Virus record (IMG/VR): IMGVR_UViG_3300025655_000002
Span: 5,508 to 69,507 of that record
Length of the DNA stretch: 64,000 bases
DNA from: a virus
Reading direction: 5' to 3' (one strand)
Each line of letters begins with the position of its first letter. Positions within the stretch are counted from its first letter, which is position 1. Below, piece by piece: positions 1-64,000 of the stretch. A program made the translations under genes and the position numbers. A model generated the notes under the pieces. The model made no database searches. It saw only the letters and a program-made list of their open reading frames with translations, and was not told where the DNA came from.

Positions 1-329
1 TAGGTTCAGCTGTAGTAAAGATGTCTGTTTACAGAAATAAGGATGGATTTGTCAGCATTTACACTACCGTAAATGGAGAAAAGACAGATTGGGCTATTGA
101 TGCTAAGAAACTTCCGTCTAACGAGGACGATAAATGGGAGGCTTCTTTTGACCATTTTATAGACACTATTTCAGCAAACATTCCTGCTAAAGTTGACGGC
201 TTAGGAGGCTCTTTCGATGACGCTGTAGATAGTGTGGCTGCTGAAATGAGAGCTCACACTGAGGCTGCTAATAGAAGAGCTTCAAAAGATGACGTTGTTG
301 TTGATGACCCTCAAGATTTGCCTTTTTAA
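1..329 (+). CDS. ssb: Single-stranded DNA-binding protein, C-terminal part (gene probably begins upstream of the window)
   Basis: Acidic tail ending DDPQDLPF is typical of SSBs; lies next to SSAP and exonuclease genes. Confidence 0.55.
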   Translation, partial: GSAVVKMSVYRNKDGFVSIYTTVNGEKTDWAIDAKKLPSNEDDKWEASFDHFIDTISANIPAKVDGLGGSFDDAVDSVAAEMRAHTEAANRRASKDDVVVDDPQDLPF

Positions 330-359
330 AAAGGTAGAATTAAATTTTACCTTTTTAAA
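325..359 (+). terminator. Hairpin / probable intrinsic terminator
   Basis: tttaaaaaggtagaa...ttttacctttttaaa inverted repeat at the SSB stop. Confidence 0.5.
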
Positions 360-368
360 CATTTTAAC

Positions 369-376
369 TATCTTTG
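369..376 (+). promoter_or_regulatory. Bacteroidota sigma-A -7 element
   Basis: TATCTTTG (TAnnTTTG) about 25 nt upstream of ATG 402. Confidence 0.55.
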
Positions 377-401
377 TTGTGAAAATCATAATTAATTTAT
401 A

Positions 402-944
402 ATGGAAGCAACAAAGATTTGTTTTAAATGTAAAAAAGAAAAACTACTATCCGAATACTACAAGCATAAGAAGATGTCAGATGGTCATCTAAACAAGTGT
501 AAGGATTGTGCAAGGGTGGATGTGCGTAAAAGAGAGGAAAATCTAAAAAAAGACTCAGAATGGGTTGAAAATGAAAAAGCTAGACACAGAGATAAGTACT
601 ATAGATTAAGATATAAAGAAAAGCATAAACCTACTCCTGAGCAGAAAAAAAAGAGCATGGATAGGTATAGAAATAAATATCCTGAAAAGTATAAAGCTAA
701 AAATGTTACTCAAAGATTTCCAAGAAAGGAAGGGTGTGAGCTCCATCATTGGAGTTATAATAAGGAGCATTATTCATGCGTTATAGAACTAACAACAGAA
801 GACCATTATACGGCTCACAGATTTATGATTTATGACCAAGAAAGAATGATGTATAGAAGGTGTGATAACGGAGAGTTATTAGATACAAGGGAGAAGCATT
901 ATGCTTTTATATCCGCAAGAATATTAGAGGAACAACAAAAATGA
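402..944 (+). CDS. HNH-type endonuclease with N-terminal zinc finger (probable homing endonuclease)
   Basis: CFKC...CKDC zinc finger; ELHHWSY...H..AH HNH-like core. Confidence 0.65.
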   Translation: MEATKICFKCKKEKLLSEYYKHKKMSDGHLNKCKDCARVDVRKREENLKKDSEWVENEKARHRDKYYRLRYKEKHKPTPEQKKKSMDRYRNKYPEKYKAKNVTQRFPRKEGCELHHWSYNKEHYSCVIELTTEDHYTAHRFMIYDQERMMYRRCDNGELLDTREKHYAFISARILEEQQK

Positions 945-1606
945 AAGAATTAAAAGAATTAGAGAAATACCTAAACAAAAGAAGTCAGCCTAAAACCTCG
1001 ACTAAAACAGCTGAAGAATGGGAGCTACTAGAGTTTAAAAGGAGATTAAACCAACCTCCCCCAGAATCAATACTACGTAAAAACCCTGAGTACGGGAATC
1101 AGTATATCCCTTTACAATATGTAGAGGTAATGTTAAATATACTCTTTGATTATTGGAGTCCAGTAATGACGCATAAACCAGACTATATAGATGGACAAAC
1201 TGTTTCTTATATAGATGTGATAGTGGGGCATCCAGTGTTAAAAATAAAACAAGTATACTCAGGAACAGCTATCGTAGGCACAATGCCGAATAGCGAAAAC
1301 TATCGTGACGTACATAAAAGAATACCAGCTGGAGAGAGTTTTGCTATACTAAATGCTGTTCAAAAGATTGGCAGGTTATTTAGACCACAACAGGAGGTTT
1401 TCATTTCGGCATTGGATAATTATTTTGAGAAAGAAACAAAAGAAGAAAGAAGCGAGATGTTTGAGACTCTTGAGCGAATGATAAAAGGAATTGATTTAAA
1501 GATTGCTAAAAACAAAATAAAAGTAAGCGGATGGATTAATGATGCTCTTATAGATAAAAATATAACTGAAGAAGAAAGAGACGAATTATTTAAAAAGTTT
1601 TTATAA
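941..1606 (+). CDS. Rad52/Sak-like single-strand annealing protein
   Basis: YIP..YVE..LN..F..W and ESFAILNAVQKIGRLF motifs; directly upstream of an exonuclease. Confidence 0.55.
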   Translation: MKELKELEKYLNKRSQPKTSTKTAEEWELLEFKRRLNQPPPESILRKNPEYGNQYIPLQYVEVMLNILFDYWSPVMTHKPDYIDGQTVSYIDVIVGHPVLKIKQVYSGTAIVGTMPNSENYRDVHKRIPAGESFAILNAVQKIGRLFRPQQEVFISALDNYFEKETKEERSEMFETLERMIKGIDLKIAKNKIKVSGWINDALIDKNITEEERDELFKKFL

Positions 1607-1622
1607 AAATAAAACAATTAAC

Positions 1623-2663
1623 ATGGGTAAAAAAATAAGCTGGAGTAAATATAAATTCCGCTGTTCGGCATTGTATAATATAATGTCAGGAACAGTAGGA
1701 ACAACAGAAGCTGAAAACATAGAACTTCAAGAGCTTCTTCAAAAGGAAAAAGAGGTAATAGGCCTTACTGATAACCAAGTAAAAGAGCTTGATGACCTTA
1801 AAGAGAAAGAAAAGCTAACTGTTAAACAGAAAGCTAAGATAGCTGAATATGAAGAAAGGAAGACTAAAAAGAAAACACTAACTCCTTTACAAACCAAAAG
1901 AAAGGAAGAGTTGATAAAGAAATCTAAAAGTACGGAACTTCCGCAAGGAGTAAAAACATACTTAAGAAATCTTTACAGAGAAGAGACGTATAATAGAAAA
2001 AAGAGGTTAGAGTCTAAATACATCTTAAAAGGAAACCTTCAAGAGAAAGAGGCTACTCAAATGTATAGTGTGTTCAAGCAAACCCCATTTGCAAGAAACT
2101 TTGATAGAGCTTATAATGACTGGATTTCAGGAGAGTATGACTTATATATTGGTAAAGACATTTATAATGTAAAAGAAGGATTTGATACTAAATGTAGTTT
2201 TGATTTATCTACATTTCCTTTTAAAGAAGACCCTCTTGATTGGAACTACTACTGGCAAAACATGGGGTACATGTGGTTGTCTGGAGCTAAAACCTGGACG
2301 ACTGTTTATTGTCTAACGAACACTCCCTCTTCTATGATAGAAGATATGATTTATAGGGAAAAGTTTAGATGGGAAGGAAATGATATTCCTTTATGGAAAA
2401 AGCTAGAGATTATAAACAATAATGTGTTTGACGATAAGTCATTTGCTTCAGAAATTTTAAAGCAAGACGCAATACCGAATCCTGATAGTGAAGACGAGGA
2501 CAATATTAAAGCAGTTGATATTGTAAATAATTTCATCCCTATGGAGCTTCACGAAAGAATAATTGAAAAACAAATGCATTGGGACGAATCTATTCCTGAC
2601 AGAATAAAAGAGAGGATTCGGCATTGTAGAAAATATTTAGTAACTTTAAGCAAACAAAAATGA
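1623..2663 (+). CDS. YqaJ/lambda-exonuclease-like PD-(D/E)XK nuclease
   Basis: FRCSAL, KG..QE, GEYD...DTKCS and YYWQ..GYMWL motifs. Confidence 0.7.
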   Translation: MGKKISWSKYKFRCSALYNIMSGTVGTTEAENIELQELLQKEKEVIGLTDNQVKELDDLKEKEKLTVKQKAKIAEYEERKTKKKTLTPLQTKRKEELIKKSKSTELPQGVKTYLRNLYREETYNRKKRLESKYILKGNLQEKEATQMYSVFKQTPFARNFDRAYNDWISGEYDLYIGKDIYNVKEGFDTKCSFDLSTFPFKEDPLDWNYYWQNMGYMWLSGAKTWTTVYCLTNTPSSMIEDMIYREKFRWEGNDIPLWKKLEIINNNVFDDKSFASEILKQDAIPNPDSEDEDNIKAVDIVNNFIPMELHERIIEKQMHWDESIPDRIKERIRHCRKYLVTLSKQK

Positions 2664-2769
2664 ACTTAGTGGAATTTGAATCATACATGTCTATCATGGC
2701 TTTTATGCTGCTAGCCTACGTTATCTACAAAAACTGGAACGGAGATAATTCTAATCAAAAATAAATATT

Positions 2770-3942
2770 ATGGGTAAATCAACAAGGATGACCAAGAAAG
2801 AGGCTGAATACCTCGGTCTTGAGCCTAAAAACCATAACCAATATAATCTAGGTGAAAAAAATCTCAGGAAACTTTACAAATACAGAGGATATGACGATGA
2901 GCTTATTGAGAGCTGTATAGAAAGAGGTATAAATCCTAATAATGTCGGGCAATATTGGTATAAGTCTAAGCATATTTCCATAAATGTTAAAAAAGACTTA
3001 GAGAATACAAAGGAACAGATTTTAGATAAGTTTGAGCAATTAATTAGCGATATTAAATTCAAACCTATAAAGCTAAAGCCTACAAAAGGTAATAGTAAGG
3101 CCTGTAAGATAACTATAAGCGACTCTCATGTAGGAATGAACCCAAGCCCTGATAAATCTCCACTATTTAAATACGAGTACAACAGTGAGATATATGGAGA
3201 ATCCCTAAATAAAGTCTATGAATCAGTTATAAAAGAGTACAATATTCATGGAGCATTTGATATTTTATTCTTGGATGACCTTGGAGATTTAGCTGACGGA
3301 TGGAATGGGTATACGACCAGGGGAGGACATAAGCTTCCTCAAAACATGACAAATGCAGATGTATTTGAGGTTTGCGTAGACGCTAAAGTAAGATTAATAA
3401 GAAATCTAGTGGAGAGTAGAGTTGCAAACAAAATCATTCTTAGATGTGTGACAAATGATAATCATAGCGGTGATTTTTCCTTGTTAATTAATAAAGCGAT
3501 AGAGAAAATAATAAATCTAATATACGACAAATCACTCGTTAAAGTAGATATACTTACTAAATTTATAGACCACAGGGTTTATGGAAACCATTGCTTTATA
3601 CTTACTCATGGTAAAGATAAGTCTCAAATGAAGTTTGGGCTACCAATTGTTTTAAATGATAAAGCTATAAGGCTTATAAATGATTATATAGACCATTACG
3701 ACATAGATAGCAAGTATATACATGTTGAAAAAGGAGATTTACATCAAATAGGATATCAAAGAACAAAGAAATTTGACTACAGGAATTTCATGAGCTTTGC
3801 CCCTCCTAGTAGCTGGATACAGCATAATTTTGGAGATAGTTATTCTGGATATTCTATTCAAATAATACCTAAAGATAGCAATGAAATTAGTCATACGGAC
3901 TACTTCCTTGATTACAAGAAAATTAGCGATAGGAATTTTTAA
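2770..3942 (+). CDS. Calcineurin-like metallophosphoesterase
   Basis: SDSHVG, GDLADG, NDNH, THG and GDLH motifs. Confidence 0.75.
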   Translation: MGKSTRMTKKEAEYLGLEPKNHNQYNLGEKNLRKLYKYRGYDDELIESCIERGINPNNVGQYWYKSKHISINVKKDLENTKEQILDKFEQLISDIKFKPIKLKPTKGNSKACKITISDSHVGMNPSPDKSPLFKYEYNSEIYGESLNKVYESVIKEYNIHGAFDILFLDDLGDLADGWNGYTTRGGHKLPQNMTNADVFEVCVDAKVRLIRNLVESRVANKIILRCVTNDNHSGDFSLLINKAIEKIINLIYDKSLVKVDILTKFIDHRVYGNHCFILTHGKDKSQMKFGLPIVLNDKAIRLINDYIDHYDIDSKYIHVEKGDLHQIGYQRTKKFDYRNFMSFAPPSSWIQHNFGDSYSGYSIQIIPKDSNEISHTDYFLDYKKISDRNF

Positions 3943-3959
3943 AAAAGCAAAATAAAATT

Positions 3960-4769
3960 ATGGAAAAAGAAAATAAAGGATTAAGATTTAATCAAGGAAA
4001 AATAAGGTACGACCTTATCCCTCAGTACGCTCAAGAGCAATATGCTAGAGTTCTAACCAAAGGGTCAGAAAAATATACAGAAAGAAACTGGGAAAAAGGA
4101 ATGGATTGGAGCGTAGTTATCGCTTCATTGAAAAGGCATGTAGCAGCATTTGAAAGAGGAGAGGATTTTGATAAAGAGACTGGGCTACTTCATACAGCTC
4201 ATGTGATGTGTAACGCAGCATTCTTAACTCAGTACTATAAAATATATCCACAAGGAGACAATAGGCCTCACAAATATTTAAACGCTCCAAAAATAGGATT
4301 AGATATTGACGAGGTATTAGCAGACTGGGTTGGGCATTGGACTAAAAAACATGGTCAAGAAGCCCCTGAGACATGGAATTTTGACAGAAATATATCAGAT
4401 AAATTTGAAGCATTAGCTGATGATAAAGATTTCTGGCTTAGCATTCCAGTAAAGACAAAACCAGAAGACATTCACTTTGAGCCTCATTGCTACATCACAT
4501 CTCGCTCTATTCCTGTTGAATGGACTGAAGAATGGTTAGATAAAAATGGATTCCCTACAATGCCAGTTTACTCTGTTGGATTGGAAGAAAGTAAAATAGA
4601 GGTAGCTAAAAGAAGTGGTATAGATATATTTGTAGATGATAGATTTGAGAATTTTGTAGAACTAAATAATGCTGGAATATGCTGTTATTTATTTGATGCT
4701 TTACATAATAGAAGGTATGATGTTGGGCACAAGAGGATTAAATCTTTAAGGGAATTAAATGAATATTAA
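3960..4769 (+). CDS. dATP/dGTP diphosphohydrolase (DUF5664-like) fused to HAD 5'(3')-deoxyribonucleotidase
   Basis: N-terminal K.RYDLIP...G..KY..RNWEKG...RH...D.ETGL.H.AH..CN; C-terminal LDIDEVLAD, ITSR, FVDD. Confidence 0.8.
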   Translation: MEKENKGLRFNQGKIRYDLIPQYAQEQYARVLTKGSEKYTERNWEKGMDWSVVIASLKRHVAAFERGEDFDKETGLLHTAHVMCNAAFLTQYYKIYPQGDNRPHKYLNAPKIGLDIDEVLADWVGHWTKKHGQEAPETWNFDRNISDKFEALADDKDFWLSIPVKTKPEDIHFEPHCYITSRSIPVEWTEEWLDKNGFPTMPVYSVGLEESKIEVAKRSGIDIFVDDRFENFVELNNAGICCYLFDALHNRRYDVGHKRIKSLRELNEY

Positions 4770-4832
4770 ACGTAAATAAAAGGTGCTTTTGTAACCAATG
4801 TAATGAAAATAAAACTGTAACTTTATTAGTAA

Positions 4833-5066
4833 TTGACATTAATAAACAAGAGCAAATTGGAAGATGACCATCAAGATATAATACCTAAAATACTTATAGA
4901 TGTATATATTCCTGTTGAAGAAGAACAGTATAATGTTCTAACCGATTTAGGCATGGGAGAGTTTGAGTATTATTTTACCGTAGAGTCTTTATTGAGAAAA
5001 GAAGGAATAGATTCTCCTTACACTAAAGACCAGCTTCCAATATTTTATGATTTATATGCAAATTAA
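4833..5066 (+). CDS. Hypothetical protein
   Basis: ORF only. Confidence 0.45.
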   Translation: MTLINKSKLEDDHQDIIPKILIDVYIPVEEEQYNVLTDLGMGEFEYYFTVESLLRKEGIDSPYTKDQLPIFYDLYAN

Positions 5067-5089
5067 TTATTATATTAAATAATTTTTAA

Positions 5090-5097
5090 TATATTTG
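5090..5097 (+). promoter_or_regulatory. Bacteroidota sigma-A -7 element
   Basis: TATATTTG upstream of a structured non-coding stretch. Confidence 0.55.
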
Positions 5098-5116
5098 CAA
5101 TGAATCGATACATAAT

Positions 5117-5307
5117 AAAAATATCTGCTAGAAGATAAACAGTAGGTGGATGTGGATGCTGACTTAGTTGAAGCGTGTTGAAGCCTATAAATCACTCCAA
5201 CGATTGTTGTTTATTAGATAGTGCTTATTACGTAGAAGCGACATACAGAAAACGGCAAAGGTATGTAACGTGCCGAAGAGTATCCGATGGAAAGGACAGA
5301 TATTTTT
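5117..5307 (+). ncRNA. Candidate structured RNA or leader (~190 nt)
   Basis: Closing stem aaaaatatctg/cagatattttt; internal stems; GC-richer than flanks; no ORF. Confidence 0.4.
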
Positions 5308-5326
5308 TAAATTTAAATTAAATTAA

Positions 5327-5746
5327 ATGAAAATAGGAGAAGTAGATGTTGAAGAAATCAACTTTCTAAGAGACCAAATAAATGTTCACTTCGGTGGATT
5401 GTACTGTTTTTACAGAACCTCAAACATAACAATGCATTACAGGCATCTTGTTAAATTCTTTGACGAGCTGCAGGTTAATCAAGAGTTTTATGAGAAGATA
5501 AAAGAAACCTTTTATGCATGCAAAAAAGAAAGGAAAATCAAATACATACTTGACAGAGATAGAGAGTCTATAAGAAAATGCTTAAGAATGAATTTTGATA
5601 AGTATTCTCACTTCTGCGACAAGCACAAGTCTTTCAACAACAACTACATTACAAATGTAATTAAAGGAAGGCTTAAGTTGGCTTCAAAAAAATACGAGAA
5701 ATTAGTATTATTATTAGTTAGAAAATATAACCTAGAATTAAATTAA
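5327..5746 (+). CDS. Hypothetical protein
   Basis: ORF with A-rich leader, upstream of groEL. Confidence 0.6.
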   Translation: MKIGEVDVEEINFLRDQINVHFGGLYCFYRTSNITMHYRHLVKFFDELQVNQEFYEKIKETFYACKKERKIKYILDRDRESIRKCLRMNFDKYSHFCDKHKSFNNNYITNVIKGRLKLASKKYEKLVLLLVRKYNLELN

Positions 5747-5752
5747 AATAAA

Positions 5753-7339
5753 ATGAAAGAAATTAAACTTGAAGAAGATGCTATAAGCACTCAATTAAAA
5801 GGTATTAACACTGCGGTTGACTTGGTTAAAATATCGATGGGAGCAAGAGGAAGATTAGTTAATATAGACCACGCAGGCGGTATTCATTCTACTTATGATG
5901 GGTTTACTATATTGGCTCATACGGCAATGAAAGACAAATGCGAGGACATGGGGGTAAAGATTGTCCTTGAGGCTGCATCTAAACAAGTAAAGGATTGTGG
6001 AGACGGAACAACATCTGTGTCTGTATTGCTTCAAGCAATAATAAATGAAGGAGTTAAAATGCTGAAGTATGATGCTGATAGGATAAAAGTTATTGAAGGA
6101 ATAAACTTAGCGTCAAAAGAAGCTATTAAAATTATAAAAGAATTGGCTAAGCCAGTAAGCAGAGATTCTCATGAGATAGAGCAAATAGCAAAGGTGTCTG
6201 CCCATGGAGACGAGGATATAGCTAAACTGATAGCTGAGGCAATATCTATAACAAACCATAACTCCATAATTAGGGTTGAAGAGTCTAAAGGGAATACCAG
6301 TTATGTTGACTTAGCAAAAGGAATGAAGGTTGGTTCTGGTTGGTTATCTGGTCTATTTGTCAACAATGGCTCTAAAGGAACTGTAGAGTATGATAACCCA
6401 TTAATCCTTGTGTATGAGGGTAAGATTGAAAGGATGGCTCAGTTGCAGAACTTATTAGAAAAATGTGTTAATGCTAAAAAGCCTATCGTAATAGTTTCAG
6501 ATGATATGGATGGAGAAGTCTTAGCATCTTTAGCTTTAAACGCTAAAAAAGGCCTTCCATTTGCAGCTATTAATCCTTTCGGAGAAACAAGAGAGGACAG
6601 AAAAGAAAGATTAGCTGATTTAGCAGCTTATGTTGGAGGGGAATTAATCTCTCCAGACTTAGGGCATAAGCTTGAAAATATAGATTTAAATCAACTAGGA
6701 ACTTGTGATAGGGTTATTATAGCTAAAAACAACTCTATATTTCAGGACGGAGCAGGGCTTGATACTGAAATTCTTAATGAAAGAATATCTAATTTAGAAT
6801 CGTTGGTAAAAATAACAGACCATACTGTTACTAAAACCTTCTACGAGGCTAGATTAGCGGCATTAAACGGAGGTGTTGCTACTATATACGTTGGAGGTAT
6901 AGTTAGTACTGATGTGGTTGAAAGAAAAGACAGAATAGATGACGCTGTTGGTTCGGCATTGTCTGCTCTTGAAGAGGGAGTTGTTCCAGGAGGAGGAGTA
7001 TCTCTATTACATATATCAGAAGAACTACGTAAATTATCAAGTGATGATAGTGATGTTAATATAGGTATAAGTATATTTAAGAAAGCTGTCACAATGCCGA
7101 TTCGACAAATTTTAACAAACGCAGGAGAATCTGTTGATTTTATAATAGATAAAATTAAAAACAAAAAGTCGAAGAGCTATGGATACAATGTTCATACCAA
7201 AGAATATGTAGACATGATTAAAGAAGGTATATTAGACCCAGCTAAAGTAGAAATAAAAATAATAGAAAACGCAACAATAACTGCTACAAACTTCTTAAAT
7301 ACAGGTGGATTGATAGCTGTTGTTCCTGAAAATAATTAA
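5753..7339 (+). CDS. groEL: Phage chaperonin GroEL (Cpn60)
   Basis: 528 aa; GDGTTS, T.DG.TI, ERKDRIDDA, EEGVVPGGG and GILDPAKV motifs. Confidence 0.95.
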   Translation: MKEIKLEEDAISTQLKGINTAVDLVKISMGARGRLVNIDHAGGIHSTYDGFTILAHTAMKDKCEDMGVKIVLEAASKQVKDCGDGTTSVSVLLQAIINEGVKMLKYDADRIKVIEGINLASKEAIKIIKELAKPVSRDSHEIEQIAKVSAHGDEDIAKLIAEAISITNHNSIIRVEESKGNTSYVDLAKGMKVGSGWLSGLFVNNGSKGTVEYDNPLILVYEGKIERMAQLQNLLEKCVNAKKPIVIVSDDMDGEVLASLALNAKKGLPFAAINPFGETREDRKERLADLAAYVGGELISPDLGHKLENIDLNQLGTCDRVIIAKNNSIFQDGAGLDTEILNERISNLESLVKITDHTVTKTFYEARLAALNGGVATIYVGGIVSTDVVERKDRIDDAVGSALSALEEGVVPGGGVSLLHISEELRKLSSDDSDVNIGISIFKKAVTMPIRQILTNAGESVDFIIDKIKNKKSKSYGYNVHTKEYVDMIKEGILDPAKVEIKIIENATITATNFLNTGGLIAVVPENN

Positions 7340-7342
7340 ACC

Positions 7343-7522
7343 ATGAAATCATACTTAAAAGACAAATTAATAATATTTATATGGTTCCCTATATTGGGTA
7401 TCCTTTCCATATATAGCATGGATTCATTTGACCCAATTGAAGTTAGAATTGGAGTTCCAGCATTCATGTTTGCTGTACCTTTATTAACGTTTATTTACGG
7501 ATACCTAAAACATAGAGAATGA
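7343..7522 (+). CDS. Small membrane protein (59 aa, not in ORF track)
   Basis: ATG 7343 to TGA 7522; two hydrophobic stretches; ATGA overlap with next gene. Confidence 0.5.
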   Translation: MKSYLKDKLIIFIWFPILGILSIYSMDSFDPIEVRIGVPAFMFAVPLLTFIYGYLKHRE

Positions 7523-7872
7523 CACTGATTATATTTTTGATAACGAGTGCATTTATAGTGTTTACAGCCTTAATAGATGCATCTCACATATTAGAAGGTC
7601 AATATTTCAAAAGCCATAACTACAGGTTTTTACAGAGAGCATGCTTCTTTATTGTTGTTTTTATTTATAATTGGCAAATCGGCATTGCATCAATATTATT
7701 ATTTATAGCTCTATTTGATTCTGTATTAAATATACTGTTGGAGTCTCCTTTATTTTATCTTGGAACCACTTCTAAATGGGATAAGTTCTTTAGGAAGAAT
7801 AAATGGCTTCAAATACCAGTTAAATTAACCGCATTTATCATTAGCATTTATTTATTTATAAATGAAATGTAA
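7519..7872 (+). CDS. Membrane protein
   Basis: Several hydrophobic segments. Confidence 0.6.
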   Translation: MTLIIFLITSAFIVFTALIDASHILEGQYFKSHNYRFLQRACFFIVVFIYNWQIGIASILLFIALFDSVLNILLESPLFYLGTTSKWDKFFRKNKWLQIPVKLTAFIISIYLFINEM

Positions 7873-8431
7873 AAACTGCGGAAATAAGTTTGAACAGTAT
7901 GAGTTTAATAATAAGTTCTGCAAAGATATAGATTGTCAAACTCAAAAAGCGCTATATCTTCTTAGTAATAAGAAAAAGCAAGACCAAAAAAAATGGAATA
8001 AAGAGAAGAAGCAGAGAAAAGAGAGCTTAATGACAAGGGAAGACTACTTTCAAAAAGCTCTCAAAGCTTTTAATTGGTATATAAGAGAGAGAGATAGAGA
8101 TATGCCATGCATTAGTTGTGATGCTCCAGCTGGGGGATACAGGATAACTTCAGGTCATTTTTATCCTCAAGGCACTTACAGAAATCTTGCTTTAGATGAA
8201 GATAACGCTCATGGCCAGTGCTGGTACAATTGCAATAAAAATAAACATGGCAATCTTTCTGAATATAGACCAAGACTTATCGATAGAATAGGCCAGGAAA
8301 GAGTTGATGCTTTAGAGCAGAGAAGGAACGGAACTCTTAAGCTAAGTATTCCAGAATTAAAAGAGCTAGAAGCCTTCTTTAATAAGAAAGCTAGAGAAGA
8401 AATAAAGAAGAGAGAATCTACCTCTTCCTGA
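7862..8431 (+). CDS. ninG: NinG/Rap-like recombination endonuclease
   Basis: FN.YIRERD..PCISC...GHF...EDNAHGQC..CN..KHGN..EYR..LI.RIG. Confidence 0.85.
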   Translation: MKCKNCGNKFEQYEFNNKFCKDIDCQTQKALYLLSNKKKQDQKKWNKEKKQRKESLMTREDYFQKALKAFNWYIRERDRDMPCISCDAPAGGYRITSGHFYPQGTYRNLALDEDNAHGQCWYNCNKNKHGNLSEYRPRLIDRIGQERVDALEQRRNGTLKLSIPELKELEAFFNKKAREEIKKRESTSS

Positions 8432-9020
8432 AAGAAATCAATCTTTTATACCCAAGACTAATCATGGGAGCATTATTTGATAAGTTGTACCCTACACCGA
8501 GCTCTGCTTGCCATCCTTTTTTACTAACGAAGTCAGCGCCCATGGATATAGAGTTAAATCCAGGATAAACTGTAGCGTTACCGCCAAAATAAACTTGATT
8601 AACCCTTACTTTCTCTACAATTATGCTCTCTATTGTGTCTACTCTTGTTATTTCAGGTATCAATGCCGAATACTCAAAACTAATTGAATCAGGCCTTTCT
8701 TTAGCCCATACACCTAATGTAGCATTGATTACAGAATCATTTTTTTCATACATGTATCCTACGCTGAAATCTGACGAATCGGTATTGTATACAGTATCTG
8801 TATGATAATGATGAAAATCCCTATCTCTATAAACTACTGTATCCCTCCATGTGAAAACGGTATCAGGACTACCTTTTATATAAATAGTAGTTGTGTCTCT
8901 CTTAATAACCTCTGAGCCTCCATTTAATATACTTCCAATAGGAGATTCACACTTATTAATTAATAGTAAAATTAAGATAATTGATACTATCCATCCAATA
9001 TTCTTTTTAAGAAAATCCAT
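8418..9020 (-). CDS. Probable spanin-like lysis accessory protein
   Basis: N-terminal TM helix, DT-rich repeats, beta-rich C-terminus; lies downstream of holin and endolysin. Confidence 0.45.
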   Translation of the reverse strand: MDFLKKNIGWIVSIILILLLINKCESPIGSILNGGSEVIKRDTTTIYIKGSPDTVFTWRDTVVYRDRDFHHYHTDTVYNTDSSDFSVGYMYEKNDSVINATLGVWAKERPDSISFEYSALIPEITRVDTIESIIVEKVRVNQVYFGGNATVYPGFNSISMGADFVSKKGWQAELGVGYNLSNNAPMISLGYKRLISFRKR

Positions 9021-9220
9021 TATTCAGAGAAGAAGTTAGTCATAAATTTACCAACAGCCCCTAAAAGCACAGCCGTTAGTGCTAACCATTTCATTTCTTC
9101 AACTATAGCATAAGTAGTAATAGTAGTACTTACAGCTAATAAAGCATCCCCTAATTTTCTCCATTTAGCTGGAGTAGGTTTTGCGTAACTACTTGTTGCT
9201 TTTTTTATTGTATCCTTCAT
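9020..9220 (-). CDS. Probable holin
   Basis: 66 aa, two hydrophobic helices, TP.KWRKLGD motif, adjacent to endolysin. Confidence 0.6.
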   Translation of the reverse strand: MKDTIKKATSSYAKPTPAKWRKLGDALLAVSTTITTYAIVEEMKWLALTAVLLGAVGKFMTNFFSE

Positions 9221-9221
9221 G

Positions 9222-9680
9222 TTATTTTAATTTTACATATATGGTTTTACCTTTTTGTTTCTTGGCTTGTAGGATTTCACCTCTATTCTCTCTATTAGCC
9301 GTATAGCTAACATGCACCCAGTCAGGCTCATTATCTGTGCCAAACTCCCAAATTAATTGGTCAAAAACTAAGTTTTCTTTTATGTATTCATAAAGCTCTT
9401 TATTAGTAAATCCAACCGCATCCAAATCAATAGCTTCACCCTTACAGTGCTGAGATGTTGTAGAGCCTCCAATCCTTTTATTAAGAGTCGCACTCCTAAA
9501 AAATGAATTAATCTTTATTGGTTTATTAAAGTGCTCTCTGGCTGGTTGAAATACTTTTTCAGCAACCAATTTCATTGCTGCTAACTCAGTTTTTCCTGGC
9601 GTATTATCTATTCCTCTGCGAGTCGCAGTATTAGAATGCGTTGCCTCTTTATATGAGATGTGTTTACTTATATTTTCCAT
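9222..9680 (-). CDS. Endolysin, peptidase M15A family
   Basis: SFFRS..LN..IGGS..SQH..GEAID and WVHVSY zinc-peptidase motifs. Confidence 0.9.
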   Translation of the reverse strand: MENISKHISYKEATHSNTATRRGIDNTPGKTELAAMKLVAEKVFQPAREHFNKPIKINSFFRSATLNKRIGGSTTSQHCKGEAIDLDAVGFTNKELYEYIKENLVFDQLIWEFGTDNEPDWVHVSYTANRENRGEILQAKKQKGKTIYVKLK

Positions 9681-10090
9681 TACATTGGTGATAATGTTAT
9701 ACTATTTCTTTTGCAGTAAAAAGTTCCAGACTTCCACTCTTTATACATCTTACCTATTTCTGCTGGAGCTATCGTAGGAAAAACTCCCATCTGCTCAGAT
9801 ACTTGAGTTTCAAAATTAACACTTTCGGCATCTTCTTTAGCTGCTTCTAATTTTGCTTCTTCTCTTTGTTCTTTAGCAAAATTCTGTATATCAGGTTGTT
9901 CCAAAAACATTCTAACATAAACAGGGTTTGTCATGTTTTCTGTAAACCTTGCATCAATAGCATTATTTATTTCAACCTCTCCCCCAGTTTGTATCAAATC
10001 CCATACCTTATTTCCTATGAATGGAAGTGCTGCTACAATTAACATTGGTAGATATTTTCTTACTAGATTTATTTTCTCTTTATCTTCCAT
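9680..10090 (-). CDS. Hypothetical membrane-anchored protein
   Basis: N-terminal hydrophobic helix; in lysis cluster. Confidence 0.55.
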   Translation of the reverse strand: MEDKEKINLVRKYLPMLIVAALPFIGNKVWDLIQTGGEVEINNAIDARFTENMTNPVYVRMFLEQPDIQNFAKEQREEAKLEAAKEDAESVNFETQVSEQMGVFPTIAPAEIGKMYKEWKSGTFYCKRNSITLSPM

Positions 10091-10324
10091 TTATTTATGA
10101 TTAAAGAATTTAGCTATAGAGTCAGCTTGATTTAATAAAAACATAACTGCCATACCTATTCCTATTGTTATAAAAGAAACCTTTTTAGCTTTCTTTATAT
10201 AACCTTCGTTATCATTAACTCTTTGAACCAAACCTTTAATACCAGCTTGCTCGTCTCCATACAATCCTATTTCTATTCTTTTAACAGAATTATATAGCTC
10301 TTCTTGTTTTTCTGGTGTAAGCAT
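10091..10324 (-). CDS. Small coiled-coil membrane protein (holin/antiholin-like)
   Basis: L.G.....GLV.RV motif plus C-terminal TM helix. Confidence 0.5.
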   Translation of the reverse strand: MLTPEKQEELYNSVKRIEIGLYGDEQAGIKGLVQRVNDNEGYIKKAKKVSFITIGIGMAVMFLLNQADSIAKFFNHK

Positions 10325-10617
10325 TAGTCCTCGTTTTTTAAAATACTTAGCGATTCATTAAACTCTAAAGGTATACTTAATACTATATCTTTAAGTGCTT
10401 TATTTTTAGGAATCTTAATACAAGGCTTACCGTTCACGCTCCATAAGTCAGGAGTATCGTCATCAATACCACAGTATCTTGGGCTTGTATATTCCCCACA
10501 TTCCATATCTACTCCATCACCATCTTTTATTTTCTTACCAAAAGCTTCAACTAAAGTCGTATGGATTAGTTGATTTTTCTGTTTCCAGTCTTTTATATCA
10601 TTACATTCGTGTATCAT
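10324..10617 (-). CDS. Hypothetical protein
   Basis: ORF coupled to neighbours. Confidence 0.55.
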   Translation of the reverse strand: MIHECNDIKDWKQKNQLIHTTLVEAFGKKIKDGDGVDMECGEYTSPRYCGIDDDTPDLWSVNGKPCIKIPKNKALKDIVLSIPLEFNESLSILKNED

Positions 10618-12815
10618 TATAATCCTGAATTTAATATTTTAGATACTTCTAAAGCAACAGTATTATCATCTACCCATGCCGTATGGAAAGTTCCTTTATC
10701 AAAAAGATTTCTGTATAGTATACCTGACCTAACAATAGCTCCTTTAGAGATGTTATCTCTATTAGTTACAGATGCGAACCAAGATGCTGCTGCTGTATCA
10801 GTGTCAAAATCGGTTAATTTTACTCCATCATAATACATAAAATTATCAGAGCCATTACAAGCAAATGTCAATACATGGAAACCACTTGTGTAAGCGTTTG
10901 TGCTAGTTAATAAAGATGTAGCTCCTGCCTCAATATATCTAGCCTCTAATTTATCATTAGCATCTAATCCAAATCTTAAATTATAATTATTAGTAGCTGC
11001 ATCAGAAGAGGCAAACCCAGCATTTACCGAACTCACCATTTGCATATAACAATGAATAACACCTGATGTATCAGCACTTCTATAATTAGCAATGTTATTT
11101 ATAATATAGTCCGCGGAACCATCAAACTCTAAGTTTGTGGCATTTAATGTTGGCTGGCTTCCTGCTCCTGGATTAGCCATGTCATAACTACCTAATAAAT
11201 CGTATTCAGTAGTAGTTGTTCCTATTTCTGATAGGAATTTGTAATTCCAACCATGTAAAATTCCGTTGATTTGGTTTAGTTCACTTATAGCAAGTTCCAC
11301 ACTCATTCTATAGTAATTCATTAAATCTTGATGTAAAGAAACAATGTTAGCATCACTCAATACTGAATTAGTATAACCAGTTAATACCCAATCCATAGAG
11401 CCATAAGTAATTGAGGTAGAATGTACTAATCCTATAGCTATGTTATCTAGTGTTGTGTAGTCATTAAACCATCTACCATCATCATTTAGATTACTGGTAT
11501 TTTGCTCAATACCATTAACAAATAACCTAAAGCCACTTCCATTACTAATAATAGTACAAACTAATTGGGGTATATTTCTAACAGTAGAATTAGCAGTATT
11601 TTGAATAACTGCTGTTCCCCCTCCATTTTGGAGTCTTCCAAAATTTGTTGAGCCAGTTCCTCCAGCTGATATATACCTGGTTGCTGTAGCTTCGTCTGAG
11701 CTTGAGAAAGGAAATAAATCTTCCCCAACTACAGGTCTGCACACAAAAGTAATCATCCCTGTATTATCACTTCCCCTGAAATTAGAAGTTGTTTTTTCTA
11801 ACCCCTGAGAAGAGGCAAGAGCAAAGGTTAAAGATTGTTTGTTATTAAAGTTGCTATCAGAGCTATTTATAGTAGGTTTTGCATGAACTCCACTAATTAA
11901 ATTATGAGATTCCCCATAATCATAAGCCACTAGCTCTGCTTGAACACTAGCAGACGTTATATCAGCTTCTTCGCAGTTATCAGTATAACTTTCTATGCTT
12001 GAGATTTCATCATACAAATTCCATTCGTTTGCTACATCGCTATTATAATTATCAGACACATTATTAAATCTGTAATAAGCTACAGCATTAGATATACCAC
12101 TTTCATCTTTTGGAACACCATCATTATAAATATCTGCTATTCCATTAGCATCCTTGGCATCACTTGTGAATAATATGTCTGTAATAGTTATATCAGCAAA
12201 CAAATCATCTCCTCCTGAATTTACATTCCTACAACCAATTCTACCGTTATCTAAAGTTGGATAAGTATTAAACCAAGTAGTAGTATCTGTACTAACATTA
12301 AATGAGCCAACATTCACGTTGTTTACATAAAGTTTTGGTGCTACACCGTCTTGTGTTATAGCTACGTGATAAATAGTATTATCACGTAATGTAGCTGTAG
12401 TCCAGTCCAACTCCCACGCTTTAGTACCCCCTACTCTTGTGTTTATTCTTAATAATGTACTGCCAGCACTGTTCACCATAAACATAGCCATATAGGTATC
12501 AGCATCAGTATCTCCAAAACACCACAAACTATTACTTGTTGCTGGTGTTATATCAGGAGTTTTAAACCAAAAACTTATAGTTCCAGTTGTAGTGGATGCT
12601 AGAGCAGTCAATACATCATCAATATTCAAAAGCTCATCAGTAGCTATAGTTAAAGCATTTTGAGTAGAAGGAGTATTAATGTTCTCAGCACTCCACATAT
12701 TAGTGAAGTAAGAAGAAAATATACTATTAAGGGTTAATCCTGATGTATAAACACCAAATAACGGACTCCCTAATCCGCTACTAGCTCCAATATGTCTCTT
12801 ATTATTGAGACCCAT
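10617..12815 (-). CDS. Tail fibre / receptor-binding protein with several LamG (ConA-like) domains
   Basis: TISFWFK...YHVAITQDG...LYVN and repeated LamG-type segments. Confidence 0.7.
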   Translation of the reverse strand: MGLNNKRHIGASSGLGSPLFGVYTSGLTLNSIFSSYFTNMWSAENINTPSTQNALTIATDELLNIDDVLTALASTTTGTISFWFKTPDITPATSNSLWCFGDTDADTYMAMFMVNSAGSTLLRINTRVGGTKAWELDWTTATLRDNTIYHVAITQDGVAPKLYVNNVNVGSFNVSTDTTTWFNTYPTLDNGRIGCRNVNSGGDDLFADITITDILFTSDAKDANGIADIYNDGVPKDESGISNAVAYYRFNNVSDNYNSDVANEWNLYDEISSIESYTDNCEEADITSASVQAELVAYDYGESHNLISGVHAKPTINSSDSNFNNKQSLTFALASSQGLEKTTSNFRGSDNTGMITFVCRPVVGEDLFPFSSSDEATATRYISAGGTGSTNFGRLQNGGGTAVIQNTANSTVRNIPQLVCTIISNGSGFRLFVNGIEQNTSNLNDDGRWFNDYTTLDNIAIGLVHSTSITYGSMDWVLTGYTNSVLSDANIVSLHQDLMNYYRMSVELAISELNQINGILHGWNYKFLSEIGTTTTEYDLLGSYDMANPGAGSQPTLNATNLEFDGSADYIINNIANYRSADTSGVIHCYMQMVSSVNAGFASSDAATNNYNLRFGLDANDKLEARYIEAGATSLLTSTNAYTSGFHVLTFACNGSDNFMYYDGVKLTDFDTDTAAASWFASVTNRDNISKGAIVRSGILYRNLFDKGTFHTAWVDDNTVALEVSKILNSGL

Positions 12816-12817
12816 AA

Positions 12818-13309
12818 TTATTCCGCTGTTACGTTTACTGTATTGCCGTTTGCTGTGCAGTCTACGATAAATGGATGCATTCTTCCAGTTCCGCCCATTC
12901 CGTTACTCTTGCTGTTACCATAAGTATTGGATGTTGAGGCTGGAAATTCTACGCCATTTATTTCAGCAGTATTAGCAGCATCAATAGCCCAAGAAGCTTG
13001 CCTATAACCATTTTTCTTAACTATCTTAAACGCATCTCCAGATAGCGCATTAGAAAACTCTTGTCTCAAGTATAAAGTTGTATTACTCACAACAGTTAAT
13101 ACCTCAACTAATTCGTCATTTGTTGTGTCCCAGATAAAATCTCCCTTCTCAACATCTGTATTAAAAACAGTAGAAGAGCCTACCACTAAATCTTTTCTTG
13201 TCCCAGTAGTAATTGTACCAGCTGTCGGTGCAACAGATACTGGAAAAGTTTCTTTTTCATTGCTATATTGTACGTGAGTGTTTCTTCCGTTTGTAGTTAC
13301 TGTAGCCAT
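12818..13309 (-). CDS. Virion structural protein
   Basis: GTIT...V.GSST.F...GD.I tail-fibre-type motif. Confidence 0.5.
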   Translation of the reverse strand: MATVTTNGRNTHVQYSNEKETFPVSVAPTAGTITTGTRKDLVVGSSTVFNTDVEKGDFIWDTTNDELVEVLTVVSNTTLYLRQEFSNALSGDAFKIVKKNGYRQASWAIDAANTAEINGVEFPASTSNTYGNSKSNGMGGTGRMHPFIVDCTANGNTVNVTAE

Positions 13310-13330
13310 AATTTATTAAAATTTATATTA

Positions 13331-13338
13331 CAAAGATA
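13331..13338 (-). promoter_or_regulatory. Sigma-A -7 element (late-type)
   Basis: TATCTTTG on the minus strand after an A-tract, ~20 nt before ATG 13309. Confidence 0.55.
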
Positions 13339-13364
13339 CATTTTTTTTATTCAATGCCGATTAG

Positions 13365-16300
13365 CTATCTAGAATTTCTTTCCGACCTCCTAGAACTTCT
13401 TCCTCCACCTCTTTTGCTTCCGTCCAAATCCTCTCCAGTTATAATCTTCCATAGTTTATCATTTTTATCTGGATATTTAGCAGCCTCTTCCTCTGTTGTC
13501 CAGTTAAATACTGCATCAAAGAAATCTTTTCCATCTTCATCTTTAGCGGCCTTTTCTAAATTAGACCACTGCTTCAAGAAAGAGTCAGCAGGTATTAGTT
13601 TTATTATTTTATTTTTTTCAGAATCACTTAATTCATCCCATGGCTTACCTATAGCCATAACCTCAGCAGCTGTAGATATAGAGCCACTAATGTTGCCTAT
13701 TTCTTGAAGCAAAGGAATGGTATTTTTCCAGTCCTCACCTCTTAAGTTGTTGATTGCGAAGTTGGTAACTATACCAGTCATACCAAAACCATTAAGTATA
13801 GATTGAATATTATCTGCAATTGTAGCATAAACGCCTTTCTTAGCTTCCTCTTCATCGTCAAAACCTTTAAATAATTCTTTTATCATCCCATTAGTAACCA
13901 TAGCGAAACCAACGTTAGCCACAGAGTAATAAGCTATATCATAAACAGCTTGAACCTTCTCTTCGTTAGATAACTCTGATTTAGATGTTAAAACTCTTAC
14001 GGCTGCCTTTAATTTATTTGTTGTTTGTGTTTGAGAGGTTGTAAACGCACTAAACAACCTGAATACTCTATCTCTTTGCATGTGAGATGTTTCTTGAGCT
14101 CTTGTAGATTGCTGTGCAGACTCTGATTCGTTAACAAATTTCTCATAAGCTATATCTATAGCCTCTTCATGGCTTTTTCCTTTTGCTTTTTCCTTTCTAT
14201 AGACAGCTAAAGCTAACGGAGCCCCGCCTAAAAGAACACCACCTATATCCCCAACGGTTATTGGAGACATGGCTATCCTTGTGAATGTTCTAGCGAATCT
14301 TTTACTTAAAGACCCTTTAGATGAATTTAAAAGTCTATTTACCTCTATATCAAAGCTTCTTCCTTGCATTCTTCTTTTAACGTATGGAGAAGTCCATATT
14401 TCAGCAAATACTTTTGCGTCATTTCTTGTTATAGGAACAAACCCTGTCAGCCACTCGTGAAATCTGACTCCGCTAGCTGTAGAGAAGTGAGTGAATGAAG
14501 TAAGCTGCTTCGGTATTGAGGCTAATTTAAAAGCAAGAGACCCAAATATCTTGTATGTCATCATTTGATTAACAATAAAGTCAAATGAATTTGATTTTGC
14601 AGCCCTTGGGTCTTGGCCAGTTATAACTACTCCTAAATGGTCTCTAAGTTTATTAAAGTTGACAGTACCTATTTTCTTAACTATTTCTGCAGAGTTTACT
14701 GAGTTAAATATAGCGTTAACCTTTTCTCCAACTGGAACAAACTGTCTCGCTCTCTCCATTGTTGAAATGTAATTCATGGCAACCTCGTGAGCTCCTATAG
14801 ACGTGTTAACTCCTAAGTTATGATTAACTCTTTGTTTTAGATTTCCTGCTACTGCGTCTTTATAATTTAGATTGCCATTATCATCCATTAATTGACCATT
14901 ATCTATTATCTCTCTATTGGTCGTCTCAGCAAACCTTGGGTAATAAACTCCCTCTGGAAACTTAGTGTTAGTTAAATGTATGTATGTTGGCTCGTAATCA
15001 TCTTTCATTGATGGGTAAAAATCCTCTATTAAATAATCAGAATACTCTTTGAGCTCTTTATTTCCTTCAATGTATTCAAATAATTGTTTTATCCCGTCCT
15101 TATCGAAGCCAGACTTTAATAATTTCTCGTAACCTTCTGTGATAGGTATTCCATTTGAATCAGTCTTAGATTCCTTATTACCAGAACGAGCTATATTATA
15201 AAGGTTAACAAGCGTGCTATTTGAAGGAGGCTCAAGGTAATCTTCTATTGGATTTATATCTGCATTCTTTCCTAGAATGTTTAACGCAATAGATTTTTTT
15301 CCAAATATTTTTTTAATGTCAGAAAGGTATTTGTTTTTCTTTCTATACACCTCTTCTTCCATGTTAAAGTCAGCAGTATTTACACTTTCCTTTAAATCAG
15401 TCATCTCTTCACGTAGTGCTTTACTGCCTTTAAATACAGGAATCATATTATTCCATAAGTTGTTCTTTGCTGTGAATGGATTTAGCTTTTGATAAAGAGC
15501 TCTCAATGGACTCTCGTTTACTTTAGCTACAGACATTTTAGGTGTGCTATATATGTCTATATCCTTGAAGTCACTATCATGGTCTTTTAAATATTCTTCC
15601 AATGCCGATTTGCTAGATATAAGCTGGCCATCAAGAACAACTGATTTATTTTGCTTTTCTAAATACTCTACAACTTCTTCTTTAGAATTAGCTTTTTTTG
15701 ATGGTTTAGAGCCTTCCTTTAGAGCTAAAAATGTCTTTGCTGATTTTCTTCTTTTTATAGAATTAGTAAACCTTTTATTAACAGCAACCTCTTGTCTTCC
15801 AGCTTTAAGAATGTCTTTAATTAAAGAATGAGTCTGTTCTAATTCCATCAACGACATTCCATCCAACATGCTAAGGTCAAAATTAGATATAAAGTCCTGA
15901 ACCTCAATAGGAACCTTTCCTTTCCATTTTTTACCAACCTTTCTTGCTATCGATTTTTTGTTAGTAATTAATCTTGCTATTCTGTCTTTCGTTTTTTCTG
16001 ATTCTCTTTTAGATACTTTTTCAGCTATTTTATCTATCCTGTCTAAAATAACGCTTGGGTCAGCCCCATTTTCTAGCTCTGTTATTAGCGGAGTCCATTC
16101 ATGTTTATATTGCTCTGCTTTAGGTATAACGCCTCTAGCATAAGCCGAGAAACTATCAACATCTTTTCCATCTCCATCAAGATTAGGTCTTTCAGTTGTT
16201 TTTGGAGGTTTTGGTGGCTCTTCTATTTTCCCTTCTTTTGCATCACTTTGTTTTAACTTATCAGATAAAACAACCCTATCTGGCATTACAAAGTATTCTG

Positions 16301-19300
16301 GATTGAATTGCCCCCATTCTAAACTTCCATATATAGTCCCTTTTCCTTCTGCAACTTGAGGAATAGCCTTTTGGCCTGTTTCAGATAAAAACTTCTTCAT
16401 CTCAACGTCTGTTAAAGGTCTTGATAACTGTAATGAAAGCGTAGGCTCTGTTCCAGAAACCTCTGTTGATTCTATTATCTCTACGTCTTTTGGTAGTTTT
16501 GACTCAATATCTGATTTAGATATATCCTGGTCTGTATCCCCAATCTTCATTCCAACGTTCAGGTATACGCCTTTTGACTCCATGTCTACATCTATAGGCT
16601 CTCCTTTTAATACCTTTGTGTATTTCTCTTCTATATTTGAAAACTCTTCTGGCAACAAGCCTATTTTTTGTTGAGCAAATGGCTTTTCAGTAGGTGATAA
16701 GTATCCTTTATCGCCTTTCTTTTTAATTGAGCCATCTTCGTTTCTTAGGTGCTTACCAAAATTTACCCATGAATTTTGACCTCTAGTCTCTGTAGTCATA
16801 GCTCTTCTAGCTTTGTCTGAAAACATTCTAGCGTGTATATCCCATGCGTTCTCTTCTCCTATAGCGCCAAAACTATTACCTCTTTCAGAATGACCAAAGA
16901 AATCATGCACTCCTCTAAATACATCATTTACTAATAATGGAACTCCATTTTTATCTTTTACTCCAGAGTCTTTTAATAATGGGTTTTCATTTCTTTGTTC
17001 ATCTGTTATTTCAGTTTCTCCAAATTGTTTTTGAGTCGAAAGAATATATAAATGCTTATTATTCTTTAAGTCATTAATCATTTCTTGAGAGTTCTTATAT
17101 GGCTCTCCTTCTCCTTCGTAAATCTCAAAAGTATACCCTTTATCTGATATTGCATTATATTGCTCTACAGTCTCGCTTGCCATTAACTGATAAGCTTCTT
17201 TTGTCTCAGGGTCGTTAGGGTTATGTTCCATAGCTTCGAAAGCATCAGCTATTGATTTAGCTCTATCTACATCTATTTCTGTTATTGGGTCGCTATCACC
17301 CGTTTCTAATCCTTTTGATTGTTTATATTCAGAAACTATTTCTTTTGTTTCAGGATTTGGCTCATTAAATAATCTTTTCCCTGGAGGAGCTTCTATGCCA
17401 GCATTTTTAGCCATCTCCTCTCTTGTAGCAGCTATCTCTTCATCTGTTTTTGAAACCATCTTCTGAGATATTATCTCGTCAATAGACTCTTCATCTCTCC
17501 TTCTTGCTTCAAGCTCTTTTAAATCTATTTGATTCATAGCTATAAGAGACTTTTGGTTTTCGCTATATTCTTCTGGAAGAGCTTTATATATTTTACTAAA
17601 TTCTTTTACTTGCTCTTTAGCTTTAGCTATTTTCTCTTTACCTAGGTTATTTATATTAGACTCTTCAGACGTTGCTTTGTCAAAGTCTGGTTGATTATTC
17701 ATGGCATTAAAAAATGACTCAGCTCTAATTTGGTCGCTACCCTTAAAACCTCCAGTAGAGCCTATACCCCCAACTATAGCTGTAAGGGTTACTAATTCTA
17801 GCATTTCGTCTGCCCCTACACTTGTTTTAAGGTCAGCATCAGTTAATTGGTTAAATATATAATTATTTAACAAATCTCCACCTTCTTGTGAAAATTCCTG
17901 AACCACCTCTTTTCCAGCCTCTTTAGCTCCAAACACAAAGTTTTTATAGATAGCTTTACTTCTAGATACTCCGTTAGCAATATCTTTTACAGCGTCTATT
18001 GATGCTTTTCCACTTAATATGTTTTTTGTCATATATTCTTGTGGAGAAATCATCTCTAACATAGATGTGGTTGTTGCTGATGTTAAACTGTAAGCCATAG
18101 CCTCATCATTACTGATGGATGGATTGGATTTAGCATCCATATAGTATTGATTCTGAGTGCTTAAGAACGAACTTGTAAACAGTCCCATGTTTCCAGAGAA
18201 CTTGGAAGCAACACCAGCTCCTTCTAAAATAGTTGAGGCCTTGCCTCCACTAAGTATTAAGGAGTACATCTGAGCCATTGTTTCGGATAATTTTGGAGTC
18301 AACTTTTGCAGTTGTATTTCCCCGTTTTCATACAAAGAGCCTTTTAAGTCACTTGGTAATTTGTATATTGATGTTGATTTCTCTACATCAAAATAATCAT
18401 TCATATCGGTTATGAATCCATTTATAGATTCTTTTTCCGCTTCTGTCTTACCTATAGCGGACATTCTTCCCGCTGATGATATAAAATCAACACCAAACTT
18501 CATGAATGCAGACGCAGCTGGGGCAACAACGTTGTAATATCCAATAACTGCCTTTGCTTTAGATGATTCTATTGGGTCGCTGCTATTTATTTTAGATAAA
18601 GCCTCATTGTAACTCTCATCTATTTCAGTTTGTTTTCTTATTCTTGCTTTTAATTCCTTATTGTATTCTGGAAAATATACAAAGGCTTTCTTGTTCTTAT
18701 CGTTTAGCTCAGACACTTGATATCTGTAAGAGTCTTCATCAATAGTTCCGTTGCTATATTTAGCGTCCAATATCTTTTTTTGATGCGTTAAAGCATTCAT
18801 GTAAAAGTCAGCCCCAGTCTTCCCTTCGTCATCATATCCTCCTGATACATACTTATTGTAGCTTTCTGGGTTAGCCTCTTTTAAGTAGTTGGCATAATCA
18901 TTGTAAACCTTGTCATTTGGTATTGATTCGGGTTTAACGCTCTTCTCTACTTCAGGAATGTTTTTGTTTATTCTATTTGTGTTAAATTCCTTTATTTTAG
19001 ACAATGCCGAATCAAACTCGGTTGGACGTTGTTCATTTGATTGTTCGCTGCTTAATATTCTTTGATTCTCATCAAGCCTATCTAAATAATTTACAGCCTC
19101 GTCAGCTATGTAAGCGTTCTCTGTTTTAGATAACACTTCATTCCTAAGCGCTATTCTAGCTTCTTCTGGGTCTAATGCTGAAAATCTATCGTAATTATCT
19201 CTGATAACCTTTTTAACGTTATCTAGTTTAGTTCTAACCTTCTTGTCTCCACGCATAGATAAATTGCCAACAGCTGATATAGCTGGAGCTAAAGAAGATA

Positions 19301-19616
19301 AAACTGGATTCTCTGATACCTCTCTTGCTGCTTTCTCTAAAGCTGGAATTTCCTTCTCAGGAGTTGTATTCCCAGAGAAAGGCTTCCCATGAATCTTTGA
19401 GTCTTGTCCAGATTCTTCTTTTTTTTTTACACCCATATCAGATTTAAACTGCTCATAAGGAACAGAAAAACCTTCCCATTTACTTGTTAAATTTGAGTGT
19501 AATTTTTTAAGATTATCTTCATCAGACATATCAGAAGCAAACTGCTCATAAGGAACAGAAAAACCTTCCCATTTTTCCGAAAGATTAGCGTGTAGTTTTT
19601 TAAGATTATCTTCCAT
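13365..19616 (-). CDS. Giant internal virion/ejection protein (polyvalent-type)
   Basis: 2083 aa, last of three genes after the tail genes; N-terminal duplicated repeat; central VHDFFGH...GEENAW...TETRGQNSWVNFG domain. Confidence 0.6.
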   Translation of the reverse strand: MEDNLKKLHANLSEKWEGFSVPYEQFASDMSDEDNLKKLHSNLTSKWEGFSVPYEQFKSDMGVKKKEESGQDSKIHGKPFSGNTTPEKEIPALEKAAREVSENPVLSSLAPAISAVGNLSMRGDKKVRTKLDNVKKVIRDNYDRFSALDPEEARIALRNEVLSKTENAYIADEAVNYLDRLDENQRILSSEQSNEQRPTEFDSALSKIKEFNTNRINKNIPEVEKSVKPESIPNDKVYNDYANYLKEANPESYNKYVSGGYDDEGKTGADFYMNALTHQKKILDAKYSNGTIDEDSYRYQVSELNDKNKKAFVYFPEYNKELKARIRKQTEIDESYNEALSKINSSDPIESSKAKAVIGYYNVVAPAASAFMKFGVDFISSAGRMSAIGKTEAEKESINGFITDMNDYFDVEKSTSIYKLPSDLKGSLYENGEIQLQKLTPKLSETMAQMYSLILSGGKASTILEGAGVASKFSGNMGLFTSSFLSTQNQYYMDAKSNPSISNDEAMAYSLTSATTTSMLEMISPQEYMTKNILSGKASIDAVKDIANGVSRSKAIYKNFVFGAKEAGKEVVQEFSQEGGDLLNNYIFNQLTDADLKTSVGADEMLELVTLTAIVGGIGSTGGFKGSDQIRAESFFNAMNNQPDFDKATSEESNINNLGKEKIAKAKEQVKEFSKIYKALPEEYSENQKSLIAMNQIDLKELEARRRDEESIDEIISQKMVSKTDEEIAATREEMAKNAGIEAPPGKRLFNEPNPETKEIVSEYKQSKGLETGDSDPITEIDVDRAKSIADAFEAMEHNPNDPETKEAYQLMASETVEQYNAISDKGYTFEIYEGEGEPYKNSQEMINDLKNNKHLYILSTQKQFGETEITDEQRNENPLLKDSGVKDKNGVPLLVNDVFRGVHDFFGHSERGNSFGAIGEENAWDIHARMFSDKARRAMTTETRGQNSWVNFGKHLRNEDGSIKKKGDKGYLSPTEKPFAQQKIGLLPEEFSNIEEKYTKVLKGEPIDVDMESKGVYLNVGMKIGDTDQDISKSDIESKLPKDVEIIESTEVSGTEPTLSLQLSRPLTDVEMKKFLSETGQKAIPQVAEGKGTIYGSLEWGQFNPEYFVMPDRVVLSDKLKQSDAKEGKIEEPPKPPKTTERPNLDGDGKDVDSFSAYARGVIPKAEQYKHEWTPLITELENGADPSVILDRIDKIAEKVSKRESEKTKDRIARLITNKKSIARKVGKKWKGKVPIEVQDFISNFDLSMLDGMSLMELEQTHSLIKDILKAGRQEVAVNKRFTNSIKRRKSAKTFLALKEGSKPSKKANSKEEVVEYLEKQNKSVVLDGQLISSKSALEEYLKDHDSDFKDIDIYSTPKMSVAKVNESPLRALYQKLNPFTAKNNLWNNMIPVFKGSKALREEMTDLKESVNTADFNMEEEVYRKKNKYLSDIKKIFGKKSIALNILGKNADINPIEDYLEPPSNSTLVNLYNIARSGNKESKTDSNGIPITEGYEKLLKSGFDKDGIKQLFEYIEGNKELKEYSDYLIEDFYPSMKDDYEPTYIHLTNTKFPEGVYYPRFAETTNREIIDNGQLMDDNGNLNYKDAVAGNLKQRVNHNLGVNTSIGAHEVAMNYISTMERARQFVPVGEKVNAIFNSVNSAEIVKKIGTVNFNKLRDHLGVVITGQDPRAAKSNSFDFIVNQMMTYKIFGSLAFKLASIPKQLTSFTHFSTASGVRFHEWLTGFVPITRNDAKVFAEIWTSPYVKRRMQGRSFDIEVNRLLNSSKGSLSKRFARTFTRIAMSPITVGDIGGVLLGGAPLALAVYRKEKAKGKSHEEAIDIAYEKFVNESESAQQSTRAQETSHMQRDRVFRLFSAFTTSQTQTTNKLKAAVRVLTSKSELSNEEKVQAVYDIAYYSVANVGFAMVTNGMIKELFKGFDDEEEAKKGVYATIADNIQSILNGFGMTGIVTNFAINNLRGEDWKNTIPLLQEIGNISGSISTAAEVMAIGKPWDELSDSEKNKIIKLIPADSFLKQWSNLEKAAKDEDGKDFFDAVFNWTTEEEAAKYPDKNDKLWKIITGEDLDGSKRGGGRSSRRSERNSR
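19433..19613 (-). repeat. Tandem ~96 bp coding repeat (2 copies)
   Basis: EDNLKKLH.NL..KWEGFSVPYEQF.SDM occurs twice. Confidence 0.85.
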
Positions 19617-19626
19617 TTAATTTTAT

Positions 19627-20889
19627 TTAGTATGCTCCACCAGTGCTAGACGAGCCATTAAAATATTGCTCGTAGTCGCTAATTCCGTATTGCGCAGCTA
19701 TTTTAGCAGCCATATTCTTTTGTATAACTTGGTCTACAACATCTCCAGGTTCAGCAGTTTGAAGATAATTATCTTCAGAACCATACTTCTCTTGCTCTTT
19801 AGAAGTTAACTCATTCCATGATTTATTAGTAGCCTTACCTCTTAATTTCCATTCTCCTTTCTTGTTTTTGTATATTTCAGAAGGCATAACGCTTAATACC
19901 TTCTCTGGAGACTTCCCTGTTTTTGGTACAGTTATAGACACAGGGGTTAACGCTTTCTTAGGGTTAGCGAATGTTATTCCTTTGACTCCATTTGGTAATA
20001 CGTATGGAACTACATTTATGGTAGCTCCGTCTACACCGTCTTTAGAGTCATCTTGAGCTGCATACGATGTAACATCTTTCTTATAAGTCTCTCTAGAGGA
20101 CTTGTAATCTTCGTACATACGCTGCATTCTTTCTTCTTCAGGAACATCGGAATATTGGATATCCATATCTCTTATAAGGCTAGGGTTAGCCTTTATTGTT
20201 GATTTGAATTTAGGGAAAGCTTCTTTGTCATCTTTCCATATCTTAGAATCAACCTCATAAAATCCACCTTGAGCATTTTTAGACCCAGCTTGCTTTATAT
20301 CATAAAGCTCATCACCGCTATTTAAAAAAGCTCCATCTATGTTCTCAAATATGTTTCCTATTATTTGGTCTCTGGTAGTTATGCCTTGACCAACAGCGTC
20401 TGACCACATTACGTTTTCTGTAATAGAGGCCTTTAATAGCCTTTCCTTTGCTGCTTCACTAAAACCAGAGTCAGGCTCTTCCGCAGCTTTAATTGCTGCT
20501 TGAAACTTTTCTTTAGAATCAATAGAGTCTCCTATAAACTTCTTTTGAAGCATTACATGCTCATTGTATAGATTGGAGTAGTAAGGGTCTCCTTGATAAA
20601 CCTTATCCCAATTTCCATCTAGTTGTTCTTTTGATTTTTTGACCATATTAATAAGATAGTCTACATCAGCTCTCTTCATTTTGGTTGTATCATAGTCACC
20701 AAACTCTCCTCGCATTTGCTGGATAGCTTTTCTTTTTTCATCGTCAAGCTCTTGCTGTCTTTTTTCTGCTACAGCTCTTTTTTGCGACACAATGCCCATG
20801 GCATCACGCATAGCGTTATCTATACGAGAGTAGTCATACACTTGTGCAGCACCTGTGCCTATTCCTGCTGACCTTGGGTTATTAGCCAT
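19627..20889 (-). CDS. Probable internal virion/ejection protein
   Basis: 420 aa, helical; middle gene of the ejection trio. Confidence 0.5.
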   Translation of the reverse strand: MANNPRSAGIGTGAAQVYDYSRIDNAMRDAMGIVSQKRAVAEKRQQELDDEKRKAIQQMRGEFGDYDTTKMKRADVDYLINMVKKSKEQLDGNWDKVYQGDPYYSNLYNEHVMLQKKFIGDSIDSKEKFQAAIKAAEEPDSGFSEAAKERLLKASITENVMWSDAVGQGITTRDQIIGNIFENIDGAFLNSGDELYDIKQAGSKNAQGGFYEVDSKIWKDDKEAFPKFKSTIKANPSLIRDMDIQYSDVPEEERMQRMYEDYKSSRETYKKDVTSYAAQDDSKDGVDGATINVVPYVLPNGVKGITFANPKKALTPVSITVPKTGKSPEKVLSVMPSEIYKNKKGEWKLRGKATNKSWNELTSKEQEKYGSEDNYLQTAEPGDVVDQVIQKNMAAKIAAQYGISDYEQYFNGSSSTGGAY

Positions 20890-20928
20890 TCTTTAATATG
20901 TTTGATTTGCATTTTTTCATTTATAAGG

Positions 20929-21528
20929 CTAAGGAGTAGTTTGAACTTTATTTTGTCCACCACCACCATAAGTAGCGGCTCCAACCTGAAGCATGGCGCT
21001 ACCTATACCTTGAATACCACTCATTGTATTTTGCTGCCCAGCCCCTATCATACCTTGGGCTGACTGCAAGTCTTGCTGGTAATTACCCATTTGCTCTTGA
21101 TATCTTCTATCTTTAGCTCCAGCAATAGCTTCTCTAGCCTGCATAACAGACGCTTGCTTTCTTAATTCAGACTCTTTTCTAGCCGCAGCATCCATACTTG
21201 TTAATCCAGAATATGCTGATGTTTCTTGTTGCATCATAGCTTGAAGACCCATTAAACCACCTTTTCTATCAGCTTGAGCTTTAAGAGCAGACTGTTGAGA
21301 ACGCTCTACATTTTGGACAAAATCTTTTTTTTGCTGAGGAGTCAGTCCTTCAACCTCCATTTTCTCAGCATCAGACAGGTTGTCGTAAAGCTCTTTAGGT
21401 ATTTCGTATGTCGGCCTATTTAAACCGCTCATAGCTTTTTCACCTTCTCTTCGCTGTTTTTCTCCTTGCCAGATTCCTATACCTGAACTAAGTACTGACA
21501 TTCCAGCTCCTATCGCTAACAGTGGCAT
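20929..21528 (-). CDS. Probable small ejection (pilot) protein
   Basis: Hydrophobic Gly/Ala termini with Gln-rich coiled coil, resembling P22 gp7/T7 gp14-type proteins. Confidence 0.55.
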   Translation of the reverse strand: MPLLAIGAGMSVLSSGIGIWQGEKQRREGEKAMSGLNRPTYEIPKELYDNLSDAEKMEVEGLTPQQKKDFVQNVERSQQSALKAQADRKGGLMGLQAMMQQETSAYSGLTSMDAAARKESELRKQASVMQAREAIAGAKDRRYQEQMGNYQQDLQSAQGMIGAGQQNTMSGIQGIGSAMLQVGAATYGGGGQNKVQTTP

Positions 21529-22045
21529 AATCTATGTTTTTTATAGCGTTATCAATTTGATTTTGACTTGGATTTATCTTTAAAAAATCACAAACCTCTT
21601 TAATAACTGCTTTTTGGTTACTAATTATATCTTCAAAGTTAATAAAAATATGTTGTTTATACATCACTATTGTATCTATAATTGTATAGCACATATCATA
21701 AACTTCCTCTGGAGTGTAAGATTGTTTTAATATTTTATGTATATCTGAATAACTATTCAATGCTGAATCCTTATCTCTGACACATACTATTATTTTATCA
21801 ACAAGGTCTTGATTGGTTCTGTATAGTTCTGGAGGGAAAAGCTTTATACACTGACCTTTGTATTCGTTGGTATGAATGCCGTTTATTATTTGGCTCGTCA
21901 TCTCATAGAATCCTTTTGGATTTCTATCGATAATTTCCTTATGTTCGTCTATGAATTTTTCAGCAGGCGTGTTAAAACCTAGCTCTAAAAGCGTTTGCAT
22001 CATCATGCTCGTTCCAGTTCTAGGTGCTCCAGTTACTACAATCAT
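21488..22045 (-). CDS. Sulfotransferase-family (PAPS-binding P-loop) protein; start probably 22045
   Basis: VVTGAPRTGTSMM, NPKGFYE, VCVRD...S and FEDII...VCDFL motifs. Confidence 0.75.
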   Translation of the reverse strand: MIVVTGAPRTGTSMMMQTLLELGFNTPAEKFIDEHKEIIDRNPKGFYEMTSQIINGIHTNEYKGQCIKLFPPELYRTNQDLVDKIIVCVRDKDSALNSYSDIHKILKQSYTPEEVYDMCYTIIDTIVMYKQHIFINFEDIISNQKAVIKEVCDFLKINPSQNQIDNAIKNIDYATVSDRSWNVST

Positions 22046-22305
22046 TCTTTTTTTATTAATTCTATGAGCAAATATAGTAAAAAAGAAGATAAACTGCCAA
22101 TAAAAATATAATATAAACACTCTTTAATTTCTTGTGGAATAAAGAAATATATCAATCCAACCCAAACTCCCAAACACATTTGGCATGAAAATAGCTTTCC
22201 AAGGAAGATTGATTTCCTTGATAAAAACTCTCTAAATGGTTTTAATAATTTAGATGTAGTTAGTATTAAAACTATAGATGATATTGTTATTAAATCTAAA
22301 ATCAT
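22042..22305 (-). CDS. DUF1360-like small membrane protein
   Basis: KPFRE...LFSCQMCLGVWVG motif, TM helices. Confidence 0.65.
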   Translation of the reverse strand: MILDLITISSIVLILTTSKLLKPFREFLSRKSIFLGKLFSCQMCLGVWVGLIYFFIPQEIKECLYYIFIGSLSSFLLYLLIELIKKE

Positions 22306-25300
22306 TTTCCTGTTAATTGAGAAGGATATAATCCGATTCCAACCTCAAATAATTTAACTAACTCTGTGTCAGAATTTTCTAATGTTATCGCTAGGGAGTG
22401 ACATCTAATATTATCTCCCTCTATTATTGGGTTGTCTACATTAGGAGTGTTTTCATCCATTAATAACTCAGATTTAAAAACACCTTCATCATCAACAAAA
22501 TCATTAGAAGTTAAAGATGTTTTCTGCCCAAACTGATTGGTTGCTTCAGGCATAGAAAATGGGTGTGTGGACTCTGTTAATATAGTGCTGTAAAACTTAA
22601 TTAACCTAGGCTCTTCGTTGGAGATGAATTTTATCTTTTGTGTGAATTGCTCTCCATAAAAATTATTATAAGTATCGTTGTCGTTGTGCTTATATAACTG
22701 ACCATCTTTAAACGATATTAAAGAAGTATTGTTTGTGGAGATGTAATCTGGAATGTAAGAGTAAAAAGAAACCCATCTTCTTTTATCTATACTGAAAGCT
22801 ATTGTCTCAAATAAATAATCAGTGATTTCTTCTGTAGGTGTTAAATCAACTATTGCAACCCTACTTTCTGATGAGTCACTATCACCAGTGTTGTCAACAA
22901 ATCTTGGTTGACTAAATGAGTCTGGAACTGCAGTTTGACTTCCTGTGTAGTTTGAGTCATTAATATCACTATCGTTAGATTGAGATGGAGCTCCTATGTC
23001 TGTATCATTTAATATTTCTATATCTTCAATATTACCATGTATAGACAAAATGTATTCACCAAAACGAACATCATGCGTGCCTATAACCCTATAATCTCCA
23101 CCGCTATTTATCAGTTCTTTAAACGTGTCTGTGAAGTAGTTATGCATAAATATGCTCCCTATATCAGTAATTCCATCTCCACCAAGACTTAGCACTGTTC
23201 CTCTAGGAACGTCTACAAACCTTTTTGTGTTGCCTCTTACTGAAAAGCTTTCAGGATTGTTTCCAATGCCGAACTCGCCTGAATAATATACTATATCGCT
23301 AAGCACATTGTTCTGGCTTTTTACTGTAGCAACAGAAGTCCCTTCATTACTATATAATGTATCTTGACCTACCCTGACTTTACCTACCTTTAACCTTTGA
23401 AATATGGTTAAATCCTTATCTTCAGGAAACATTAGTTGTATAGAGCCGTATTGTTGGTCGTATTCTTCAAATGAAAAATCATTAAATGTAGATAGTCCAT
23501 TTATGTTTGTATCTGGTAAGTACGGATTAGAGTATCTTATCGTAGACTCTCTTTTTACTTGTTTAATGTTTACGTCATCTATATTAGCTCTTCCTTTATT
23601 CCAGTAATCAGAATTATAGAAGTCAGAATAACTATAACTTTCAACTATCCTTGATACTGGAGCAACCCTGTACCTTAAATATACATCACCTATGTCTAAT
23701 AGGTCTACAACAGCTGGGGAAGAAGATGTTTGGTTAGATATATTTCCAGTATGTATTCCTCCGATTATATCATAAACTTCTCCAATTTCATAATAAACAG
23801 CTTTTTCAACCCTTTTTTTAGGTGTGTACAACTCAACAAGACTTCCATCGTCAACAGTTATTCCGTCTGGAGTTTTAAACTCAATATATTTTGTGGTGTC
23901 ATCATAAGATATAACTTCAACGTCTGCGTATTGTTGGTAGTAATCACCATTATTATCTGTGATAAATCTTATTCTATCACCCTTTGAAAATGAATAGTCA
24001 AGCTCTACAGCCTCTGGTATAGTGTTGTTGTAATTATCTATATTTGTTAGTAATGCGTTTTGAGCTCCAGAAGCTACTGATGTTGTAGCGTTTAAGCTAG
24101 TTATTCTAGCGTGTATAAAACCTTTATATGCGTTCTCTTCTCCTGGTAAATATTCTATTGTTTGATTTCCAGTATAAACAAATTGATATCTTTTAGCCCA
24201 TGATGGAGGTGTGTGATTAACTGACACTCTGAGTGTTGTTTGCCCAGGTATTTGCCCAGACTGCATGTTCATTTCGCTGAAAAATGGAACATAAAATGTT
24301 TTAGAATTAGAAACATTGGTTAACCCAGAACGATTCGGTGTATCATAATAAACCATACCTATTCCATGTCTAGCCCCTTTCTTCAATGTAAGCTCACTTC
24401 TTGTAGTCCATGATGCGTATGAATTAATTCCAACAGAAGTGTAATATATAGCAGGCATAGTGTTGCCAACTTGTACTGGCCACCAGCTTCCAGTTATGTC
24501 TATTATATCCGCTTGAGGCACAAATCCCCTTACCCATACCTCTACTCTGGCTCTATCCGCTGGGTCTGAAGCGTCTACATAAGCGTAGCTTCCAGTAAAA
24601 TCAATATCAACAAGTCCTGTATTTATTGTTCCTGCGTTCTTATAGGCTAGAACTAACGCATTAGCAACATCCAATGCCGATTCACCGCCAACAGATGTAT
24701 ACTGAACAGTTTGAACATGTGTTTTTAGTTCATTGGTAGTTCCCCAATCATAGTAAGATGTGGTCATTTTGCTTATATACCTAATTCCAGCACTTGAAGG
24801 TTTGTCTACATAGAAAATACTTCTAGAGCTATCTGTAGCATATTTGACTGGGTTTGATGCGCTATTTATCTTTAGGCCTACTACTCTGTTTCCATAATAA
24901 TACCCAAAGCTATTAGCATTTGTTTGGTATGTACCTACAGACCAAAGAACTCCTGGTGTGGCTATGTCGGTTGCGTTTACACTGTTTTTTAATGGAGTTG
25001 GAAATGGTGCTGGCCTGCCATTAGCTTCCCTAGCTCCAGCTAAATAAAACGTTGTCCCATTTATTACTTTTGAGTAATTAGATGGGCTTCCAAAAACATA
25101 AACCCACTCTGGGTCAGAGAACCCTGTGTTTGGTGCCGCTAAAGGAGTGCTACTGCCGTATTCATTCCATGTGTTTGTAGCATCAATAGTTCCAACTTGA
25201 GGTGCATCAACATCTTCATTTATATCTGAATTTACCTCTATATCGATATCTATGTCTACTGGGTCGTAATTTTCAGTTATACCTCCATAAGCAACTCTGT

Positions 25301-26261
25301 TTCCATCTATAAGTGCTTGACTGTCAGACTTTAATGGAACCCAATCTTGATTTCTCATTCCTTCATTTCCATCATTGTCAATAGCTGTATATATTTCGTC
25401 ATTATAAAACTTGTACGTATAGGTTGACAAAACAGATTGGAATGTGTTGTATTTATCTTTATCTATTGTTGCTGCCAAATAAAAATCTCCGTCATTACCC
25501 TCTCTGAAAGCTATCTTTATATATCTAACATAATCATCACTGTTTTCCACCTCTATGTTTATAACATTGTTCAAGTCAGTAGGGTAGTATAGAAAAGGTC
25601 TGTATGATGCTTCATCTTTTGGGAAAGCTACCTTTGATACAGGGCTCCATGCACTTTCTTGGTTATCTCTATAAACATATTTATATCTAAATTGAAATAA
25701 CTTATTTCTAACATTATTTGTCTTTATTGAAGAGTTGCTATCGTATTCTACAGATGGAGGTTTCCCTGGAGCGGTAGCATACGCATTTATATGCTCTCTC
25801 TTTAATGGTTGTGGATATCCATTTGATTTAGCCCTATCTACATTTATCATCCCAGGCTCATTGTATCTATCGTTAAAGAACAATAAATCATCAATCATAA
25901 ATGGGTCGTCAATAAACTTGTTAGATTTAAAATTTAATAAGGGAGTTTGTAATACGGTTGTAATTACATTTGTTATAGAATCAAACTCATATATAGTATG
26001 ATTACCCCCATTATTGAATAAGAAATAATAAACTTTATTAGTCTCAAGATTATCATAAGAGCCTATGACTTTATTTACCCCTGTAGGTAGCTCAATATTA
26101 ACTATAGTGTTTCCTTTGGTATTTTCAACTGCACCTTGGTTTGCCCCGTCAGACTTTGATAACCTACAGTTTAGTGCATACCTATAGTCTCCGTTAGGGA
26201 CATATCTGTCCTCGGTGTCATAATTTAAGCCTCCTAAAAAGTTTTTCTTTTCTAACGCCAT
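22302..26261 (-). CDS. Tail muzzle / stabilisation protein (P22 gp10-like, crAss-like)
   Basis: 1319 aa; F.GGLN.D...GDYR.ALN N-terminus; G.HD...EY and W.SFYSY.P near the C-terminus. Confidence 0.75.
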   Translation of the reverse strand: MALEKKNFLGGLNYDTEDRYVPNGDYRYALNCRLSKSDGANQGAVENTKGNTIVNIELPTGVNKVIGSYDNLETNKVYYFLFNNGGNHTIYEFDSITNVITTVLQTPLLNFKSNKFIDDPFMIDDLLFFNDRYNEPGMINVDRAKSNGYPQPLKREHINAYATAPGKPPSVEYDSNSSIKTNNVRNKLFQFRYKYVYRDNQESAWSPVSKVAFPKDEASYRPFLYYPTDLNNVINIEVENSDDYVRYIKIAFREGNDGDFYLAATIDKDKYNTFQSVLSTYTYKFYNDEIYTAIDNDGNEGMRNQDWVPLKSDSQALIDGNRVAYGGITENYDPVDIDIDIEVNSDINEDVDAPQVGTIDATNTWNEYGSSTPLAAPNTGFSDPEWVYVFGSPSNYSKVINGTTFYLAGAREANGRPAPFPTPLKNSVNATDIATPGVLWSVGTYQTNANSFGYYYGNRVVGLKINSASNPVKYATDSSRSIFYVDKPSSAGIRYISKMTTSYYDWGTTNELKTHVQTVQYTSVGGESALDVANALVLAYKNAGTINTGLVDIDFTGSYAYVDASDPADRARVEVWVRGFVPQADIIDITGSWWPVQVGNTMPAIYYTSVGINSYASWTTRSELTLKKGARHGIGMVYYDTPNRSGLTNVSNSKTFYVPFFSEMNMQSGQIPGQTTLRVSVNHTPPSWAKRYQFVYTGNQTIEYLPGEENAYKGFIHARITSLNATTSVASGAQNALLTNIDNYNNTIPEAVELDYSFSKGDRIRFITDNNGDYYQQYADVEVISYDDTTKYIEFKTPDGITVDDGSLVELYTPKKRVEKAVYYEIGEVYDIIGGIHTGNISNQTSSSPAVVDLLDIGDVYLRYRVAPVSRIVESYSYSDFYNSDYWNKGRANIDDVNIKQVKRESTIRYSNPYLPDTNINGLSTFNDFSFEEYDQQYGSIQLMFPEDKDLTIFQRLKVGKVRVGQDTLYSNEGTSVATVKSQNNVLSDIVYYSGEFGIGNNPESFSVRGNTKRFVDVPRGTVLSLGGDGITDIGSIFMHNYFTDTFKELINSGGDYRVIGTHDVRFGEYILSIHGNIEDIEILNDTDIGAPSQSNDSDINDSNYTGSQTAVPDSFSQPRFVDNTGDSDSSESRVAIVDLTPTEEITDYLFETIAFSIDKRRWVSFYSYIPDYISTNNTSLISFKDGQLYKHNDNDTYNNFYGEQFTQKIKFISNEEPRLIKFYSTILTESTHPFSMPEATNQFGQKTSLTSNDFVDDEGVFKSELLMDENTPNVDNPIIEGDNIRCHSLAITLENSDTELVKLFEVGIGLYPSQLTGK

Positions 26262-26267
26262 TGTTTG

Positions 26268-27011
26268 TTATATTCTTGGAGATGACCTGTATCCTGTTCT
26301 AAATGCACTCATAAATTCAACTGCATTAAATCTGTACACCCTTTTCTCTGATTTTTTCTTCTGCTTCTCGTAGTTCATTTCAGCTAGCTGCTTTACCCCT
26401 AAATCATAACTTCTTTGATTTTGAACATACTTCCACCAAATCCAATCCTTTATTGCTTCAGTGTAATACTCCTCAACCATAAAGTTTCCGTCAATCTGCT
26501 CTAATGTTGCATAATATCTAAGGACTACAGATTCAGCACTTACTCCGCTTAATGAAATATACCCTCTATCTTTATAAACTTTAAATAGTCCATGAGCATT
26601 ACCTCCTCCTCCAGCACCATAATGCCTGCCGTTAAATTGACCGTCTTTAGTGTAATGAGATGAATTGAACCCAACAAAAGTTCCTCCAGCACCGTCACTT
26701 GCGCCAGCCACTAGGTCTCCGCATTCATCATTATTTCTTGGAGCTAAATTTCTACTATGCCCTATTGCTGATACTACTCCATTTTGTATAACACCTAAAA
26801 CAAGATAATCAATATAGTTTGACGGAAGGTCTACAGTATCGTTATCGTTAACATCTAGTATTACTTCAGTAATAGAACTCTTTATATCGTAAGTCAAGTC
26901 CTTTAGTCCAGATATAGCCATTTGAATAAACATAGGGTATCTATTATCCATTTGACTAGAATGTAGTCTTTCAATATAAAACTCTCTTACTATTTCGTCT
27001 AATTTTCTCAT
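26268..27011 (-). CDS. Tail ring protein
   Basis: LP.NYIDY motif; position upstream of muzzle. Confidence 0.6.
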   Translation of the reverse strand: MRKLDEIVREFYIERLHSSQMDNRYPMFIQMAISGLKDLTYDIKSSITEVILDVNDNDTVDLPSNYIDYLVLGVIQNGVVSAIGHSRNLAPRNNDECGDLVAGASDGAGGTFVGFNSSHYTKDGQFNGRHYGAGGGGNAHGLFKVYKDRGYISLSGVSAESVVLRYYATLEQIDGNFMVEEYYTEAIKDWIWWKYVQNQRSYDLGVKQLAEMNYEKQKKKSEKRVYRFNAVEFMSAFRTGYRSSPRI

Positions 27012-27625
27012 TTATCTATAGAGTTGTTTTCTTCATCATCCTGAATACCAAGAGTTCTTGCGTACTTTTCAAACACTTGTTCAATAACCTCGTTAACCAT
27101 GTCTACAGGAATATTTAAGTCATCATCCTCTTCAATGCTATCTAAAGGAAGTGTCATTGTTATATTCACCGTTTCTGGTAAATTTGTTTTTGTCATGTTA
27201 ACAAAATATATCCTAGCTCCTTCTCTGTAGAATCCAGTATTGCCCTCTAAACTAGAAGACTGAAGATTACTGTAAAGGTCATTAAATCCTAGCTGAACTT
27301 CAACAAATCCTCTACCTCTTGGAGTTCCTATTCTTTTTATATCTACTCCGTAAGGAAGAGATATAGTTGAAGATGGAACTGATGTGTAATATTCTTTTCT
27401 TATATTATCTTTCAATACCGAATTGCCAGATATAGTGTAATAAACACTTCCGTCAATCTCGCTAAAATCCACACTTTTACTTTCAAAGAATCTAACTCTT
27501 ATGAGGGACGCTAGAGACTGATGAACTGATAGCATTAATTCTCTTTCGTCAATACTAAATTCGTCAGTATAACCTCTGAGTCTCCTTGATATTTGTTCCG
27601 CTATTTTAGATTTACTTGTTAACAT
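27008..27625 (-). CDS. Tail ring protein
   Basis: Size and synteny in crAss-like tail module. Confidence 0.55.
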   Translation of the reverse strand: MLTSKSKIAEQISRRLRGYTDEFSIDERELMLSVHQSLASLIRVRFFESKSVDFSEIDGSVYYTISGNSVLKDNIRKEYYTSVPSSTISLPYGVDIKRIGTPRGRGFVEVQLGFNDLYSNLQSSSLEGNTGFYREGARIYFVNMTKTNLPETVNITMTLPLDSIEEDDDLNIPVDMVNEVIEQVFEKYARTLGIQDDEENNSIDK

Positions 27626-28350
27626 TATACTCCTTTATTTTCCATTCCAGACGCTGCCTGTATTAATTCCTGCTCTCTTATTCTTATTCCTATAAATTCA
27701 AGTGTAATCATAGCTATTTCATTAAAAGCTTGCTGAGGGGCATCTAAATTAGTACTTTTTGAAGAATCGTATACAGGTCTATTATTTGTAACATTATATC
27801 CCCAAACTGGCGTCTCTGGAACTCTTATATATGTTAAGTTTACCATATTTATAAGATTAGATGGTTCTATTAAAAACTTATCAGACTGAATATTAGCTAT
27901 AGCTCTTTTTTTTGTTGGAGCTATTATGCTGCTGCCTAAATTCATAGCCCATTCATTATCTTTCACAACTACTATTGGCTGTTTAACTATATTTCCATTA
28001 GACTGATACTTATGTGTTAATCTAGATAATGTCCAATACTCAGGCATTGATTGGTTGTTAATGTCTTTGTTTAAGCCATTAGGTATTGGCATTTCGCCAG
28101 AAGTAACTCTTATATCTCTTGTTTCTTTTAAATGTCTCAACCTATCAATAGATGTTTGGTCTAAATCAATAGATGTTCTAGCTATCGGCTGTCCTGGCTG
28201 GTATTCTTTTTGGTTGCCTATTTGGGAATTTGTCCATGCAAACAGCGCTTGCTTAACAGCTGAGTTAAATTGAGCTGGAGTTAAAGTGCCTCTTCCACTC
28301 TTGTTTGCAACAAGATAAACAAATGTCTTAAATTCATCAATATTAATCAT
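27625..28350 (-). CDS. Tail tubular/ring protein (portal adaptor)
   Basis: ANK..RG.LTP.QFN and Y.R.P..P.WGY motifs. Confidence 0.65.
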   Translation of the reverse strand: MINIDEFKTFVYLVANKSGRGTLTPAQFNSAVKQALFAWTNSQIGNQKEYQPGQPIARTSIDLDQTSIDRLRHLKETRDIRVTSGEMPIPNGLNKDINNQSMPEYWTLSRLTHKYQSNGNIVKQPIVVVKDNEWAMNLGSSIIAPTKKRAIANIQSDKFLIEPSNLINMVNLTYIRVPETPVWGYNVTNNRPVYDSSKSTNLDAPQQAFNEIAMITLEFIGIRIREQELIQAASGMENKGV

Positions 28351-28363
28351 AATACAAAGATAC

Positions 28364-28966
28364 TTAAATTTTTGTTCCGTATGCTATTATATTAAACTCA
28401 GATATACCACTAGATAAATTATCATTAACTCTAAATAATAGTTTATCAGTAGTACCTTTCTCTAATCTTATCCCCCATGGGTTACCAAATAGTTGTGCCA
28501 AATCAACATACACAATAATGGCATCAGCTCCACCTCCAGATAAATCTATTATCTGAGGCACATATCCTCCATTAGAAAGTCTAAAGAATTCTAGGTTATC
28601 TTTTATACCATCGTGGATTATTTGTTCTCCTACTCTTATAGACCTCCAGATAAATTCTACCCCATTGGTAAGAGCTGTTAAGTTGCCAAACTTATCCAGT
28701 TGTGCTGAAGGGTCTGCTAATTTTATTGATAAAGTTTTTATGTACTTATCAAATTCTCCGTCTGCATCTATAGAAAATTCTACTGGAGTAGTAGCACCAT
28801 TCACTCTCATATCATTACTACCAGCATTTTCAAAATAAGCTCTAAGAGGTAAAGACTCTACTACCTCATCAGTAGGTGGATGGGTGTGTATAGCAACTGC
28901 TATTTCACCCTCACCATTTATTTTGAGCTGCTTTCCATTAGCTCCTACTATTCTAGTTGTAATCAT
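28364..28966 (-). CDS. Virion structural protein
   Basis: MRVNG.TTPV.F and FG.L.ALTNG motifs; in tail module. Confidence 0.55.
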   Translation of the reverse strand: MITTRIVGANGKQLKINGEGEIAVAIHTHPPTDEVVESLPLRAYFENAGSNDMRVNGATTPVEFSIDADGEFDKYIKTLSIKLADPSAQLDKFGNLTALTNGVEFIWRSIRVGEQIIHDGIKDNLEFFRLSNGGYVPQIIDLSGGGADAIIVYVDLAQLFGNPWGIRLEKGTTDKLLFRVNDNLSSGISEFNIIAYGTKI

Positions 28967-29556
28967 TATTCTGCGTCTATATCATCTTTAAAATAACCTA
29001 TCAAAGCACAGTAGTAATTAGCTGAACCTGAGCTTACTCCTGCATTTAATTTTACAGCAACACTAGCTCCTTTTGGTAGGATGAAATCTATACCGTAGTA
29101 GTCTCTTGATGTTGGGTTAACCTGTAAGATAGCTATATCATCACCACCTGTGATAGTTCCTCCAACCTTACCTTTATAAACATCTACAGTAGCAGTTTTA
29201 CTAGAACCAAAGTTTCTATTTTGATTCATTGATACAGCAGTTTCATCTGTAATCAAATCTCCACCAGTAGGATTTCTAATTATTGTTATATAAGGACTAC
29301 TAGAGTGGGTAATACCAGTAAAAGAACCTATAGCAATAGCTTTTAATATAAAGTTATTGTCTGAATTATTTTTAAAGTATAGTAATGTAGCATCTGCTGT
29401 TATTGAAATTAATCCAGTATTAAAGTTGTAAGTGCTACCTAATTCTCCATTGTGGATTTCTTCATCTTCAGATATTGCTCTTACCTGTAATCTTTTGTCA
29501 GCCCCTACTGTTGCTCTAGCACCAGTTCCTGAGCCATCTAATATTTGTTCTGCCAT
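28966..29556 (-). CDS. Structural protein, paralog C
   Basis: MA.QI.DGSG...A.V...RL N-terminus shared with the two upstream genes. Confidence 0.65.
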   Translation of the reverse strand: MAEQILDGSGTGARATVGADKRLQVRAISEDEEIHNGELGSTYNFNTGLISITADATLLYFKNNSDNNFILKAIAIGSFTGITHSSSPYITIIRNPTGGDLITDETAVSMNQNRNFGSSKTATVDVYKGKVGGTITGGDDIAILQVNPTSRDYYGIDFILPKGASVAVKLNAGVSSGSANYYCALIGYFKDDIDAE

Positions 29557-29557
29557 T

Positions 29558-30151
29558 TTATATTATTTTTTTATTTTCAAACCAACATTGAACCTCAATA
29601 CAAGCTTCTGTTGCATAACTAGGTTTTACTGCTATACCTGCTGAAGCACCACCCGGAATAATTAAATTACCTTGATATTCTTGTATTGTATGACCTGGTA
29701 AATGTACTGTAAATTGACTAAATTGAGTACCATCTGTAATAGTTTTACCATCTCCTGAAGCAGCATAAACTGTTCCTGAAAAATCAACATTACTACCTAA
29801 GTTAGATGGAACAACTATTCCTGCATTGGCATCAGATATAAGAGTTCCTGTTGTTGGATTCTTATAAAATTTAGCTTGTAGTGAACCCATTGAAGCTCCT
29901 GTTCCACAAACCCTAACTCTATCAATGAATAAAAGTTTATCTGGGTCTGTATTCTTTACATACATAATCCCATTGAAAGACCCTGTAGTGGTTAAACTAA
30001 CAAAATCTGAAGTGATAATAAAACTTTCTCCTTTTCTATTACTGATGTCAGCAATTCTACTTTCAATTATTGAAAAAGTTTCTAATCTATTGTTTTCATT
30101 TACTCTTGCCCTGTAACCAGAACCTGAGCCATCTATTATTTCTTGTGCCAT
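29558..30151 (-). CDS. Structural protein, paralog B
   Basis: Same N-terminus and NPT.GT.IS motif. Confidence 0.65.
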   Translation of the reverse strand: MAQEIIDGSGSGYRARVNENNRLETFSIIESRIADISNRKGESFIITSDFVSLTTTGSFNGIMYVKNTDPDKLLFIDRVRVCGTGASMGSLQAKFYKNPTTGTLISDANAGIVVPSNLGSNVDFSGTVYAASGDGKTITDGTQFSQFTVHLPGHTIQEYQGNLIIPGGASAGIAVKPSYATEACIEVQCWFENKKII

Positions 30152-30152
30152 A

Positions 30153-30749
30153 TTATATCTCTACTTTTTCTTCATAAACTGTACCTGCAACAATAATACT
30201 TTGAGAAGTATTCCCTGAAGGTGGGGTATATTTAACTCCTATTGAATTTCCTTTTCTTAATACTATTGGGGCTGCATCAAATGATACTATTTGAGCAGAA
30301 CCATCTCTTCCAGTAACTGCAAAAGTTTCTCCATCTGTAAATGTATAACCTTCAGCTCCTTTATAAGCTGTAGCTGGTAATTGGTTAAAACTTGAGAAAT
30401 CTCTATTACTAGCAGCACCAACAGGAACTGCATTTGAAATTATAGTTCCTGATTTTGGGTTCTTTAATAATGTAATTGTACCGTTACCTGTACCACCTGT
30501 TGTAGCTCCTAATATAACAAGTATCTCCTTTATAACAATAGCAAATTTACCTGTATACTGAAACCACCCAACGGCTGATTCACCATCAGTTGTTAATGTC
30601 ATACTCCCTGTTGATATATTGTACCCATTACCTGTAAGCACAGCGTATTCTAACTGCTCTCTTGATATAGAATCTGTAAATAGTCTATTCTTACTATCTA
30701 CCTTTGCTCTATAGTCAAATCCACTACCATCTTCTATCTGTTGTGCCAT
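30153..30749 (-). CDS. Structural protein, paralog A
   Basis: Same N-terminus and NP..GT.IS motif. Confidence 0.65.
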   Translation of the reverse strand: MAQQIEDGSGFDYRAKVDSKNRLFTDSISREQLEYAVLTGNGYNISTGSMTLTTDGESAVGWFQYTGKFAIVIKEILVILGATTGGTGNGTITLLKNPKSGTIISNAVPVGAASNRDFSSFNQLPATAYKGAEGYTFTDGETFAVTGRDGSAQIVSFDAAPIVLRKGNSIGVKYTPPSGNTSQSIIVAGTVYEEKVEI

Positions 30750-30750
30750 G

Positions 30751-31176
30751 TTATTCTGGATTATAAATTTTTCTTAAATATTTTGAACAAAGTTTTAATT
30801 CTTCAAGCATCTCATCTTGAACCTCTGTTTGTTTTCTTATTACCTCTAGTAGTTCATTCCTCTCTTCATTCGATGTTAATATATCACTTAATATATTTAC
30901 CTCCTCTTGGTTTTCTGGTATTATATTATTTATGTATCCTTGTATTATCTCTACTAAGTCTACTACACTCTCTTCGACTGGCACTAAAACTTCGTAAGGA
31001 AATGCAGACAACACAATAACTCCTTCATTTTTCAGTACAAGCTTTCCATTATTAGCTAATACCTCTAAATTGCTTTTAGAATAATATGTCGAATCTTTTT
31101 CATTATTAGTTATTACTCTTAATAAATTTGTGTCATTTACCTCAAATATCCTTATATGTTCTGTTGGATTTGCCAC
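30751..31176 (-). CDS. Hypothetical protein with C-terminal coiled coil
   Basis: ORF (GTG start) coupled within the structural operon. Confidence 0.55.
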   Translation of the reverse strand: MANPTEHIRIFEVNDTNLLRVITNNEKDSTYYSKSNLEVLANNGKLVLKNEGVIVLSAFPYEVLVPVEESVVDLVEIIQGYINNIIPENQEEVNILSDILTSNEERNELLEVIRKQTEVQDEMLEELKLCSKYLRKIYNPE

Positions 31177-31177
31177 A

Positions 31178-32920
31178 TTAAGTTAATTGTATTCTAAAGC
31201 TAATTATAGCCTTTCCTCCAGCTGTTGTTTTTGCTGTTGTTAAAGTCATAGTCTGACCTTCAGTAAATGTATTATTAGCAGAAGGTGTTGATGTAAATTG
31301 AGTTCCTATAGCTGAAGAAGCAGTCAATGTTAATGTACCGCTAGTCATAGCTGTGCCTGCATTGTTTTTAGGAACAATAGTAGCGTCATCTGTTGCTGCT
31401 ATAGCTTTAGATACAGAAGCGTTAAATGACACAACAGTACACTTTGGCATAGTAACCTTCATGTCTCCAACTTCTGATGTCTCAAATGAAACATTTACAT
31501 ACTTCCATTGGTGCTCTAAATTTGATTCAACCTTAGCTACAGTAACACTATCATCGGTATAATCAGCAGTATTTAATTGAAATGAATAAGAGGCTCCTGG
31601 GTCTAAATTCGGAGATACCCAAGAGTACCATCCAGCAGACCTGTATTCTGCCCTAAATATTAACCCTCCAGTTAAAGCCTGCTCGTCTGTTAGAGTTATT
31701 CCAAATATTGTTAAATTATTACCGCTTGTAGTTATAGATGAGTCAAATATTAATTCAAAATAATCTCCATTAACTCCAGTCCCTAAAGCGTATGTGGTGT
31801 TTCCAGTTAGTGTAGCTGCTCCAGTTAATTTTTGAAGCTTACTGTCTGTTCCTCCATTAAAAGTAGTTGTACCGCTAGTTGCTGTTGCTGCTGTGTTATA
31901 TGTTTCAATACCGAAAAAACCAAATCCAGCCGTTCTGTAATCAGCTGTAGCGCCTAATGCAGAAGATGTTCTGCCTAACTCATACCATGAGCCATCTGCC
32001 TCAAGTTGAAGCCAAATAGCGTCCTCTGTATTGCCAGTATCGAAATCTAAATCACTTGTTAACTGTATGTTTCCAGCATTATCTTTTACAGTTGTAACTC
32101 TTCCAGAATCAGCACCCTTAATAATAACTATATCGTAAGTAGCAAATCCTTTATTATTAATGCTATTTAAGTCGTCAGTAGATGCTGCACTCTCTGTGTC
32201 TACCGTTAGAACACTTATTGTTGATGCTCTTGTAGGTGAAATAGACCCACTTGATATAGATATGCTTTCAGATGCAATAGAACTATTCATTGCTCTTCCC
32301 ACGATGTAGTCTGTTATTTCAACAGCATTAGATAAACTGTCCTCTGTAGCAGTGCCCAACCCAGCACATCCGCTAGAGTTGTAATCTGCATCTAAAAAGA
32401 ATCTGTAACCGTAATCGCTATTATAAACAGTTGACCCGTCAGTACCTCCATTAACTTCAGTTGTCGTGTATGTCATATTACCAGTATTGGTAACTATGGC
32501 ACTAAGTGCGTTATGAGCAGAACCTATAGCTACCTCTCCAGTAATAAATACTGTATCTCCAACAGATACAGCTACATAATCCTCTCCAGCTCCGTCATCA
32601 TAGCTATTCATGGCTGTAGCTATAGACGCAGCTAAAGATGAAGCTGTTGTTGCTCCAGTATAAGCTATGGCTGCTCCTATTTGGTTTATACTGTTTACTG
32701 TAACTGCGGATATAGAACCAACACCTGTTACTCCTGTTATACGTATTTTACCTGTAGGTCTTTTATTTAATCCAACAGACCTGGCTTGAACGCCTTCTAC
32801 AAGTACTGTTCTAACAGAGTCACTGCTGTTTATTCTTGCCTTTATAATACTGGTTCCATTTGGGTCTACAGTGTAAATAAAACCGTATCCAGAACCTAAA
32901 TCATGTATACCTTTAGCCAT
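31178..32920 (-). CDS. Tail/fibre structural protein
   Basis: 580 aa, Thr/Gly/Ser-rich; VDTE.AA.TDDL..I module. Confidence 0.6.
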   Translation of the reverse strand: MAKGIHDLGSGYGFIYTVDPNGTSIIKARINSSDSVRTVLVEGVQARSVGLNKRPTGKIRITGVTGVGSISAVTVNSINQIGAAIAYTGATTASSLAASIATAMNSYDDGAGEDYVAVSVGDTVFITGEVAIGSAHNALSAIVTNTGNMTYTTTEVNGGTDGSTVYNSDYGYRFFLDADYNSSGCAGLGTATEDSLSNAVEITDYIVGRAMNSSIASESISISSGSISPTRASTISVLTVDTESAASTDDLNSINNKGFATYDIVIIKGADSGRVTTVKDNAGNIQLTSDLDFDTGNTEDAIWLQLEADGSWYELGRTSSALGATADYRTAGFGFFGIETYNTAATATSGTTTFNGGTDSKLQKLTGAATLTGNTTYALGTGVNGDYFELIFDSSITTSGNNLTIFGITLTDEQALTGGLIFRAEYRSAGWYSWVSPNLDPGASYSFQLNTADYTDDSVTVAKVESNLEHQWKYVNVSFETSEVGDMKVTMPKCTVVSFNASVSKAIAATDDATIVPKNNAGTAMTSGTLTLTASSAIGTQFTSTPSANNTFTEGQTMTLTTAKTTAGGKAIISFRIQLT

Positions 32921-34524
32921 TATGCTTGTATTTTAAATATTAATTCAAATGACGTGTAATCCTGAATTGCTAAACCAGAAATAGGCGCTCCGCTCATATC
33001 TGAAAATCTCATAGTAAAGTCTGAGCTATTCATCTCAACAATGTTTGCTTGAATGTCCTGTATCCAAGATGTAGCACTACCTGTTGTTGGTTTTACAATA
33101 TTTACTATAGACACCTCTGGAAAATAGTCAACCGCTGCAGCTGAAAAGAAATTACTAATTGTAAAGTCTGTTAACTTTGTAGTCCAGTCAGAGAAAGAAG
33201 CGTTGTTGTTGTTTAACACAAACTCCGTTCCTCCAGTCTGATTAACAGAGCCAAATGTAGAACCGTATTCCTTTTGAGCCTCTATGCTTATTGTTGGGAC
33301 AGCAGCGCTGTTCATTGTAAATTTAGCCTTAACAAATATAGACTCAACGTACATTGAATCAACATTGACTTTGTAAGTTTTTGTAACTACACTTCCACTC
33401 ACTGAAGGTGTAACATCTACTGAAGAAACATTGTCTCCAGCAGACACATCTGTGTTGTAAGTGTTTGCTAATTTATTTATATTCTCTGTGTTTAAGCTTA
33501 CTGTGTATGTTTTTGTTCCTGCTCCTGTTGTTGCTGTAACACTTGTTCCTAAACCTTGAGAAACGATAACATCAGTGCCGTTTACCGCTAACCCTGTAAC
33601 CAACTGAGGAGTTCCGTCTCCGCAAGCACATCCTGCCTCGCAGTCCGCTATTTCTAATATTTCAGAAACATAATCAGAAACATGAGAACTTTTTCCGCAT
33701 CTCACTGCGGCTCCAACTAAAGAGGATATAGCTATTATTTCTTCAAACTTTTTATATTCTTGTGCAGCCAATACCAAATTGGTAGATTTGGCCGACTGAT
33801 ATCTATTCCATTGGCTTCTTATGCAACAATATATGTCACATATATCTCCATCGCAAGCCACTTGTATAACCTCACTCCCAGACACCTCGTCAATAAGATA
33901 GATTAAATCATCTGATGACAGAGTATATGTTAATGTAGATGTTAAAGAGCTAGAATGCTCGACAGTAGAATCTGCAACTGTATAAAATTCTGAAGTAGAA
34001 ACAGAAGCTCCAGTTCCACTAACATCAGCTGTTGGAATGGATGGAGGGTAATGTATCTTAAAATCTCTAACAACCGTAGGCGCTATACTATTAACTGTAT
34101 AACTTGTATCATCCGTAGCTGTAAGCAAAGGAGTTATGCAGTCCGCCTCCATGCTTATATCTACTGTTGGGGAAGCATAATTTAACGTTACTGTTTTTAC
34201 ATCAGTTATAGTTACTGGTGTTGATGAATCGTAATACTCTAATGTAATAGTATATAGCCCTTGCTCTGGTAATCCTGCTCCGTCTAATGGTAATGGTATT
34301 AATTTTACACTATTTAAAGAAACATCTGGGTCTATATCTGGGTCTGATGTATTGCTAAGATTATTATAGAAGACCCCTGAAGGAGACTCTACTTTTATTG
34401 TAACAACTACATTTGTATCTGCAGTACCCTGAGCATTGTAGTCTGTTGAATCAGTTACTTTTATATCCTTGATACCTTCGTCATAATGAAAGTATATACT
34501 ATTTTCTACTGTACTAAGTGCCAT
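32920..34524 (-). CDS. Tail structural protein with Cys cluster
   Basis: 534 aa; CD..ICDIYCC...C...C.C cluster; beta-rich. Confidence 0.55.
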   Translation of the reverse strand: MALSTVENSIYFHYDEGIKDIKVTDSTDYNAQGTADTNVVVTIKVESPSGVFYNNLSNTSDPDIDPDVSLNSVKLIPLPLDGAGLPEQGLYTITLEYYDSSTPVTITDVKTVTLNYASPTVDISMEADCITPLLTATDDTSYTVNSIAPTVVRDFKIHYPPSIPTADVSGTGASVSTSEFYTVADSTVEHSSSLTSTLTYTLSSDDLIYLIDEVSGSEVIQVACDGDICDIYCCIRSQWNRYQSAKSTNLVLAAQEYKKFEEIIAISSLVGAAVRCGKSSHVSDYVSEILEIADCEAGCACGDGTPQLVTGLAVNGTDVIVSQGLGTSVTATTGAGTKTYTVSLNTENINKLANTYNTDVSAGDNVSSVDVTPSVSGSVVTKTYKVNVDSMYVESIFVKAKFTMNSAAVPTISIEAQKEYGSTFGSVNQTGGTEFVLNNNNASFSDWTTKLTDFTISNFFSAAAVDYFPEVSIVNIVKPTTGSATSWIQDIQANIVEMNSSDFTMRFSDMSGAPISGLAIQDYTSFELIFKIQA

Positions 34525-34537
34525 TTTTTAATTTTAA

Positions 34538-35110
34538 TTATGCTAATACTGGTGCTGATGTTCCATCTGCAGCATTACCTAACTCTAAAGCAACCCAAGC
34601 CGAGCCGCTCCATTGTAGCAAAGCAAAGTCTCCTGCATCTGCAAAAGTTATAGTTGTTCCACCAGAAAGACTATTTGGAGTTAATGTTCCGTCTCCACCA
34701 TCAGAAACTAACTGTATTTTCTTTAATTGACCCTTCATTACTCCATCCGCTAAAGACCCAGCATTTGCTGCTGTAGTAGTCCATGCTGTGTAATATTCAG
34801 TAACAGTTATAGCTCCAGCTCCTGATAAGTTTTGCTGTGCAGCTATAGGTGTTAATGGAGCGAAAGTTGAACTAGCTCCTCCTATAGCACTCCCAGATAA
34901 CGCTTGAAATAGGTTTGATGTAATCTGGAAATCATCAGAACCAGAAACCTCTATTAATATAGTGTCATCAGTAGTTGCAGATATAGATGTGTCTCCGTCA
35001 GCGTCTAATTTAAGAGCTTTACCAACTCCGAGTAAAGATATAACTCCATCCTCAAGTTTAATGCTAGCTATATATTGAGCGCCAGAAGTTGTTGATTGAT
35101 TAAGTCCCAT
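34538..35110 (-). CDS. Structural (head-fibre/decoration-like) protein; start probably 35110
   Basis: LDADGDTSI and LADG..GQ.K.I...DGGDGTLTP motifs; promoter at 35137-35144 argues for the downstream ATG. Confidence 0.55.
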   Translation of the reverse strand: MGLNQSTTSGAQYIASIKLEDGVISLLGVGKALKLDADGDTSISATTDDTILIEVSGSDDFQITSNLFQALSGSAIGGASSTFAPLTPIAAQQNLSGAGAITVTEYYTAWTTTAANAGSLADGVMKGQLKKIQLVSDGGDGTLTPNSLSGGTTITFADAGDFALLQWSGSAWVALELGNAADGTSAPVLA

Positions 35111-35147
35111 TGTAAATTTTAAATTATTATTCAATACAAAGATAAAC

Positions 35148-35177
35148 AAAAAAAGGGTACTACATAATAGTACCCTT
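35148..35177 (-). terminator. Intrinsic terminator
   Basis: aagggtacta/tagtaccctt stem followed by a U-tract on the minus strand. Confidence 0.75.
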
Positions 35178-35202
35178 AATTATTTTAAAAAACTAACTCT
35201 GA

Positions 35203-36231
35203 CTAATAAATATAGCTAACTATATTATCTTCATTATCTTCTATTGCGGAGATTAAATTCTTCTTGCCGTTGAATTTAAATTTAGGCTCTTCTTCTCCTT
35301 CTACTGGAACTAAAAACCAGTTTCCAGATTGAACCACCTTACCATTCTTAATGGCTCTCTGAACTATTTGCTCTTCTAAAGATTCAGTTTTAGGGACATC
35401 TTTTTCTCTAGATTTCTCTCCTATAGCGATTTTAATGTTTTTTATTATGTCGCCATAATCTTCATTTTTATCAGCCAAATCTGCAAACCAGTCTACAACA
35501 CCCATTCCATGAGGAGCGGTAACAAACGTATCTCCGTCTTTCCATGACAACATCATATTGTCATCAGACATTTTGATGACTCCGTTTTGCAACGCATTGT
35601 AGATTAGAACTTTGTTCTTTAATTCTGGACTCTTTAAGCTGTTTAAAATTACTTCAGGTTTAGTTAAAGCTAAGTTTCTCATTTTAAATCTAAGAGTAAA
35701 CTCTTCTTCAGTTCTAATTGAATCAACTTCGGATTTTGATTTAGCTAAAGCCATCGCTATTCCTCTTAAGTCTTGTATTGGGGCTGTGTTTATAAAGTAT
35801 TCAGCCTCGACATGAACTTGTCTTTTCTTAACTGCATCTTCAGACCTTTTTTCAAGGTCTACAATCTCAAACAATGTGTCTGTTATAGGCATCTTTGTTT
35901 CCTTGTTAGCCTTGTTTTGACCAGAATAATAAAGATACGCAATAAGATTTGTGTCAGATGTTGATGCTTCAAAAGACCCGTATCTAAGTTTTATTTTTTC
36001 TGGTCTTTTCTTTTTATCTTCATCAGTCCATTCGTCAACAAAAATGCTAGGCATTCCTTTAACATATCTTATTAATCTTGTTCTTCCATCGAAATTAATC
36101 TCACATTCGCATGTTACCAATTCGCTAGGAGCCCAATAAGGATATTTATGACTTGGTTTTCTTGCCGTTTGTATTCTTAAAGACGGCTTTTGCAATAACC
36201 CTTTTAGTTCGGGTGAAAATTCTGTTTTCAT
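35203..36231 (-). CDS. Conserved protein downstream of major capsid gene
   Basis: R.IRY..G.PSIFVDE motif; crAss-like synteny. Confidence 0.6.
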   Translation of the reverse strand: MKTEFSPELKGLLQKPSLRIQTARKPSHKYPYWAPSELVTCECEINFDGRTRLIRYVKGMPSIFVDEWTDEDKKKRPEKIKLRYGSFEASTSDTNLIAYLYYSGQNKANKETKMPITDTLFEIVDLEKRSEDAVKKRQVHVEAEYFINTAPIQDLRGIAMALAKSKSEVDSIRTEEEFTLRFKMRNLALTKPEVILNSLKSPELKNKVLIYNALQNGVIKMSDDNMMLSWKDGDTFVTAPHGMGVVDWFADLADKNEDYGDIIKNIKIAIGEKSREKDVPKTESLEEQIVQRAIKNGKVVQSGNWFLVPVEGEEEPKFKFNGKKNLISAIEDNEDNIVSYIY

Positions 36232-36258
36232 TTTATTTAATTTAGTTTAATATAATTT

Positions 36259-36289
36259 AAAAAGGGAGGACAAACTTAATTGCCCTCCC
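36259..36289 (-). terminator. Intrinsic terminator after major capsid gene
   Basis: gggagg.ca...tgccctccc stem plus U-tract on the minus strand. Confidence 0.7.
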
Positions 36290-36296
36290 AGTATTA

Positions 36297-37727
36297 TTAA
36301 GCTCTCTTAATGTAACCAAATTGGTTTAAAGCTTGAGCTTCTAAAGCAACATGAGATAAGTATCTTACTTCCTCGTAATCATATCCTTCAGCAGAATCTC
36401 TTAACGCATCGAAGTAACTTACAATCATCTCTCTAGACTTGCCTTTTCCAGCTAAGAAACGTTTTCTTAAAGAAGCAACTCTTGTTCCCATCTCTTTTCC
36501 TCCAGCAACTACTTGAGAACCAGAAGGAACAGTAAATGCTTCCCATTTAAACCCGTATCCGTCAGCACCTAAAGTTTGAACATCATTAAATGCTTCCATG
36601 CAGCGCTTGTCGTAAGTATAAGAACCAACTCTAGCTTTAGAGAAGGCTAAGTTAACAGCTTTATCTTGTTCCATAGTAAAAGAACCATAAGAAATAGAGC
36701 CGTCTTTAAATCTGTCCCCAAGCTCTCTGTCTAATTGTTGGTCTAACTCAATACCAGCATTTAAGATGTTGTTCTTTTGAGCTTTCTCAGCATCAATAGT
36801 AACGTTGTAATCATAAATGTCATCTATTGTTAAACCAGAAACAGCAGAGTAGTTTAAGATGTTTCCACCATCGATGATTTGATTCAATAAACCTTTTGTT
36901 AAAGCTAAAGGCTCATGAGTGCTGTAAGTACCATCAATAAAGTCATTTGCAAGACCAGTATTAGCTAGTTTTTCACCAACCAATAAGTTCATATCTACAA
37001 AGTTTACGAACTGAGCATAAGCATCACCTTCACCGCTAATAGCGAATTTAGTTTGTCCTGAGCTCTTCTCTTTAAACCATTTTTTAGTTAACTCTTCAGA
37101 ACCAGTTGTTCTAATTCTATGTTTAATGATTTGTAAGTTCTCTGTGTACTTAGTAGATTTAGTTGACATTGGAGTACTGAATCCAGAGCCTTCACCATGT
37201 CCGTTACCAACGATGATAATTTCGTCAGCAGAAGCAATAGAAGGAATTGCGTCAGCAGAATTTACTGGAGTAGCAGTAAACGCAGTGTTACTTGTTGTTC
37301 CATCAACTAAAGCTAGAATATAAGAACCCATAGAGGCAGTAGTTCCTGAAGCTGGTTTGATTAAAATCAAATCACCCAACTTAACAGTAGTGGTCGCCTG
37401 GTCAGGAGTAGATGAAGTGTCATAAGGAGCCGCAGCAGGAATAGCTACTTTAGCGTCAGCATGAACTGTAAATGAAACCTGAGCACCAGCTGAGCCAGCA
37501 CCTCCATTTGTAGCCTTAATTTTAGGCATAATTCTATCTTTCTCGTAACGAGAAAACTCTAAAGATTCTGTAGCTTTTTTAGCGTTTACAAAATCCAAAA
37601 ACCCAATCATTGAGTTTGCATATCTCTGAACCAATTCATCTTGAATATCTGGTTCGTGTCCCTCATAGTAAGAGACAAAATTGTGGCTGGTTGCAACATT
37701 TAAACCGCCTGTGTTAAAACTTGACAT
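36297..37727 (-). CDS. Major capsid protein (HK97 fold, crAss-like)
   Basis: 476 aa after portal and scaffold; EGS...N.QI.K...TGS and T.GL motifs; followed by a terminator. Confidence 0.8.
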   Translation of the reverse strand: MSSFNTGGLNVATSHNFVSYYEGHEPDIQDELVQRYANSMIGFLDFVNAKKATESLEFSRYEKDRIMPKIKATNGGAGSAGAQVSFTVHADAKVAIPAAAPYDTSSTPDQATTTVKLGDLILIKPASGTTASMGSYILALVDGTTSNTAFTATPVNSADAIPSIASADEIIIVGNGHGEGSGFSTPMSTKSTKYTENLQIIKHRIRTTGSEELTKKWFKEKSSGQTKFAISGEGDAYAQFVNFVDMNLLVGEKLANTGLANDFIDGTYSTHEPLALTKGLLNQIIDGGNILNYSAVSGLTIDDIYDYNVTIDAEKAQKNNILNAGIELDQQLDRELGDRFKDGSISYGSFTMEQDKAVNLAFSKARVGSYTYDKRCMEAFNDVQTLGADGYGFKWEAFTVPSGSQVVAGGKEMGTRVASLRKRFLAGKGKSREMIVSYFDALRDSAEGYDYEEVRYLSHVALEAQALNQFGYIKRA

Positions 37728-37752
37728 TTTTTAAATTTTTTAAAATTAATAG

Positions 37753-38895
37753 TTAATTAATATCTCTCATAACTTGCGCTGCCTCAGACAACATTGCATC
37801 TTCTTTTTTAAAGGATTCTCCTTTTTTAAAGTCGATGTTATCTATGCTTTTAACCTCCTCGCTTAATTTAGCGTTAGCTCCCTGAGTATACGCTATAGCG
37901 ACATCTCTTTCATAGTGTATCATCTTGTCTGCGTCAGCAATAAGTTTTTCTATATTTAGTTGTCCATTATCAAACCATCTTCTAATAATCCAAGAAGACC
38001 CATCTTGACCATTCGATATGAAATCCCTGATTTCATTATGGTCGTCTTCGCTAACTGATAATGTTAGCTCTTTTGGTTCTTTCTCTGAGCCTACTTGAAT
38101 CTTTTTCTCAACAAAAGATGAAATCTTTTTGTTGTAAGTTTCAGCTTCTTCCTCTAATTCCTTTTGGGACTTTTGAGGCTGTTTTTTTTCAGATGGATTG
38201 GAATAAACCTCCAAATCACTTATGTTTACTTCTTTCTGAAACTCCTTTAATTCTTTCTTGGCTTTTGAAACGGCTCTAAGAAATGACATTTCAACATCAT
38301 CGTAATCAGATTGTTTTATGTCTCCGTCTTCAATCATTTGCTCAATCTCTTCTTTAGATTTTTTAAGCAAATCATATTTCTTCATTTCATACTTGAGTAA
38401 TCTATCATCTATGTCTGGTTCTTGAAGGTAAAGGTGTTCTTCAATTAAATCAAACTCATCCATGTTATCAAAATCCTTGTTTTGAAATTCTATCACATCT
38501 GCTAGAGTAATATCCTCTCCAAAATTCTCTTTAATAACACTGTCTAAGTCTTCAATTATATTTGACGCATATATCGTCTCATATTCTTCTTCCTCTTCTT
38601 CATCAGACTCTTCATTCAAAGAACGCTCTTCTTTTTTAACATCTTCTTCTTTGGTTTCTTCTTCTTCTTCCTTTTCCTCTTCTTTTTCAGTCTCTTCTTC
38701 TTCTTTTTTAGTTTCTTTTTCTTCACTTTCCTCTTCTTTTTCAGTCTCTTCTTCCTTAGCTTCTTCCTTCTCTTCTTTTACTTCTGCCTCAACCTCATCT
38801 TCTTTAGTTTTTTCAGTATTATCGTTTTTTTCTTGACTTGATTCATCTTCTTTAATTTCCTCAAAGTCACTTTTTGGTGTCCAAAAATCGCTCAT
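37753..38895 (-). CDS. Capsid scaffolding-like acidic protein
   Basis: Very E/K-rich N-terminus; between portal and major capsid genes. Confidence 0.6.
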   Translation of the reverse strand: MSDFWTPKSDFEEIKEDESSQEKNDNTEKTKEDEVEAEVKEEKEEAKEEETEKEEESEEKETKKEEEETEKEEEKEEEEETKEEDVKKEERSLNEESDEEEEEEYETIYASNIIEDLDSVIKENFGEDITLADVIEFQNKDFDNMDEFDLIEEHLYLQEPDIDDRLLKYEMKKYDLLKKSKEEIEQMIEDGDIKQSDYDDVEMSFLRAVSKAKKELKEFQKEVNISDLEVYSNPSEKKQPQKSQKELEEEAETYNKKISSFVEKKIQVGSEKEPKELTLSVSEDDHNEIRDFISNGQDGSSWIIRRWFDNGQLNIEKLIADADKMIHYERDVAIAYTQGANAKLSEEVKSIDNIDFKKGESFKKEDAMLSEAAQVMRDIN

Positions 38896-38982
38896 TTTAT
38901 TTTAAATTTAGTTTAATATAATTTTATTAATACAAAATAATCAATTACATTTGTACATATTGGCTACTATAGTAACATTTTT

Positions 38983-39189
38983 ATGGCTAAATTGAATTGT
39001 AATAAAATAATGAAATTGCGTCTAGCGACTGATATTCCTGTTTGGAGCCTATCTAAACAAACTGGAATATCTAGAAGAATGATTTCTAGAATGGAATCTG
39101 ACGAGAATTATAACCCAGGAGTATTAACAATACTAAGGGTTTCTGAATTTTTTAAAGTTAGGATTGACGACCTATTAATTAAGGATTAA
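38983..39189 (+). CDS. XRE-family HTH regulator
   Basis: LSKQTGISRRMISRME...NP.V.TI.RV..FF.V.IDDL; own TACATTTG promoter at 38946-38953. Confidence 0.8.
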   Translation: MAKLNCNKIMKLRLATDIPVWSLSKQTGISRRMISRMESDENYNPGVLTILRVSEFFKVRIDDLLIKD

Positions 39190-41593
39190 CGCTAGCTTGT
39201 CTTTCTATTGCTTCTACTGGATTTTGATTAACCTTTGGTTTGTCTACCGCAAATGATTCTGCTTCAGATTTTCCTTGCTTCATTTGAATCTCTAGCAATT
39301 TTTGTTTATGATAGCTTTCTCTATCTAATAATTTTATCTTATTAGTAGTTTCGTGGTCATCAAGGTCTTTCTTCAGTCTATTTAGTTCCGCTTGTTTTTT
39401 AATTTCAACTTCAAGCTCTGTTTGCTTTTTAACCTTATCGGCTTCTGCTGCAGCCATGGATGAAGAAGCTTCTCTTTGAGCTGTTATTTGTTCTTTTTGA
39501 GCAAACTCTTCCATTTGTCTTTCAGCATGTCTTTTCTTTCTGTAAATTAGAAGTCTTTCTGCCTTTTTTATATTGTTTATCCTTTTAACCTCAAGATAGT
39601 CTTCAGCACCTATCTCTTTATTTGCAAGAGAAAGTTCTAATACTTTCATTAAGTCTTCTATCTCTTTATCGGTAGGTAATGCTTCAATCTTTATTCCAAG
39701 TTGAGCTATAGCTATTTCGTTAGCAAACTCTATAGCTTTTACTCCAAGCTCCCCTATTATGTTCTCGTATTCTTTAGCACCATCTCCATGCTCAAATTTT
39801 GCCTGAACCATTCTAGAGATTACTTTGCCCATATTGGAAAGTATGCCTTCTGAGTAAGCTTTGTATATTTCTCTAGTCGTGTTGTTTGATGCTAATAATC
39901 TCATTTTCTCAATGCCGATTAGTGCATCCTTATCTGGGGACGAGCCATCTCTAACATCGTTTATACCCGTATTATCTCTTATGTGTTGTATCTCAGCTAT
40001 AATAGAAGAGTCTAGTGCGGCTAAATTTTCAGCAAACGGGTTGTTTAATTCTTGGACAGGTAATCCGTTGGCTGGATTTCCATTTATATCTGTCCTTGTA
40101 AATAGTAGCACACCTTTTTGCTTGTATAGCTTTATTATTCTCATTGGGTCTTCTTCCTTAAGAAGACTCATTACATCAGATATACCTGCCACATCTATAG
40201 CTACCCCAGTAGGAGTCATTTCCGCTATAAGATGTCTCTTTCTTAAAACCAACTCTTGAATATTGTCAAGATGAGGCTTCATTACATCAACTATAGATTT
40301 ATTGCCCCCACTTCTTAGGTTTGGTTGAAAAACAATATATCTTCTTAATAGTTTTGATGAAATCTTACCTCCAGACTTAGTGTATGGTCTTATAATATTT
40401 TTACTTCTTCCATAGCCAATCATTATATCAGAATCAACAACCCACATACCTTCATAAGACATTTCTATGTCTTTATCTATTAAGTCATAATTCTTGCTGC
40501 TTCTTTCTGGAGTCTTATAATCGTATCCTCTTCTTGATATTTCCCTTCTACCAAATCTGTCATCTCTTTCCGACCATTTATACTTGTCTTCTGTATAAAA
40601 TATGAAGTCTAAAACCTCTACCCTAAAATCATTATAAGCATAACTGAAACCGTTATACGTGTGATGCATATCATAATCAGACCCGAATCTCCACTCTGGA
40701 TTTCCGTATTTCTTTTCAGATTTTCGAGCTATCTTAAACCAGTCTTCTTCTTTTATTTTCCCTGATAAGTCTCTCTTTTTAAGTTCTGCTATAGATAACA
40801 ACTTTCTTTCTGCTTGATAATCAGCATCACTATGGTCTTGTTCGTCTGTTGATGACGAGTAATAATCCATAGGTATATCAGAGTAAGATATATTTATTTT
40901 ATTGTTCCTGTCAAAATACAGTCTAACTCCACCTGCTCCGTTCTCTACTATGTCATGTATGACTCTTTTTTTAACCTTTACATCCCAGTCGTTATCATAA
41001 AGTATGAAGTCGCATATTTGCTCCATACCTATTTCTATAGCCTGCTTATACTCAAGACTCATGTATATCTCTATCTCTTCGGCATCCCTAGGAGTGAAGT
41101 TACCCCTACTCTCCAGTATAACACCAGAGGCTTGTTCAAGCATCTTTAGCTCTTTTTCTCTAGCTAATTTAGCGTAGAAGCTATCTCTATCTTTCTTTAC
41201 TTTAGCTTTTGAATATTTGTCTATTGCGTTGAATTGAATCTTATGGTCTTGATTCATCATGTCTCCAACAACTGTGTCGACAAACTTTTTACCTGGAGCG
41301 GCAATACTCCAATCTATATTTATGTGAGACTCATTTCCTTTGTCATCAATCTCTGCGTCAAGGAATGATTTAAACTTATCTATATCTTGTCTGTTCGATG
41401 CATAGGCTCTGTTTTCTGCAGCAATACTTCTTCTGTTTGTACTTAAATCAATTCCTAACCCAGAGTAATATATATTTTTAGCAACTCTCTTACCGAAAGA
41501 ATCTTTTTCTTTTTCTTTAGGGTCTACACTTAGTACTGGAAAAGGATTTTCCTTTATTTTATCCTTCAGAGAAGATTCACTGTATTTGCTCAT
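39179..41593 (-). CDS. Portal protein
   Basis: 804 aa directly after TerL; KFVD.VVG and TGIN..RDGS.P..AL.G motifs. Confidence 0.8.
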   Translation of the reverse strand: MSKYSESSLKDKIKENPFPVLSVDPKEKEKDSFGKRVAKNIYYSGLGIDLSTNRRSIAAENRAYASNRQDIDKFKSFLDAEIDDKGNESHINIDWSIAAPGKKFVDTVVGDMMNQDHKIQFNAIDKYSKAKVKKDRDSFYAKLAREKELKMLEQASGVILESRGNFTPRDAEEIEIYMSLEYKQAIEIGMEQICDFILYDNDWDVKVKKRVIHDIVENGAGGVRLYFDRNNKINISYSDIPMDYYSSSTDEQDHSDADYQAERKLLSIAELKKRDLSGKIKEEDWFKIARKSEKKYGNPEWRFGSDYDMHHTYNGFSYAYNDFRVEVLDFIFYTEDKYKWSERDDRFGRREISRRGYDYKTPERSSKNYDLIDKDIEMSYEGMWVVDSDIMIGYGRSKNIIRPYTKSGGKISSKLLRRYIVFQPNLRSGGNKSIVDVMKPHLDNIQELVLRKRHLIAEMTPTGVAIDVAGISDVMSLLKEEDPMRIIKLYKQKGVLLFTRTDINGNPANGLPVQELNNPFAENLAALDSSIIAEIQHIRDNTGINDVRDGSSPDKDALIGIEKMRLLASNNTTREIYKAYSEGILSNMGKVISRMVQAKFEHGDGAKEYENIIGELGVKAIEFANEIAIAQLGIKIEALPTDKEIEDLMKVLELSLANKEIGAEDYLEVKRINNIKKAERLLIYRKKRHAERQMEEFAQKEQITAQREASSSMAAAEADKVKKQTELEVEIKKQAELNRLKKDLDDHETTNKIKLLDRESYHKQKLLEIQMKQGKSEAESFAVDKPKVNQNPVEAIERQASVNP

Positions 41594-41650
41594 CTAACAA
41601 AATATAAATATTTTAACAAAGATATGAAAATATTCTGTATATTCCCATTA

Positions 41651-43819
41651 CTATAGTTTATAAGTCTTAAAAAGATTGTCTAGCGTTATATTTTTATACG
41701 CCTCATCCTTGTCTCTAATATTTCTTTTAATTGGTGCGTTTGGTAGAATTGATAACATTGCTGCTACAGTTCTATCGCTTGGAGTCCAATTGTTAGCATC
41801 AAACTTAAGCATATCTTCGAGTAGTGCGTTAAATGGGCATAGTCCGAACATATTCTCTATAATGTTTTCATCTGTAAACCCAAATTCATTTTTCTGTATT
41901 TCTGGAGAGATTTTACCAACGTATTTATAGGTGTGTCTAACTAGCGTGTTTATCATTTGATTTCTAACTAGCTCTCCAGCTGTTGAAACTCCATCGACTA
42001 ATTTAGCACTATCTGATTGAGTGTAATCTCCTTGTCTTGTTTGGTATATGTAATTTTTTAAACCACTTCTAATTGCATGATTATTTAATCCTGGTTTTTG
42101 GTTCTCTGACAAAAAAGGAAGGCTGTAGAATATTGAGGCCATTATTATGTCGTCATAAAAATCATCTGGATTCGGTCTTCTTCCAGCGTACTCTAAGACC
42201 CATCCATTACTCATCTTAATGTCGTTTACATTAAATCTTTTGTAAAGATATGCTGCAGCGTCAGACTTTTTATCTCCTGCTGTTTCTTTGTGGTCGAAAG
42301 GGTCAACACCGATTTGCCCTGTATGAGCAAATTTTGGCTTAGCTAATCCTCTTGAATCAAAATCATGTGCACACCTCAGTTCTGGCGGTGGCATCCATGC
42401 TACATTGAATAATCCTTCTGGGTTGTCATAAAATTCAACCTTCAATTTGCTTTTATCCTCCCACACAAAATCTCCTGTCCTTATTATGCTTGATGGTTGT
42501 AAATCGTTGTAGTCTTTCTGCTCGTATATCTTATAAGTAGGAAATACATCCCCTTTTCCAGATATTATAAATGCATCATCTATTGTTCTAGGGTATTTTC
42601 TTCTCCTTGATATTAATTTTTCTCCAGTTAAAGTTTTTTCGATTTTTATCAAATATGCTTCAGCTGCAACTATGTCTGAGTAACCGTATTTATCTATAAA
42701 TGTAGGAGTTTCATCTCCAGTCTTATCAGAACCTCTTAGTCCGTAATAAGCTGGTTTAAAATATCTTTTTAGTCCAGACTCTGTTTGTTTTGTTCTCTTA
42801 AAATATTCTGAAGATATGGTTGATTCGTCCCATAGCTTTTTACAGTTTATACCCCCTTTCTTCTCCATGTCCTCTACGGTGGTAGTTAAAAGTGCCTTTC
42901 CCGTTACATCTGCACCGTCAGCCAAACATTCTTTTACGATATACCATCTCTCATGCACATCCGCAACTCTTGTTGCTGTTTTACCTATCTCGTCATGAAA
43001 TATAAATGCCAATCCATCCCCATCGTAATATTCTTCTTTAGCATTTCCATAATTAATCTCGGAATCCAAAACTTCAGAATATATTTTTATTTGTGTTTTG
43101 GTGCTTCTTTTCTTAGGGTTTCTATACTCTAGTGCTTTCTTAGGGTCACTATCACCAGTATCAACAGGTTTGAAGTATTCTGGTAACAATCTCCATGACC
43201 TGACTAATTTTTTAAATACTTTTGCTCCATCGGTGTCTGTTTTCGATTGTATGCCACCAATAGAATCTGGAGACCTGGATATGAGTTCATTGTTGGTACA
43301 ATTAGCTCTTTCTGTCTTTCCGTCCCTCCTGTTGGTTATCTCAAGCATTCCGTAGCAATTAACATCAGCAACCACGTCAGACCATATATAGTAATGGTCT
43401 CTATCTGAATCTGTAAAGCTTGGAAGACCAGATACTTTTCTTGTTCCTATAGAGCCGTCAGGCCTCTTTACTTCTTCTACACGAATAATGTTCCATGCTG
43501 TTAAATAATAATAATGAAGTCCTGTTATATATTCTAAGTATCCATTATTAAAAAACCAATATCCATTTAGTCTTCTATGCCAATGAAGCTTTATGTGTTC
43601 TTTGTCTTCTTGGGTTAATTTGCCCAAAAGGAATCTCGAATTAACTTCTTTTATGTATTTTTTATCGAAAGGCCTAAACATCTGGTCTTCCTTCTTCAAG
43701 CCATAGCCGTCTATTTCTTTTTTTGGTGGAGGCTTGGGTAGTGTAAATTCAAATTCATCGATAATCCTATGTCTATCGAAATCCTCATAAGTATATCTTT
43801 GAGCTATTCCCTTACCCAT
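41651..43819 (-). CDS. terL: Terminase large subunit
   Basis: YITG.HY.Y, RRDGKT Walker A, FHDEIGK Walker B, GVDP.D RNase-H nuclease motif. Confidence 0.9.
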   Translation of the reverse strand: MGKGIAQRYTYEDFDRHRIIDEFEFTLPKPPPKKEIDGYGLKKEDQMFRPFDKKYIKEVNSRFLLGKLTQEDKEHIKLHWHRRLNGYWFFNNGYLEYITGLHYYYLTAWNIIRVEEVKRPDGSIGTRKVSGLPSFTDSDRDHYYIWSDVVADVNCYGMLEITNRRDGKTERANCTNNELISRSPDSIGGIQSKTDTDGAKVFKKLVRSWRLLPEYFKPVDTGDSDPKKALEYRNPKKRSTKTQIKIYSEVLDSEINYGNAKEEYYDGDGLAFIFHDEIGKTATRVADVHERWYIVKECLADGADVTGKALLTTTVEDMEKKGGINCKKLWDESTISSEYFKRTKQTESGLKRYFKPAYYGLRGSDKTGDETPTFIDKYGYSDIVAAEAYLIKIEKTLTGEKLISRRRKYPRTIDDAFIISGKGDVFPTYKIYEQKDYNDLQPSSIIRTGDFVWEDKSKLKVEFYDNPEGLFNVAWMPPPELRCAHDFDSRGLAKPKFAHTGQIGVDPFDHKETAGDKKSDAAAYLYKRFNVNDIKMSNGWVLEYAGRRPNPDDFYDDIIMASIFYSLPFLSENQKPGLNNHAIRSGLKNYIYQTRQGDYTQSDSAKLVDGVSTAGELVRNQMINTLVRHTYKYVGKISPEIQKNEFGFTDENIIENMFGLCPFNALLEDMLKFDANNWTPSDRTVAAMLSILPNAPIKRNIRDKDEAYKNITLDNLFKTYKL

Positions 43820-44216
43820 TGTTATAGTTAATAAAACTTTCTACAGACATGTCTCCTTTAAGCATCTCTTGTTCTTCTATAATCTCTTCTTCAGTTATAT
43901 TTTTTTCTAATATCTCTGCTTGCTTTGTGTATTCTGGTAGTTTGTCTATGAATTTCTGAACTCTTTCAAATGCTTTTTCATCCTTATCAGTCAATGCCGA
44001 TTGGCTGATTATGTCTACATGGATTTTAGTTCCAGGTTCATTTGGATTATCTATCTCTATGCCATTAAGGACGAGCTTTGTTGTGTCGTCAATAATCTTT
44101 TTATAAGTAAGATAACTCTTAACTCTTAGTTTTTTGGGGGAGAATTTACTGATTTTATCTTCAAGGTATTCTATATATTTACCCTGTTCTCCAGACAGCT
44201 TAGTTGGTCTTTCCAT
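43812..44216 (-). CDS. Probable terminase small subunit
   Basis: 134 aa helical protein overlapping the terL start. Confidence 0.45.
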   Translation of the reverse strand: MERPTKLSGEQGKYIEYLEDKISKFSPKKLRVKSYLTYKKIIDDTTKLVLNGIEIDNPNEPGTKIHVDIISQSALTDKDEKAFERVQKFIDKLPEYTKQAEILEKNITEEEIIEEQEMLKGDMSVESFINYNNG

Positions 44217-44249
44217 TTAAATTTAATTTAATTCTAAAAACAAAGGTAA

Positions 44250-44277
44250 TAAAAAACCCTGAAATTAATCAGGGTTT
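44250..44277 (-). terminator. Intrinsic terminator
   Basis: aaaccctga...tcagggttt stem plus U-tract. Confidence 0.7.
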
Positions 44278-44302
44278 AAAACTTAAAAAATAAAATATGA
44301 AA

Positions 44303-45448
44303 TTAATCTAATAATGACCATTGAATCCACACCTCTCCAGCTATGTCTCCAGTCAAGTCTGCACCCGCTGTGTCTGCCCAAGTAGCGGCAGCATTAAAGT
44401 AAAGAGTGTGAGCTGCTGCAGCCTCAACTACTAATGCAGCTGCTGCTGTTTTTAATGTAGCTGTTCCAGCACAATCTGCGGCTGTTTGACCAGTTAAATA
44501 GTCTTCAAAAGTAGCCGTACCACTTAAAACAGAAACCGCTCCTGTTGCTTCAACAGAACCTAATCCTACGTCTGGAGTAGCTGTTGTATCTTCAGCTAAA
44601 GTGATTGCCATATCCATCTTGATAGATGTTACAGAGTATGCTCCAGCAGGGAATGTGTATAATAGGTATCCATCTCCTAAAGCAGCATTATCAGCAACTG
44701 TTAAAGCGTCTGCCTGACTTACAACAAGTTTTGTAGTGAAGTTTTTACCATCACCAGTATAGTGAGTTGCTGTAACACCAGTGTTAGCTGTTCCTGGAGA
44801 ATAAGTAGAAGCAACTTGATTAGCTTCAGCTAAATTAACCCAAGCGTAGCCTGTAGCAGTAGCATTTGCTGTTGGTGTTTGAGAAACTGTTACTTTGGTA
44901 TTTGTTCCATCAAAAGTAGCAGAAACAACTGTGTAAATATTGTCATTTGAATCGTCTTCACCGAAAACAGTGAAAACAGAACCTGCTGCAAAATTAGCAG
45001 CAACATCTCCAACTGTAGAGTCAAGAACAACAACGTTTGGAGAAGCTGTAAATGAATCAAGTAAGTAAGCTAAATCACCTTCTTTAGTGATTGCTGCAAC
45101 CTTAACAGCCATAGCTGTTTCAGATACTTTAATTCTTTCGTTAGAAGCTCCAGCTGAATCAAAATAAATGATAGCTTTAGAGCTTAACTCTCCAACACTG
45201 TTTATTCTGTTTTTGTTAATCCAAACTGTATCTCCGCTGTTATCTTCTGTTAAAGAAATTAACAAGTTAGATTGTGTTCCAACGTTAGTTAATGATTCTT
45301 TAACTTTTGCTGTTTTTCTGTATCCATCTTCATTTGATAAATACTCTACATTAGTCAAAGAGTTTGACGTGTAGGCTTTTAAAAGTAAGCTATCTTCGAT
45401 AGATATCGGATTGCTTGTTAAGTTGTCAGTTAAAAATATTTTAGCCAT
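44303..45448 (-). CDS. Probable virion structural protein
   Basis: 381 aa, Ala/Thr-rich; flanked by its own promoter and terminator. Confidence 0.55.
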   Translation of the reverse strand: MAKIFLTDNLTSNPISIEDSLLLKAYTSNSLTNVEYLSNEDGYRKTAKVKESLTNVGTQSNLLISLTEDNSGDTVWINKNRINSVGELSSKAIIYFDSAGASNERIKVSETAMAVKVAAITKEGDLAYLLDSFTASPNVVVLDSTVGDVAANFAAGSVFTVFGEDDSNDNIYTVVSATFDGTNTKVTVSQTPTANATATGYAWVNLAEANQVASTYSPGTANTGVTATHYTGDGKNFTTKLVVSQADALTVADNAALGDGYLLYTFPAGAYSVTSIKMDMAITLAEDTTATPDVGLGSVEATGAVSVLSGTATFEDYLTGQTAADCAGTATLKTAAAALVVEAAAAHTLYFNAAATWADTAGADLTGDIAGEVWIQWSLLD

Positions 45449-45505
45449 TTTAAAATTAGTTTTGTATAATTATACCACAAAGATACATTTTTTTTTAGTA
45501 TGCAA

Positions 45506-45784
45506 CTATTTTTTACCTCTATTTCTAGCTCTGTTTTTTGATAGCCCTTCTAAAACCATGCCTCCTGACTTTGTGTGAGACGCATCCTTACCATCGCCTA
45601 CTTTGGAGTTTGGGTTGTTTGAGTTGAACCTATTTAGACTAGACCTGTAGATTCTTCTTGATTTTGAACTATGGTATTCTTTGTTATATGAATTTTTCTT
45701 AGCTCTAGCCTCTGGATTGTTTTGATAATACAATGCCGACTTGCTATTTCCGTTGGTTGTCCCTGCTAATTTGTTTCGTGCCAT
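45506..45784 (-). CDS. Small basic HNH-like protein
   Basis: GDGKDASH...NRARN motif. Confidence 0.5.
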   Translation of the reverse strand: MARNKLAGTTNGNSKSALYYQNNPEARAKKNSYNKEYHSSKSRRIYRSSLNRFNSNNPNSKVGDGKDASHTKSGGMVLEGLSKNRARNRGKK

Positions 45785-45801
45785 TTTGTAAAATTACGAA
45801 A

Positions 45802-46866
45802 TTATAGCACAACATAAACATTTTTGATATCCATTAGCATGCATTCTTTTTCTTCTATATCAACATGTGTTGCTGTGCCCTTTCTGAATAATATTTCATC
45901 GCCTTCCTTCAAAGAGGATATGCCTTCAGGTACTGATATGACCTTACCTTTCTCTGGGTATGCTTCTTCTTTTGTTGAAACGACTATCTGACCATGTGTC
46001 ATAGCTTTTCTTATTGGTTCGACAACAATTGTAGTTCCTAATGCTTTCATTTTATCTAAATTATAAATTATATCTTTTGTGTTTATTCTGTAATAAGTGT
46101 GAATACCTATTGTTATTTCGTATTCTCTTCCAGTTTTAAATAAAACCTTGTCACCAGGATAAAGTCCTGACTTCCTGTTTGGGTGTTGAACTATCGCTGT
46201 TCTAGCTTCCTTTTTGGCCATCACCTCTAACATTATTCCGTTGTCAGTTTTCGCTATATCTTTATCTATAGCTGTAACAAGGTTCCATTCATTAAGCATC
46301 TCTATTTCATTGTCAGAAATCTTACAATAAAGGTCTTCGTACTTTATCTCATAATAGGTTTTATCACCAATGACTCTCTCGTTATCCTCATGTGTTAAAA
46401 AATGATGAGTATAAACAACGTCTCCAGGCTTAACTTCAACATCTATCTCATTACCGTAATAACTATTAAAGGCTTTAAAACAGGCGGAATACACAACGCC
46501 ATCTTGAGTTATGTTGTCTTTATCCATCGGGTTATACCTAGTGTCTATATGTATTCCGTTCCTTACTGATTTCTTATCTTTATCAGCATTAACATAGACC
46601 ATGCTTGCTGACGGATGTATAACCCCATCTCTTATAACTCCTCTTATTTCTTCCTCGTATATGTAATACGAATCATCACTAAAGTTTGGAGCTTTATCAA
46701 AAAAGGAATTGTCAGCCATAAAAACCTCATCTCCTTTCACATACACAGAGTTCGGACTAGACTCTATAATTATAGCTCTTTGATATTCGTATATGGAGCC
46801 GATGTCCATTGAAAGTTCTGATGGCTCTGCTCTTTTAGCTATACAGTAACCCTCTTGAACTGTCAT
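45802..46866 (-). CDS. groES: Multi-domain co-chaperonin (3-4 tandem GroES-like domains)
   Basis: Repeated G.V....(V/L)K.GD.V.(F/Y) motifs; last domain MKALG..IVVEP...GKVISV...LKEGDEILF. Confidence 0.7.
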   Translation of the reverse strand: MTVQEGYCIAKRAEPSELSMDIGSIYEYQRAIIIESSPNSVYVKGDEVFMADNSFFDKAPNFSDDSYYIYEEEIRGVIRDGVIHPSASMVYVNADKDKKSVRNGIHIDTRYNPMDKDNITQDGVVYSACFKAFNSYYGNEIDVEVKPGDVVYTHHFLTHEDNERVIGDKTYYEIKYEDLYCKISDNEIEMLNEWNLVTAIDKDIAKTDNGIMLEVMAKKEARTAIVQHPNRKSGLYPGDKVLFKTGREYEITIGIHTYYRINTKDIIYNLDKMKALGTTIVVEPIRKAMTHGQIVVSTKEEAYPEKGKVISVPEGISSLKEGDEILFRKGTATHVDIEEKECMLMDIKNVYVVL

Positions 46867-47138
46867 ACCTGGAATGTTATATATACTGGAAGACCTATAA
46901 AGACTTTTGTGACAGCGTGATTCTCGTTGTTCATGTCTGTAGTTATAACTTGATAAACAATCTCTCCGTCTATTTTCTCTCTAACGATGTCGGACACTAT
47001 TCTTTTAACTTCATCTCCATTAAAGCCGAATGGTCTAATCTTTAACACTTGCCCTAACCTGAATGAGAAGCCTTCTCTTATTCCGTCTACTTTAATTTCG
47101 TGGATTGTTTCTTCCCAGAGTAATTTTTTATCTATCAT
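46863..47138 (-). CDS. Hypothetical protein
   Basis: ORF coupled to the groES-like gene. Confidence 0.55.
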   Translation of the reverse strand: MIDKKLLWEETIHEIKVDGIREGFSFRLGQVLKIRPFGFNGDEVKRIVSDIVREKIDGEIVYQVITTDMNNENHAVTKVFIGLPVYITFQV

Positions 47139-47180
47139 GCGATTTAATTTTATTCAACATGACAAATATAGTTATTTTTT

Positions 47181-47675
47181 TTACATTAGATTGAAAACAT
47201 GTATTTTGTTTCCTTTTTTAATAATGACCTCGCTTGTTAGATTGTTGAAAGAGCCCTTCCATAATGTGTCGGATTCTCTTAGGTATAGAGTTTCGTTTTT
47301 GTTTACCTCGTAAGTTCCAACAAACATTCCTGCCCCGTCCTTTCCTCCTCTATCTTGATATCTTTTTATTTGCCCTTTCTTTTTCTCATAAGCATAATTG
47401 AAGTCAACAAAATTACATGAGAACGATATGTTTTTATTTGTCACGCTTAACTCCCAGTTGTAAACCCAGTAAACATAAACCGTATCATTGTATTTTGACT
47501 GATAGGCTATTATTAATTTATCTTCACCAGGAGTGGATTGCTCTCTAAAAAACTCTACGCCACCCTCGTCTTGTTGAGGATAATAGTCTCTTTCTTGGAT
47601 TTTAGCTACAATGTTTTGTGATGATACTGTGTTTAGTAAAAAAACACTCAATGATAATAATGCAATCTTTTTCAT
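47181..47675 (-). CDS. Exported protein with signal peptide
   Basis: MKKIALLSLSVFLLNTVSSQ signal peptide. Confidence 0.6.
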   Translation of the reverse strand: MKKIALLSLSVFLLNTVSSQNIVAKIQERDYYPQQDEGGVEFFREQSTPGEDKLIIAYQSKYNDTVYVYWVYNWELSVTNKNISFSCNFVDFNYAYEKKKGQIKRYQDRGGKDGAGMFVGTYEVNKNETLYLRESDTLWKGSFNNLTSEVIIKKGNKIHVFNLM

Positions 47676-47800
47676 AATATTCTTTTTTTATTTAGTGAAA
47701 CGCATGTGTTTTAAAAAGGTTACAGTTTTTTTAAAAAAATAACCCCCAGAGAAAAGAATAAAGAAAAAAACTCCGAGGGTTATAGTATTGTTGTGGCTTA

Positions 47801-48121
47801 TTAAAGCCCGTATTTCTGTCCTTTTCTAGCGTTAGAAATTATCTTAGATTTTCTATCTTTAGAAATATACTCTTTATTAGCTTCGAGACCTTTTATTTGT
47901 AATTTCGCTAATTTTTCTCTTCTATCTGCAGGATTTCCGCTACCTTTAGCTTTCTCTTCTTGGTATTTTTTAGCCGCAGCTTTTACAGCTTCTGGAGAAT
48001 CATAGGCCTTACCCATATACATGTACTCAGTCTTGGTTCCAATACCTTTAGCTTTGTTCTCTTTAACTTTGGCAGCCGCAGAGTTATTGTTCATTGATGA
48101 TTTATAAAGTTTTGATGGCAT
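47801..48121 (-). CDS. Basic hypothetical protein
   Basis: K/A-rich ORF with TATCTTTG promoter at 48145-48152. Confidence 0.6.
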   Translation of the reverse strand: MPSKLYKSSMNNNSAAAKVKENKAKGIGTKTEYMYMGKAYDSPEAVKAAAKKYQEEKAKGSGNPADRREKLAKLQIKGLEANKEYISKDRKSKIISNARKGQKYGL

Positions 48122-48192
48122 CTTTTAAAATTTAAATTACATAGCAAAGATACAAAAAAAATAATTCACTGCAAGTTAGTGTGAATTTTAAT

Positions 48193-48414
48193 TTAAATAT
48201 TCTTATCTATTAACACAAATTTTTTCCCAAGGACTTCAGCTATTCTTTCTAGAGAGTCTATAGACATGCTTTTATTCTCGTCTTTTATCCATCTAAGTAG
48301 AGATGTATACCCAACACCTGATTCTTTAGCCACTTCTTTATAGGTCATTTTCAATTCACCTTTAAGTTTTTTCTTCAGGTTTAATTCCCCTATTATTTGT
48401 TTTTTTATGCTCAT
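48193..48414 (-). CDS. XRE-family HTH regulator
   Basis: MTYKEVAKESGVGYTSLLRW...SLERIAEVLG. Confidence 0.8.
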   Translation of the reverse strand: MSIKKQIIGELNLKKKLKGELKMTYKEVAKESGVGYTSLLRWIKDENKSMSIDSLERIAEVLGKKFVLIDKNI

Positions 48415-48588
48415 TGCTTTAAATATGATTGTTCGGTACTGTGTTGTGAGTTTCTAATGTTTGTTTTTCCATTTCAATTAGTTGCATAATTCATAAGTAT
48501 TAATAAAGCTATATAATAAGCTAAAGTAGTTCCTGTTATTATTGCTAATATTATTGTTATTTTAGTTGGGGGTTTCATTTATTTGTTT

Positions 48589-48882
48589 CTATTTATCTTG
48601 TTTTTTTACTACATTATATTTCTGAACAACAAGAACAGTATAATCTCCAACCCTCCAATTATCAGAGGACTCTAAAGGTATTTCTACTTTTGTTGTTTGT
48701 TTTGCTGTTTGAATATATAGAACTGTTGGTCTATATGGTACACCATACATAGATTTATTTCCAACATCTATCGCTGATATAACACCTTCTACAACACTTA
48801 CATTTTCTAAATTCTTATCACAAGATGATGAAGAACATCCTGCAATAAATATTAAAATTATTAATACTATTAAATTTTTCAT
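48589..48882 (-). CDS. Putative lipoprotein
   Basis: Hydrophobic signal ending in lipobox IAG-C. Confidence 0.6.
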   Translation of the reverse strand: MKNLIVLIILIFIAGCSSSSCDKNLENVSVVEGVISAIDVGNKSMYGVPYRPTVLYIQTAKQTTKVEIPLESSDNWRVGDYTVLVVQKYNVVKKQDK

Positions 48883-48914
48883 AACTTCTTTTATTTATTT
48901 GTTTTGTATTATCT

Positions 48915-49226
48915 CTATTGTTTAATCTGTTTGTAATCTAAATAATCTTCTAATATCTCACTTAATTCACTTTTTCTAATATTGTGTTCGTTGCTATCTG
49001 ATAACCATTCAAGTAAATCTAAAAGTAATTTCTCCTCTCTTTGCTCTAATTGTTGTTTTAGTTCTTCTATTTGCTTTGCTTGATGTAGCCAAGCATCAAA
49101 ACCGCACATCCTTTCTAATGTAGTCCAATTATCACTATCTTTAACTTGACTGTTAAACCATTCTGTGTATTGTTTCTTTATCTCTTCTATTTCCATAATC
49201 TTATTTTTTATTTTTAATAATATCAC
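48915..49226 (-). CDS. Hypothetical protein (true start possibly MEIEE at 49196)
   Basis: ORF with coiled coil. Confidence 0.5.
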   Translation of the reverse strand: MILLKIKNKIMEIEEIKKQYTEWFNSQVKDSDNWTTLERMCGFDAWLHQAKQIEELKQQLEQREEKLLLDLLEWLSDSNEHNIRKSELSEILEDYLDYKQIKQ

Positions 49227-49249
49227 ATTAAAACGGTTTTTATGCCGAT

Positions 49250-49406
49250 GTTAGCAACAATACTAATAATCGCTAAATCCACCAATCGGCTTACTGTCAA
49301 ATCCTGTTTTATCATCTTCATCTTTCCAATGTTGATGTAAATTAAATTCGTAATCATCTACTTTTGATGTCTGTTCAAATATTTGGTTGCAAGTACTGTT
49401 GCTAAC
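49250..49406 (-). mobile_element. Cassette-like unit bounded by GTTAGC...GCTAAC inverted repeats
   Basis: gttagcaacagtact / agtattgttgctaac (14/15) on the minus strand. Confidence 0.6.
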
Positions 49407-49499
49407 ACCCAATAAACCCAATAAAATAGTTCGTGCTTTCGTTTCAGTAATTGTGCCTTGTTTAAGGTCTTCTGCTATTTTGATAATTTTGTCTTTCAT
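49263..49499 (-). CDS. Chimeric small protein: hairpin-encoded N-terminus plus cassette-encoded C-terminus
   Basis: First 33 aa paralogous to ORF 59212-59451; similarity stops at GVS (GGT GTT AGC). Confidence 0.65.
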   Translation of the reverse strand: MKDKIIKIAEDLKQGTITETKARTILLGLLGVSNSTCNQIFEQTSKVDDYEFNLHQHWKDEDDKTGFDSKPIGGFSDY

Positions 49500-49530
49500 A
49501 ATCTTTTACTGCGTTTATTTGTAGCCGTTA
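49401..49530 (-). repeat. attC-like hairpin element containing ATG and a constant N-terminal coding segment (copy 1)
   Basis: TAAC...aataaacgcagtaaaa...ttttattgggtttatt-gggt-GTTAGC; homologous to 59180-59310. Confidence 0.7.
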
Positions 49531-49860
49531 ATTTTGTATTAAAAATCACATATATACCTCTCGGCTCGATTAATAATATCACAAATGTACCACTTTTAGT
49601 TTGATTAATGCAAGCTTTTTTGTAATTATTTTATAGCTTCGTCATGCATTAAGTGTGTAACCCTTGTGTTTTAAAGGGTTTTTAATCAGAAAAAAATTTC
49701 AAAAATTTTTGGGAGTGGGGTTATGGTGGGTGTGTCGGGGGTGCAATCTCGAAGGGAAAACGGTTCTCAACATACCAGTGGGGTAAATTCTTGCAAGCCT
49801 AATATTTTCAAGCGTTTTGTCTATGTTCTATTTATGATACAAAATGAAACTAACTATCTT

Positions 49861-50460
49861 TAAATCACTGGTTATCAGCTCGTTAATGTATTGATTGATA
49901 ACAAATATAGTTGAAATTTGCCAAAAGAAAAGCTATTTTGCATAGTTGGAGCGTTTAACGTTTGTGTTGCGTGTAGTTTTTATATAAAATATGCGCTTAT
50001 TTGTTTGTGGTAGCCTTTCTCCCGATATTTCTATGCTCTTTACCTATTGTTTACCCTTGTTGTATTCCTGCTTTGTTCTTTTGTGTTGGTTGTTATGTTA
50101 GTATGTTATTGTTTATTGTTTCTCTTATGGTATTTAGTCTTTTGCCTATATCATACAATGCCGAACAGCCGAATATATTTACACGTATTTTTACACCTAA
50201 AATAAGCTAGTTAAAACCTCTATTTTTTGCTCGATTACCAATAAAAATCACTTTTACAGCGATGAACATAAAAATTATTCTCATTGATACTCAGATAGTT
50301 ACATAGTTTTATCGAATTTTTTTACATTTTTTTTATTTTTTCTGCTTCGTAAATAGAACATAGACCACTTAAATAACTAATAGTCAGCACGTTATCCTCG
50401 CCAAATCAAAGCAAAATGAATCGATGCAAAATCGTTAAGTCACTGAGTATCAGCACATTT
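49861..50460. promoter_or_regulatory. Four ~25 bp imperfect palindromes (operator/iteron-like)
   Basis: Copies at 49861-49885, 50278-50302, 50370-50394 and 50436-50460; consensus TAA.T.ACTG....TCAGC.CGTTA. Confidence 0.5.
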
Positions 50461-50486
50461 GTTTTATTTTGTTTGTTGTATCTTTG
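50458..50486 (+). promoter_or_regulatory. Sigma-A promoter of the early operon
   Basis: TTTG (50458-50461) and TATCTTTG (50479-50486). Confidence 0.6.
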
Positions 50487-50502
50487 AATTGTCGAAAGGT
50501 TA

Positions 50503-50674
50503 AAACGTTCTTTACATACTGATAAACTAATAACACATAGAGTAACATATAGCACCTCTTACTTGTTATAGTTCTTAAGATAGACAACATTAGAAGTAAT
50601 GGTAAAACAGGCACACTAAGATAGTATTAGAATACAATACCGAACTGACAAATTTAAACGTTCATTGACATACT
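50503..50674 (+). promoter_or_regulatory. Two boxA-like antitermination elements
   Basis: aaacgttctttacatact (50503-50520) and aaacgttcattgacatact (50656-50674). Confidence 0.45.
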
Positions 50675-50684
50675 AGAGTAATTA

Positions 50685-51200
50685 AGTTAGGAGCACGCCA
50701 AAGGGCAATGCAATGAAGCAACCCAAAAGAGTAAGCCCAACTATGCTGAAAAACGCACCGCCTCAAGCCTTGTATGAAATTGTGGGAGCAAGTGGAAGGG
50801 TAGTAAGTGTAAAGTAGTTGACAAGCTGAACTTGTGTAACCGTTAAAGGCGGTTTTAAAAATGCGATAAATATATAATTACGAAGGGATTGACCAACATT
50901 GAAGCCTTGTGGGTAAATTTAAGACCCCCACCTAGCGCAATGAAATAGCTAGACTCAATACGATGGTAAAGAGGTCTGTAAACTATGTAACAACCGCCAG
51001 TATAGTACTGGTCGAGTAGAGCAGATGAGCAATGATGGTCGAAAGTCAAAATAGGTGTGTTTACAACTTCGCACCAGTTAAACACAAAAGTTAGAGCCTT
51101 ACTTGGTAGTAAGGGGTTTGAAAGGCTTTATACCGAAACTACCGTTGCCTCTTGATAGAAGAACTATTTTATAGGAGTAATACCTACAAGAGGAGCTAAT
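50685..51200 (+). ncRNA. Candidate large structured RNA (~500 nt)
   Basis: No credible + strand ORF; raised GC; many hairpins. Confidence 0.4.
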
Positions 51201-51350
51201 CATAAAAAAGAATAAGTTATGAGTACTAAAATATTAAGAATAGAAGGTAGTTATGAGATAATTGGCTTCTTTAGAAATGGAGTAAAACTACGTGAACGTA
51301 GAAGAAGAATATTAAATTAATACAATACCGAATCGTAAAATATATTTGTT

Positions 51351-51983
51351 ATGAGAAAACAATATAAATACCCGTTCAGAAATAAAAAACTGAGCAGAAC
51401 GCAAGTAAAAAACAATATACTTGCAGTGCTAAAAGAGGCTGACAATGAGAGTTATATTAATGGCTCGATATGGTACGATGTAGCCAATGGAATAGCCAAA
51501 AAGTTAATCGTAGCCTCTGAAACTGAAATAAACTTGGCTCAAGCTGTAGGGTTAATAGCTGCTTTGAGTCCTTTAAAAAGTTGGGAACAAAATATACAAT
51601 TGGCTTATGAATTTGTTATTGGTAAAAGAAGTGGGCACACTAAACTTTGTGTTGGTAAAGCAAATGATATACTAGCTTTAAATAACCCAAGTGTTGATGA
51701 GGTGGTAGAAGTTTTGAGCGGGCAAAAAACAGTGAACTTTTTCTTAAACATATACTATCCTAATGAAGATGCAGCAATAACAATAGATAGACACGCAGTA
51801 GGAATAGCTTTGATAGGTACTAAGAAAATAAAACTAACTGAAGAGGAGTGTAAACCTACTAAGGCACAGTTTGAGTTCTTGGTGCACTGTTACAAATGGG
51901 CTGCTTCTGAGTTAAGTTTGTCTGCAGTACAGTTACAAGCTATTACTTGGGAGCACTTTAGAAATATAAAAGTAAAAAGATAA
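51351..51983 (+). CDS. Conserved phage protein, DUF7178-like (HhH/glycosylase-like)
   Basis: G..WY..A, AALSP..SW..N, G.K..NF..NI, TIDRHA and QA.TW motifs. Confidence 0.6.
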   Translation: MRKQYKYPFRNKKLSRTQVKNNILAVLKEADNESYINGSIWYDVANGIAKKLIVASETEINLAQAVGLIAALSPLKSWEQNIQLAYEFVIGKRSGHTKLCVGKANDILALNNPSVDEVVEVLSGQKTVNFFLNIYYPNEDAAITIDRHAVGIALIGTKKIKLTEEECKPTKAQFEFLVHCYKWAASELSLSAVQLQAITWEHFRNIKVKR

Positions 51984-52020
51984 TACAATACCGAACCGTA
52001 AAATTTAAACACTAGAAATT

Positions 52021-52245
52021 ATGAGTAGATTTAAAATAAAAACAACATCAAGTGGTAGATGTGATGTAACACTAACGATATTTAATGAACATGGCACTGT
52101 CATTGGGCAAAAGGCATCTACATACGATATTAAACCGACTATTAAAGAATTATTAGACTATGCTAAAACATACAAAAAGGATGGTGCTAAAACAGTTAGA
52201 ATAACAACCACACCAAGCTTCAGTGTAAAAACATATAGATTATAA
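52021..52245 (+). CDS. Hypothetical early protein
   Basis: ORF preceded by the leader repeat. Confidence 0.6.
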   Translation: MSRFKIKTTSSGRCDVTLTIFNEHGTVIGQKASTYDIKPTIKELLDYAKTYKKDGAKTVRITTTPSFSVKTYRL

Positions 52246-52250
52246 TTGTA

Positions 52251-52369
52251 TATAACGTTGCTGTATATGACACGTAGCATCACAGACCTTTGAGATACGA
52301 AATAAATTAATAATTAAACACATAGTTTTAAAATAGCCTAACAGCTATGTGTTATATACTTTGTTAGGC
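52251..52369 (+). repeat. attC-like hairpin element
   Basis: TATAAC-N6-gtatatgacacgtagc...gctatgtgttatatac-N3-GTTAGGC. Confidence 0.65.
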
Positions 52370-52563
52370 ACAGTTAATTATGAAAAGATTTAATTTGAAA
52401 TACAACGTAGGAAAAGTAAAGTATTTAGTTTCTTACCATGACGGAGAAAAGAAACATAAAGACGGAAGCGACTTCTTTGATATTGCCTGCTTCAAGAATA
52501 AAGTAAAACTAAATGCTTTCACGAATGAATTACTAAAACAAGGGTACTCTAATTGTGCCTAAC
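52363..52563 (+). mobile_element. Cassette-like unit carrying ORF 52380-52562
   Basis: gttaggcacagtt / aattgtgcctaac inverted ends (12/13); ORF stop lies inside GCCTAAC. Confidence 0.65.
52380..52562 (+). CDS. Small conserved phage protein
   Basis: NVGKVKY.VSYHDG.K.HKDGS.FFDI..FKNK. Confidence 0.65.
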   Translation: MKRFNLKYNVGKVKYLVSYHDGEKKHKDGSDFFDIACFKNKVKLNAFTNELLKQGYSNCA

Positions 52564-52604
52564 AGTCGTATAAATACAATTCAACAAACTAAACCTCAGA
52601 AATT

Positions 52605-52790
52605 ATGAAGACTTATAAATACCCATTCAGAAATAAAAAACTGAGTAGAACGCAAGTAAAAAACAATATACTTGCAGTACTAAAAGAGGCTGATAATGAT
52701 AGCTTTATTTTTGGGCAACAATGGTACACAGAAGCTAATAATATAGCTAAAAAGTTGAAAGTTAATACAATACCGAATAGTCAAATTTAA
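52605..52790 (+). pseudogene. Truncated duplicate of the 5' end of ORF 51351-51983
   Basis: About 50 codons largely identical, then runs into the CAATACCGAA repeat and stops. Confidence 0.7.
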
Positions 52791-52801
52791 AACTAAAAAT
52801 C

Positions 52802-53101
52802 ATGGAAAACTTAAAGGTAAAACAATTTTCATTTCCATTTAGAGTGGCAATGGTTAGTAGTAATACCAATTCATTTGGATTATATCAAATGATTGTAATG
52901 AGTAAAAAAGGAGAGGCTTATAAAACACACGCCTCTATGTATAATGTTAAGAAAGTAGGTGAAGATATTAATTTAATAGTCACAACTAAACAAAATGAAA
53001 AAGGTAATGATGTAGTTACTAGTTCTTACTTTAGAGGTTGTGAAATGACTGTTAAATTACCAAAAGTACCTAAAGAAGTACTTAATGAAGTGTTTCAATA
53101 A
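52802..53101 (+). CDS. Hypothetical early protein
   Basis: ORF flanked by leader repeats. Confidence 0.6.
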   Translation: MENLKVKQFSFPFRVAMVSSNTNSFGLYQMIVMSKKGEAYKTHASMYNVKKVGEDINLIVTTKQNEKGNDVVTSSYFRGCEMTVKLPKVPKEVLNEVFQ

Positions 53102-53131
53102 CACAATACCGAACTGTTAAAAATAAACATC

Positions 53132-53323
53132 ATGAAGAATTTAAGCGAAAGCACAGACTTTGTATTGTTCGATAGAGCAAACAATAGTATAGTTAAGTTT
53201 GAGGAAGATAGTAGTATAATTTTTTACGGCAACGAAGAAGAAGCTATTGAAGATTGTTTTGGCAATGAGGAAGTAGTTAAAGTTTCAGAATTATACAAAA
53301 CCAATAAAGAACTTTTTGATTGA
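53132..53323 (+). CDS. Hypothetical early protein
   Basis: ORF flanked by leader repeats. Confidence 0.6.
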   Translation: MKNLSESTDFVLFDRANNSIVKFEEDSSIIFYGNEEEAIEDCFGNEEVVKVSELYKTNKELFD

Positions 53324-53363
53324 ACTATAATTAACACAATACCGAACTGTTAAATTTAAACCA

Positions 53364-53582
53364 ATGAAAACATTAGAAGAAAGAGTAGCTATAGCTGTAA
53401 AGTTTATAAAACTGTATAAGAAAAACATACGTTTTATTAAAAGTAGAATTGAAATACAGAATAAAGAAGGGTATAATCCTTACTATTATGGCAGCTTAAA
53501 AGAAAGGCAGTACAATCAATTTGATATTGATTTACAGTTAACCAAGCTAAATAATGTTAAACAAAAACTTGAAGAGTTATGA
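53364..53582 (+). CDS. Hypothetical early protein
   Basis: ORF preceded by leader repeat. Confidence 0.6.
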   Translation: MKTLEERVAIAVKFIKLYKKNIRFIKSRIEIQNKEGYNPYYYGSLKERQYNQFDIDLQLTKLNNVKQKLEEL

Positions 53583-53739
53583 ATTTTCTATTTGAATTAA
53601 ACAGAATATTATTAGCAGAAGAATTGTTTTATTATTCTTTCATTGAGCATAATGACATTAATAGTGACTATTCGGCATTGGCTGATACTGAAACAACATA
53701 TTTATTAACTAATTATAAATTCTCTAAAAACTAGAAATT

Positions 53740-53916
53740 ATGAACAAAGAATTAATAGCAAGAGCAATCCTACGTGGAGATGAGACTTACACTGAAAATA
53801 AAATCACTATCACGCTTCCTAAAGGTCAAAGCGCTGGTACTGAAACTCAGAAATTATTCTATGCTAGAAAAAAAGCAGACGAAATAGTTAAAGGTGCTGA
53901 GTTTTTACAAGGTTAA
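53740..53916 (+). CDS. Small hypothetical protein (58 aa, not in ORF track)
   Basis: aaaactagaaattATG leader as in neighbouring genes; open to TAA 53914-53916. Confidence 0.5.
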   Translation: MNKELIARAILRGDETYTENKITITLPKGQSAGTETQKLFYARKKADEIVKGAEFLQG

Positions 53917-54115
53917 CTGATGAGATTTTAATAATCAAAACTAGAAATGACACAAAACCACCTACCATTAAATTACTAGGTACGGTGTGGTATGTCAAAT
54001 GGGATGAATGGGGTTTAAGACCTGTAAAAAGTCCTAGCAAATTTAAGTCGCTGTCGGAATTGTCTGACAGCGATTATCAAAAAGTATTAGAAACAATTTA
54101 AAATAGGAGGTACAA

Positions 54116-54700
54116 ATGAACAAATCAAAAATCGTTGGTGCAGAAAGAACATTAAACTTTTTGTACTATTTATACAACCATACAGGTATGACAAAAGCTA
54201 TTCAAGAATGCTTTGCAGACCTTGGTGAAAATATGGTAAACCATTTTTTAAACAAGTTAGATGGAATGATAGGGGATGATTTTGTGTGCAGACCACAACA
54301 TATATTGTCTTGGTTCTTTGAACTTAGCACAAGTTATCAATATCAATTCCTAGAGTGGGTTAATGATAATTACGACAACCGTGGAGTAACAAGGCAACAC
54401 ACGTTTGACTTGCCCGATTGTTCTTGGGGTAGAACTCATAAATATGTAACAGAAGATTTTCATTATGAGATTGCAAGCAGCAAAGACTACTCAAATGGTC
54501 GGCACGTAATACCATCAGAGATTAATCAATCATTAACCTCTTGTATCAAGTATGCACAGGAGTTGAGAGATAAAAATGATGGGCGAGATGCTTATTGGAA
54601 TAATCAAGATGAGATTATCACAAAAGTTACAACCACTAAAGAGGTTGTTCATATAGTAAGAAGTGAAGATAAAATATCAACTAAAAAAGAGGAGGTTTAA
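54116..54700 (+). CDS. Hypothetical protein
   Basis: ORF with AGGAGG upstream. Confidence 0.6.
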   Translation: MNKSKIVGAERTLNFLYYLYNHTGMTKAIQECFADLGENMVNHFLNKLDGMIGDDFVCRPQHILSWFFELSTSYQYQFLEWVNDNYDNRGVTRQHTFDLPDCSWGRTHKYVTEDFHYEIASSKDYSNGRHVIPSEINQSLTSCIKYAQELRDKNDGRDAYWNNQDEIITKVTTTKEVVHIVRSEDKISTKKEEV

Positions 54701-54701
54701 A

Positions 54702-54851
54702 ATGGAATCTACAATTGTAAGCAAGGGAGACCTTATGAAGTTAGTGTATAGCGAAGAAGAATTAAGAAACATTGATTCGGCTATACCTGCTAATGTGTGG
54801 GATGAATACCCACCAATCAAACACGTAATGAACTACAACGAGATTAGTTGA
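54702..54851 (+). CDS. Small hypothetical protein (start revised to 54702)
   Basis: AGGAGG at 54690-54695, then ATG. Confidence 0.45.
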   Translation: MESTIVSKGDLMKLVYSEEELRNIDSAIPANVWDEYPPIKHVMNYNEIS

Positions 54852-55049
54852 CCTAGTTGGTCTAGTTATTATTAATCTAGCAACTAAAGCAGTTATCAAT
54901 TTTAGTGAATTATCATCACAAGTTAGAGACTTGATAATTCACAACTTTTATTAACAGGAGGTAGAAAGCCACCCCTTAGATGGGTGCGCCTCCTAGTCTT
55001 AATCAATAATTAATACAATACCGAATAGTCAAATTTAAAACTAGAAATT

Positions 55050-55241
55050 ATGGCAAAGAAAATTTTTGTACGGTTAGGAGTGTCAGACATTGTACTAACC
55101 AAAGAGGAAGCTGCAACAATTCCTGGTTATGTTAATGTCATTGACAACCAAGGAGAGTACGTAACAGATGTCGAAACTTATCTTGTCGGATATGAAGATG
55201 AAGACGGGAACGAGTGTGATGAAGACGGAAACCCTTTGTAA
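55050..55241 (+). CDS. Small acidic protein
   Basis: Leader repeat; DEDGNECDEDGN C-terminus. Confidence 0.6.
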   Translation: MAKKIFVRLGVSDIVLTKEEAATIPGYVNVIDNQGEYVTDVETYLVGYEDEDGNECDEDGNPL

Positions 55242-55274
55242 TTAACAAGTTATAAATAAAATAGGAGGCACAAA

Positions 55275-55628
55275 ATGAACACAACAGAAAACAATAAGCT
55301 AATCGCTGAATTTATGGGTATTGAATCATTTAAGGATAGTTTAGCCTCTTTAAATGATGGGAAAATCAATATAAGTAAGGATGTTTATGAACAAGCAAAA
55401 TACCACACCTCTTGGGATTGGTTAATGCCAGTTGTAGAGAAGATTGAAAGCATAATATTTGATGAGAATAATAGTTTCAATGTAACAATAGGCTCAACTA
55501 TTTACTGCGTGATACAAGATTCAAATGGAGAATGCTACGATATGACTTATGATGGAGAGAAAACTAAATTGCTAGTTGTTTACAAAGCAATAGTAGAATT
55601 TATTAAATGGTATAATGAAAATAAATAA
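55275..55628 (+). CDS. Conserved Bacteroidota-phage protein
   Basis: NNKLIAEFMG...YHTSWDWLMPVVEKIE...Y.A.VEFIKWYN. Confidence 0.65.
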   Translation: MNTTENNKLIAEFMGIESFKDSLASLNDGKINISKDVYEQAKYHTSWDWLMPVVEKIESIIFDENNSFNVTIGSTIYCVIQDSNGECYDMTYDGEKTKLLVVYKAIVEFIKWYNENK

Positions 55629-55821
55629 TACAATGCCGAACAGCCAGTTAGATTTATTCACTATCACGCCTGCTGAGGTTAAAGCTAAGTTTTACGCTGC
55701 CTCATATAAAAGGGCTGAAGAAAGAAAAAAGAAAGAAAGAGACTGCTCTTCTGACTTTATATCTATAAAGACTGGAGAATGTAGACCTTTTAAGAAAGAG
55801 GATTTTAAACTTAAAAAATAG
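55615..55821 (+). CDS. Hypothetical protein
   Basis: ORF. Confidence 0.45.
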   Translation: MKINNTMPNSQLDLFTITPAEVKAKFYAASYKRAEERKKKERDCSSDFISIKTGECRPFKKEDFKLKK

Positions 55822-55826
55822 AAGTT

Positions 55827-56033
55827 ATGAAAGCGTACACAATATTTTTAATTTACTGTATAGGTAGGGATATTTATTCTTACTGGGAGAGAACGCCTTA
55901 TGATACTGCTTATGAAGAGGCTGGTGAAATTTATAAGGTATTTAAAAAACATTATAATAAAAATGAGGATTTGTATTTGGAGATTGAGAATTTTATGGCT
56001 TGCTCAAGTCTTTATGATGAAGTATTAATCTAA
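55827..56033 (+). CDS. Hypothetical protein
   Basis: ORF. Confidence 0.5.
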   Translation: MKAYTIFLIYCIGRDIYSYWERTPYDTAYEEAGEIYKVFKKHYNKNEDLYLEIENFMACSSLYDEVLI

Positions 56034-56161
56034 AATCGGCATTGTATGATAAACTTAATAATGGCGTACCACTGGAGAAATAGTGGTATAAGAGGAACTT
56101 TCAACGAAGAACTCTATAAAAGAATATTAGAAGTAAAATTGTTTAACGAAAACAAGTAAAG

Positions 56162-56428
56162 ATGAAAACAGTAGAGATAACAATCGCAAACAAGAGAATA
56201 GTAAAAAAGACTGACAAGGGTATTGTGTTCTCTGTAGATGGATATAATGGAGGTATTTTCACTATCCCATTTATAGCAATAGAATCTCAAGAAGAAGGAG
56301 TTATTCCTGTTAATGATGTTAGTAGTTATGAAGCAGTAGTCTATGTAATACATAGATGGCTGTATGAAAAAATAAAAGGTAGTTTAGATAGAATGAGTAA
56401 GGCTCATTTTACAATGCCGAATCGTTAA
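56162..56428 (+). CDS. Hypothetical protein
   Basis: ORF ending in a repeat copy. Confidence 0.55.
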   Translation: MKTVEITIANKRIVKKTDKGIVFSVDGYNGGIFTIPFIAIESQEEGVIPVNDVSSYEAVVYVIHRWLYEKIKGSLDRMSKAHFTMPNR

Positions 56429-56468
56429 ATTTTTACCAGTTAAATAGTAATTTTAAAAACAAAATAAG

Positions 56469-56687
56469 ATGTTTGAATTAAATGAAAATCACAGAGAAGC
56501 ACTTTTAAATATTTTAGAAAGGTGTAATGAAAAAATCCAACAGTTAAATTACTCTATTAATAGTCATCATGTAAAAAATGATGATGATGAATCTTTTATT
56601 GATTGGAGAAATATGGATTTATTCTTAGAAATAGAAAAGAAAAAATTGATTGAAAAATCATTAATTGATAATAAAATAGACTTTTAA
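56469..56687 (+). CDS. Hypothetical protein
   Basis: ORF. Confidence 0.55.
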   Translation: MFELNENHREALLNILERCNEKIQQLNYSINSHHVKNDDDESFIDWRNMDLFLEIEKKKLIEKSLIDNKIDF

Positions 56688-56875
56688 AATAAATAGAATA
56701 TACCGCTATGAAAACGCATCAATTATTAAGTAGTTATACCTTTATTGGAAGTAGTCCTGTTTTGAGTGGTTTTATCCTTATAGGTTATTCGGGGGCTAGG
56801 GTTAGAAGTCATATTAGTTATATTTCAATGAATTAATACAATGCCGAATAGCGATAAAAAATTGGAGGATTAAAT

Positions 56876-57112
56876 ATGAAAAAGAAAGATATTTTTAGTA
56901 GTATATTTTTTATACTATTTGCCCCTACAACTGCTCTCTTGGTAGTTAAATCATTATTATCAATTATATATATGATAATTTGTTTTATAACATGGGAAGA
57001 TTCTAATGTTATGTATGAAAATCTTGAGTCATTTATGAGTATACATCCTATGACTATTAGATTATTGATATTAGTTACTGTGATATTAATAATATGGTGT
57101 ATTTGCAATTAA
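56876..57112 (+). CDS. Small membrane protein
   Basis: Two hydrophobic segments. Confidence 0.55.
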   Translation: MKKKDIFSSIFFILFAPTTALLVVKSLLSIIYMIICFITWEDSNVMYENLESFMSIHPMTIRLLILVTVILIIWCICN

Positions 57113-57124
57113 AAGAAAAAACAC

Positions 57125-57856
57125 ATGAAAAAGACAGTTAAAGTAGTTATGCTACCTACAAAAAAAGCAAGTTTATGTAAAGATAGTTCGGGAAAGTTAT
57201 TTTATTACCCTAAAGATAATTGGTTTTCAAAGGATTTTGAAACTGACCCTCAATACCTATACTTTGTATCTGATGAAAAGATTAAAGAAGGAGATTGGTA
57301 TTATTGTTCTTCCGCAAATTGCATATTTAAAAATGAAGGAGACAATAAATTAGCTTGGATTATTGATGAGAAAAAAGTAATAGCCACGTCAGATAAGTCT
57401 TTGAGTGAGAAAACTTGTGATAGATGTGATGGAAATGGTAGGTATATAGAAAAAGTACTTTCAACTAGACCTCAACGAATAATGAGTGGCTATACATATT
57501 GCTCTAAATGCTCTGAAAGAGGTGTCTTAAATAACCTACCACAAATCCCAGAATCATTCATTAAAGCTTATGTAGAAGCTAATGGAGAGATAGATGAGGT
57601 TATGGTGGAGTATGATAATCCAAGTCCTTGGACAGAAAAAGAAATTAAAGATTGGAATATTAAAGCTAAATTAGAACTCAAAACAACAGTATCCAATGAG
57701 GTTATTATTTCTTTACCTGAAGAGAAGATGTATAATAAAGATGAAATAACTGACATTGTATTCAATTCTATGAGCAATATTTTGGATGAGGTTAGTAAAG
57801 AGTATCATGGGGATTTATATGAATACGCTGTTAATTATGTAAAAGGAAACTTATGA
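57125..57856 (+). CDS. Conserved Bacteroidota-phage protein with inserted CxxCxGxG zinc finger
   Basis: VVMLPT...QYLY..SDE.IKEGDW...IATSD...LPQIPESFI; CDRCDGNG...CSKC insert. Confidence 0.65.
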   Translation: MKKTVKVVMLPTKKASLCKDSSGKLFYYPKDNWFSKDFETDPQYLYFVSDEKIKEGDWYYCSSANCIFKNEGDNKLAWIIDEKKVIATSDKSLSEKTCDRCDGNGRYIEKVLSTRPQRIMSGYTYCSKCSERGVLNNLPQIPESFIKAYVEANGEIDEVMVEYDNPSPWTEKEIKDWNIKAKLELKTTVSNEVIISLPEEKMYNKDEITDIVFNSMSNILDEVSKEYHGDLYEYAVNYVKGNL

Positions 57857-57892
57857 TACAATACCGAATCGTTGAATTTAAAACTTTAAGTT

Positions 57893-58210
57893 ATGAATAA
57901 ACAAGAAAATTTTGGAGAGTATATACTTCCTTTTAGGGTACATACTCCTAACTTGCTAAATGAGACAATATATAATGCGGTAAGACCTATTGATAGGGCA
58001 GCATTACATATACCGTTAAATTATTTTATGGGTTATTTGCGAGTTCTGACAAAAAGGTGTTCAGAATTAAATGACCCAGTATTAAATAAGATAATGATTG
58101 ATATGACCCTTTATGATGAATCTGATTTTTGTAGTAAAGATTATAACCAAGAAATGGTTGATGCTGTTAATAAAAATTACAAAGAATATATTAAAAACCT
58201 ACAGATATGA
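57893..58210 (+). CDS. Hypothetical protein
   Basis: ORF preceded by leader repeat. Confidence 0.6.
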   Translation: MNKQENFGEYILPFRVHTPNLLNETIYNAVRPIDRAALHIPLNYFMGYLRVLTKRCSELNDPVLNKIMIDMTLYDESDFCSKDYNQEMVDAVNKNYKEYIKNLQI

Positions 58211-58470
58211 ACTTAAAGAAAAAGATGCCAAATGGATTAACATCATGGATTGAGACACATCATGAGATAGTTAAAGAAATATCAAATAGACTAGTTGGGC
58301 TTGAGGACAACTTACCAACAAAGGTCATGTCTTTAAGAGGTACTGGTGGTATTTATGAGTTAGGAGAAGATTTAACTGATAAATTTGAAAAGCTAAACAT
58401 ATCTAGAGAATGGGATGGAGATTTTTTTGATGAGATAGAAAGATTCTGTATAAAAGAACTAGATAAATAA
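58207..58470 (+). CDS. Hypothetical protein
   Basis: PNG.TSW.ETHHE.V...G.GG.YEL...LTD.FE motif. Confidence 0.6.
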   Translation: MNLKKKMPNGLTSWIETHHEIVKEISNRLVGLEDNLPTKVMSLRGTGGIYELGEDLTDKFEKLNISREWDGDFFDEIERFCIKELDK

Positions 58471-58508
58471 AAATCGCTGTTCGGTATTGTCTAATTAAAA
58501 TATTATTG

Positions 58509-58628
58509 TATATTTGCCTCAGAGACAGTACTTACATCAATCAAGTACATAACGAACAAAAATAAAGCCGTTTCCTAGTTATCTTCTTTGTAAGTAACTG
58601 TCTCTCAAGGGGACGGCTATTTTTTTTT
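58509..58628 (+). promoter_or_regulatory. Promoter plus attenuator-like leader / small RNA with terminator
   Basis: TATATTTG at 58509; stem 58521-58536/58589-58605 interleaved with terminator 58566-58576/58608-58618 and T-tract. Confidence 0.55.
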
Positions 58629-58962
58629 ACATACAAGGCAAACGAATGAGTTCATATTTCCCCACTCACTATCATAAAAAGGGATGTAAAAATGTTTGTA
58701 ACGAGTAACAGTTAGTCGAAAATACATGCAATGCTTCAAGCCAGCAACATGTGACCTACAAGATTAATGAAGACTATGATAACAAAACGTCAGTTTGTTT
58801 ACTGTTCAACTGACTACCTGTAATAGGTTAGGGGGTTATCGCTGAAGCTCTGATTAAATTATAATATTGTTTTTATATTGTAATTTTTGAAATCCCTGTT
58901 TTGTAGGGGAATAAGGCGAGGTATATAAAATTAAAACAAATGTTAAGTTAGCTATACACATT

Positions 58963-59185
58963 GTTAGCAACTGGGCGATTTTAAAAACGAAAGATATGTT
59001 TAACGCAAACAAAAAAATACCATCAAGAGGGTATAAAGTACCAAGCGGATTTGGTTGGGATTATAGAGCAACTGCAATAGCTTATCTGGAAAGAGAAGGG
59101 TTGTTTACTATTGGACACGCAAACGGAAACTACTATACTCTAACTCAACTTAAAAATGCGAGGGTTGGGTAGCCTTGTTGCTAAC
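58963..59185 (+). mobile_element. Cassette-like unit carrying a 58-aa ORF
   Basis: gttagcaactgggc / gccttgttgctaac inverted ends (12/14). Confidence 0.6.
58996..59172 (+). CDS. Small hypothetical protein (58 aa, MFNANKKIP...; not in ORF track)
   Basis: ATG 58996 to TAG 59172; fills the cassette. Confidence 0.55.
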   Translation: MFNANKKIPSRGYKVPSGFGWDYRATAIAYLEREGLFTIGHANGNYYTLTQLKNARVG

Positions 59186-59310
59186 GTTTTGAATAAACAC
59201 AGTAAAATATTATGAAAACAGAACTTAACAAAATAGCAAAAGACCTTGAACAAGGCACGATAACCGACCAAGAAGCACGAACACTTTTATTGGGTTTATT
59301 GGGTGTTAGC
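59180..59310 (+). repeat. attC-like hairpin element containing ATG and constant N-terminus (copy 2)
   Basis: GCTAAC-N6-aataaacacagtaaaa...ttttattgggtttatt-gggt-GTTAGC. Confidence 0.7.
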
Positions 59311-59451
59311 AAACGTTTTTTTTGGTTAAAACCTGATGGAACTATTTCTAATATGTGGGATGAAGAAGACCATTTGAAATACTTAACCGATAAAGATATT
59401 GAAAATGCCCAAAAAGATGGTTGGCAGTGCATTCAGATAAATGTTTGCTAA
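59212..59451 (+). CDS. Chimeric small protein: hairpin-encoded N-terminus plus cassette-encoded C-terminus
   Basis: N-terminus paralogous to 49263-49499 up to GVS; stop lies inside GCTAAC. Confidence 0.65.
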   Translation: MKTELNKIAKDLEQGTITDQEARTLLLGLLGVSKRFFWLKPDGTISNMWDEEDHLKYLTDKDIENAQKDGWQCIQINVC

Positions 59452-59452
59452 C
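59305..59452 (+). mobile_element. Cassette-like unit
   Basis: gttagcaaacgttt / aaatgtttgctaac inverted ends (13/14). Confidence 0.65.
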
Positions 59453-59496
59453 ATCGGCATAAAAACCGTTTTAATGGTTTTTATAAAGTGTTAAAG
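59447..59496 (+). repeat. Minimal attC-like hairpin
   Basis: GCTAAC-atcggc-ataaaaaccgtt-tt-aatggtttttat-aaagt-GTTAAAG; first ~30 bp repeated inverted at 49226-49256. Confidence 0.65.
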
Positions 59497-59817
59497 CACG
59501 TTTTAATGTGCTTATTTTAAAGTATATAAAATTAAAACAAGCATAGATTATGGGGATGAGATAATATGTGCTTTGAATCAGAAAAACGCAGGCAGAAAGA
59601 CAAAGAAAAAAGGTTTAATATGACTAAACAAAACTAACATCATGATACAGATATATTTTATAATGGCAGCATTAGTGACTTCGCTATTCTTTTTACATGA
59701 TAGAAACTGTCACAAGAAATGGTACAACTACTACGAAGCAACTGTATTTATAGTAGCTTCTTTTATAGTATTATTTACTCCATACATAAATTACTTCATT
59801 ATTAAGTTAGGATTACA

Positions 59818-60327
59818 ATGAGAAAGAAAATAGACTGGATTGAGTATGGGGGCAACATGGAGTACGACCCGTCTAACGAAAGTTTCCAGTTCGCAATAAT
59901 AGATGGTGGAAAAGTTCAAAAGACTTGGAGTGGTTTAAAAGTAAAACTTGATGATAGTGAGAAAGAGATAAAGCCAACGCACTACAGGGTAGTTCCAAGA
60001 GTTAAGCACAAAACAGACTCCACTAAAATTCACGAACTTTTGATGCGTGAATCGGTATTGTATAAATATATCCGAGAAGAAAAAGGAATGACTCAGTGGA
60101 TGGATATAGCTAGAGAGCTAGGAATGGAAAGCACTGACATATATAACATATTTATGCGACCACTCAACACTCTATCTATAAAACAAATGCTAAGGCTAAA
60201 AAGAATGCTTCCAGAATTAGAAATGTCTCAAATGCTTAATATGCTACTACCAAGAGTAAGAGGATGGTGGGAATTTGAGACCTGGGAACATGATGAATTA
60301 AAAGAAAGATATAGGAATCCTGATTAG
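59818..60327 (+). CDS. Protein with C-terminal HTH-like domain
   Basis: IREEKGMTQ..DIARELGM...LSIKQMLRL. Confidence 0.55.
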   Translation: MRKKIDWIEYGGNMEYDPSNESFQFAIIDGGKVQKTWSGLKVKLDDSEKEIKPTHYRVVPRVKHKTDSTKIHELLMRESVLYKYIREEKGMTQWMDIARELGMESTDIYNIFMRPLNTLSIKQMLRLKRMLPELEMSQMLNMLLPRVRGWWEFETWEHDELKERYRNPD

Positions 60328-60375
60328 ACGATAATTTAAGATATCATTTAAATAAGCAATATAAAATTAAACAAT

Positions 60376-60870
60376 ATGAATACAGCGCAAAGAAAATTCT
60401 TAATAGAAAGAATACAACAAAAAACTAAAGATAAAATTAAAGTATTGCAAAATAATAAGATGGATTTACCCTCTATTGATAATTATATTTTTAAAGCAAT
60501 ATTGACAGATAATTTGGAATTACAACCTAGCGAAGTAATTTTATCTGCTTTAAAAGCTAAAGCAAAAAGGGCAAAAGCTGGTGAAAACTGGTTATCCGAA
60601 GATAGAATTGGAGTGTATAAATCAACCACAATTAGAATTGACATTAAAGAATTAATAAAACTTCCTAATGATTATAATGAAGAACTTGAAAGAGTAATAG
60701 AACACAACGATAATATAAATAAAGAAATAGAAACATTGAAAATTCAATTAGATACAATAGAAATTCGTGTCCAATTAGCAAGTGATAAAACATTAAGAAA
60801 CCTTGTTAATGAGGTTGATGATATGGGTAGTTTGTCGATTATAGACACTAAGTTGAAGTTGCTGCCTTAA
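60376..60870 (+). CDS. Hypothetical coiled-coil protein
   Basis: ORF. Confidence 0.6.
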   Translation: MNTAQRKFLIERIQQKTKDKIKVLQNNKMDLPSIDNYIFKAILTDNLELQPSEVILSALKAKAKRAKAGENWLSEDRIGVYKSTTIRIDIKELIKLPNDYNEELERVIEHNDNINKEIETLKIQLDTIEIRVQLASDKTLRNLVNEVDDMGSLSIIDTKLKLLP

Positions 60871-60948
60871 AATTACCTTATTCAAAATGGAAGGAAAGAA
60901 CAAGGTATGAAGAAATAAGCGATATAGAATTAAACAGAATATTAAAAA

Positions 60949-61311
60949 ATGAATGAGTTATTTAAACATGATAAATTATCTGAAAGACAACAAATAGAAT
61001 CTATTGTTAAGAAGAAGAAACAAGTAGAATATAAATTTGAATCAAAGATAAAACCATTGAAAGGGCATATATTATGGGAGATAAATCTAAAAGATAAAAC
61101 TATAAACGAGGCTTCTTATAATATTAAAAAAGATATTACTTGGGAAGAAGCGTTAAAATCAATGGAATCAGGTTATAAAAAAGAAGTTTTAATTAAAAAA
61201 GATTGCGTTTATATTTCAGCATTAAATAAAGAATCAGCTTTAAAAAGATTTGAGAAAGATAAGGGAAGCGCTGTTATGCCTGATGGTAGATTAGAACTAA
61301 AAATATTTTAA
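60949..61311 (+). CDS. Hypothetical protein
   Basis: P.KGH.LWEIN...YISALNK..A motif. Confidence 0.6.
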   Translation: MNELFKHDKLSERQQIESIVKKKKQVEYKFESKIKPLKGHILWEINLKDKTINEASYNIKKDITWEEALKSMESGYKKEVLIKKDCVYISALNKESALKRFEKDKGSAVMPDGRLELKIF

Positions 61312-61334
61312 ACAAATTATTAAAACAATAGACA

Positions 61335-61598
61335 ATGGAAAAAAATGACCAACACAGCAAGCCTCATGAAATAATGATGAATGAGACAGAAATAAAAGAG
61401 CTTCAAATGGAACATACTAGAATTATGTCTAAATTATCCACGATAAAAGATATGACTCTATGGGATAGTGAGCACAACAAGGCTCTGAGCATACAACATA
61501 AGATTAGTAATTTAAGGAAGAAAAATCAAAACTTAAGGGCTGGATTACCTGAAAACGGCTACAGCGATTATCACGATAATTATAAGATTAATAATTAA
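61335..61598 (+). CDS. Hypothetical protein
   Basis: ORF. Confidence 0.5.
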   Translation: MEKNDQHSKPHEIMMNETEIKELQMEHTRIMSKLSTIKDMTLWDSEHNKALSIQHKISNLRKKNQNLRAGLPENGYSDYHDNYKINN

Positions 61599-61648
61599 TT
61601 TTAATAAATATTAAAAAAAATTTAATATATTTGTCAAAAAAGAATGTT

Positions 61649-62059
61649 ATGGATAAATTAGAATTAAAACACTTAGCACCTTATTTACCTTATGGGTTGA
61701 AAATGAGTGAATACGAGTATGATTTAGTATTAAATACAAATAATCACCCTAATCATTGTTATGATTTAGAATACTCAATAAAAGAACAGATTAAACCAAT
61801 ACTAAGACCATTAAGCGATTTAGATAAATACATCCCAAAATTAATAGAAATGAATTTACAGGAGGATGACAAATTTACATTGATGTCTATTCAAGAGTCG
61901 TTTAACTTTAAAGACGGATTAATAGATTCTGAGCAATTAGATGCCGAGATAGGTGGTCTAAATAATTGGGTGGTAAATCAATTAAATGAATGGCACTTTG
62001 ACGTATTCGGACTAATACCAAAAGGACTAGCTATTGATATTAACACTTTAAAATATTAG
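61649..62059 (+). CDS. Conserved Bacteroidota-phage protein (start probably MDKLELKH)
   Basis: LELKHLAPYLPYGLK...KPILRPLSDL...WHFDVFGLI..GLAIDIN; promoter TATATTTG at 61626-61633. Confidence 0.65.
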   Translation: MDKLELKHLAPYLPYGLKMSEYEYDLVLNTNNHPNHCYDLEYSIKEQIKPILRPLSDLDKYIPKLIEMNLQEDDKFTLMSIQESFNFKDGLIDSEQLDAEIGGLNNWVVNQLNEWHFDVFGLIPKGLAIDINTLKY

Positions 62060-62080
62060 ATAAATAAAAAAAAGAATGTT

Positions 62081-62476
62081 ATGGAAGATGAAAAAAAGAT
62101 ATTAGTTATCGGAGAAAATATACCTACCAATTCGGCATTGAGTAAACATAACTCAATAGTAAAAGGAAAGATAAACGCTGAACTATTTAAAGAATCATTC
62201 CTTAAAGATGCAGAACTAGCAATGAAAAAGCTAGAAGAACACAACGAAATAGAATCTAAAAGAAAGAATAACAAAGTATTCTACATACAGGGATTTGCAG
62301 TAATAGGAATTAGCAGATTAAAAGCAAGCAAAAAACTAAGAAGTATAATGGGGAGAATTATACTTAATCCAGATGTTGAATTTGAACAACTAAAAGATAC
62401 CATGATAGCTATTCGTAATAACGCAATGCCGAATCAGCCTGAAGATTCAGCGAATAGTGTGGGAATCTCAAAATAA
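62081..62476 (+). CDS. Hypothetical protein
   Basis: ORF containing two motif copies. Confidence 0.55.
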   Translation: MEDEKKILVIGENIPTNSALSKHNSIVKGKINAELFKESFLKDAELAMKKLEEHNEIESKRKNNKVFYIQGFAVIGISRLKASKKLRSIMGRIILNPDVEFEQLKDTMIAIRNNAMPNQPEDSANSVGISK

Positions 62477-62532
62477 TTGTTGTATGTTTGCTGACGGTTT
62501 GGGTATGTTGCGGATTTTGAGGAACGAAAAAT

Positions 62533-62778
62533 ATGAAATATAGGTGGTGTTACCCACCGTTAAACTTAGAAAATATGTACAAAGCATTTCAAAACAAAAA
62601 GTATTACTTAGCATTTAACACATTTCCAAAGACTGCTAAGAACGTAAGTAAAGTATATTTATCTGGAATTAGAAATTGGACAGCAGATGATATGTATAAC
62701 TATTCTATTGTGATAAATAGATTTAGAATAATCTTTGGAATAAAACGAATAACTCACGATTGTTGTAATGGTGGGTAA
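62533..62778 (+). CDS. Cassette-borne hypothetical protein (alternative start 62575)
   Basis: Stop lies inside GGGTAAC. Confidence 0.55.
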   Translation: MKYRWCYPPLNLENMYKAFQNKKYYLAFNTFPKTAKNVSKVYLSGIRNWTADDMYNYSIVINRFRIIFGIKRITHDCCNGG

Positions 62779-62779
62779 C
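62549..62779 (+). mobile_element. Cassette-like unit
   Basis: gttacccaccgtt / aatggtgggtaac inverted ends (12/13), followed by attC-like hairpin 62776-62824. Confidence 0.6.
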
Positions 62780-62894
62780 ACCAAGATATGAAACGTCTTT
62801 AGATGTTTTTATATCGGCTGTTAGAAGCCGTTTTAATGGATTATATTCTTACTAAACCCTACGTGAAATTGATTATTAATTAAATCATAACCTA

Positions 62895-63332
62895 ATGAGT
62901 AACATGAATGAAGAAGAGATATGGATTCCTGTAAATGGCTGCCCCGACAGAGAGGTTAGTAGTTTTGGCAGATTTAGAAGAAAGCTTAAAAACGGAAGAT
63001 ATAAATTTGTTAACCCATACTTTAGCAAAAGAAATAAAGAATGCATGATTAAGCTCCCAGATGGTCAGGCTTCAGCTAAAAGACTTGTTGCTGAGCACTT
63101 TGTTGAGAATCCAAGTGAAGGTATATATGTTAAAAGCAGAGACGGAAATCCTTTAAATATAAGACCAGAAAACTTATACTGGACAAACTATTCTGGAGGA
63201 GGTTATACTTCTGAATTAAAAATAGAAAATGACAATATTCCATTAAGCGTAACCATTGGAGCTTGGACTGGCTCAAAAGAAAGAGCTTCATATAAAGTAA
63301 TGAATAAACTTGATAATTATTATGGAAACTAA
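62895..63332 (+). CDS. NUMOD4/HNH homing-endonuclease-like protein (probably degenerate)
   Basis: EEIWIPV.G....EVSSFGR (NUMOD4); RLVAEHF..NP...DGNP.N....NL.W, lacking the catalytic His. Confidence 0.7.
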   Translation: MSNMNEEEIWIPVNGCPDREVSSFGRFRRKLKNGRYKFVNPYFSKRNKECMIKLPDGQASAKRLVAEHFVENPSEGIYVKSRDGNPLNIRPENLYWTNYSGGGYTSELKIENDNIPLSVTIGAWTGSKERASYKVMNKLDNYYGN

Positions 63333-63744
63333 ATATTACCAACCGACATTTGAAGACTTCATCCCAGGATTAGAGTATGAATATTTCGATGGAATGAAGT
63401 GGACTAAAAAAACTTATAATAGTCTTAGCCATAGAGCAGACGGAAGCATGAGCTTAATGCATGACCTTATATTAAGAAAAGAAAGGTTTAGGGTTAAGTA
63501 TTTGGACAAGCAAGATGGAATAGAATTAGGTTTATCTTATCTAGATTATGAAGAAAAAGATTTACTATACTATGGTTTTACTAAAAGAGTGGCAGCCGTA
63601 GATTATGTTATAAATATACCAGTTGCTGACTTTGATTCTGACATAGAAATAGCCAGTGATGAAGGAGATGTTTTTATTGGTAGGGTTAAAAATAAAACAG
63701 AATTAAAGAGAATACTAAAACATATTGGGTTATGGGAAAAATAA
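63310..63744 (+). CDS. Hypothetical protein (start probably METKYY)
   Basis: KYY.P..E.F..G.EYE...RVKYLD..D...LG...F.G..KN..EL..IL motif. Confidence 0.6.
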   Translation: MIIIMETKYYQPTFEDFIPGLEYEYFDGMKWTKKTYNSLSHRADGSMSLMHDLILRKERFRVKYLDKQDGIELGLSYLDYEEKDLLYYGFTKRVAAVDYVINIPVADFDSDIEIASDEGDVFIGRVKNKTELKRILKHIGLWEK

Positions 63745-63989
63745 TGATAGTGATTTCGTTTGGGTTTATGGTTTTGTTCTTTTTACATGAGTTAAAATTA
63801 TCCAATGCCGAATCGGCAAAGTATAAAGAATTTTGGGAAGAATCTGAATCTGACAAATCGGCATTGCAAGAAGAGGTATGGGATGTATCATGTGCTAATA
63901 TAATAATGATTAACACCATGTGTAAAAGAGACCAAAAGAAACTAAAGAATAACAACGATTACTTAGATGTAATAGATAAAATTAATTGA
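63732..63989 (+). CDS. Membrane-anchored hypothetical protein
   Basis: N-terminal TM helix. Confidence 0.5.
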   Translation: MGKIMIVISFGFMVLFFLHELKLSNAESAKYKEFWEESESDKSALQEEVWDVSCANIIMINTMCKRDQKKLKNNNDYLDVIDKIN

Positions 63990-64000
63990 TATGACAGACA

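What the first reader, a model, noticed from the sequence alone, without database searches (positions are those of the whole stretch)
1281..63866. Genome-wide over-represented 9-mer CAATRCCGA written into coding sequence
Seen (hand count ~41). + strand: 1281, 2470, 7092, 8661, 13352, 15600, 19002, 23264, 24672, 27413, 31906, 39910, 43992, 45731, 50156, 50635, 51323, 51986, 52768, 53104, 53337, 55016, 55631, 56412, 56839, 57859, 62424, 63803. - strand: 1406, 1665, 2618, 6953, 7679, 8779, 14510, 53672, 56036, 58481, 60052, 62132, 63858. A rough base-composition estimate (~31% GC) predicts fewer than one copy. Inside genes it is often accommodated as TCG-GCA-TTG/TCG-GTA-TTG (ISALD, CSALY, GSALS, YSALI, KSALE, DSALS, ESALD, NSVLK, QSALT, KSALY, ESVLY, NSALS, KSALQ), using a CpG codon otherwise scarce here. 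It occurs even in groEL, portal and tail genes. Inference: a selected, asymmetric DNA signal bound by a phage or host protein (genome coating or protection, DNA entry, packaging, Chi-like recombination or partition), analogous to uptake sequences or KOPS.
Basis: partly seen in the sequence, partly recalled or inferred. Interest (0 to 1): 0.8.

Follow-up and report, generated by a model that had tools for sequence, protein, structure and literature searches.

The report
Phage-wide polar control word CAATRCCGA
A nine-letter DNA word is written about fifty times into this small phage genome, even inside genes at the cost of rare codons, and most likely marks where a phage regulator meets the host's RNA polymerase.

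Summary
CAATRCCGA occurs 41 times in the window, against 0.35 in shuffles, and 48 times in the 69.4-kb phage genome. It is the commonest 9-mer there. Synonymous-codon shuffles give 1.3 intragenic copies against 35 seen. Sixteen of 25 Ser-Ala-Leu tripeptides are spelled TCGGCATTG. Half of all codon-compatible places (35 of 70) carry the word.

The word is the almost invariant core of an asymmetric element of about 28 bp. On the other strand this reads TAnnTTTG-N5-TCGGYATTG-TAT, a Bacteroidetes sigma-A -7 promoter box with the core where transcription would start.

Copies fall into three regimes:
- One copy sits at nearly every junction of the small-gene early block.
- Late genes hold copies of one polarity (11:2).
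- Replication genes hold mixed copies (7:14).

The nearest relative keeps the word and its polarity (8 of 8) but mostly not the positions. A more distant relative has a different word (42 copies) with a -7 box at one fixed distance. None of the 462 Bacteroidia genome searches showed enrichment.

My best reading (about 0.4) is a stoperator-like array of binding sites for an unidentified phage regulator of host RNA polymerase. A Chi-, uptake- or primase-like signal remains possible. No reader protein was found and no RNA data could be reached.

The parts
1281..1289 (+). core copy, replication block, in 221-aa ORF, CAAT.. on the coding strand; -7 box 1 mismatch
1406..1414 (-). core copy, in 221-aa ORF, coding strand reads TCG-GCA-TTG (ISALD)
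1665..1673 (-). core copy, in 346-aa exonuclease ORF, coding strand TCG-GCA-TTG (CSALY)
2470..2478 (+). core copy, in 346-aa exonuclease ORF, CAAT.. on the coding strand
2618..2626 (-). core copy, near the end of the 346-aa ORF, TCGG.. on the coding strand (frame 2)
6953..6961 (-). core copy in groEL, coding strand TCG-GCA-TTG (GSALS)
7092..7100 (+). core copy in groEL, CAAT.. on the coding strand; -7 box 1 mismatch; forms an inverted pair with 6953
7679..7687 (-). core copy in 117-aa ORF, TCGG.. on the coding strand (frame 1, QIGIAS); -7 box 1 mismatch
8661..8669 (+). core copy, first gene of the late block (200-aa ORF on the - strand), coding strand TCG-GCA-TTG; perfect -7 box
8779..8787 (-). 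core copy in the same 200-aa ORF, opposite polarity (one of 2 exceptions in the late block)
13352..13360 (+). core copy in the 55-nt spacer between the stop of the 2083-aa gene and the start of the 163-aa gene; the relative G002 has a copy of its own word at the matching gene junction
14510..14518 (-). core copy in the 2083-aa virion gene, opposite polarity (second exception in the late block)
15600..15608 (+). core copy in the 2083-aa gene, coding strand TCG-GCA-TTG (KSALE)
19002..19010 (+). core copy in the 2083-aa gene, coding strand TCG-GCA-TTG (DSALS)
23264..23272 (+). core copy in the 1319-aa muzzle-like gene (frame 1, EFGIGN); position shared with relative G001 (its 729)
24672..24680 (+). 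core copy in the 1319-aa gene (ESALD); no copy at the matching place in G001
27413..27421 (+). core copy in 205-aa ORF (NSVLK); G001 has CAATACCAA at the matching place; -7 box 1 mismatch
31906..31914 (+). core copy in 580-aa ORF (FFGIET); G001 has CAACACCGA at the matching place
39910..39918 (+). core copy in the portal gene (LIGIEK); position shared with G001 (its 15896)
43992..44000 (+). core copy in 134-aa ORF (QSALT)
45731..45739 (+). core copy in 92-aa ORF (KSALY)
50156..50164 (+). core copy in the 1.8-kb non-coding region; -7 box 1 mismatch on the - strand, pointing towards the leftward small genes
50635..50643 (+). core copy in the non-coding region; perfect -7 box TAAATTTG on the - strand
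51323..51331 (+). early-block junction copy: stop triplet 2 nt upstream, ATG 19 nt downstream; -7 box 1 mismatch
51986..51994 (+). early-block junction copy: stop 2 nt upstream, ATG 26 nt downstream; -7 box 1 mismatch
52768..52776 (+). early-block junction copy lying where a truncated duplicate of the DUF7178 gene loses homology; perfect -7 box; ATG 25 nt downstream
53104..53112 (+). early-block junction copy: stop 2 nt upstream, ATG 19 nt downstream; -7 box 1 mismatch
53337..53345 (+). early-block junction copy: ATG 18 nt downstream; -7 box 1 mismatch
53672..53680 (-). core copy in a 51-aa ORF of the early block, opposite polarity (YSALAD)
55016..55024 (+). early-block junction copy: ATG 25 nt downstream; perfect -7 box
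55631..55639 (+). early-block junction copy, 2 nt after the stop of the 117-aa ORF
56036..56044 (-). intergenic copy of opposite polarity, 2 nt after the stop of a 68-aa ORF and 117 nt before the next ORF
56412..56420 (+). early-block copy in the last codons of an 88-aa ORF; ATG 48 nt downstream
56839..56847 (+). early-block junction copy: stop 2 nt upstream, ATG 28 nt downstream (the - strand 91-aa ORF called here is probably spurious)
57859..57867 (+). early-block junction copy: stop 2 nt upstream, ATG 25 nt downstream
58481..58489 (-). first copy of the other arm, 10 nt after the last early ORF and just before a terminator-like hairpin (58598-58630)
60052..60060 (-). core copy in 169-aa ORF (ESVLY)
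62132..62140 (-). core copy in 131-aa ORF (NSALS)
62424..62432 (+). core copy near the end of the 131-aa ORF, CAAT.. on the coding strand
63803..63811 (+). core copy in 85-aa ORF; forms a convergent pair with 63858 (46 nt between); here TGCCGAATCGGCA is a palindrome
63858..63866 (-). core copy in 85-aa ORF (KSALQ), partner of 63803

Best explanation
CAATRCCGA is the nearly invariant core of an asymmetric control element of about 28 bp that belongs to this phage lineage. On the complementary strand the element reads TA(H)(H)TTTG - 5 nt - TCGGYATTG - TAT. That is a Bacteroidetes sigma-A type -7 promoter box followed, where transcription would begin, by the core. I propose that the core is the binding site of a phage-encoded, sequence-specific regulator, probably monomeric because the site is asymmetric, that acts on the host RNA polymerase. 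At the 14 of 48 copies with a good -7 box it would work as an operator over the start site. These are mainly the junctions of the small-gene early block and the large non-coding region. At the copies without a box, written into replication and late genes, it would sit in the path of transcription as an orientation-dependent block or anchor. That is the logic of the stoperators of cluster A mycobacteriophages. Orientation would then decide which transcription is let through, sense or antisense. This would explain why late genes carry nearly all copies one way and the early block carries them the other way relative to its genes. Shown here: the excess, the selection at DNA level, the long asymmetric element, the fixed -7 box in two phages with different words, the polarity, the turnover, and the absence from the host-type genomes searched. 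Inferred: that a protein binds, that it is phage-encoded, which direction is blocked, and the effect on timing.
For: 1. DNA-level selection. There are 35 intragenic copies against 1.31 in synonymous shuffles. S-A-L tripeptides number 25 against 6.8 expected. Of 70 codon-compatible places, 35 carry the word.
2. All-or-none core. Beyond the 48 copies, only 6 windows score above 9 bits with a 28-nt matrix, and only one of them (26.0 bits) scores as high as a typical copy.
3. Flanks are conserved even in the 24 copies antisense to the ORF that holds them. Counts are T-5 18/24, T-2 17/24, T+10 19/24, G+12 13/24 (background 0.12), T+20 17/24 and A+21 16/24.
4. A TAnnTTTG box sits at one fixed distance. 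It is perfect in 4 of 48 copies and has at most 1 mismatch in 14 of 48, against a background of 0.012 per position. Outside the early block the figure is 6 of 30.
5. The relative G002 (TerL 37% identical) has another word, AAWCGGGCG, in 42 copies. Its box lies 3 nt upstream of CGCCCGWTT in 13 of 42 copies (at most 1 mismatch; background 0.006). None of the 17 other offsets tested in that direction had more than 3 such copies.
6. The geometry fits Flavobacterium johnsoniae promoters, which have T-12 A-11 T-8 T-7 T-6 G-5, 4-5 nt to the start site, and a weak -33 element (PMC6847099, passages seen).
7. Polarity by block is late 11:2, early plus non-coding 12:2 and replication 7:14. The contrast between the two arms gives Fisher p = 0.0003. 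G001 has 8 of 8 copies on one strand.
8. Positions turn over. Two of 5 window copies in the alignable stretch and 2 of 8 G001 copies are shared, and several matching places carry one-letter near-misses.
9. In the early block, 9 of 10 copies have a stop triplet 2 nt upstream and 8 of 10 have an ATG 18-28 nt downstream. These are the short intergenic spaces where stoperators lie.
10. [quoted passage not shown] Their orientation follows transcription and is required for function (PMC9283540, abstract and passages seen).
Against: No reader protein was identified.
- Pfam scans of 58 of about 97 ORFs found one Cro/C1-type HTH protein (73 aa, window 48193-48414, - strand). They found no sigma factor, RNA polymerase or L5-type repressor.
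- Four candidates had no sequence relative in the PDB.
- The one non-structural protein of unknown family shared with G002 ends in an acidic ...DLPF tail and looks like an SSB, not a regulator.

Most copies (35-37 of 48) lie inside genes, unlike stoperators. Polarity relative to transcription is not uniform. The early block is opposite to the late block, and the replication block shows no significant bias once codon opportunity is counted (12 of 18 against 6 of 9 compatible places).

In the early block the -7 boxes point against the genes, which is odd for ordinary promoters. The late-gene copies mostly lack a box: 0 of 8 in G001 have at most 1 mismatch.

If the two phages' elements are aligned by the -7 box, the polarity in late genes is opposite in G000 and G002. 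If they are aligned by the shared CCGAWYnG, it is the same, but the box then lies on the other side. A matrix comparison could not decide: scores were 8.58 and 8.34 against a null 95% value of 8.38.

Occupancy of half of all compatible places looks more like 'more copies are better' than like a set of regulatory sites. No RNA or binding data could be reached.
Confidence: 0.4

Rival explanations
1. A polar DNA-metabolism signal rather than a transcription signal. This would be a phage-specific counterpart of Chi, KOPS or uptake sequences, or the recognition site of the phage's own primase-helicase or of a nicking HNH enzyme. A motor or enzyme moving along one strand would read it, so density and orientation would matter but position would not.
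For: Density is 1 per 1.4 kb. Half of all codon-compatible places are occupied, in both orientations in the replication block. Positions turn over while number and strand are kept. The core is strict with weaker flanks, as in uptake sequences (recalled). The two-arm strand pattern is 23:4 against 7:14, with switch points at the convergent gene junction (about 8.4 kb) and at the end of the early block (about 58.5 kb). The phage encodes a primase-helicase, exonucleases, an Mre11-like nuclease, a junction endonuclease and two HNH endonucleases.
Against: The word is not enriched in the 61 and 401 bacterial genomes searched, so it does not mimic a host Chi, KOPS or uptake word there. The element spans about 28 bp, far longer than known Chi or KOPS words or primase sites (recalled). 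This reading does not explain a host-type -7 box at one fixed distance in two phages. Nor does it explain one copy at nearly every early-gene junction at fixed distances from stop and start codons. The second arm is mixed rather than reversed. No origin-like repeats were seen at the 58.5-kb switch point.
Confidence: 0.2
2. The element is a promoter read in the CAATRCCGA direction by a polymerase form not recognised here, such as host RNA polymerase with a phage factor or an unrecognised phage polymerase. It would drive each small early gene from its own promoter. The copies inside replication and late genes would make antisense ('anti-late') RNA early in infection.
For: Twelve of 14 copies in the early block and non-coding region point with the early genes, 18-28 nt before the ATG in 8 of 10 junction copies. 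The junction consensus TAATACAATACCGAAYHG has the length and AT-rich ends of a T7-type promoter ending in G (the comparison is recalled). Eleven of 13 late-block copies would then be antisense. Two copies precede a long non-coding stretch (50156, 50635), and the crAss-like phage phi14:2 makes abundant early non-coding RNAs (bioRxiv 10.1101/2020.03.07.982082, passages seen).
Against: No RNA polymerase or sigma factor was found. The 2083-aa virion protein lacks a DFDxD motif and groups with giant 'polyvalent'-type proteins. There is no host-type promoter box in this direction; the only box lies on the other strand. Early genes must be read by the unmodified host enzyme at the start of infection unless a factor is injected. 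In G002 the copies with the best boxes point with downstream genes in the opposite reading of the element.
Confidence: 0.15
3. A recombination or cassette-shuffling site. The repeated element at early-gene junctions would mediate gain, loss and exchange of small gene cassettes, either by homologous recombination between copies or through the 189-aa tyrosine-recombinase-like protein.
For: The early block is an array of small co-oriented ORFs, each followed by the element. A duplicated 5' piece of the DUF7178 gene loses homology about 10 nt before the element at 52768. The phage encodes an integrase-like protein. Adjacent copies no more than 310 nt apart are inverted in 9 of 11 cases.
Against: This does not explain 35 copies written into conserved genes through rare codons, nor their strand bias in late genes. 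The site has no inverted arms of the kind tyrosine recombinases use, and it forms no hairpin: 0 of 6 elements folded better than shuffles. Recombination between inverted copies inside genes would be harmful.
Confidence: 0.05
4. An RNA-level signal. UCGGYAUUG in replication and late mRNAs, and its complement CAAURCCGA between early cistrons, would be read as RNA, as processing, stability or translation signals, or by pairing of early with late transcripts.
For: Orientation relative to genes differs by gene class. The junction copies lie 18-28 nt before start codons, in an organism group without Shine-Dalgarno sequences (PMC6847099 abstract).
Against: Twelve of 37 intragenic copies have the other orientation. 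The replication block shows no preference once codon opportunity is counted. The conserved flanks include a DNA promoter box on one strand. No structure is predicted.
Confidence: 0.05

Closest known systems
Stoperators and operators of cluster A mycobacteriophages (L5 gp71 type repressor)
   Same: Both are asymmetric sites present in more than twenty copies across a phage genome of about 50-70 kb. In both, some sites lie at promoters and others in short spaces next to stop and start codons. In both, orientation is tied to transcription. In mycobacteriophages the words are lineage-specific and evolve with the repressor (PMC9283540 passages; PMC6550527 seen in the search listing only).
   Different: Here 35-37 of 48 copies lie inside coding sequence and are forced in through rare codons. 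The early block has the opposite orientation to the late genes, and one block is mixed. The host is a Bacteroidota bacterium with a different promoter grammar. No homologous repressor was found. Binding and elongation block are untested. Lysogeny is not shown.
DNA uptake sequences of Neisseria and Haemophilus (DUS/USS)
   Same: Both show a strict 9-12 nt core with weaker flanks, about one copy per kb, many copies inside genes in preferred frames, effects on protein sequence, and lineage-specific dialects. All of this is recalled and not checked in a paper here.
   Different: Those are bacterial chromosomal words read by the competence machinery. This one is confined to a phage genome, was not enriched in the 462 bacterial genome searches, is strand-polar over 50 kb, and is linked to a promoter box.
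Chi and KOPS polar words
   Same: Both are over-represented, strand-polar words tolerated inside genes.
   Different: Chi and KOPS are 5-8 nt host words that are enriched in the host chromosome (recalled). This element is about 28 bp and was not enriched in any genome searched.
Conserved middle/late promoter motif of crAss-like phages (phi14:2)
   Same: Both are phage-specific conserved motifs built on host-polymerase promoter blocks plus an extra block, in phages of Flavobacteriia and Bacteroidales (bioRxiv 10.1101/2020.03.07.982082, passages seen).
   Different: [quoted passage not shown] Here most copies are intragenic and many are antisense. I could not see the motif sequence of that study because it is in figures and supplements.

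Membership tests
Stoperator/operator array (cluster A mycobacteriophage type) | Asymmetric binding word present in more than twenty copies across the genome | tested here: met
   There are 48 copies. The flanks are asymmetric, and only one copy (63803) has a palindromic context.
Stoperator/operator array (cluster A mycobacteriophage type) | Orientation correlates with the direction of transcription throughout the genome | tested here: inconclusive
   Late genes are 11:2 one way. The early block is 12:2 the other way relative to its genes. The replication block is 14:7, which is not significant and is explained by codon opportunity.
Stoperator/operator array (cluster A mycobacteriophage type) | Sites at promoters and in short intergenic spaces | tested here: inconclusive
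   Fourteen of 48 copies have a -7 box with at most 1 mismatch, and 9 of 10 early junction copies lie 2 nt after a stop triplet. However, 35-37 of 48 copies lie inside ORFs.
Stoperator/operator array (cluster A mycobacteriophage type) | A repressor homologous to L5 gp71 (HTH plus stoperator domain) is encoded | tested here: not met
   No such family appeared in Pfam scans of 58 ORFs. Four candidate proteins had no PDB sequence match. About 39 ORFs were not scanned with Pfam.
Stoperator/operator array (cluster A mycobacteriophage type) | Bound repressor stops elongation in one orientation only | not testable with these tools
   This needs reporter and binding assays.
Bacteroidetes sigma-A promoter | -7 box TAnnTTTG 4-5 nt upstream of the start site | tested here: inconclusive
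   The box is present at one fixed offset in 14 of 48 copies (at most 1 mismatch). Four or 5 nt after it lies the W before TCGG or the T of TCGG. No start site could be mapped.
Bacteroidetes sigma-A promoter | -33 element TTTG | tested here: not met
   There is no conserved column 15-30 nt upstream of the box. The element is also weak in F. johnsoniae (PMC6847099 passage).
Chi site | Over-represented in the host chromosome | tested here: not met
   The 9-mer reached at most 174 copies per 3.0 Mb (reversed control 45) in 61 genomes. The 13-mer reached at most 44 per 7.4 Mb in 401 genomes. The true host is unknown and may not be in the sample.
Chi site | Short word of 5-8 nt read by RecBCD or AddAB | tested here: not met
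   The conserved span runs from -6 to +21, about 28 nt. Recognition by the nuclease is not testable here.
Hairpin-type signals (N4 virion-polymerase promoters, integron attC, single-strand origins, intrinsic terminators) | Stable stem-loop in one strand | tested here: not met
   I folded 6 of the 48 elements as DNA. None folded better than its shuffles, with z-scores from -0.86 to +1.50.
T7-type single-subunit polymerase promoter | The phage encodes a single-subunit RNA polymerase | tested here: not met
   No match appeared in PHROGs or Pfam for the large proteins. A simple motif search for the polymerase B motif (R...K then YG) in all 11 proteins over 400 aa found none, and isolated [TD]xxGR or HD[SAC] strings occurred only in 3 proteins.

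The most novel reading that the evidence does not exclude
The word is a 'self' mark of the phage chromosome. A phage-encoded reader, possibly delivered with the DNA, would recognise a private word of 9 letters plus flanks. Selection has pushed that word to near-saturation, filling half of all codon-compatible places and reshaping protein sequence. Each lineage would speak its own dialect: CAATRCCGA here and AAWCGGGCG in G002. The same word would serve both as start-site operator and as a polar signal along the DNA. It would be a phage counterpart of uptake sequences or Chi, letting the phage tell its own DNA or transcripts from the host's.
Probability: 0.15. Interest if true: 0.85.

Novelty: new variant of a known kind. 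Interest (0 to 1): 0.68.

Why it matters
If the reading holds, this is a genome-wide, orientation-dependent control system in a Bacteroidota phage. Gene regulation in this group is almost unexplored. The signal is strong enough to override codon usage and to change protein sequence. It would extend the stoperator principle from temperate actinophages to an unrelated phage group with a different promoter grammar.

It also gives a handle for experiments. The target is a 28-bp element with an all-or-none 9-bp core, there are two natural dialects, and there is a clear prediction for where RNAs start or stop. If the signal is instead a DNA-metabolism mark, it would be a phage-private Chi- or uptake-like word, which I do not know to have been described. 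A library search for the four spellings of the word listed only unrelated papers among the 15 shown of 825 hits.

In practical terms, such words mark lineage membership in metagenomes. They also warn that synonymous recoding of phage genes can destroy function.

Tried and rejected
1. Host Chi or uptake-word mimicry. This was rejected for the genomes searched. The count includes two genomes marked unpublished (G246 with 8 copies, G162 with 3). The conclusion does not depend on them.

2. Virion RNA polymerase of the crAss type in the 2083-aa protein. There is no DFDxD motif and no PDB or Pfam polymerase match. Its relatives are giant multi-domain virion proteins.

3. Hairpin signals. Zero of 6 elements fold better than their shuffles.

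4. Known RNA families and tRNAs. Nothing above chance was found in 48.8-60 kb, and there are no tRNAs in the window. The generic sigma-70 and terminator scan was uninformative: 66 promoter-like sites against 53.5 in shuffles.

5. A general trait of the phage group. It is not one. G066-G069 and L199-L204 have no dispersed word. G066's top word is a 15-nt tandem repeat inside one gene.

6. Close relatives found through the junction consensus. Of the 114 stretches found, the 80 listed each held a single chance match.

7. Which orientation of G002's word corresponds to ours. This is undecided: matrix scores were 8.58 and 8.34 against a null 95% value of 8.38, and my first scoring scheme was useless.

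8. Its acidic ...DLPF end suggests an SSB.

9. Origin-like repeats at the 58.5-kb switch point. None were convincing.

10. The orientation p-values printed used my miscounts (14:2 and 16:2). They are replaced.

11. Supplementary files of the phi14:2 paper, which hold the motif lists, were not opened, so its motif could not be compared.

Full report
WHAT THE WINDOW IS. The window is 64,000 of the 69,507 bases of a virus record. The last 127 bases of the record repeat the first 127, an overlap that says nothing about the physical ends. The genes mark a tailed phage of Bacteroidota:
- portal, large terminase and virion proteins;
- a 1319-aa protein with the C-terminal domain of the crAss muzzle protein;
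- GroEL and a GroES fusion;
- a primase-helicase, exonucleases, a junction endonuclease, HNH endonucleases and an integrase-like protein.

The terminase is less than 30% identical to those of Flavobacterium, Cellulophaga and Maribacter phages.

The genes form three blocks in window coordinates:
- Late genes lie on the - strand (8,418-49,499).
- A 1.8-kb non-coding stretch plus an array of small ORFs lies on the + strand (49,500-58,470). I call this the early block by analogy only.
- Replication and repair genes lie on the + strand from 58.5 kb, across the record ends, to 8.4 kb.

THE OBSERVATION. All 41 listed copies are exact. Shuffles give 0.35. The genome has 48 copies, and CAATGCCGA is its most frequent 9-mer. 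Synonymous shuffles give 1.31 intragenic copies (maximum 5 of 200) and codon permutations give 0.34, against 35 observed.

The cost is visible in the coding sequence:
- Eighteen of the 64 TCG codons in the genome open an in-frame copy.
- Sixteen of 25 S-A-L tripeptides are spelled TCGGCATTG.
- S-A-L itself is 3.7 times commoner than in residue shuffles (25 against 6.8, maximum 16 of 300).
- Of the 70 places where the protein sequence would allow the word by synonymous spelling, 35 carry it.

Copies occur in five of the six frame-and-orientation combinations, roughly in proportion to amino-acid opportunity. The signal therefore acts at the nucleic-acid level and not at the protein level.

ANATOMY. 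The word is the core of a longer asymmetric element: W T n A T A - CAATRCCGA - W Y n G n C A - nnnn - T A. The flanks are conserved in the 24 copies antisense to the ORF that holds them, against a frame-matched background. The core is all-or-none. A 28-nt matrix finds only one further site that scores like a typical copy, plus five weak ones. Six sampled elements show no hairpin.

Read on the other strand, the element is TAnnTTTG - 5 nt - TCGGYATTG - TAT. TAnnTTTG is the -7 box of the Bacteroidetes housekeeping sigma factor. In Flavobacterium johnsoniae it lies 4-5 nt before the start site, and the -33 element is weak (PMC6847099, passages seen). The box is perfect in 4 of 48 copies and has at most one mismatch in 14 of 48. 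The background is 0.0008 and 0.012 per position. Outside the early block the figure is 6 of 30. Genome-wide the box is not enriched: 108 against 91 in shuffles. If the box is functional, the core would occupy the first 9-10 transcribed bases.

DISTRIBUTION. By strand of CAATRCCGA, the late block has 11 + and 2 - copies, the early plus non-coding block has 12 + and 2 -, and the replication block has 7 + and 14 -. A 50-kb arm at 23:4 thus faces a 19-kb arm at 7:14 (Fisher p = 0.0003).

Relative to genes, the late genes carry TCGG.. on their coding strand, while the early block carries CAAT.. on the coding strand, at gene junctions. In 9 of 10 early junction copies a stop triplet lies 2 nt upstream, and in 8 of 10 an ATG follows after 18-28 nt.

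In the replication block both orientations are filled equally once opportunity is counted: 12 of 18 against 6 of 9 compatible places. Its + copies come close to - copies. Genome-wide, adjacent copies no more than 310 nt apart are inverted in 9 of 11 cases. The A form of the word is commoner in the early block (8 of 14 copies) than elsewhere (9 of 34).

RELATIVES. The closest record, G001, is a 19,952-nt fragment about 70% identical at the DNA level and colinear with window 22.6-43.9 kb. It has 8 copies, all on the same strand as here. Only two positions are shared (23264 and 39910). At other matching places one genome has the word and the other has a near-miss, such as CAATACCAA or CAACACCGA. 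So number and polarity are kept while positions drift. A 6.6-kb marine scaffold (L198) has 2 copies.

A more distant complete genome, G002, has a terminase 37% identical and many shared virion genes. It has only 2 copies of this word but 42 copies of its own, TTACCAAAWCGGGCGCnnCAAA, 29 on one strand and 13 on the other. It too has TAnnTTTG at one fixed distance from the core, in 13 of 42 copies with at most 1 mismatch. None of the 17 other offsets tested in that direction had more than 3 such copies. Ten of its intergenic copies lie 2-14 nt after a stop codon, and the copies with the best boxes point towards downstream genes.

Four other complete relatives and six metagenome fragments show no such dispersed word.

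I could not decide which orientation of the G002 element corresponds to ours. Aligning by the -7 box gives the same architecture but opposite polarity in late genes. Aligning by the shared CCGAWYnG gives the same polarity, and it matches a copy at the same gene junction (the end of the giant gene). It puts the box on the other side, however.

HOSTS. In 61 genomes of the order of a Flavobacteriales genome that carries a related terminase, the 9-mer reaches at most 174 copies per 3.0 Mb, against 45 for the reversed control. In 401 Bacteroidia genomes the 13-mer form reaches at most 44 copies. That is 58 and 5.9 per Mb, against 692 and 432 per Mb in the phage. The true host is unknown and may be outside the sample. 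Two of the 401 genomes are unpublished (G246, G162), and the conclusion does not rest on them.

INTERPRETATION. Four facts point to a phage-encoded, sequence-specific reader that works with the host RNA polymerase:
- the strict asymmetric core;
- the private dialects in two related phages;
- the absence of the word from host-type genomes;
- a host promoter box at a fixed distance in both phages.

The nearest described system is the operator and stoperator array of cluster A mycobacteriophages. There a monomeric repressor binds more than twenty asymmetric 13-mers, at promoters and in short intergenic spaces. It stops elongation only in one orientation (PMC9283540, abstract and passages seen).

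I therefore read the copies with a box as start-site operators and the copies without a box as polar stops or anchors. Orientation would choose which transcription passes, sense or antisense. I hold this at about 0.4.

The rivals are:
- a phage-private Chi-, KOPS-, uptake-, primase- or nick-type signal (0.2);
- a promoter read in the CAAT direction, giving early sense and anti-late RNAs (0.15);
- a cassette recombination site (0.05);
- an RNA-level signal (0.05).

LIMITS. No expression data and no closer genomes could be used. Gene calls are my own simple ORF picks. Temporal classes are inferred from gene content only.

Noticed in passing
window 49500-51218: A 1.8-kb stretch without ORFs lies between the divergent gene blocks. 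It contains a G-rich run (about 49700-49790) and a region of about 550 nt with higher GC (50650-51200) that follows the element copy at 50635. No Rfam family matched. It may encode a non-coding RNA like the abundant early ones reported for phi14:2.
   Followed up: partly
window 52605-52790 versus 51351-51983: The 61-aa ORF is a duplicate of the first 155 nt or so of the 210-aa DUF7178 gene, about 85-90% identical. Homology ends about 10 nt before the element copy at 52768. This is a rearrangement scar at an element.
   Followed up: yes
window 49263-49499 (-) and 59212-59451 (+): Two paralogous ORFs of 78 and 79 aa share an N-terminal stretch (KIAxDLxQGTITxxxARTxLLGLLGVS). They flank the early block in inverted orientation. 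No family matched either. My automatic gene call had picked the wrong strand at the second one.
   Followed up: partly
L001 5186-5836 (+), running into window 1-329: A 216-aa protein with 7 database relatives and a homologue in G002 ends in an acidic tail with an invariant LPF, the hallmark of bacterial SSB tails as I recall it. It is probably the phage's single-strand DNA-binding protein.
   Followed up: partly
window 13365-19616 (-): The 2083-aa virion protein shares a stretch of about 250 aa at 55-73% identity with more than 100 giant proteins of 1,300-3,600 aa. Those proteins carry varied extra domains such as PF18760, PF23802, PF18857 and a ParB-like nuclease domain. It looks like a 'polyvalent' cargo protein. 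It has no DFDxD polymerase motif.
   Followed up: partly
window 48193-48414 (-): This 73-aa Cro/C1-type HTH protein is the only recognisable transcription regulator found. It lies in the leftward small-gene operon next to the non-coding region.
   Followed up: partly
window 58921-58939 and 59522-59540: A perfect 19-nt direct repeat, GTATATAAAATTAAAACAA, occurs twice, 601 nt apart. The first copy runs straight into an ATG triplet and the second lies 11 nt before one, and the ORF at 58996 starts 57 nt after the first copy. It may be a second kind of leader or promoter element. A terminator-like hairpin lies at 58598-58630.
   Followed up: no
window 5753-7339 (+) and 45802-46866 (-): The phage encodes its own GroEL and a 354-aa protein whose C-terminal part matches GroES. 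G002 has a homologue of the latter.
   Followed up: no
G066 (L071), record positions 68151-68353: The top word of this relative (ATAGCGGG) is not dispersed. Fourteen of its 16 copies form a tandem array with a 15-nt period inside a 290-aa gene.
   Followed up: yes
late-block intergenic spacers, e.g. window 13331-13338, 36271-36278, 41617-41624, 44241-44248, 45478-45485 (all - strand): Ordinary host-type -7 boxes without the word lie 20-30 nt upstream of several late-gene starts (portal, the 342-aa gene and others). The phage therefore appears to have at least two classes of host-type promoter.
   Followed up: partly

What the first reader, a model, noticed from the sequence alone, without database searches (positions are those of the whole stretch)
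49226..49530. Natural cassette swap: same flanking sites, different insert, giving two proteins with a shared N-terminus
Seen: this minus-strand locus has the same upstream hairpin (TAAC..aataaacgcagtaaaa..attATG..ttttattgggtttattgggtGTTAGC) and the same downstream site (GCTAACatcggcataaaaaccgttttaatg) as 59180-59476, but an unrelated 157-bp insert with its own matched ends (gttagcaacagtact/agtattgttgctaac). The proteins MKDKIIKIAEDLKQGTITETKARTILLGLLGVS|NSTC... and MKTELNKIAKDLEQGTITDQEARTLLLGLLGVS|KRFF... diverge exactly at the junction. The downstream site here also looks shortened by a deletion between two cgttttaatg repeats present in the other copy. Inference: the best internal evidence that the junctions are real recombination points and that the system makes constant-variable fusion proteins.
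Basis: partly seen in the sequence, partly recalled or inferred. Interest (0 to 1): 0.85.

Follow-up and report, generated by a model that had tools for sequence, protein, structure and literature searches.

The report
Stem-bracketed gene cassettes in a phage
Two small genes of a Bacteroidota-type phage share a 33-residue start but have unrelated ends, because each is built from an exchangeable leader piece and an exchangeable body piece, each closed by its own matching stem, a design repeated across hundreds of related phage genes.

Summary
The loci at 49226-49530 (-) and 59180-59476 (+) share a 121-nt leader block (83% identical) ending at GTTAGCAA. They also share a 32-nt block (100% identical) beginning TTGCTAAC. 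About 140 unrelated bases lie between.

The leader is widespread. A profile of it finds 369 cluster representatives at 50% identity. I counted 74 unrelated C-terminal groups among 176 distinct proteins.

Each variable body is bracketed by a 14-16 bp inverted repeat. Its sequence differs between cassettes, but the two arms stay complementary. The ends T|GTT...AAC|G are near-invariant, and there is a fixed G:T pair at position 11.

This signature occurs 114 times on the sense strand of 279 kb of related loci. It occurs 0 times on the antisense strand, and 1.2 are expected by chance. It also brackets unrelated neighbouring genes in tandem arrays, whose spacers are themselves hairpins.

Recent indel and swap breakpoints fall exactly on these boundaries.

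Best reading: structure-defined, separately exchangeable leader and body modules. They resemble integron cassettes/attC sites and T4 PeSL cassettes. No integron integrase is present and the enzyme is unknown. The main rival is that the stems act in the mRNA.

The parts
49521..49531 (-). Locus A: upstream boundary remnant (TTAAC|G plus linker) in front of the leader module
   Evidence: The same YAAC-G is found 8-10 nt before AATAAAC in the related loci.
49503..49519 (-). Locus A leader module, 5' arm (5'UTR, AATAAACGCAGTAAAAG)
   Evidence: It is complementary to 49411-49427. The pairing appears in both the MFE and the centroid fold.
49407..49499 (-). Locus A leader coding part, codons 1-31
49411..49427 (-). 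Locus A leader module, 3' arm (codons 25-30)
   Evidence: It is conserved at the nucleotide level across 59 distinct modules, synonymous sites included.
49250..49406 (-). Cassette A, 157 nt. The 5' arm is 49392-49406 and the 3' arm is 49250-49264. The stop codon TAG is at 49263-49265.
   Evidence: The stem appears in the RNA fold, z = -2.77.
49263..49499 (-). ORF P0001 (78 aa): leader plus body A
49226..49249 (-). Downstream block shared with locus B. It holds the first half of a GTTTTAAT-loop hairpin; the 3' arm is missing here.
   Evidence: (I3), and (stem of 2).
58963..59185 (+). Upstream neighbour cassette holding ORF 58996-59172 (P0003, own start codon). It is bracketed by 9-nt arms, GTTAGCAAC and GTTGCTAAC.
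   Evidence: This is a weaker bracket with no GT at positions 11-12.
59186..59304 (+). Leader module B. The 5'UTR arm is 59192-59208, the ATG is at 59212, and the 3' arm is 59284-59300.
59212..59451 (+). ORF P0002 (79 aa): leader plus body B
   Evidence: The AlphaFold2 model has pLDDT 93.
59305..59452 (+). Cassette B, 148 nt. The 5' arm is 59305-59318 and the 3' arm is 59439-59452. The stop codon TAA (59449-59451) lies inside GCTAAC.
59453..59513 (+). Two short hairpins after cassette B, at 59458-59488 and 59494-59513. Each has the loop GTTTTAAT.
   Evidence: (stems of 9 and 6).
52263..52563 (+). A further unit of the same design. The spacer hairpin has arms 52263-52278 and 52344-52359. The cassette is 52363-52563 and holds ORF 52380-52562.
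62549..62779 (+). A further bracketed cassette (arms 62549-62562 and 62766-62779) within ORF 62533-62778. A GTTTTAATG follows at 62830.

Best explanation
Shown. The two genes belong to a large family of small genes of Bacteroidota-type phages. Each gene is assembled from two separately exchangeable pieces.

Piece 1 is a leader module of about 119 nt. It comprises a conserved 5'UTR, the start codon and 31 codons. Its two ends are complementary.

Piece 2 is a cassette holding the rest of the ORF and the stop codon. It is closed by a 14-16 bp stem. The stem's inner sequence is specific to each cassette, but it keeps these features:
- the invariant ends T|GTT ... AAC|G;
- a T:G pair at position -1;
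- a G:T pair at position 11.

The same brackets enclose unrelated neighbouring genes in tandem arrays. The spacers between them are hairpins of three sizes: about 46, 80 or 117 nt. Cassettes and spacers assort independently. Recent indels and swaps break exactly at the two boundaries. Joining the same leader to different cassettes gives proteins with a constant N-terminus and a variable C-terminus.

Inferred. The boundaries are structure-defined recombination sites. They would be read on folded single-stranded or extruded DNA, in the manner of integron attC sites. attC sites have conserved AAC/GTT triplets at the base of a stem of otherwise free sequence, and a cassette's 5' end is complementary to its own 3' site. 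An unidentified phage or host enzyme would excise and insert the modules. Homologous recombination inside the highly conserved leader adds further shuffling. On this view the 'constant domain' is largely dictated by the nucleic-acid element that encodes it.
For: Covariation of the arms. In 59 distinct family genes, the own 5' arm against the own 3' arm scores a mean of 10.8. Arms paired across different genes score 7.1 (n = 2978). In 45 of 59 genes the best repeat starts at or within 3 nt upstream of the GTT of codon 32.

The signature. GTT-N7-GT...AT-N7'-AAC, allowing at most 1 mismatch, occurs 114 times on the sense strand. It occurs 0 times on the antisense strand, and 1.2 per strand are expected, over 279 kb.

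The stem. In 87 distinct cassettes of at most 700 nt:
- positions 1-10 and 12-14 form Watson-Crick pairs in 84-87 of 87;
- position 11 is G:T in 87 of 87, although positions 1-3 and 11-12 were imposed by the search;
- positions 13-14, which were not imposed, pair in 85 of 87;
- position -1 is T:G in 70 of 87.
Where N7 is exactly complementary, the pair at position 11 is G:T 92 times and G:C once.

The spacers. Of 27 spacers between consecutive cassettes, the own-arm stem score is 13.7 against 6.6 for cross pairings.

The breakpoints:
- L079 carries one extra 315-nt unit (short spacer plus cassette) relative to L082. The flanks are 100% identical, and TAACGGTTTGCAG stands at both ends.
- L081 and L082 diverge right after ...ATAAC|G.
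- L022 and L023 are 99% identical over 1.2 kb. They diverge at ...AAT|G on the left and at GTTA| on the right.

Independent assortment. One upstream-60-nt cluster is followed by 16 cassette clusters. One downstream cluster is preceded by 14.

The leader. Nucleotides are conserved at synonymous sites. For example, Leu codons 12, 25, 26, 27 and 29 use a single codon in 58/59, 55/55, 59/59, 58/59 and 58/59 modules.

A cultured phage. Polaribacter phage P12002L has the same brackets beside its methyltransferase genes. Qi et al. 2023 (PMC9892861; I read sections 3.4 and passages of the rest) predicted attC sites in a cluster that holds two methyltransferase genes. They showed that IntI1 recombines one of them.
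Against: - No integron integrase is present. The own genome has only a 189-aa Xer-like catalytic-domain recombinase, far below every NCBIfam cut-off.
- PF00589 was found in only 1 of 5 other virus records, which are 23-93% complete. None is annotated in P12002L.
- All four fixed non-Watson-Crick pairs are G:T on the sense strand. That is what an RNA stem would show.
- Every breakpoint seen can also be produced by homologous recombination in conserved spacers followed by selection.
- The L079/L082 indel and one search suggest that a cassette travels with its upstream spacer. In 6 of 13 multi-context cassettes the upstream is the same and the downstream differs. In 2 of 13 the reverse holds. An integron cassette carries its attC downstream.
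- I could not check that the published P12002L attC coordinates coincide with these elements, because the supplements were closed.
- RNAalifold on 59 leader modules predicted only a 4-bp inner hairpin and not the outer stem. The single-sequence fold of locus B also lacks the outer stem.
- No circular or excised form has been seen.
Confidence: 0.5

Rival explanations
1. The stems act in the mRNA. Each body is looped out by a fixed-length 15-16 bp RNA stem with conserved G.U pairs. Each start region is presented in the loop of a spacer hairpin. The purpose would be processing, stability or control of translation. Module exchange would be ordinary homologous or illegitimate recombination, filtered by selection. 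Breakpoints would sit at the boundaries only because the arms must travel with their body.
For: - All fixed non-Watson-Crick pairs are G:T on the sense strand: position 11 in 87 of 87, position -1 in 70 of 87, and 40 G:T pairs with G on the 5' arm in the spacer stems.
- The signature occurs 114 times on the sense strand and 0 times on the antisense strand.
- The stop codon has a fixed relation to the 3' arm. It is the TAA of TAAC in 26 of 94 cassettes, and it ends 11-13 nt before the end of AAC in 41 of 94.
- Start codons lie in the spacer loops.
- The RNA folds of loci A and B are more stable than shuffles, with z = -2.77 and -1.96.
- No recombinase is consistently present.
Against: - At the variable stem positions G:T is not favoured: 5 G:T, 3 A:C and 9 other among about 780 pairs. 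This is unlike most RNA stems.
- A stem cut by a double-strand RNase would separate the leader from its body.
- No Rfam family matched the window or three loci.
- Clean one-unit indels with only 13 nt of shared sequence are hard to obtain by plain homology.
- Empty hairpins exist: arms closing only a GTTTTAAT loop. They serve no mRNA body.
Confidence: 0.3
2. The constant N-terminus is conserved for a function of the protein itself. It could be a two-helix adaptor, or a targeting tag that delivers diverse small effector domains to one partner or place. Analogues, recalled from memory, are the capsid-targeting sequence of T4 internal proteins and the demarcation motifs of polymorphic toxins. The nucleotide conservation would be secondary. 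This reading can hold together with either of the two above.
For: - Two distant leaders (P0125, P0126) keep the helix pattern ...I..I..DL..G....EA...LL.L..VS in front of the same body, with little sequence identity.
- AlphaFold2 models residues 2-13 and 19-29 as two confident helices followed by a strand at 33-39, with pLDDT 93.
- The leader begins at residue 1 in 143 of the 150 best representatives.
Against: - Synonymous sites of the leader are almost invariant among 59 distinct modules. This points to a constraint on the nucleic acid.
- Other leaders in the same arrays end in peptides dictated by the spacer's 3' arm, such as ..NIPAVSGS and ..LHIADVIS.
- No family or fold match was found. Pfam and PHROGs gave nothing significant. 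Foldseek against the PDB gave 0 of 261 listed matches at E <= 0.001. The protein atlas gave nothing.
Confidence: 0.25
3. It is an invertible or shufflon-type switch: the inverted repeats are sites for an invertase that flips the cassette to change the C-terminus.
For: Inverted repeats flank a C-terminal coding segment, as in Mu Gin or P1 Cin tail-fibre switches (recalled from memory).
Against: - No cassette was found in the flipped orientation: 0 antisense signatures against 114 sense.
- The own genome has no serine recombinase.
- The repeats are specific to each cassette and do not form one common site.
- The antisense frame of locus B (P0004) is a low-complexity run that also crosses the leader.
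Confidence: 0.02
4. It is ordinary divergence of two paralogues, or a diversity-generating retroelement target. The sharp boundary and matched ends would be chance.
For: Only two copies exist in this genome. The hexamer GTTAGC alone is not enriched.
Against: - The boundary is sharp, going from 100% identity to none.
- There are 74 unrelated C-terminal groups.
- The signature occurs 114 times against 1.2 expected.
- The genome has no reverse transcriptase.
- The bodies are unrelated. They are not variants differing at adenines.
Confidence: 0.02

Closest known systems
Integron gene cassettes and attC sites, including the attC clusters (CALINs) reported in virulent phages (Qi et al. 2023, PMC9892861; abstract, section 3.4 and passages read)
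   Same: - Co-oriented small ORFs stand in tandem arrays.
- Structured elements of 46-120 nt lie between cassettes. The attC range of 57-141 nt is recalled from memory.
- Conserved AAC and GTT triplets sit at the base of a stem whose remaining sequence is free.
- A cassette's 5' end is complementary to the site at its own 3' end.
- Cassettes are gained and lost one unit at a time.
- The same bracket design is present in Polaribacter phage P12002L, in which that paper predicted attC sites.
   Different: - There is no IntI.
- The complementary arms are 14-16 bp, against 7 in attC.
- The arms have fixed G:T pairs, whereas attC sites have extrahelical bases.
- The R-box consensus RYYYAAC/GTTRRRY is met only as NNNYAAC/GTTRNN.
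- The element between cassettes carries a promoter or start region and often 14-35 codons fused in frame to the next cassette.
- A cassette seems to travel with its upstream spacer, not its downstream one.
PeSL mobile regulatory cassettes of T4-type phages (Arbiol et al. 2010, PMC2839356, abstract and section 13 read; Comeau et al. 2014, PMC4122927, abstract read)
   Same: - Repeated intergenic stem-loop plus expression-signal elements flank small accessory ORFs in plastic regions of a lytic phage.
- They mark the points of insertion, deletion and replacement.
- G-T pairs are noted in the stems.
   Different: - PeSLs are direct repeats of a sigma-70 promoter with a local stem-loop, and they act through homologous recombination between PeSLs.
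- Here each gene body has its own long-range, cassette-specific inverted repeat.
- The spacer is a second hairpin.
- The spacer can encode the N-terminus of the protein.
pdif (XerC/XerD) modules of Acinetobacter plasmids
   Same: Discrete gene modules are bounded by inversely oriented recombination sites that alternate in orientation along an array. The phage's own small recombinase is Xer-like.
   Different: No dif-like 11-6-11 site was recognised. The arms here are module-specific and complementary, and do not form a common protein-binding sequence. The recombinase is absent from most related records.
Conserved-leader, hypervariable-core gene families: prochlorosin precursors, T4 internal proteins with a capsid-targeting sequence, CdiA/Rhs C-terminal swapping (all recalled from memory)
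   Same: A nearly constant N-terminal part is joined at a sharp motif (here ..LLGLLGVS) to many unrelated C-terminal parts.
   Different: No modifying enzyme, protease site or toxin/immunity pair was identified. The constant part here coincides with a structured nucleic-acid element.

Membership tests
Integron cassette / attC | Conserved AAC (R'') and GTT (R') triplets at the base of an imperfect hairpin | tested here: met
   AAC and GTT are invariant by construction of the search. However, T at -1 (96%), R at position 4 (96%), Y at -4 (96%) and G at +1 (79%) were not imposed. The spacers are hairpins.
Integron cassette / attC | Full R-box consensus RYYYAAC / GTTRRRY | tested here: not met
   Only the innermost Y/R is conserved. 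At the other positions the expected purine or pyrimidine class is seen in 39-79% of the 94 cassettes, against 96% at the innermost Y/R.
Integron cassette / attC | Integron integrase (IntI) encoded beside the array | tested here: not met
   The own genome has one 189-aa Xer-like recombinase, 38 bits against a cut-off of 265 for TIGR02249. PF00589 was found in 1 of 5 other records.
Integron cassette / attC | 5' end of a cassette complementary to its own 3' site | tested here: met
   Own-pair score 10.8 against 7.1 for cross pairs. Positions 13-14 pair in 85 of 87 cassettes.
Integron cassette / attC | Recognition by an attC model (HattCI or IntegronFinder) and recombination by IntI | not testable with these tools
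   No attC model was available. Qi et al. report IntI1 activity on one P12002L site. Its coordinates are in supplements that I could not open.
PeSL-type regulatory cassette | Repeated composite of promoter plus stem-loop in the intergenic regions of plastic genome regions | tested here: inconclusive
   Hairpin spacers with start regions are shown. Promoter function was not tested, and no clear Bacteroidota -7/-33 motif was recognised by eye.
PeSL-type regulatory cassette | Indels and replacements bounded by the repeated element | tested here: met
   L079/L082, L081/L082 and L022/L023.
Invertase switch / shufflon | The same segment found in both orientations, with an invertase gene | tested here: not met
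   0 antisense signatures against 114 sense. No PF00239 in the own genome.
Diversity-generating retroelement | Reverse transcriptase, and a template repeat similar to the variable region | tested here: not met
   No PF00078. The bodies are unrelated.
IS200/IS605-type hairpin transposon | Y1 HUH transposase | tested here: not met
   No PF01797 in the own genome.

The most novel reading that the evidence does not exclude
Bacteroidota phages carry a previously undescribed gene-shuffling system that works without an integron integrase. Accessory-gene regions are chains of self-closing stem-loop modules. Gene bodies and their expression/leader modules are separate units. Each is delimited by T|GTT...AAC|G at the base of its own stem, with fixed G:T marks. 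An unknown structure-specific enzyme moves them, and this builds leader-body fusion proteins combinatorially.
Probability: 0.4. Interest if true: 0.9.

Novelty: new variant of a known kind. Interest (0 to 1): 0.8.

Why it matters
If the boundaries are true recombination sites, this would be a cassette system native to lytic phages. It would explain at nucleotide resolution how their small accessory genes, the likely host-takeover and counter-defence genes, are swapped so quickly.

It would also be a natural system in which a structured DNA or RNA element doubles as the coding sequence for a protein's N-terminus.

The signature GTT-N7-GT...AT-N7'-AAC gives a simple way to delimit accessory cassettes in metagenomic phage contigs.

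Finally, it offers an alternative reading of 'attC sites' predicted in phages that lack integrases.

A cultured system, Polaribacter phage P12002L, carries the same brackets, so the question can be tested at the bench.

Tried and rejected
Protein annotation. Pfam and PHROGs scans of P0001-P0003 gave nothing significant. The protein atlas gave no usable hit. Foldseek of the confident P0002 model against the PDB gave 0 matches at E <= 0.001 among 261 listed. I therefore assign no function to the bodies.

RNA annotation. Rfam at gathering threshold gave 0 matches on the window and three loci. No tRNA was found.

Cultured phages. megablast of 12.5 kb of the window found no match. tblastn of P0002 against 50,697 phage records found no match. 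The leader family is therefore not in cultured phages, although the bracket design is.

Exact-pattern scan. The downstream 22-mer has 0 hits in the viral contigs.

Candidate mechanisms. I looked for a reverse transcriptase, a serine recombinase and a Y1 transposase in the own genome and found none. I rejected the DGR, invertase and IS200-type readings on that basis.

Leader module fold. RNAalifold did not recover the outer stem.

GTTTTAATG. Its count in the window is not significant on its own: 4 against 1.5 expected, and 7 of 100 shuffles reach 4. Only 30 of 103 distinct GTTTTAAT contexts are flanked by a stem of at least 4 bp. The motif is meaningful only in the subset next to cassette boundaries.

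Other indels. Two other indels (L048/L049 and L085/L087) are not at bracket boundaries. I set them aside as ordinary gene-internal indels.

Literature. Searches on Flavobacterium or Cellulophaga phage repeats and on CALIN/attC in phages found only Qi et al. 2023. I found no description of cassette-specific brackets or of this leader family in those four searches. This is not proof that nothing is in print.

Paper supplements were closed. The attC coordinates of Qi et al. may bear on the comparison with P12002L.
Full report
**Context**

The window is 64 kb of a complete 69.5-kb virus record with direct terminal repeats. G+C is about 33%. It encodes a terminase, a portal protein, GroEL-like and GroES-like proteins and large structural proteins.

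The terminase is 29% identical to those of Flavobacterium, Cellulophaga, Maribacter and related phages. There were 91 matching records, all below 60% identity. Genes diverge from about position 50000. The right arm is a run of small + strand ORFs.

**The observation**

Locus A (minus strand) and locus B (plus strand) share two blocks:
- 121 nt at 83% identity, running from the 5'UTR through codon 33 and ending at GTTAGCAA;
- 32 nt at 100% identity, beginning TTGCTAAC.

About 140 unalignable bases lie between them.

The products are P0001 (78 aa) and P0002 (79 aa). They share residues 1-33 and then diverge.

GTTAGCAAC occurs four times against 0.33 expected, all at these loci. GTTAGC alone is not enriched. 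The genome has only these two copies of the leader.

**The leader is a widespread constant part**

- A search with an alignment of three members found 339 proteins of 42-139 aa at E <= 0.01, among 356 candidates.
- A profile of the 36-residue leader, built from 57 sequences, was scored against 1.84 billion representatives at 50% identity. It found 369 at E <= 0.001 and 143 at E <= 1e-10. In 143 of the 150 listed, the match starts at residue 1. Lengths run from 37 to 193 aa.
- The body of P0002 also occurs behind two strongly diverged leaders, P0125 and P0126.
- No member was found in 50,697 cultured phage records.
- Only 2 loci were found among representative genomes of 185,579 prokaryote species. 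One is an Ekhidna (Bacteroidota) MAG.

**The boundaries are stems, not hexamers**

I fetched 9 IMG/VR loci and 71 metagenome loci. They hold 76 complete genes, which give 59 distinct proteins.

The sequence just after the GTT of codon 32 and the sequence at the stop codon differ from gene to gene, yet they remain complementary. Examples of the first bases of the 5' arm are GTTACC, GTTATG, GTTGGC and GTTAGT. Each is answered by its complement before AAC.

- Own-pair repeat scores average 10.8. Arms paired across different genes average 7.1 (n = 2978).
- In 45 of 59 genes the best repeat starts at or within 3 nt upstream of that GTT. In 14 of 59 it does not.

**The signature across the loci**

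The signature GTT-N7-GT...AT-N7'-AAC, with at most one mismatch in N7, occurs as follows over 279 kb of loci:
- 114 times on the strand of the family gene;
- 0 times on the other strand;
- 1.2 times per strand in block shuffles.

Near-duplicate contigs inflate the figure of 114. There are 94 distinct cassettes, the window's included.

In the 87 distinct cassettes of at most 700 nt:
- positions 1-10 and 12-14 are Watson-Crick in 84-87 of 87;
- position 15 pairs in 53 of 87;
- pairing stops after that;
- position 11 is always G (5' arm) with T (3' arm);
- the pair just outside the stem is T with G in 70 of 87.

With an exactly complementary N7, position 11 is G:T 92 times and G:C once.

The stop codon is the TAA of TAAC in 26 of 94 cassettes. 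It ends 11-13 nt before the end of AAC in 41 of 94. This explains why unrelated bodies so often end in C, R, G or H.

**The brackets are not special to this leader**

In the same contigs the signature encloses neighbouring, unrelated small ORFs in tandem arrays. L019 has ten or more in 4.5 kb. L018, L025, L054, L055, L067, L069 and L076 are similar.

Some of these ORFs have other leaders, for example a family ending ..LNIPAVSGS. Others start inside the cassette.

The 27 spacers between consecutive cassettes fall into size classes of about 80 nt and 114-120 nt. Each is a hairpin:
- the stem has 17-20 bp;
- it begins 4-7 nt after AAC and ends 1-4 nt before GTT;
- own-arm score is 13.7 against 6.6 for cross pairings;
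- there are 40 G:T pairs, with G on the 5' arm, among 452 stem positions.

A third, shorter class is a 10-13 bp hairpin capped by the loop GTTTTAAT. The same loop also caps empty cassette stems.

The leader module of the finding is one subtype of the long spacer. Its 5'UTR (AATAAACACAGTAAAAG) is complementary to codons 25-30. The block downstream of loci A and B is the short GTTTTAAT hairpin. It is complete in B, where two stand in tandem, and truncated in A.

The window has two further full brackets, at 52363-52563 and 62549-62779. It also has a weaker one at 58963-59185.

**Evidence of exchange**

- L079 and L082 are 100% identical, except that L079 carries one extra 315-nt unit (a short spacer plus a cassette). 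TAACGGTTTGCAG stands at both ends.
- L081 and L082 are identical up to ...ATAAC|G and then differ.
- L022 and L023 are 99% identical over 1.2 kb. They differ to the left of ...AAT|G and to the right of GTTA|. There, a non-family leader is joined to two different cassettes.
- Across all loci, 13 cassette clusters occur in more than one context. In 6 the upstream is the same and the downstream differs. In 2 the reverse holds. In 5 both differ.
- One upstream cluster (the family leader) precedes 16 cassette clusters. One downstream cluster follows 14.

Bodies and spacers therefore assort independently at both boundaries. There is a tendency for a body to keep its upstream spacer.

**The leader as nucleic acid and as protein**

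Among 59 distinct modules, synonymous sites are nearly invariant. Variation is concentrated in codons 3-6, 10, 16 and 19-24 and is mostly non-synonymous.

The last residues of other leaders are dictated by the spacer's 3' arm. This argues that much of the 'constant domain' reflects a constraint on the DNA or RNA.

However, the diverged leaders P0125 and P0126 keep the helix pattern. AlphaFold2 gives a confident model for P0002 (pLDDT 93): two helices in the leader, then a small alpha/beta body. A protein role is therefore not excluded.

No family or fold match was found.

**Mechanism**

The design matches integron logic in several points that I tested:
- AAC and GTT at the base of a stem of free sequence;
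- a cassette's 5' end complementary to its own 3' site;
- structured elements of attC-like size between cassettes;
- gain and loss one unit at a time.

It fails on others:
- there is no IntI;
- the R-box consensus is only partly met;
- the arms are longer and carry fixed G:T pairs;
- the spacer lies upstream of its cassette.

The own genome encodes a 189-aa Xer-like catalytic-domain recombinase next to an HNH endonuclease, outside the window. Only 1 of 5 other virus records has a tyrosine recombinase. P12002L has none annotated. There is no reverse transcriptase, serine recombinase or Y1 transposase.

Polaribacter phage P12002L carries the same brackets. One example is a perfect 16-bp stem with G:T at position 11, at 30952-31120 on the minus strand, beside its methyltransferase genes. 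It also has GTTTTAAT-loop spacers. Qi et al. 2023 predicted attC sites in a cluster of that phage holding two methyltransferase genes, and found that IntI1 recombines one of them. I could not check the coordinates.

The main rival is an RNA function. All fixed non-canonical pairs are G:U on the sense strand, the signature is strictly sense-stranded, and stop and start codons have fixed relations to the stems. Against this, the variable positions show no preference for G:U, and empty hairpins exist.

I place about 0.5 on structure-directed DNA exchange and 0.3 on an RNA function with ordinary recombination. The remainder goes to minor rivals. A protein-level role for the leader can coexist with either.

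**Verdict**

The finding is real and its interpretation is essentially right. It also opens onto a larger, very regular architecture. In four literature searches I found it described only in part, as software-predicted attC sites in one related phage.

Noticed in passing
window 50630-57900 (+), also 45726, 62417, 63796: A repeated intergenic motif of about 30 nt (TAATACAATACCGAA..GT.AAATTTAAA; some copies have AATGCCGAA) lies just upstream of many small + strand ORFs. Family D2 has 8 copies. It looks like a phage-specific promoter or regulatory site and is distinct from the hairpin spacers.
   Followed up: no
window 58471-58995: A 525-nt stretch with no ORF of 60 aa or more. It contains a long stem (about 58520-58610) followed by a run of T, so it could be a non-coding RNA. 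No Rfam family matched.
   Followed up: partly
window 51363-51505 and 52614-52756: A second pair with a shared start: a 143-nt direct repeat at 83% identity (D4). It covers the beginnings of ORF 51351-51983 (210 aa, phrog_3842) and ORF 52605-52790 (61 aa).
   Followed up: no
window 5753-7339 and 45802-46866: The phage encodes a GroEL-like chaperonin (phrog_5725, E = 1e-116) and a 354-aa protein with a GroES-like C-terminus.
   Followed up: no
own genome G000:C1:118-1297 (L091), outside the window: An HNH-type endonuclease (208 aa) overlaps the start of a 189-aa Xer-like tyrosine recombinase that has only the catalytic domain. Both lie near the genome end.
   Followed up: partly
L019:2721-5051 and 5456-6079: A second leader family (..NLDN.QKP.LNIPAVSGS and variants) precedes several cassettes. 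A longer ORF with a DNA-methyltransferase-like sequence also begins with a leader ending ..DVSGS.
   Followed up: partly
L043:4129-4165, L063:2938-2975, L076:4259-4295, L018:1811-1845: Empty cassettes: the bracket arms close only a GTTTTAAT loop and hold no gene. They may be the ground state of the element or footprints of lost bodies.
   Followed up: partly
L092 (Polaribacter phage P12002L) 14622-15197: One bracket on the + strand encloses two overlapping convergent ORFs. One is an unannotated + strand ORF of 80 aa. The other is the annotated - strand gp24.
   Followed up: no

Follow-up and report, generated by a model that had tools for sequence, protein, structure and literature searches.

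A short array of cassettes in a viral genome and its probable place in an integron-like system of Bacteroidota phages

The window, which is the whole stretch of 64,000 nucleotides analysed here (positions 5,508 to 69,507 of IMG/VR virus record IMGVR_UViG_3300025655_000002), contains between 58921 and 59540 a run of small ORFs, inverted arms and hairpins. A first-pass annotation of the window had described a set of elements at 58951-59520, and all of them were found where it placed them. The features of this locus are as follows.

58921..58939, + strand: 19-nt direct repeat, copy 1 (GTATATAAAATTAAAACAA), from a repeat search, with an exact second copy at 59522-59540
58963..59185, + strand: cassette 1, with 5' arm 58963-58976 and 3' arm 59172-59185 carrying the terminal AAC
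58996-59172, + strand: cassette-1 ORF, 58 aa, with its own start codon
59186..59304, + strand: N-module site, made of a 6-nt spacer, an L-type arm, a loop of ~77 nt, a second arm and the 4-nt spacer GGGT
59212..59451, + strand: gene A, 79 aa, with N-terminal codons 1-31 in frame with the cassette-2 body and a TAA stop within the 3' arm
59305..59452, + strand: body of cassette 2, bounded by arms of its own (59305-59318 / 59439-59452)
59453..59489, + strand: short hairpin site, made of spacer ATCGGC, a 12-nt stem, loop motif CGTTTTAATG and spacer AAAGT
59490..59519, + strand: terminal small hairpin (stem-loop 59490-59513), beginning with GTTAAAGCAC, with loop motif CGTTTTAATG and then a T-rich tail
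59522..59540, + strand: 19-nt direct repeat, copy 2, from the repeat search

The arms of cassette 1 are complementary at 12/14 positions and those of cassette 2 at 14/15. The cassette-1 ORF has 11 homologous proteins in metagenomes, all of which have their own start, and the DNA of this cassette found no relative in the viral contig set. The second ORF is built differently: its ATG at 59212 sits between the 16-nt arms of the N-module site (59192-59207 and 59285-59300, complementary at 14/16), and its frame crosses GTTAGC, so that a translated site, as the first-pass annotation had seen, is indeed present. The AlphaFold2 model of gene A (mean pLDDT 85) places helices at residues 2-13 and 19-29, and codons 1-31 are accordingly predicted to form a helix-loop-helix module. 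Downstream, the stem of the short hairpin (59459-59470 / 59473-59484) is complementary at 11/12 positions. The terminal hairpin is an arm pair without a body and is terminator-like; comparable bodyless arm pairs were found in one other locus (L015) and, in the window, after 62812. The repeat copy at 58921-58939 lies just 5' of the array and doubles as a weak 5' half of a first site.

The same design occurs at three further places in the window.

49250..49535, - strand: paralogous unit B, made of AAC, a spacer, the N-module, arms 49393-49406 / 49250-49263 and an unrelated body
49263-49499, - strand: ORF of unit B (gene B), 78 aa
52245..52563, + strand: site (about 52256-52362) and cassette 52363-52563, with arms GTTAGGCACAGT / ATTGTGCCTAAC
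52380-52562, + strand: ORF of cassette 52363-52563
62549..62840, + strand: cassette 62549-62779, with arms GTTACCCACCGT / ATGGTGGGTAAC, a short hairpin site (62780-62812) and a bodyless arm hairpin

At all four places, small ORFs lie in covarying GTT...AAC inverted repeats separated by sites of the form AAC-spacer-hairpin-spacer-GTT. The arm pair GTTAGGCACAGT / ATTGTGCCTAAC surrounds unrelated ORFs in other loci as well (L023, L030 and L101, and in closely similar form L016 and L099). The spacer and stem start of the site 59453-59489 recur identically 3' of paralog B, and its design is also present in Polaribacter phage P12002L. Gene A, gene B and the cassette-1 ORF gave no Pfam or PHROGs match, an Rfam search (E up to 1) returned nothing relevant beyond a single sub-threshold match to an antisense RNA, and the only match of the region in public phage records was one of 60 nt to Cellulophaga phages.

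Chance as the source of this pattern is excluded by the counts of GTTAGCAA, by a stricter arm signature and by the counts of CGTTTTAATG. The window holds 8 copies of GTTAGCAA against 2.89 expected, a number reached in 0/100 shuffles, and 6/8 of them pair up as three inverted pairs. Loop motif CGTTTTAATG has 4 copies against 0.14 expected. The stricter signature finds 5 pairs in the genome against a shuffle mean of 0.405 (n=200; maximum 3; none reach 5). In P12002L, where the arms span only ~8 bp, the strict signature shows no enrichment (4, shuffle mean 1.43; 5/100 shuffles reach 4). A generic scan of the whole genome for sites with stems of at least 11 is not discriminating by itself, because shuffles give 12-25 sites against the 26 observed. 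As regards folding, the sites of the window divide: the two short ones alone are more stable than their shuffles (z -2.3 on the + strand and -1.9 on the - strand for 59453-59489; z -4.9 for that of the 62549-62840 unit), while the long N-module hairpin (z -0.44) and the site upstream of 52363 (z -0.25), each folded as a single sequence, do not.

The N-module, that is, the leader plus the first 31 codons, is nearly constant, synonymous positions included, before unrelated C-terminal bodies, and was found in 209 metagenome proteins. Its conservation is equal across codon positions (0.857, 0.886 and 0.848 at positions 1, 2 and 3), on which ground the module appears to be under constraint at the DNA level. 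Both arms are the best-conserved parts of its site, and TTTTATTGGGTTTATT is invariant in 14/14. Usually there is one such unit per phage locus, a second N-module match, in some cases partial or weak, being found in 6/90 loci. Blocks that share the N-module alone are ~97% identical and end at GTTAG. Since one N-module stands before many unrelated bodies, module and bodies must at some point have become joined at the GTT junction. Compared with public phage records, N-module DNA gave one match of 41 nt, at chance level.

The arms behind the N-module vary and covary. We counted 38 different 5' arms in a set of 60 distinct N-module genes taken from viral and metagenome contigs, and pairing with the gene's own 3' region at 6/7 positions or better was found in 45/60 genes as against 233/3430 cross pairings; the other 15/60 lack good arms. 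For positions along the arm we used 36 unique pairs, pre-selected for at least 6/8 Watson-Crick pairs, in which positions 5-9 are Watson-Crick in 35-36/36 with 3-4 different bases at each position. GTT occupies positions 1-3 in 34-36/36, and AAC, which the search itself required, is kept even opposite a 5' GCT or GTC. Position 4 is R in 36/36, position 5 is R in 30/36, position 6 is C or T in 30/36 and position 7 is Y in only 5/36; the core is therefore GTTAGCR and not GTTRRRY. At position 11 the 3' T is retained in 33/36 pairs regardless of the base opposite, and so it appears to be conserved as a letter, not as a pair.

The sites between cassettes were compared across loci. After 26/46 cassette 3' ends we found AAC, 4-7 nt, an imperfect stem of 9-21 bp, 1-6 nt and GTT, spanning 51-139 nt overall; these 26 thus have an L box, unpaired spacers and a size within the known attC range (examples of 57-70 and 133 bp are given in PMC5027507), and the remaining 20/46 ends have no recognisable downstream site. 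In the window, site comparison assigns this architecture to 59186-59304, 59453-59489, about 52256-52362 and 62780-62812. The sites are heterogeneous in loop length, and in many of the loci the ORF starts inside its upstream site.

The predominance of G-T mispairs on the coding strand, noticed in the first-pass annotation, was upheld in a symmetric search (51 G.T/T.G against 25 A.C/C.A), and the coding strand is also the better folding one in 20/24 hairpin sites (Wilcoxon p 0.002) and in 43/44 N-module sites. In canonical attC sites, as described in PMC5027507, the recombined (bottom) strand bears the cut AAC, is more stable and is richer in G:T mispairs; judged by stability and G:T richness, the sites studied here agree with attC if their coding strand is the recombined one. 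One polarity criterion points the other way: in 21/24 sites it is the coding-strand AAC arm that bears the longer unpaired spacer, and by the rule on extrahelical bases in the same source the coding strand would then correspond to the top strand of canonical attC. Also at odds with this polarity, a Tenacibaculum chromosome carries the same sites the other way round relative to its genes.

Comparison of nearly identical units in different genomes shows where they are cut. In three loci (L042, L080 and L089) a common block of 292-305 nt, 99.0-100% identical and running from (T)AAC to AAC(AA), lies in unrelated flanks that share only about 4-6 nt; aligned directly, the three are identical across 292 nt. 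Two further pairs are 98.7% identical, over 300 nt (L052/L091) and 386 nt (L072/L099), and L030 and L031 break at one and the same two AACs. The homology blocks take in the upstream site and end at the AAC of the 3' arm, right after which the downstream site differs. As they span one AAC to the next, the moving unit is the site plus the ORF. The cultured Polaribacter phages P12002L and P12002S tell the same: their shared blocks are 99.8-100% identical, and they differ by an insertion of ~1.1 kb and a replacement of ~2 kb that end at AAC or within a repeated 14 nt beginning with AAC. One of these boundaries falls exactly at AAC and is followed by 2125 identical bases; that of the insertion is ambiguous over the repeated 14 nt.

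These alignments show genomes exchanging DNA at the coding-strand AAC triplets, so that the site travels ahead of its own gene; it can take with it the leader and start codon of that gene and, where it is of the N-module type, the first 31 codons as well. The swaps among relatives thus have the site-specific look that the first-pass annotation had expected, at coding-strand AAC and not at the G|TT it had named. Its idea that neighbouring cassettes recombine into chimeric proteins fared worse: in all resolvable recent transfers the N-terminal module and the C-terminal body move jointly, cut at the AAC that follows the stop codon and at the one preceding the site. At the locus itself, the interval 59186..59452 (+ strand), from AAC 59183-59185 to AAC 59450-59452, is by this analysis a putative mobile unit of site plus ORF. 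Its own evidence of transfer consists of contig-level hints in run X11, where the cassette-2 body was found at 1 mismatch with nothing else of the phage (2.8 kb compared, contigs); otherwise it is that of the AAC-to-AAC blocks in relatives. The excised circles and junctions anticipated earlier did not turn up: the Logan contigs showed neither excised circles nor empty sites nor any further product of recombination, and at contig level runs X8-X11 (X10 and X11 cover the stretch partly) gave no excision joint at the locus, the single joint in the runs, 59312->59445, being paralog B mapping onto it.

P12002L is a published phage CALIN, a cluster of attC sites lacking an integrase as reported in virulent phages, and one of its predicted attC sites (P12002L_attC2) was recombined by IntI1, according to PMC9892861 (Qi et al. 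2023). Its CALIN had been called with the curated attC models (IntegronFinder / HattCI + Infernal). It has matching arms, GTATATG...TATATAC stems and CGTTTTAATG loops between methyltransferase genes, and its sites are of the very same design as those described here. Because a published CALIN has the same type of site, we read the locus as an integron-like cassette system: it is probably a short array of mobile cassettes belonging to such a system, widespread in Bacteroidota phages. The system also occurs in Flavobacteriaceae chromosomes. The integron-like architecture put forward in the first-pass annotation, with GTT/AAC cores and stop codons in TAAC, is borne out, and to these likenesses can be added a crossover in the AAC triplet, mutually complementary cassette ends, imperfect hairpins of 51-139 nt with unpaired spacers, structure conserved over sequence, and an array without an adjacent integrase.

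What we read as new is that the crossover is on the coding strand, that the site is 5' of its gene and that part of the site is translated. Unlike integrons and CALINs, many ORFs here begin within the site, the N-module type of site is translated and conserved in nucleotide sequence, the core is GTTAGCR instead of GTTRRRY, and the hosts belong to a phylum in which integrons are rare (PMC9024848). The R-box stem has 10-14 bp with a conserved unpaired T, against 7 bp, in accord with the earlier remark that the arms exceed the 7-nt integron core. For reference, the attC cores R''/R' are given as RYYYAAC / GTTRRRY with conserved AAC and GTT triplets in PMC5027507. Vibrio-type sedentary chromosomal integrons, with a VCR of 133 bp (as cited in the same source), resemble the N-module family in that a long conserved folded repeat (~135 nt here) alternates with unrelated cargo; here, however, a leader, an ATG and 31 codons that continue in frame into the cargo are part of the repeat, and there is usually one such unit per locus, across many unrelated phage genomes.

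On the coding strand, a unit runs from AA|C through a 4-7 nt spacer, an imperfect hairpin (L box), a 1-6 nt spacer, a 5' arm that starts with GTT and the ORF body to a 3' arm with AA|C at its end. The two arms of one unit are complementary over some 10 nt and at 2-3 additional pairs, and on closure of the unit into a circle they would become the R-box stem of a site resembling attC. Folded single-stranded DNA may then be the substrate of an Xer/IntI-like tyrosine recombinase, which the host, or in certain phages the phage itself, would provide. Small early or accessory proteins would make up the cargo, with DNA methyltransferases among them in Polaribacter phages.

Integrons are the textbook route by which bacteria collect and reshuffle genes, and reports of attC clusters without an integrase in phages are, to our knowledge, very few. 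On the integron-like reading, such a design underlies the arrangement of small accessory genes in numerous Bacteroidota phages, which come from samples of many types, and it sets apart two cultured siblings, P12002L and P12002S, which offer a tractable model for cassette exchange in lytic phages. Anti-restriction genes and others that serve host takeover may spread by this route, and the N-module family provides data on how new ORFs acquire a recombination site, which is still debated as an open question.

Of the alternatives, that of PeSL-like regulatory cassettes survives best, and we consider it unlikely. According to it the hairpins are terminator or promoter modules shuffled by homology or microhomology, as in T4-type phages, with no site-specific recombinase. 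In the PeSL cassettes of T4-type phages (PMC2839356; PMC4122927), the small accessory genes of hyperplastic regions likewise lie between repeated hairpin modules and are gained, lost and replaced among close relatives, and PMC2839356 documents both shuffling and mini-circles. No recombinase is conserved among the carriers of the cassettes, the terminal hairpins resemble terminators, a 19-nt direct repeat flanks the array, and the 14-nt ambiguity of the P12002L/S insertion would suit such a process. The semi-conserved stretch after AAC (GTT/GGT... then GTATATG) could supply 10-15 nt of homology, and because the sequences adjoining AAC are semi-conserved, recombination by short homology keeps some probability. 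PeSLs, however, are conserved in sequence, promoter and terminator alike, and recombine by homology, whereas the sites of the array vary in sequence; PeSLs also have no covarying arms around each ORF and no GTT/AAC core. Regulatory cassettes also leave unexplained why every ORF body lies between covarying arms of its own that keep their structure but not their sequence, why AAC is invariant while its partner GTT changes, how a 99.0-100% identical unit came to lie in flanks sharing about 4-6 nt, and why IntI1 uses a predicted attC of P12002L (PMC9892861).

It is considerably less probable that arms and hairpins act as RNA structures in the sense transcript, with a role in mRNA stability, in processing or in the control of translation, and that their association with boundaries follows from gene-wise inheritance. 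The stems are co-linear with genes, the sense-strand mispairs are mostly compatible with G-U pairing and the sense strand folds better. Yet the T at arm position 11 is kept as a letter (33/36), the arms enclose the body wherever translation starts (inside the site in gene A, after the arm in cassette 1), and precise transfer from AAC to AAC between unrelated contexts is a DNA event. A stem spanning a whole ORF would, moreover, be opened by ribosomes. The first-pass annotation had allowed for folded RNA as the substrate; nothing seen here needs RNA for its explanation.

Very improbable, too, are ordinary integron cassettes of canonical polarity, in which an attC belonging to each ORF lies directly behind it, the coding strand is crossed over at G|TT and IntI has captured the cassettes from a host integron. 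They would account for the GTT/AAC cores, the TAAC stop codons, the sites of 51-139 nt and the report of P12002L as a CALIN (PMC9892861). They are already contradicted by the homology blocks, which include the upstream site and end at the 3'-arm AAC, and disagree with the many ORFs that start within the upstream site and with the G.T mispairs of the coding strand. Complete integrons are, besides, rare in Bacteroidetes (PMC9024848), and no IntI above the cut-off was found in this genome or in 2 Bacteroidota genomes carrying the N-module.

Returning to the integron-like reading and its enzyme, the earlier statement that there is no integrase holds within the window and not for the genome, which encodes just outside it (G000:C1:728-1297) a Xer-like tyrosine recombinase of 189 aa. 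This protein, the sole tyrosine recombinase of the genome, consists of the catalytic domain only and scores 38 bits against the IntI model (cut-off 265). It has only 11 close homologues in a large protein set and no close relative in the viral contigs, in which a profile gives 6 loci at 24-27% identity. A set of 5 related virus records, including 2 with a completeness of 90% or more, contained neither this protein nor any PF00589 match. Of the other enzymes that had been suggested, a reverse transcriptase and an HUH nuclease, no trace appeared: Resolvase, RVT_1 and Y1_Tnp have no match in the genome, and DGRs, retrons and HUH elements were rejected for want of an RT and a Y1 transposase. Translational bypass and introns had been dropped on the sequence alone, as the bodies are translated in frame.

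That a small FimB/FimE-like tyrosine invertase, such as this 189-aa catalytic domain, flips the bodies between their inverted repeats and so switches the protein C-terminus is hardly credible, with body matches next to the N-module 235 co-oriented vs 0 inverted, reverse frames that close after 8-34 codons and the recombinase absent from 5/5 related records.

We offer as a tentative possibility, less likely than the integron-like reading in general, that cassette exchange in Bacteroidota phages and their hosts is independent of IntI: Xer-like recombinases, either host ones of the 383-aa Tenacibaculum type or phage ones of the 189-aa type, would cut folded coding-strand sites at AA|C, the site serving at once as the 5' part of the gene and the N-module, translated as a conserved helix-loop-helix, being fused in frame to dozens of unrelated bodies. 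If this is true, the N-module fusions give a natural view of cassette birth. The 383-aa recombinase adjoins the Tenacibaculum array, and the 189-aa protein is only 22% identical to it.

When the sequence at 58963-59520 was re-read, the array proved to be laid out as the first-pass annotation had described it. ORF bodies are enclosed by arms, inverted repeats of the form GTT...AAC, and a site runs from AAC through a spacer, a hairpin and a second spacer to GTT. The features of the array, and others referred to below, are as follows (window positions unless stated).

58963-59185: cassette 1, at the start of the array; a 58-aa ORF flanked by arms GTTAGCAACTGGGC and GCCTTGTTGCTAAC
59186-59304: N-module site, 3' of cassette 1; a 6-nt spacer, then two complementary 16-nt arms around a leader, an ATG and ~30 codons
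59305-59452: cassette 2, after GGGT; arms 59305-59318 and 59439-59452 around the remainder of the 79-aa ORF (gene A, plus strand)
3' of cassette 2: array end; spacer, 12-bp hairpin, spacer, then a small hairpin starting GTTAAAGCAC
49263-49499, opposite strand: paralog B; leader, first 33 codons and 32 nt after TAAC the same as in gene A
52363-52563 and 62549-62779: two more ORFs enclosed by arms
62895-63332 and G000:C1:118-744 (whole genome of the window phage): HNH/NUMOD-like ORFs

The TAA stop of gene A falls within the final TAAC of cassette 2, and the middle of paralog B, unrelated to that of gene A, is enclosed by its own arms. For the core 8-mer GTTAGCAA, the window contains 8 copies where 2.9 are expected, three inverted pairs accounting for 6 of the 8. 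Searched with a strict arm signature, the genome gave 5 pairs; the mean in shuffles was 0.4, and none of 200 reached 5. The 69.5-kb virus record (window, bases 5508-69507) has terminal repeats of 127 bp, and Cellulophaga phages show only faint similarity to the window.

A search with gene A returned 209 relatives at E <= 0.01, 10 of them full-length; in the others similarity is limited to the N-terminal 29-54% of the query, after which they continue with 15 to 80 unrelated residues. Using the conserved leader as a 25-nt pattern, we sampled the family in 10 viral contigs, 79 metagenome stretches and 3 genome contigs (a Tenacibaculum chromosome, an Ekhidna contig and a 10-kb contig labelled Gammaproteobacteria), and took 60 distinct N-module genes from the leader-matched contigs for arm analysis. 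These carry 38 versions of the 5' arm, and in 45 of the 60 at least 6 of the 7 inner arm positions pair with a stretch ending in AAC at or just past the gene's own stop; arms tested against the ends of other genes paired this well in 233 of 3430 cases. Among 36 unique good arm pairs, pre-selected for at least 6/8 Watson-Crick pairs, positions 5-9 are Watson-Crick in 35-36 despite three or four bases per position. At position 11 a 3'-side T is conserved in 33/36, mostly opposite G, the AAC is unchanged even where it faces GCT or GTC, and in 22/36 the TAA within TAAC serves as the stop codon. Mean column identity in the N-module is 0.857, 0.886 and 0.848 at codon positions 1, 2 and 3, in a sample biased to close relatives by the exact leader match; the N-module is conserved as DNA. 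Its most constant parts are its two arms, TTTTATTGGGTTTATT being invariant in 14/14, and residues 2-29 of the gene A protein are confidently predicted to form a helix-loop-helix. In a prophage-like region of Tenacibaculum (L106, 5051-5587), a 178-aa protein begins with the N-module followed by a body that also occurs in phage contigs, its frame running beyond the usual cassette end.

Of 46 cassette ends, 26 lead into a site in which AAC and 4-7 nt precede an imperfect stem of 9-21 bp, often GTATATG...TATATAC, and 1-6 nt separate this stem from the GTT of the next arm pair, for 51-139 nt in total; no such downstream site follows the other 20. The N-module is nearly always preceded by ...TAAC plus 6 nt, with a clear arm-enclosed ORF upstream in 21 of 54 cases. 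Since unrelated ORFs are enclosed by one and the same arm pair, GTTAGGCACAGT / ATTGTGCCTAAC, in the window and in contigs L023, L030 and L101 (near variants in L016 and L099), the arms belong to a shared framework and not to one gene. An ATG reading through the GTT arm also lies inside several other long sites (L023, L081, L085, L096 and L101), so a translation start within the site is not peculiar to the N-module.

The first-pass annotation had named a lack of breakpoints at GTT/AAC in relatives as one of two observations that would refute its reading. Where contigs can be aligned over an N-module together with its body, the alignment runs from the AAC before the site to that of the 3' arm, and the downstream site is never inside the homology block. 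Contigs L042, L080 and L089 have in common a block of 292-305 nt, 99.0-100% identical (292 nt identical in direct alignment), with both flanks unrelated; L052/L053 and L091 agree at 98.7% over 300 nt, and L072 and L099 at 98.7% over 386 nt. For units with a body the breakpoints are at AAC; the GTT junction is represented by N-module-only blocks of ~97% identity that terminate at GTTAG. These hint that the junction before the body was also used at some time, weakly so, the module being so conserved. For the window's own unit the hints are at contig level only: both flanks occur at 100% identity in sequencing run X10, with a different body before TAAC, and in run X11 the cassette-2 body, with one mismatch, is the only part recovered of the 2.8 kb compared. 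No recombination reaction product was seen for these cassettes. None of the bodies was inverted, against 235 co-oriented matches. In L016, near 10366 on its minus strand, the body of L018/L039 has just the final 18 nt of the N-module in front of it, joined in frame to a different and longer ORF upstream, a breakpoint within the site.

Cultured phages show the same behaviour. The Polaribacter phages P12002L and P12002S share blocks that are 99.8-100% identical and differ in two places: a ~1.1 kb insertion of three small genes, bounded by AAC and a repeated 14 nt, and a ~2 kb replacement bringing different methyltransferase-containing cassettes, whose right boundary is exactly AAC, followed by 2125 identical bases. 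The intergenic regions of the P12002L methyltransferases have the same arms (ATTGTTGCTAAC, ATTGTGCCTAAC), stems and CGTTTTAATG loop as the window. Qi et al. 2023 screened 10,705 phage genomes and reported 17 CALINs (clusters of attC sites lacking integrase), one of them P12002L, with two methyltransferase genes, and its site P12002L_attC2 was recombined by the integron integrase IntI1 (PMC9892861). An identical 68-nt element starting AACAACGG occurs in P12002L (L105) at 29172-29239 and 37198-37265, after two different cassette 3' arms, and after one in P12002S.

The feature is real and of the integron/CALIN kind, with departures from the canonical form; as judged from sequence comparison, its structure and AAC-to-AAC mobility are well supported. 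A literature search by text, not by sequence, found no other report of attC sites in phage genomes and nothing on a translated attC site or reversed polarity. The nearest phage analogue is the promoter-early stem-loop (PeSL) cassettes of T4-type phages, which, however, are described as recombining by homology (PMC2839356).

Canonical attC sites are cut at AAC on the bottom strand, the more stable and the richer in G:T mispairs (PMC5027507). The claim that G-T mispairs predominate on the coding strand held: in a search treating both transition mispair kinds alike, hairpin stems contained 51 G.T/T.G against 25 A.C/C.A mispairs on that strand. The coding strand also gave the better fold in 20/24 hairpin sites (p 0.002), in 43/44 N-module sites, whose sequences are related to one another, and in 4/4 window sites. 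By crossover position and mispairs, the coding strand is here the counterpart of the canonical bottom strand, and the cassette is therefore a canonical one read in reverse, its site lying 5' of the gene. Against this stands one criterion: in 21/24 sites it is the AAC arm that has the longer spacer. A Tenacibaculum chromosome (L120) encodes a 383-aa Xer/IntI-like recombinase whose score of 213.5 bits just misses the 220-bit cut-off of the XerA/integron-integrase model. Two sites that share the phage design are found 3-8 kb away from it, and in these two sites the polarity relative to genes is reversed compared with phage sites. Along L120 9735-18766, from a metagenome-assembled genome (MAG), the 383-aa recombinase is followed by a helicase IV-like gene and then by the sites and by arm pairs of the phage design; one of the arm pairs encloses three ORFs.

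As to the enzyme, a tyrosine recombinase would act on the folded coding strand. That there is no integrase in the window is true of the window itself, but outside it the genome carries one tyrosine recombinase, a 189-aa protein with the catalytic domain only, encoded on the same strand ~1.8 kb past the last recognisable cassette, with the terminal repeat in between. It is Xer-like, with 38 bits on the IntI model, whose cut-off is 265. Serine recombinases, reverse transcriptases and Y1 transposases were looked for in the window genome and not found. The 189-aa recombinase is absent from 5/5 related virus records (where PF00589 likewise has no match), and the IntI model exceeds its cut-off in 0/2 Bacteroidota genomes with the N-module; which enzyme does the cutting is therefore a matter of inference. 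Complete integrons are reported to be rare in Bacteroidetes (PMC9024848). Between the last cassette and the recombinase gene lie the two HNH/NUMOD-like ORFs, endonuclease-type as judged by sequence.

Several further elements were seen in the window. A strict-signature pair at 14715-15209, GTTAACCTTTTCT / TATAAAGGTTAAC, 495 nt apart, may be due to chance. The 19-nt direct repeat GTATATAAAATTAAAACAA at 58921-58939 and 59522-59540, 601 nt apart, flanks the entire array, and a third copy, 85% identical, lies at 60359-60378, immediately before an ATG (60376). The repeat could be a promoter or leader of the phage, or a trace left by insertion of the array. Upstream, no ORF is present over the ~490 nt of 58471-58960, which include a T-run and, at about 58520-58610, a long inverted repeat. 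Run X10, in which the window phage is otherwise hardly represented, matches bases 58671-58954 at 100% identity, and the stretch may be a non-coding element, either mobile or regulatory. A 61-aa ORF (52605-52790) repeats, in truncated form, the beginning of a 210-aa ORF (51351-51983). Between the two lie a 74-aa ORF and the 52363-52563 cassette, which looks like an insertion of cassettes accompanied by partial gene duplication. Finally, ATGTTTGCTGAC (62474-62500) comes after a 131-aa ORF that ends at 62476; it is a cassette-2-like 3' arm with GAC replacing AAC, perhaps a fixed (dead) cassette end.
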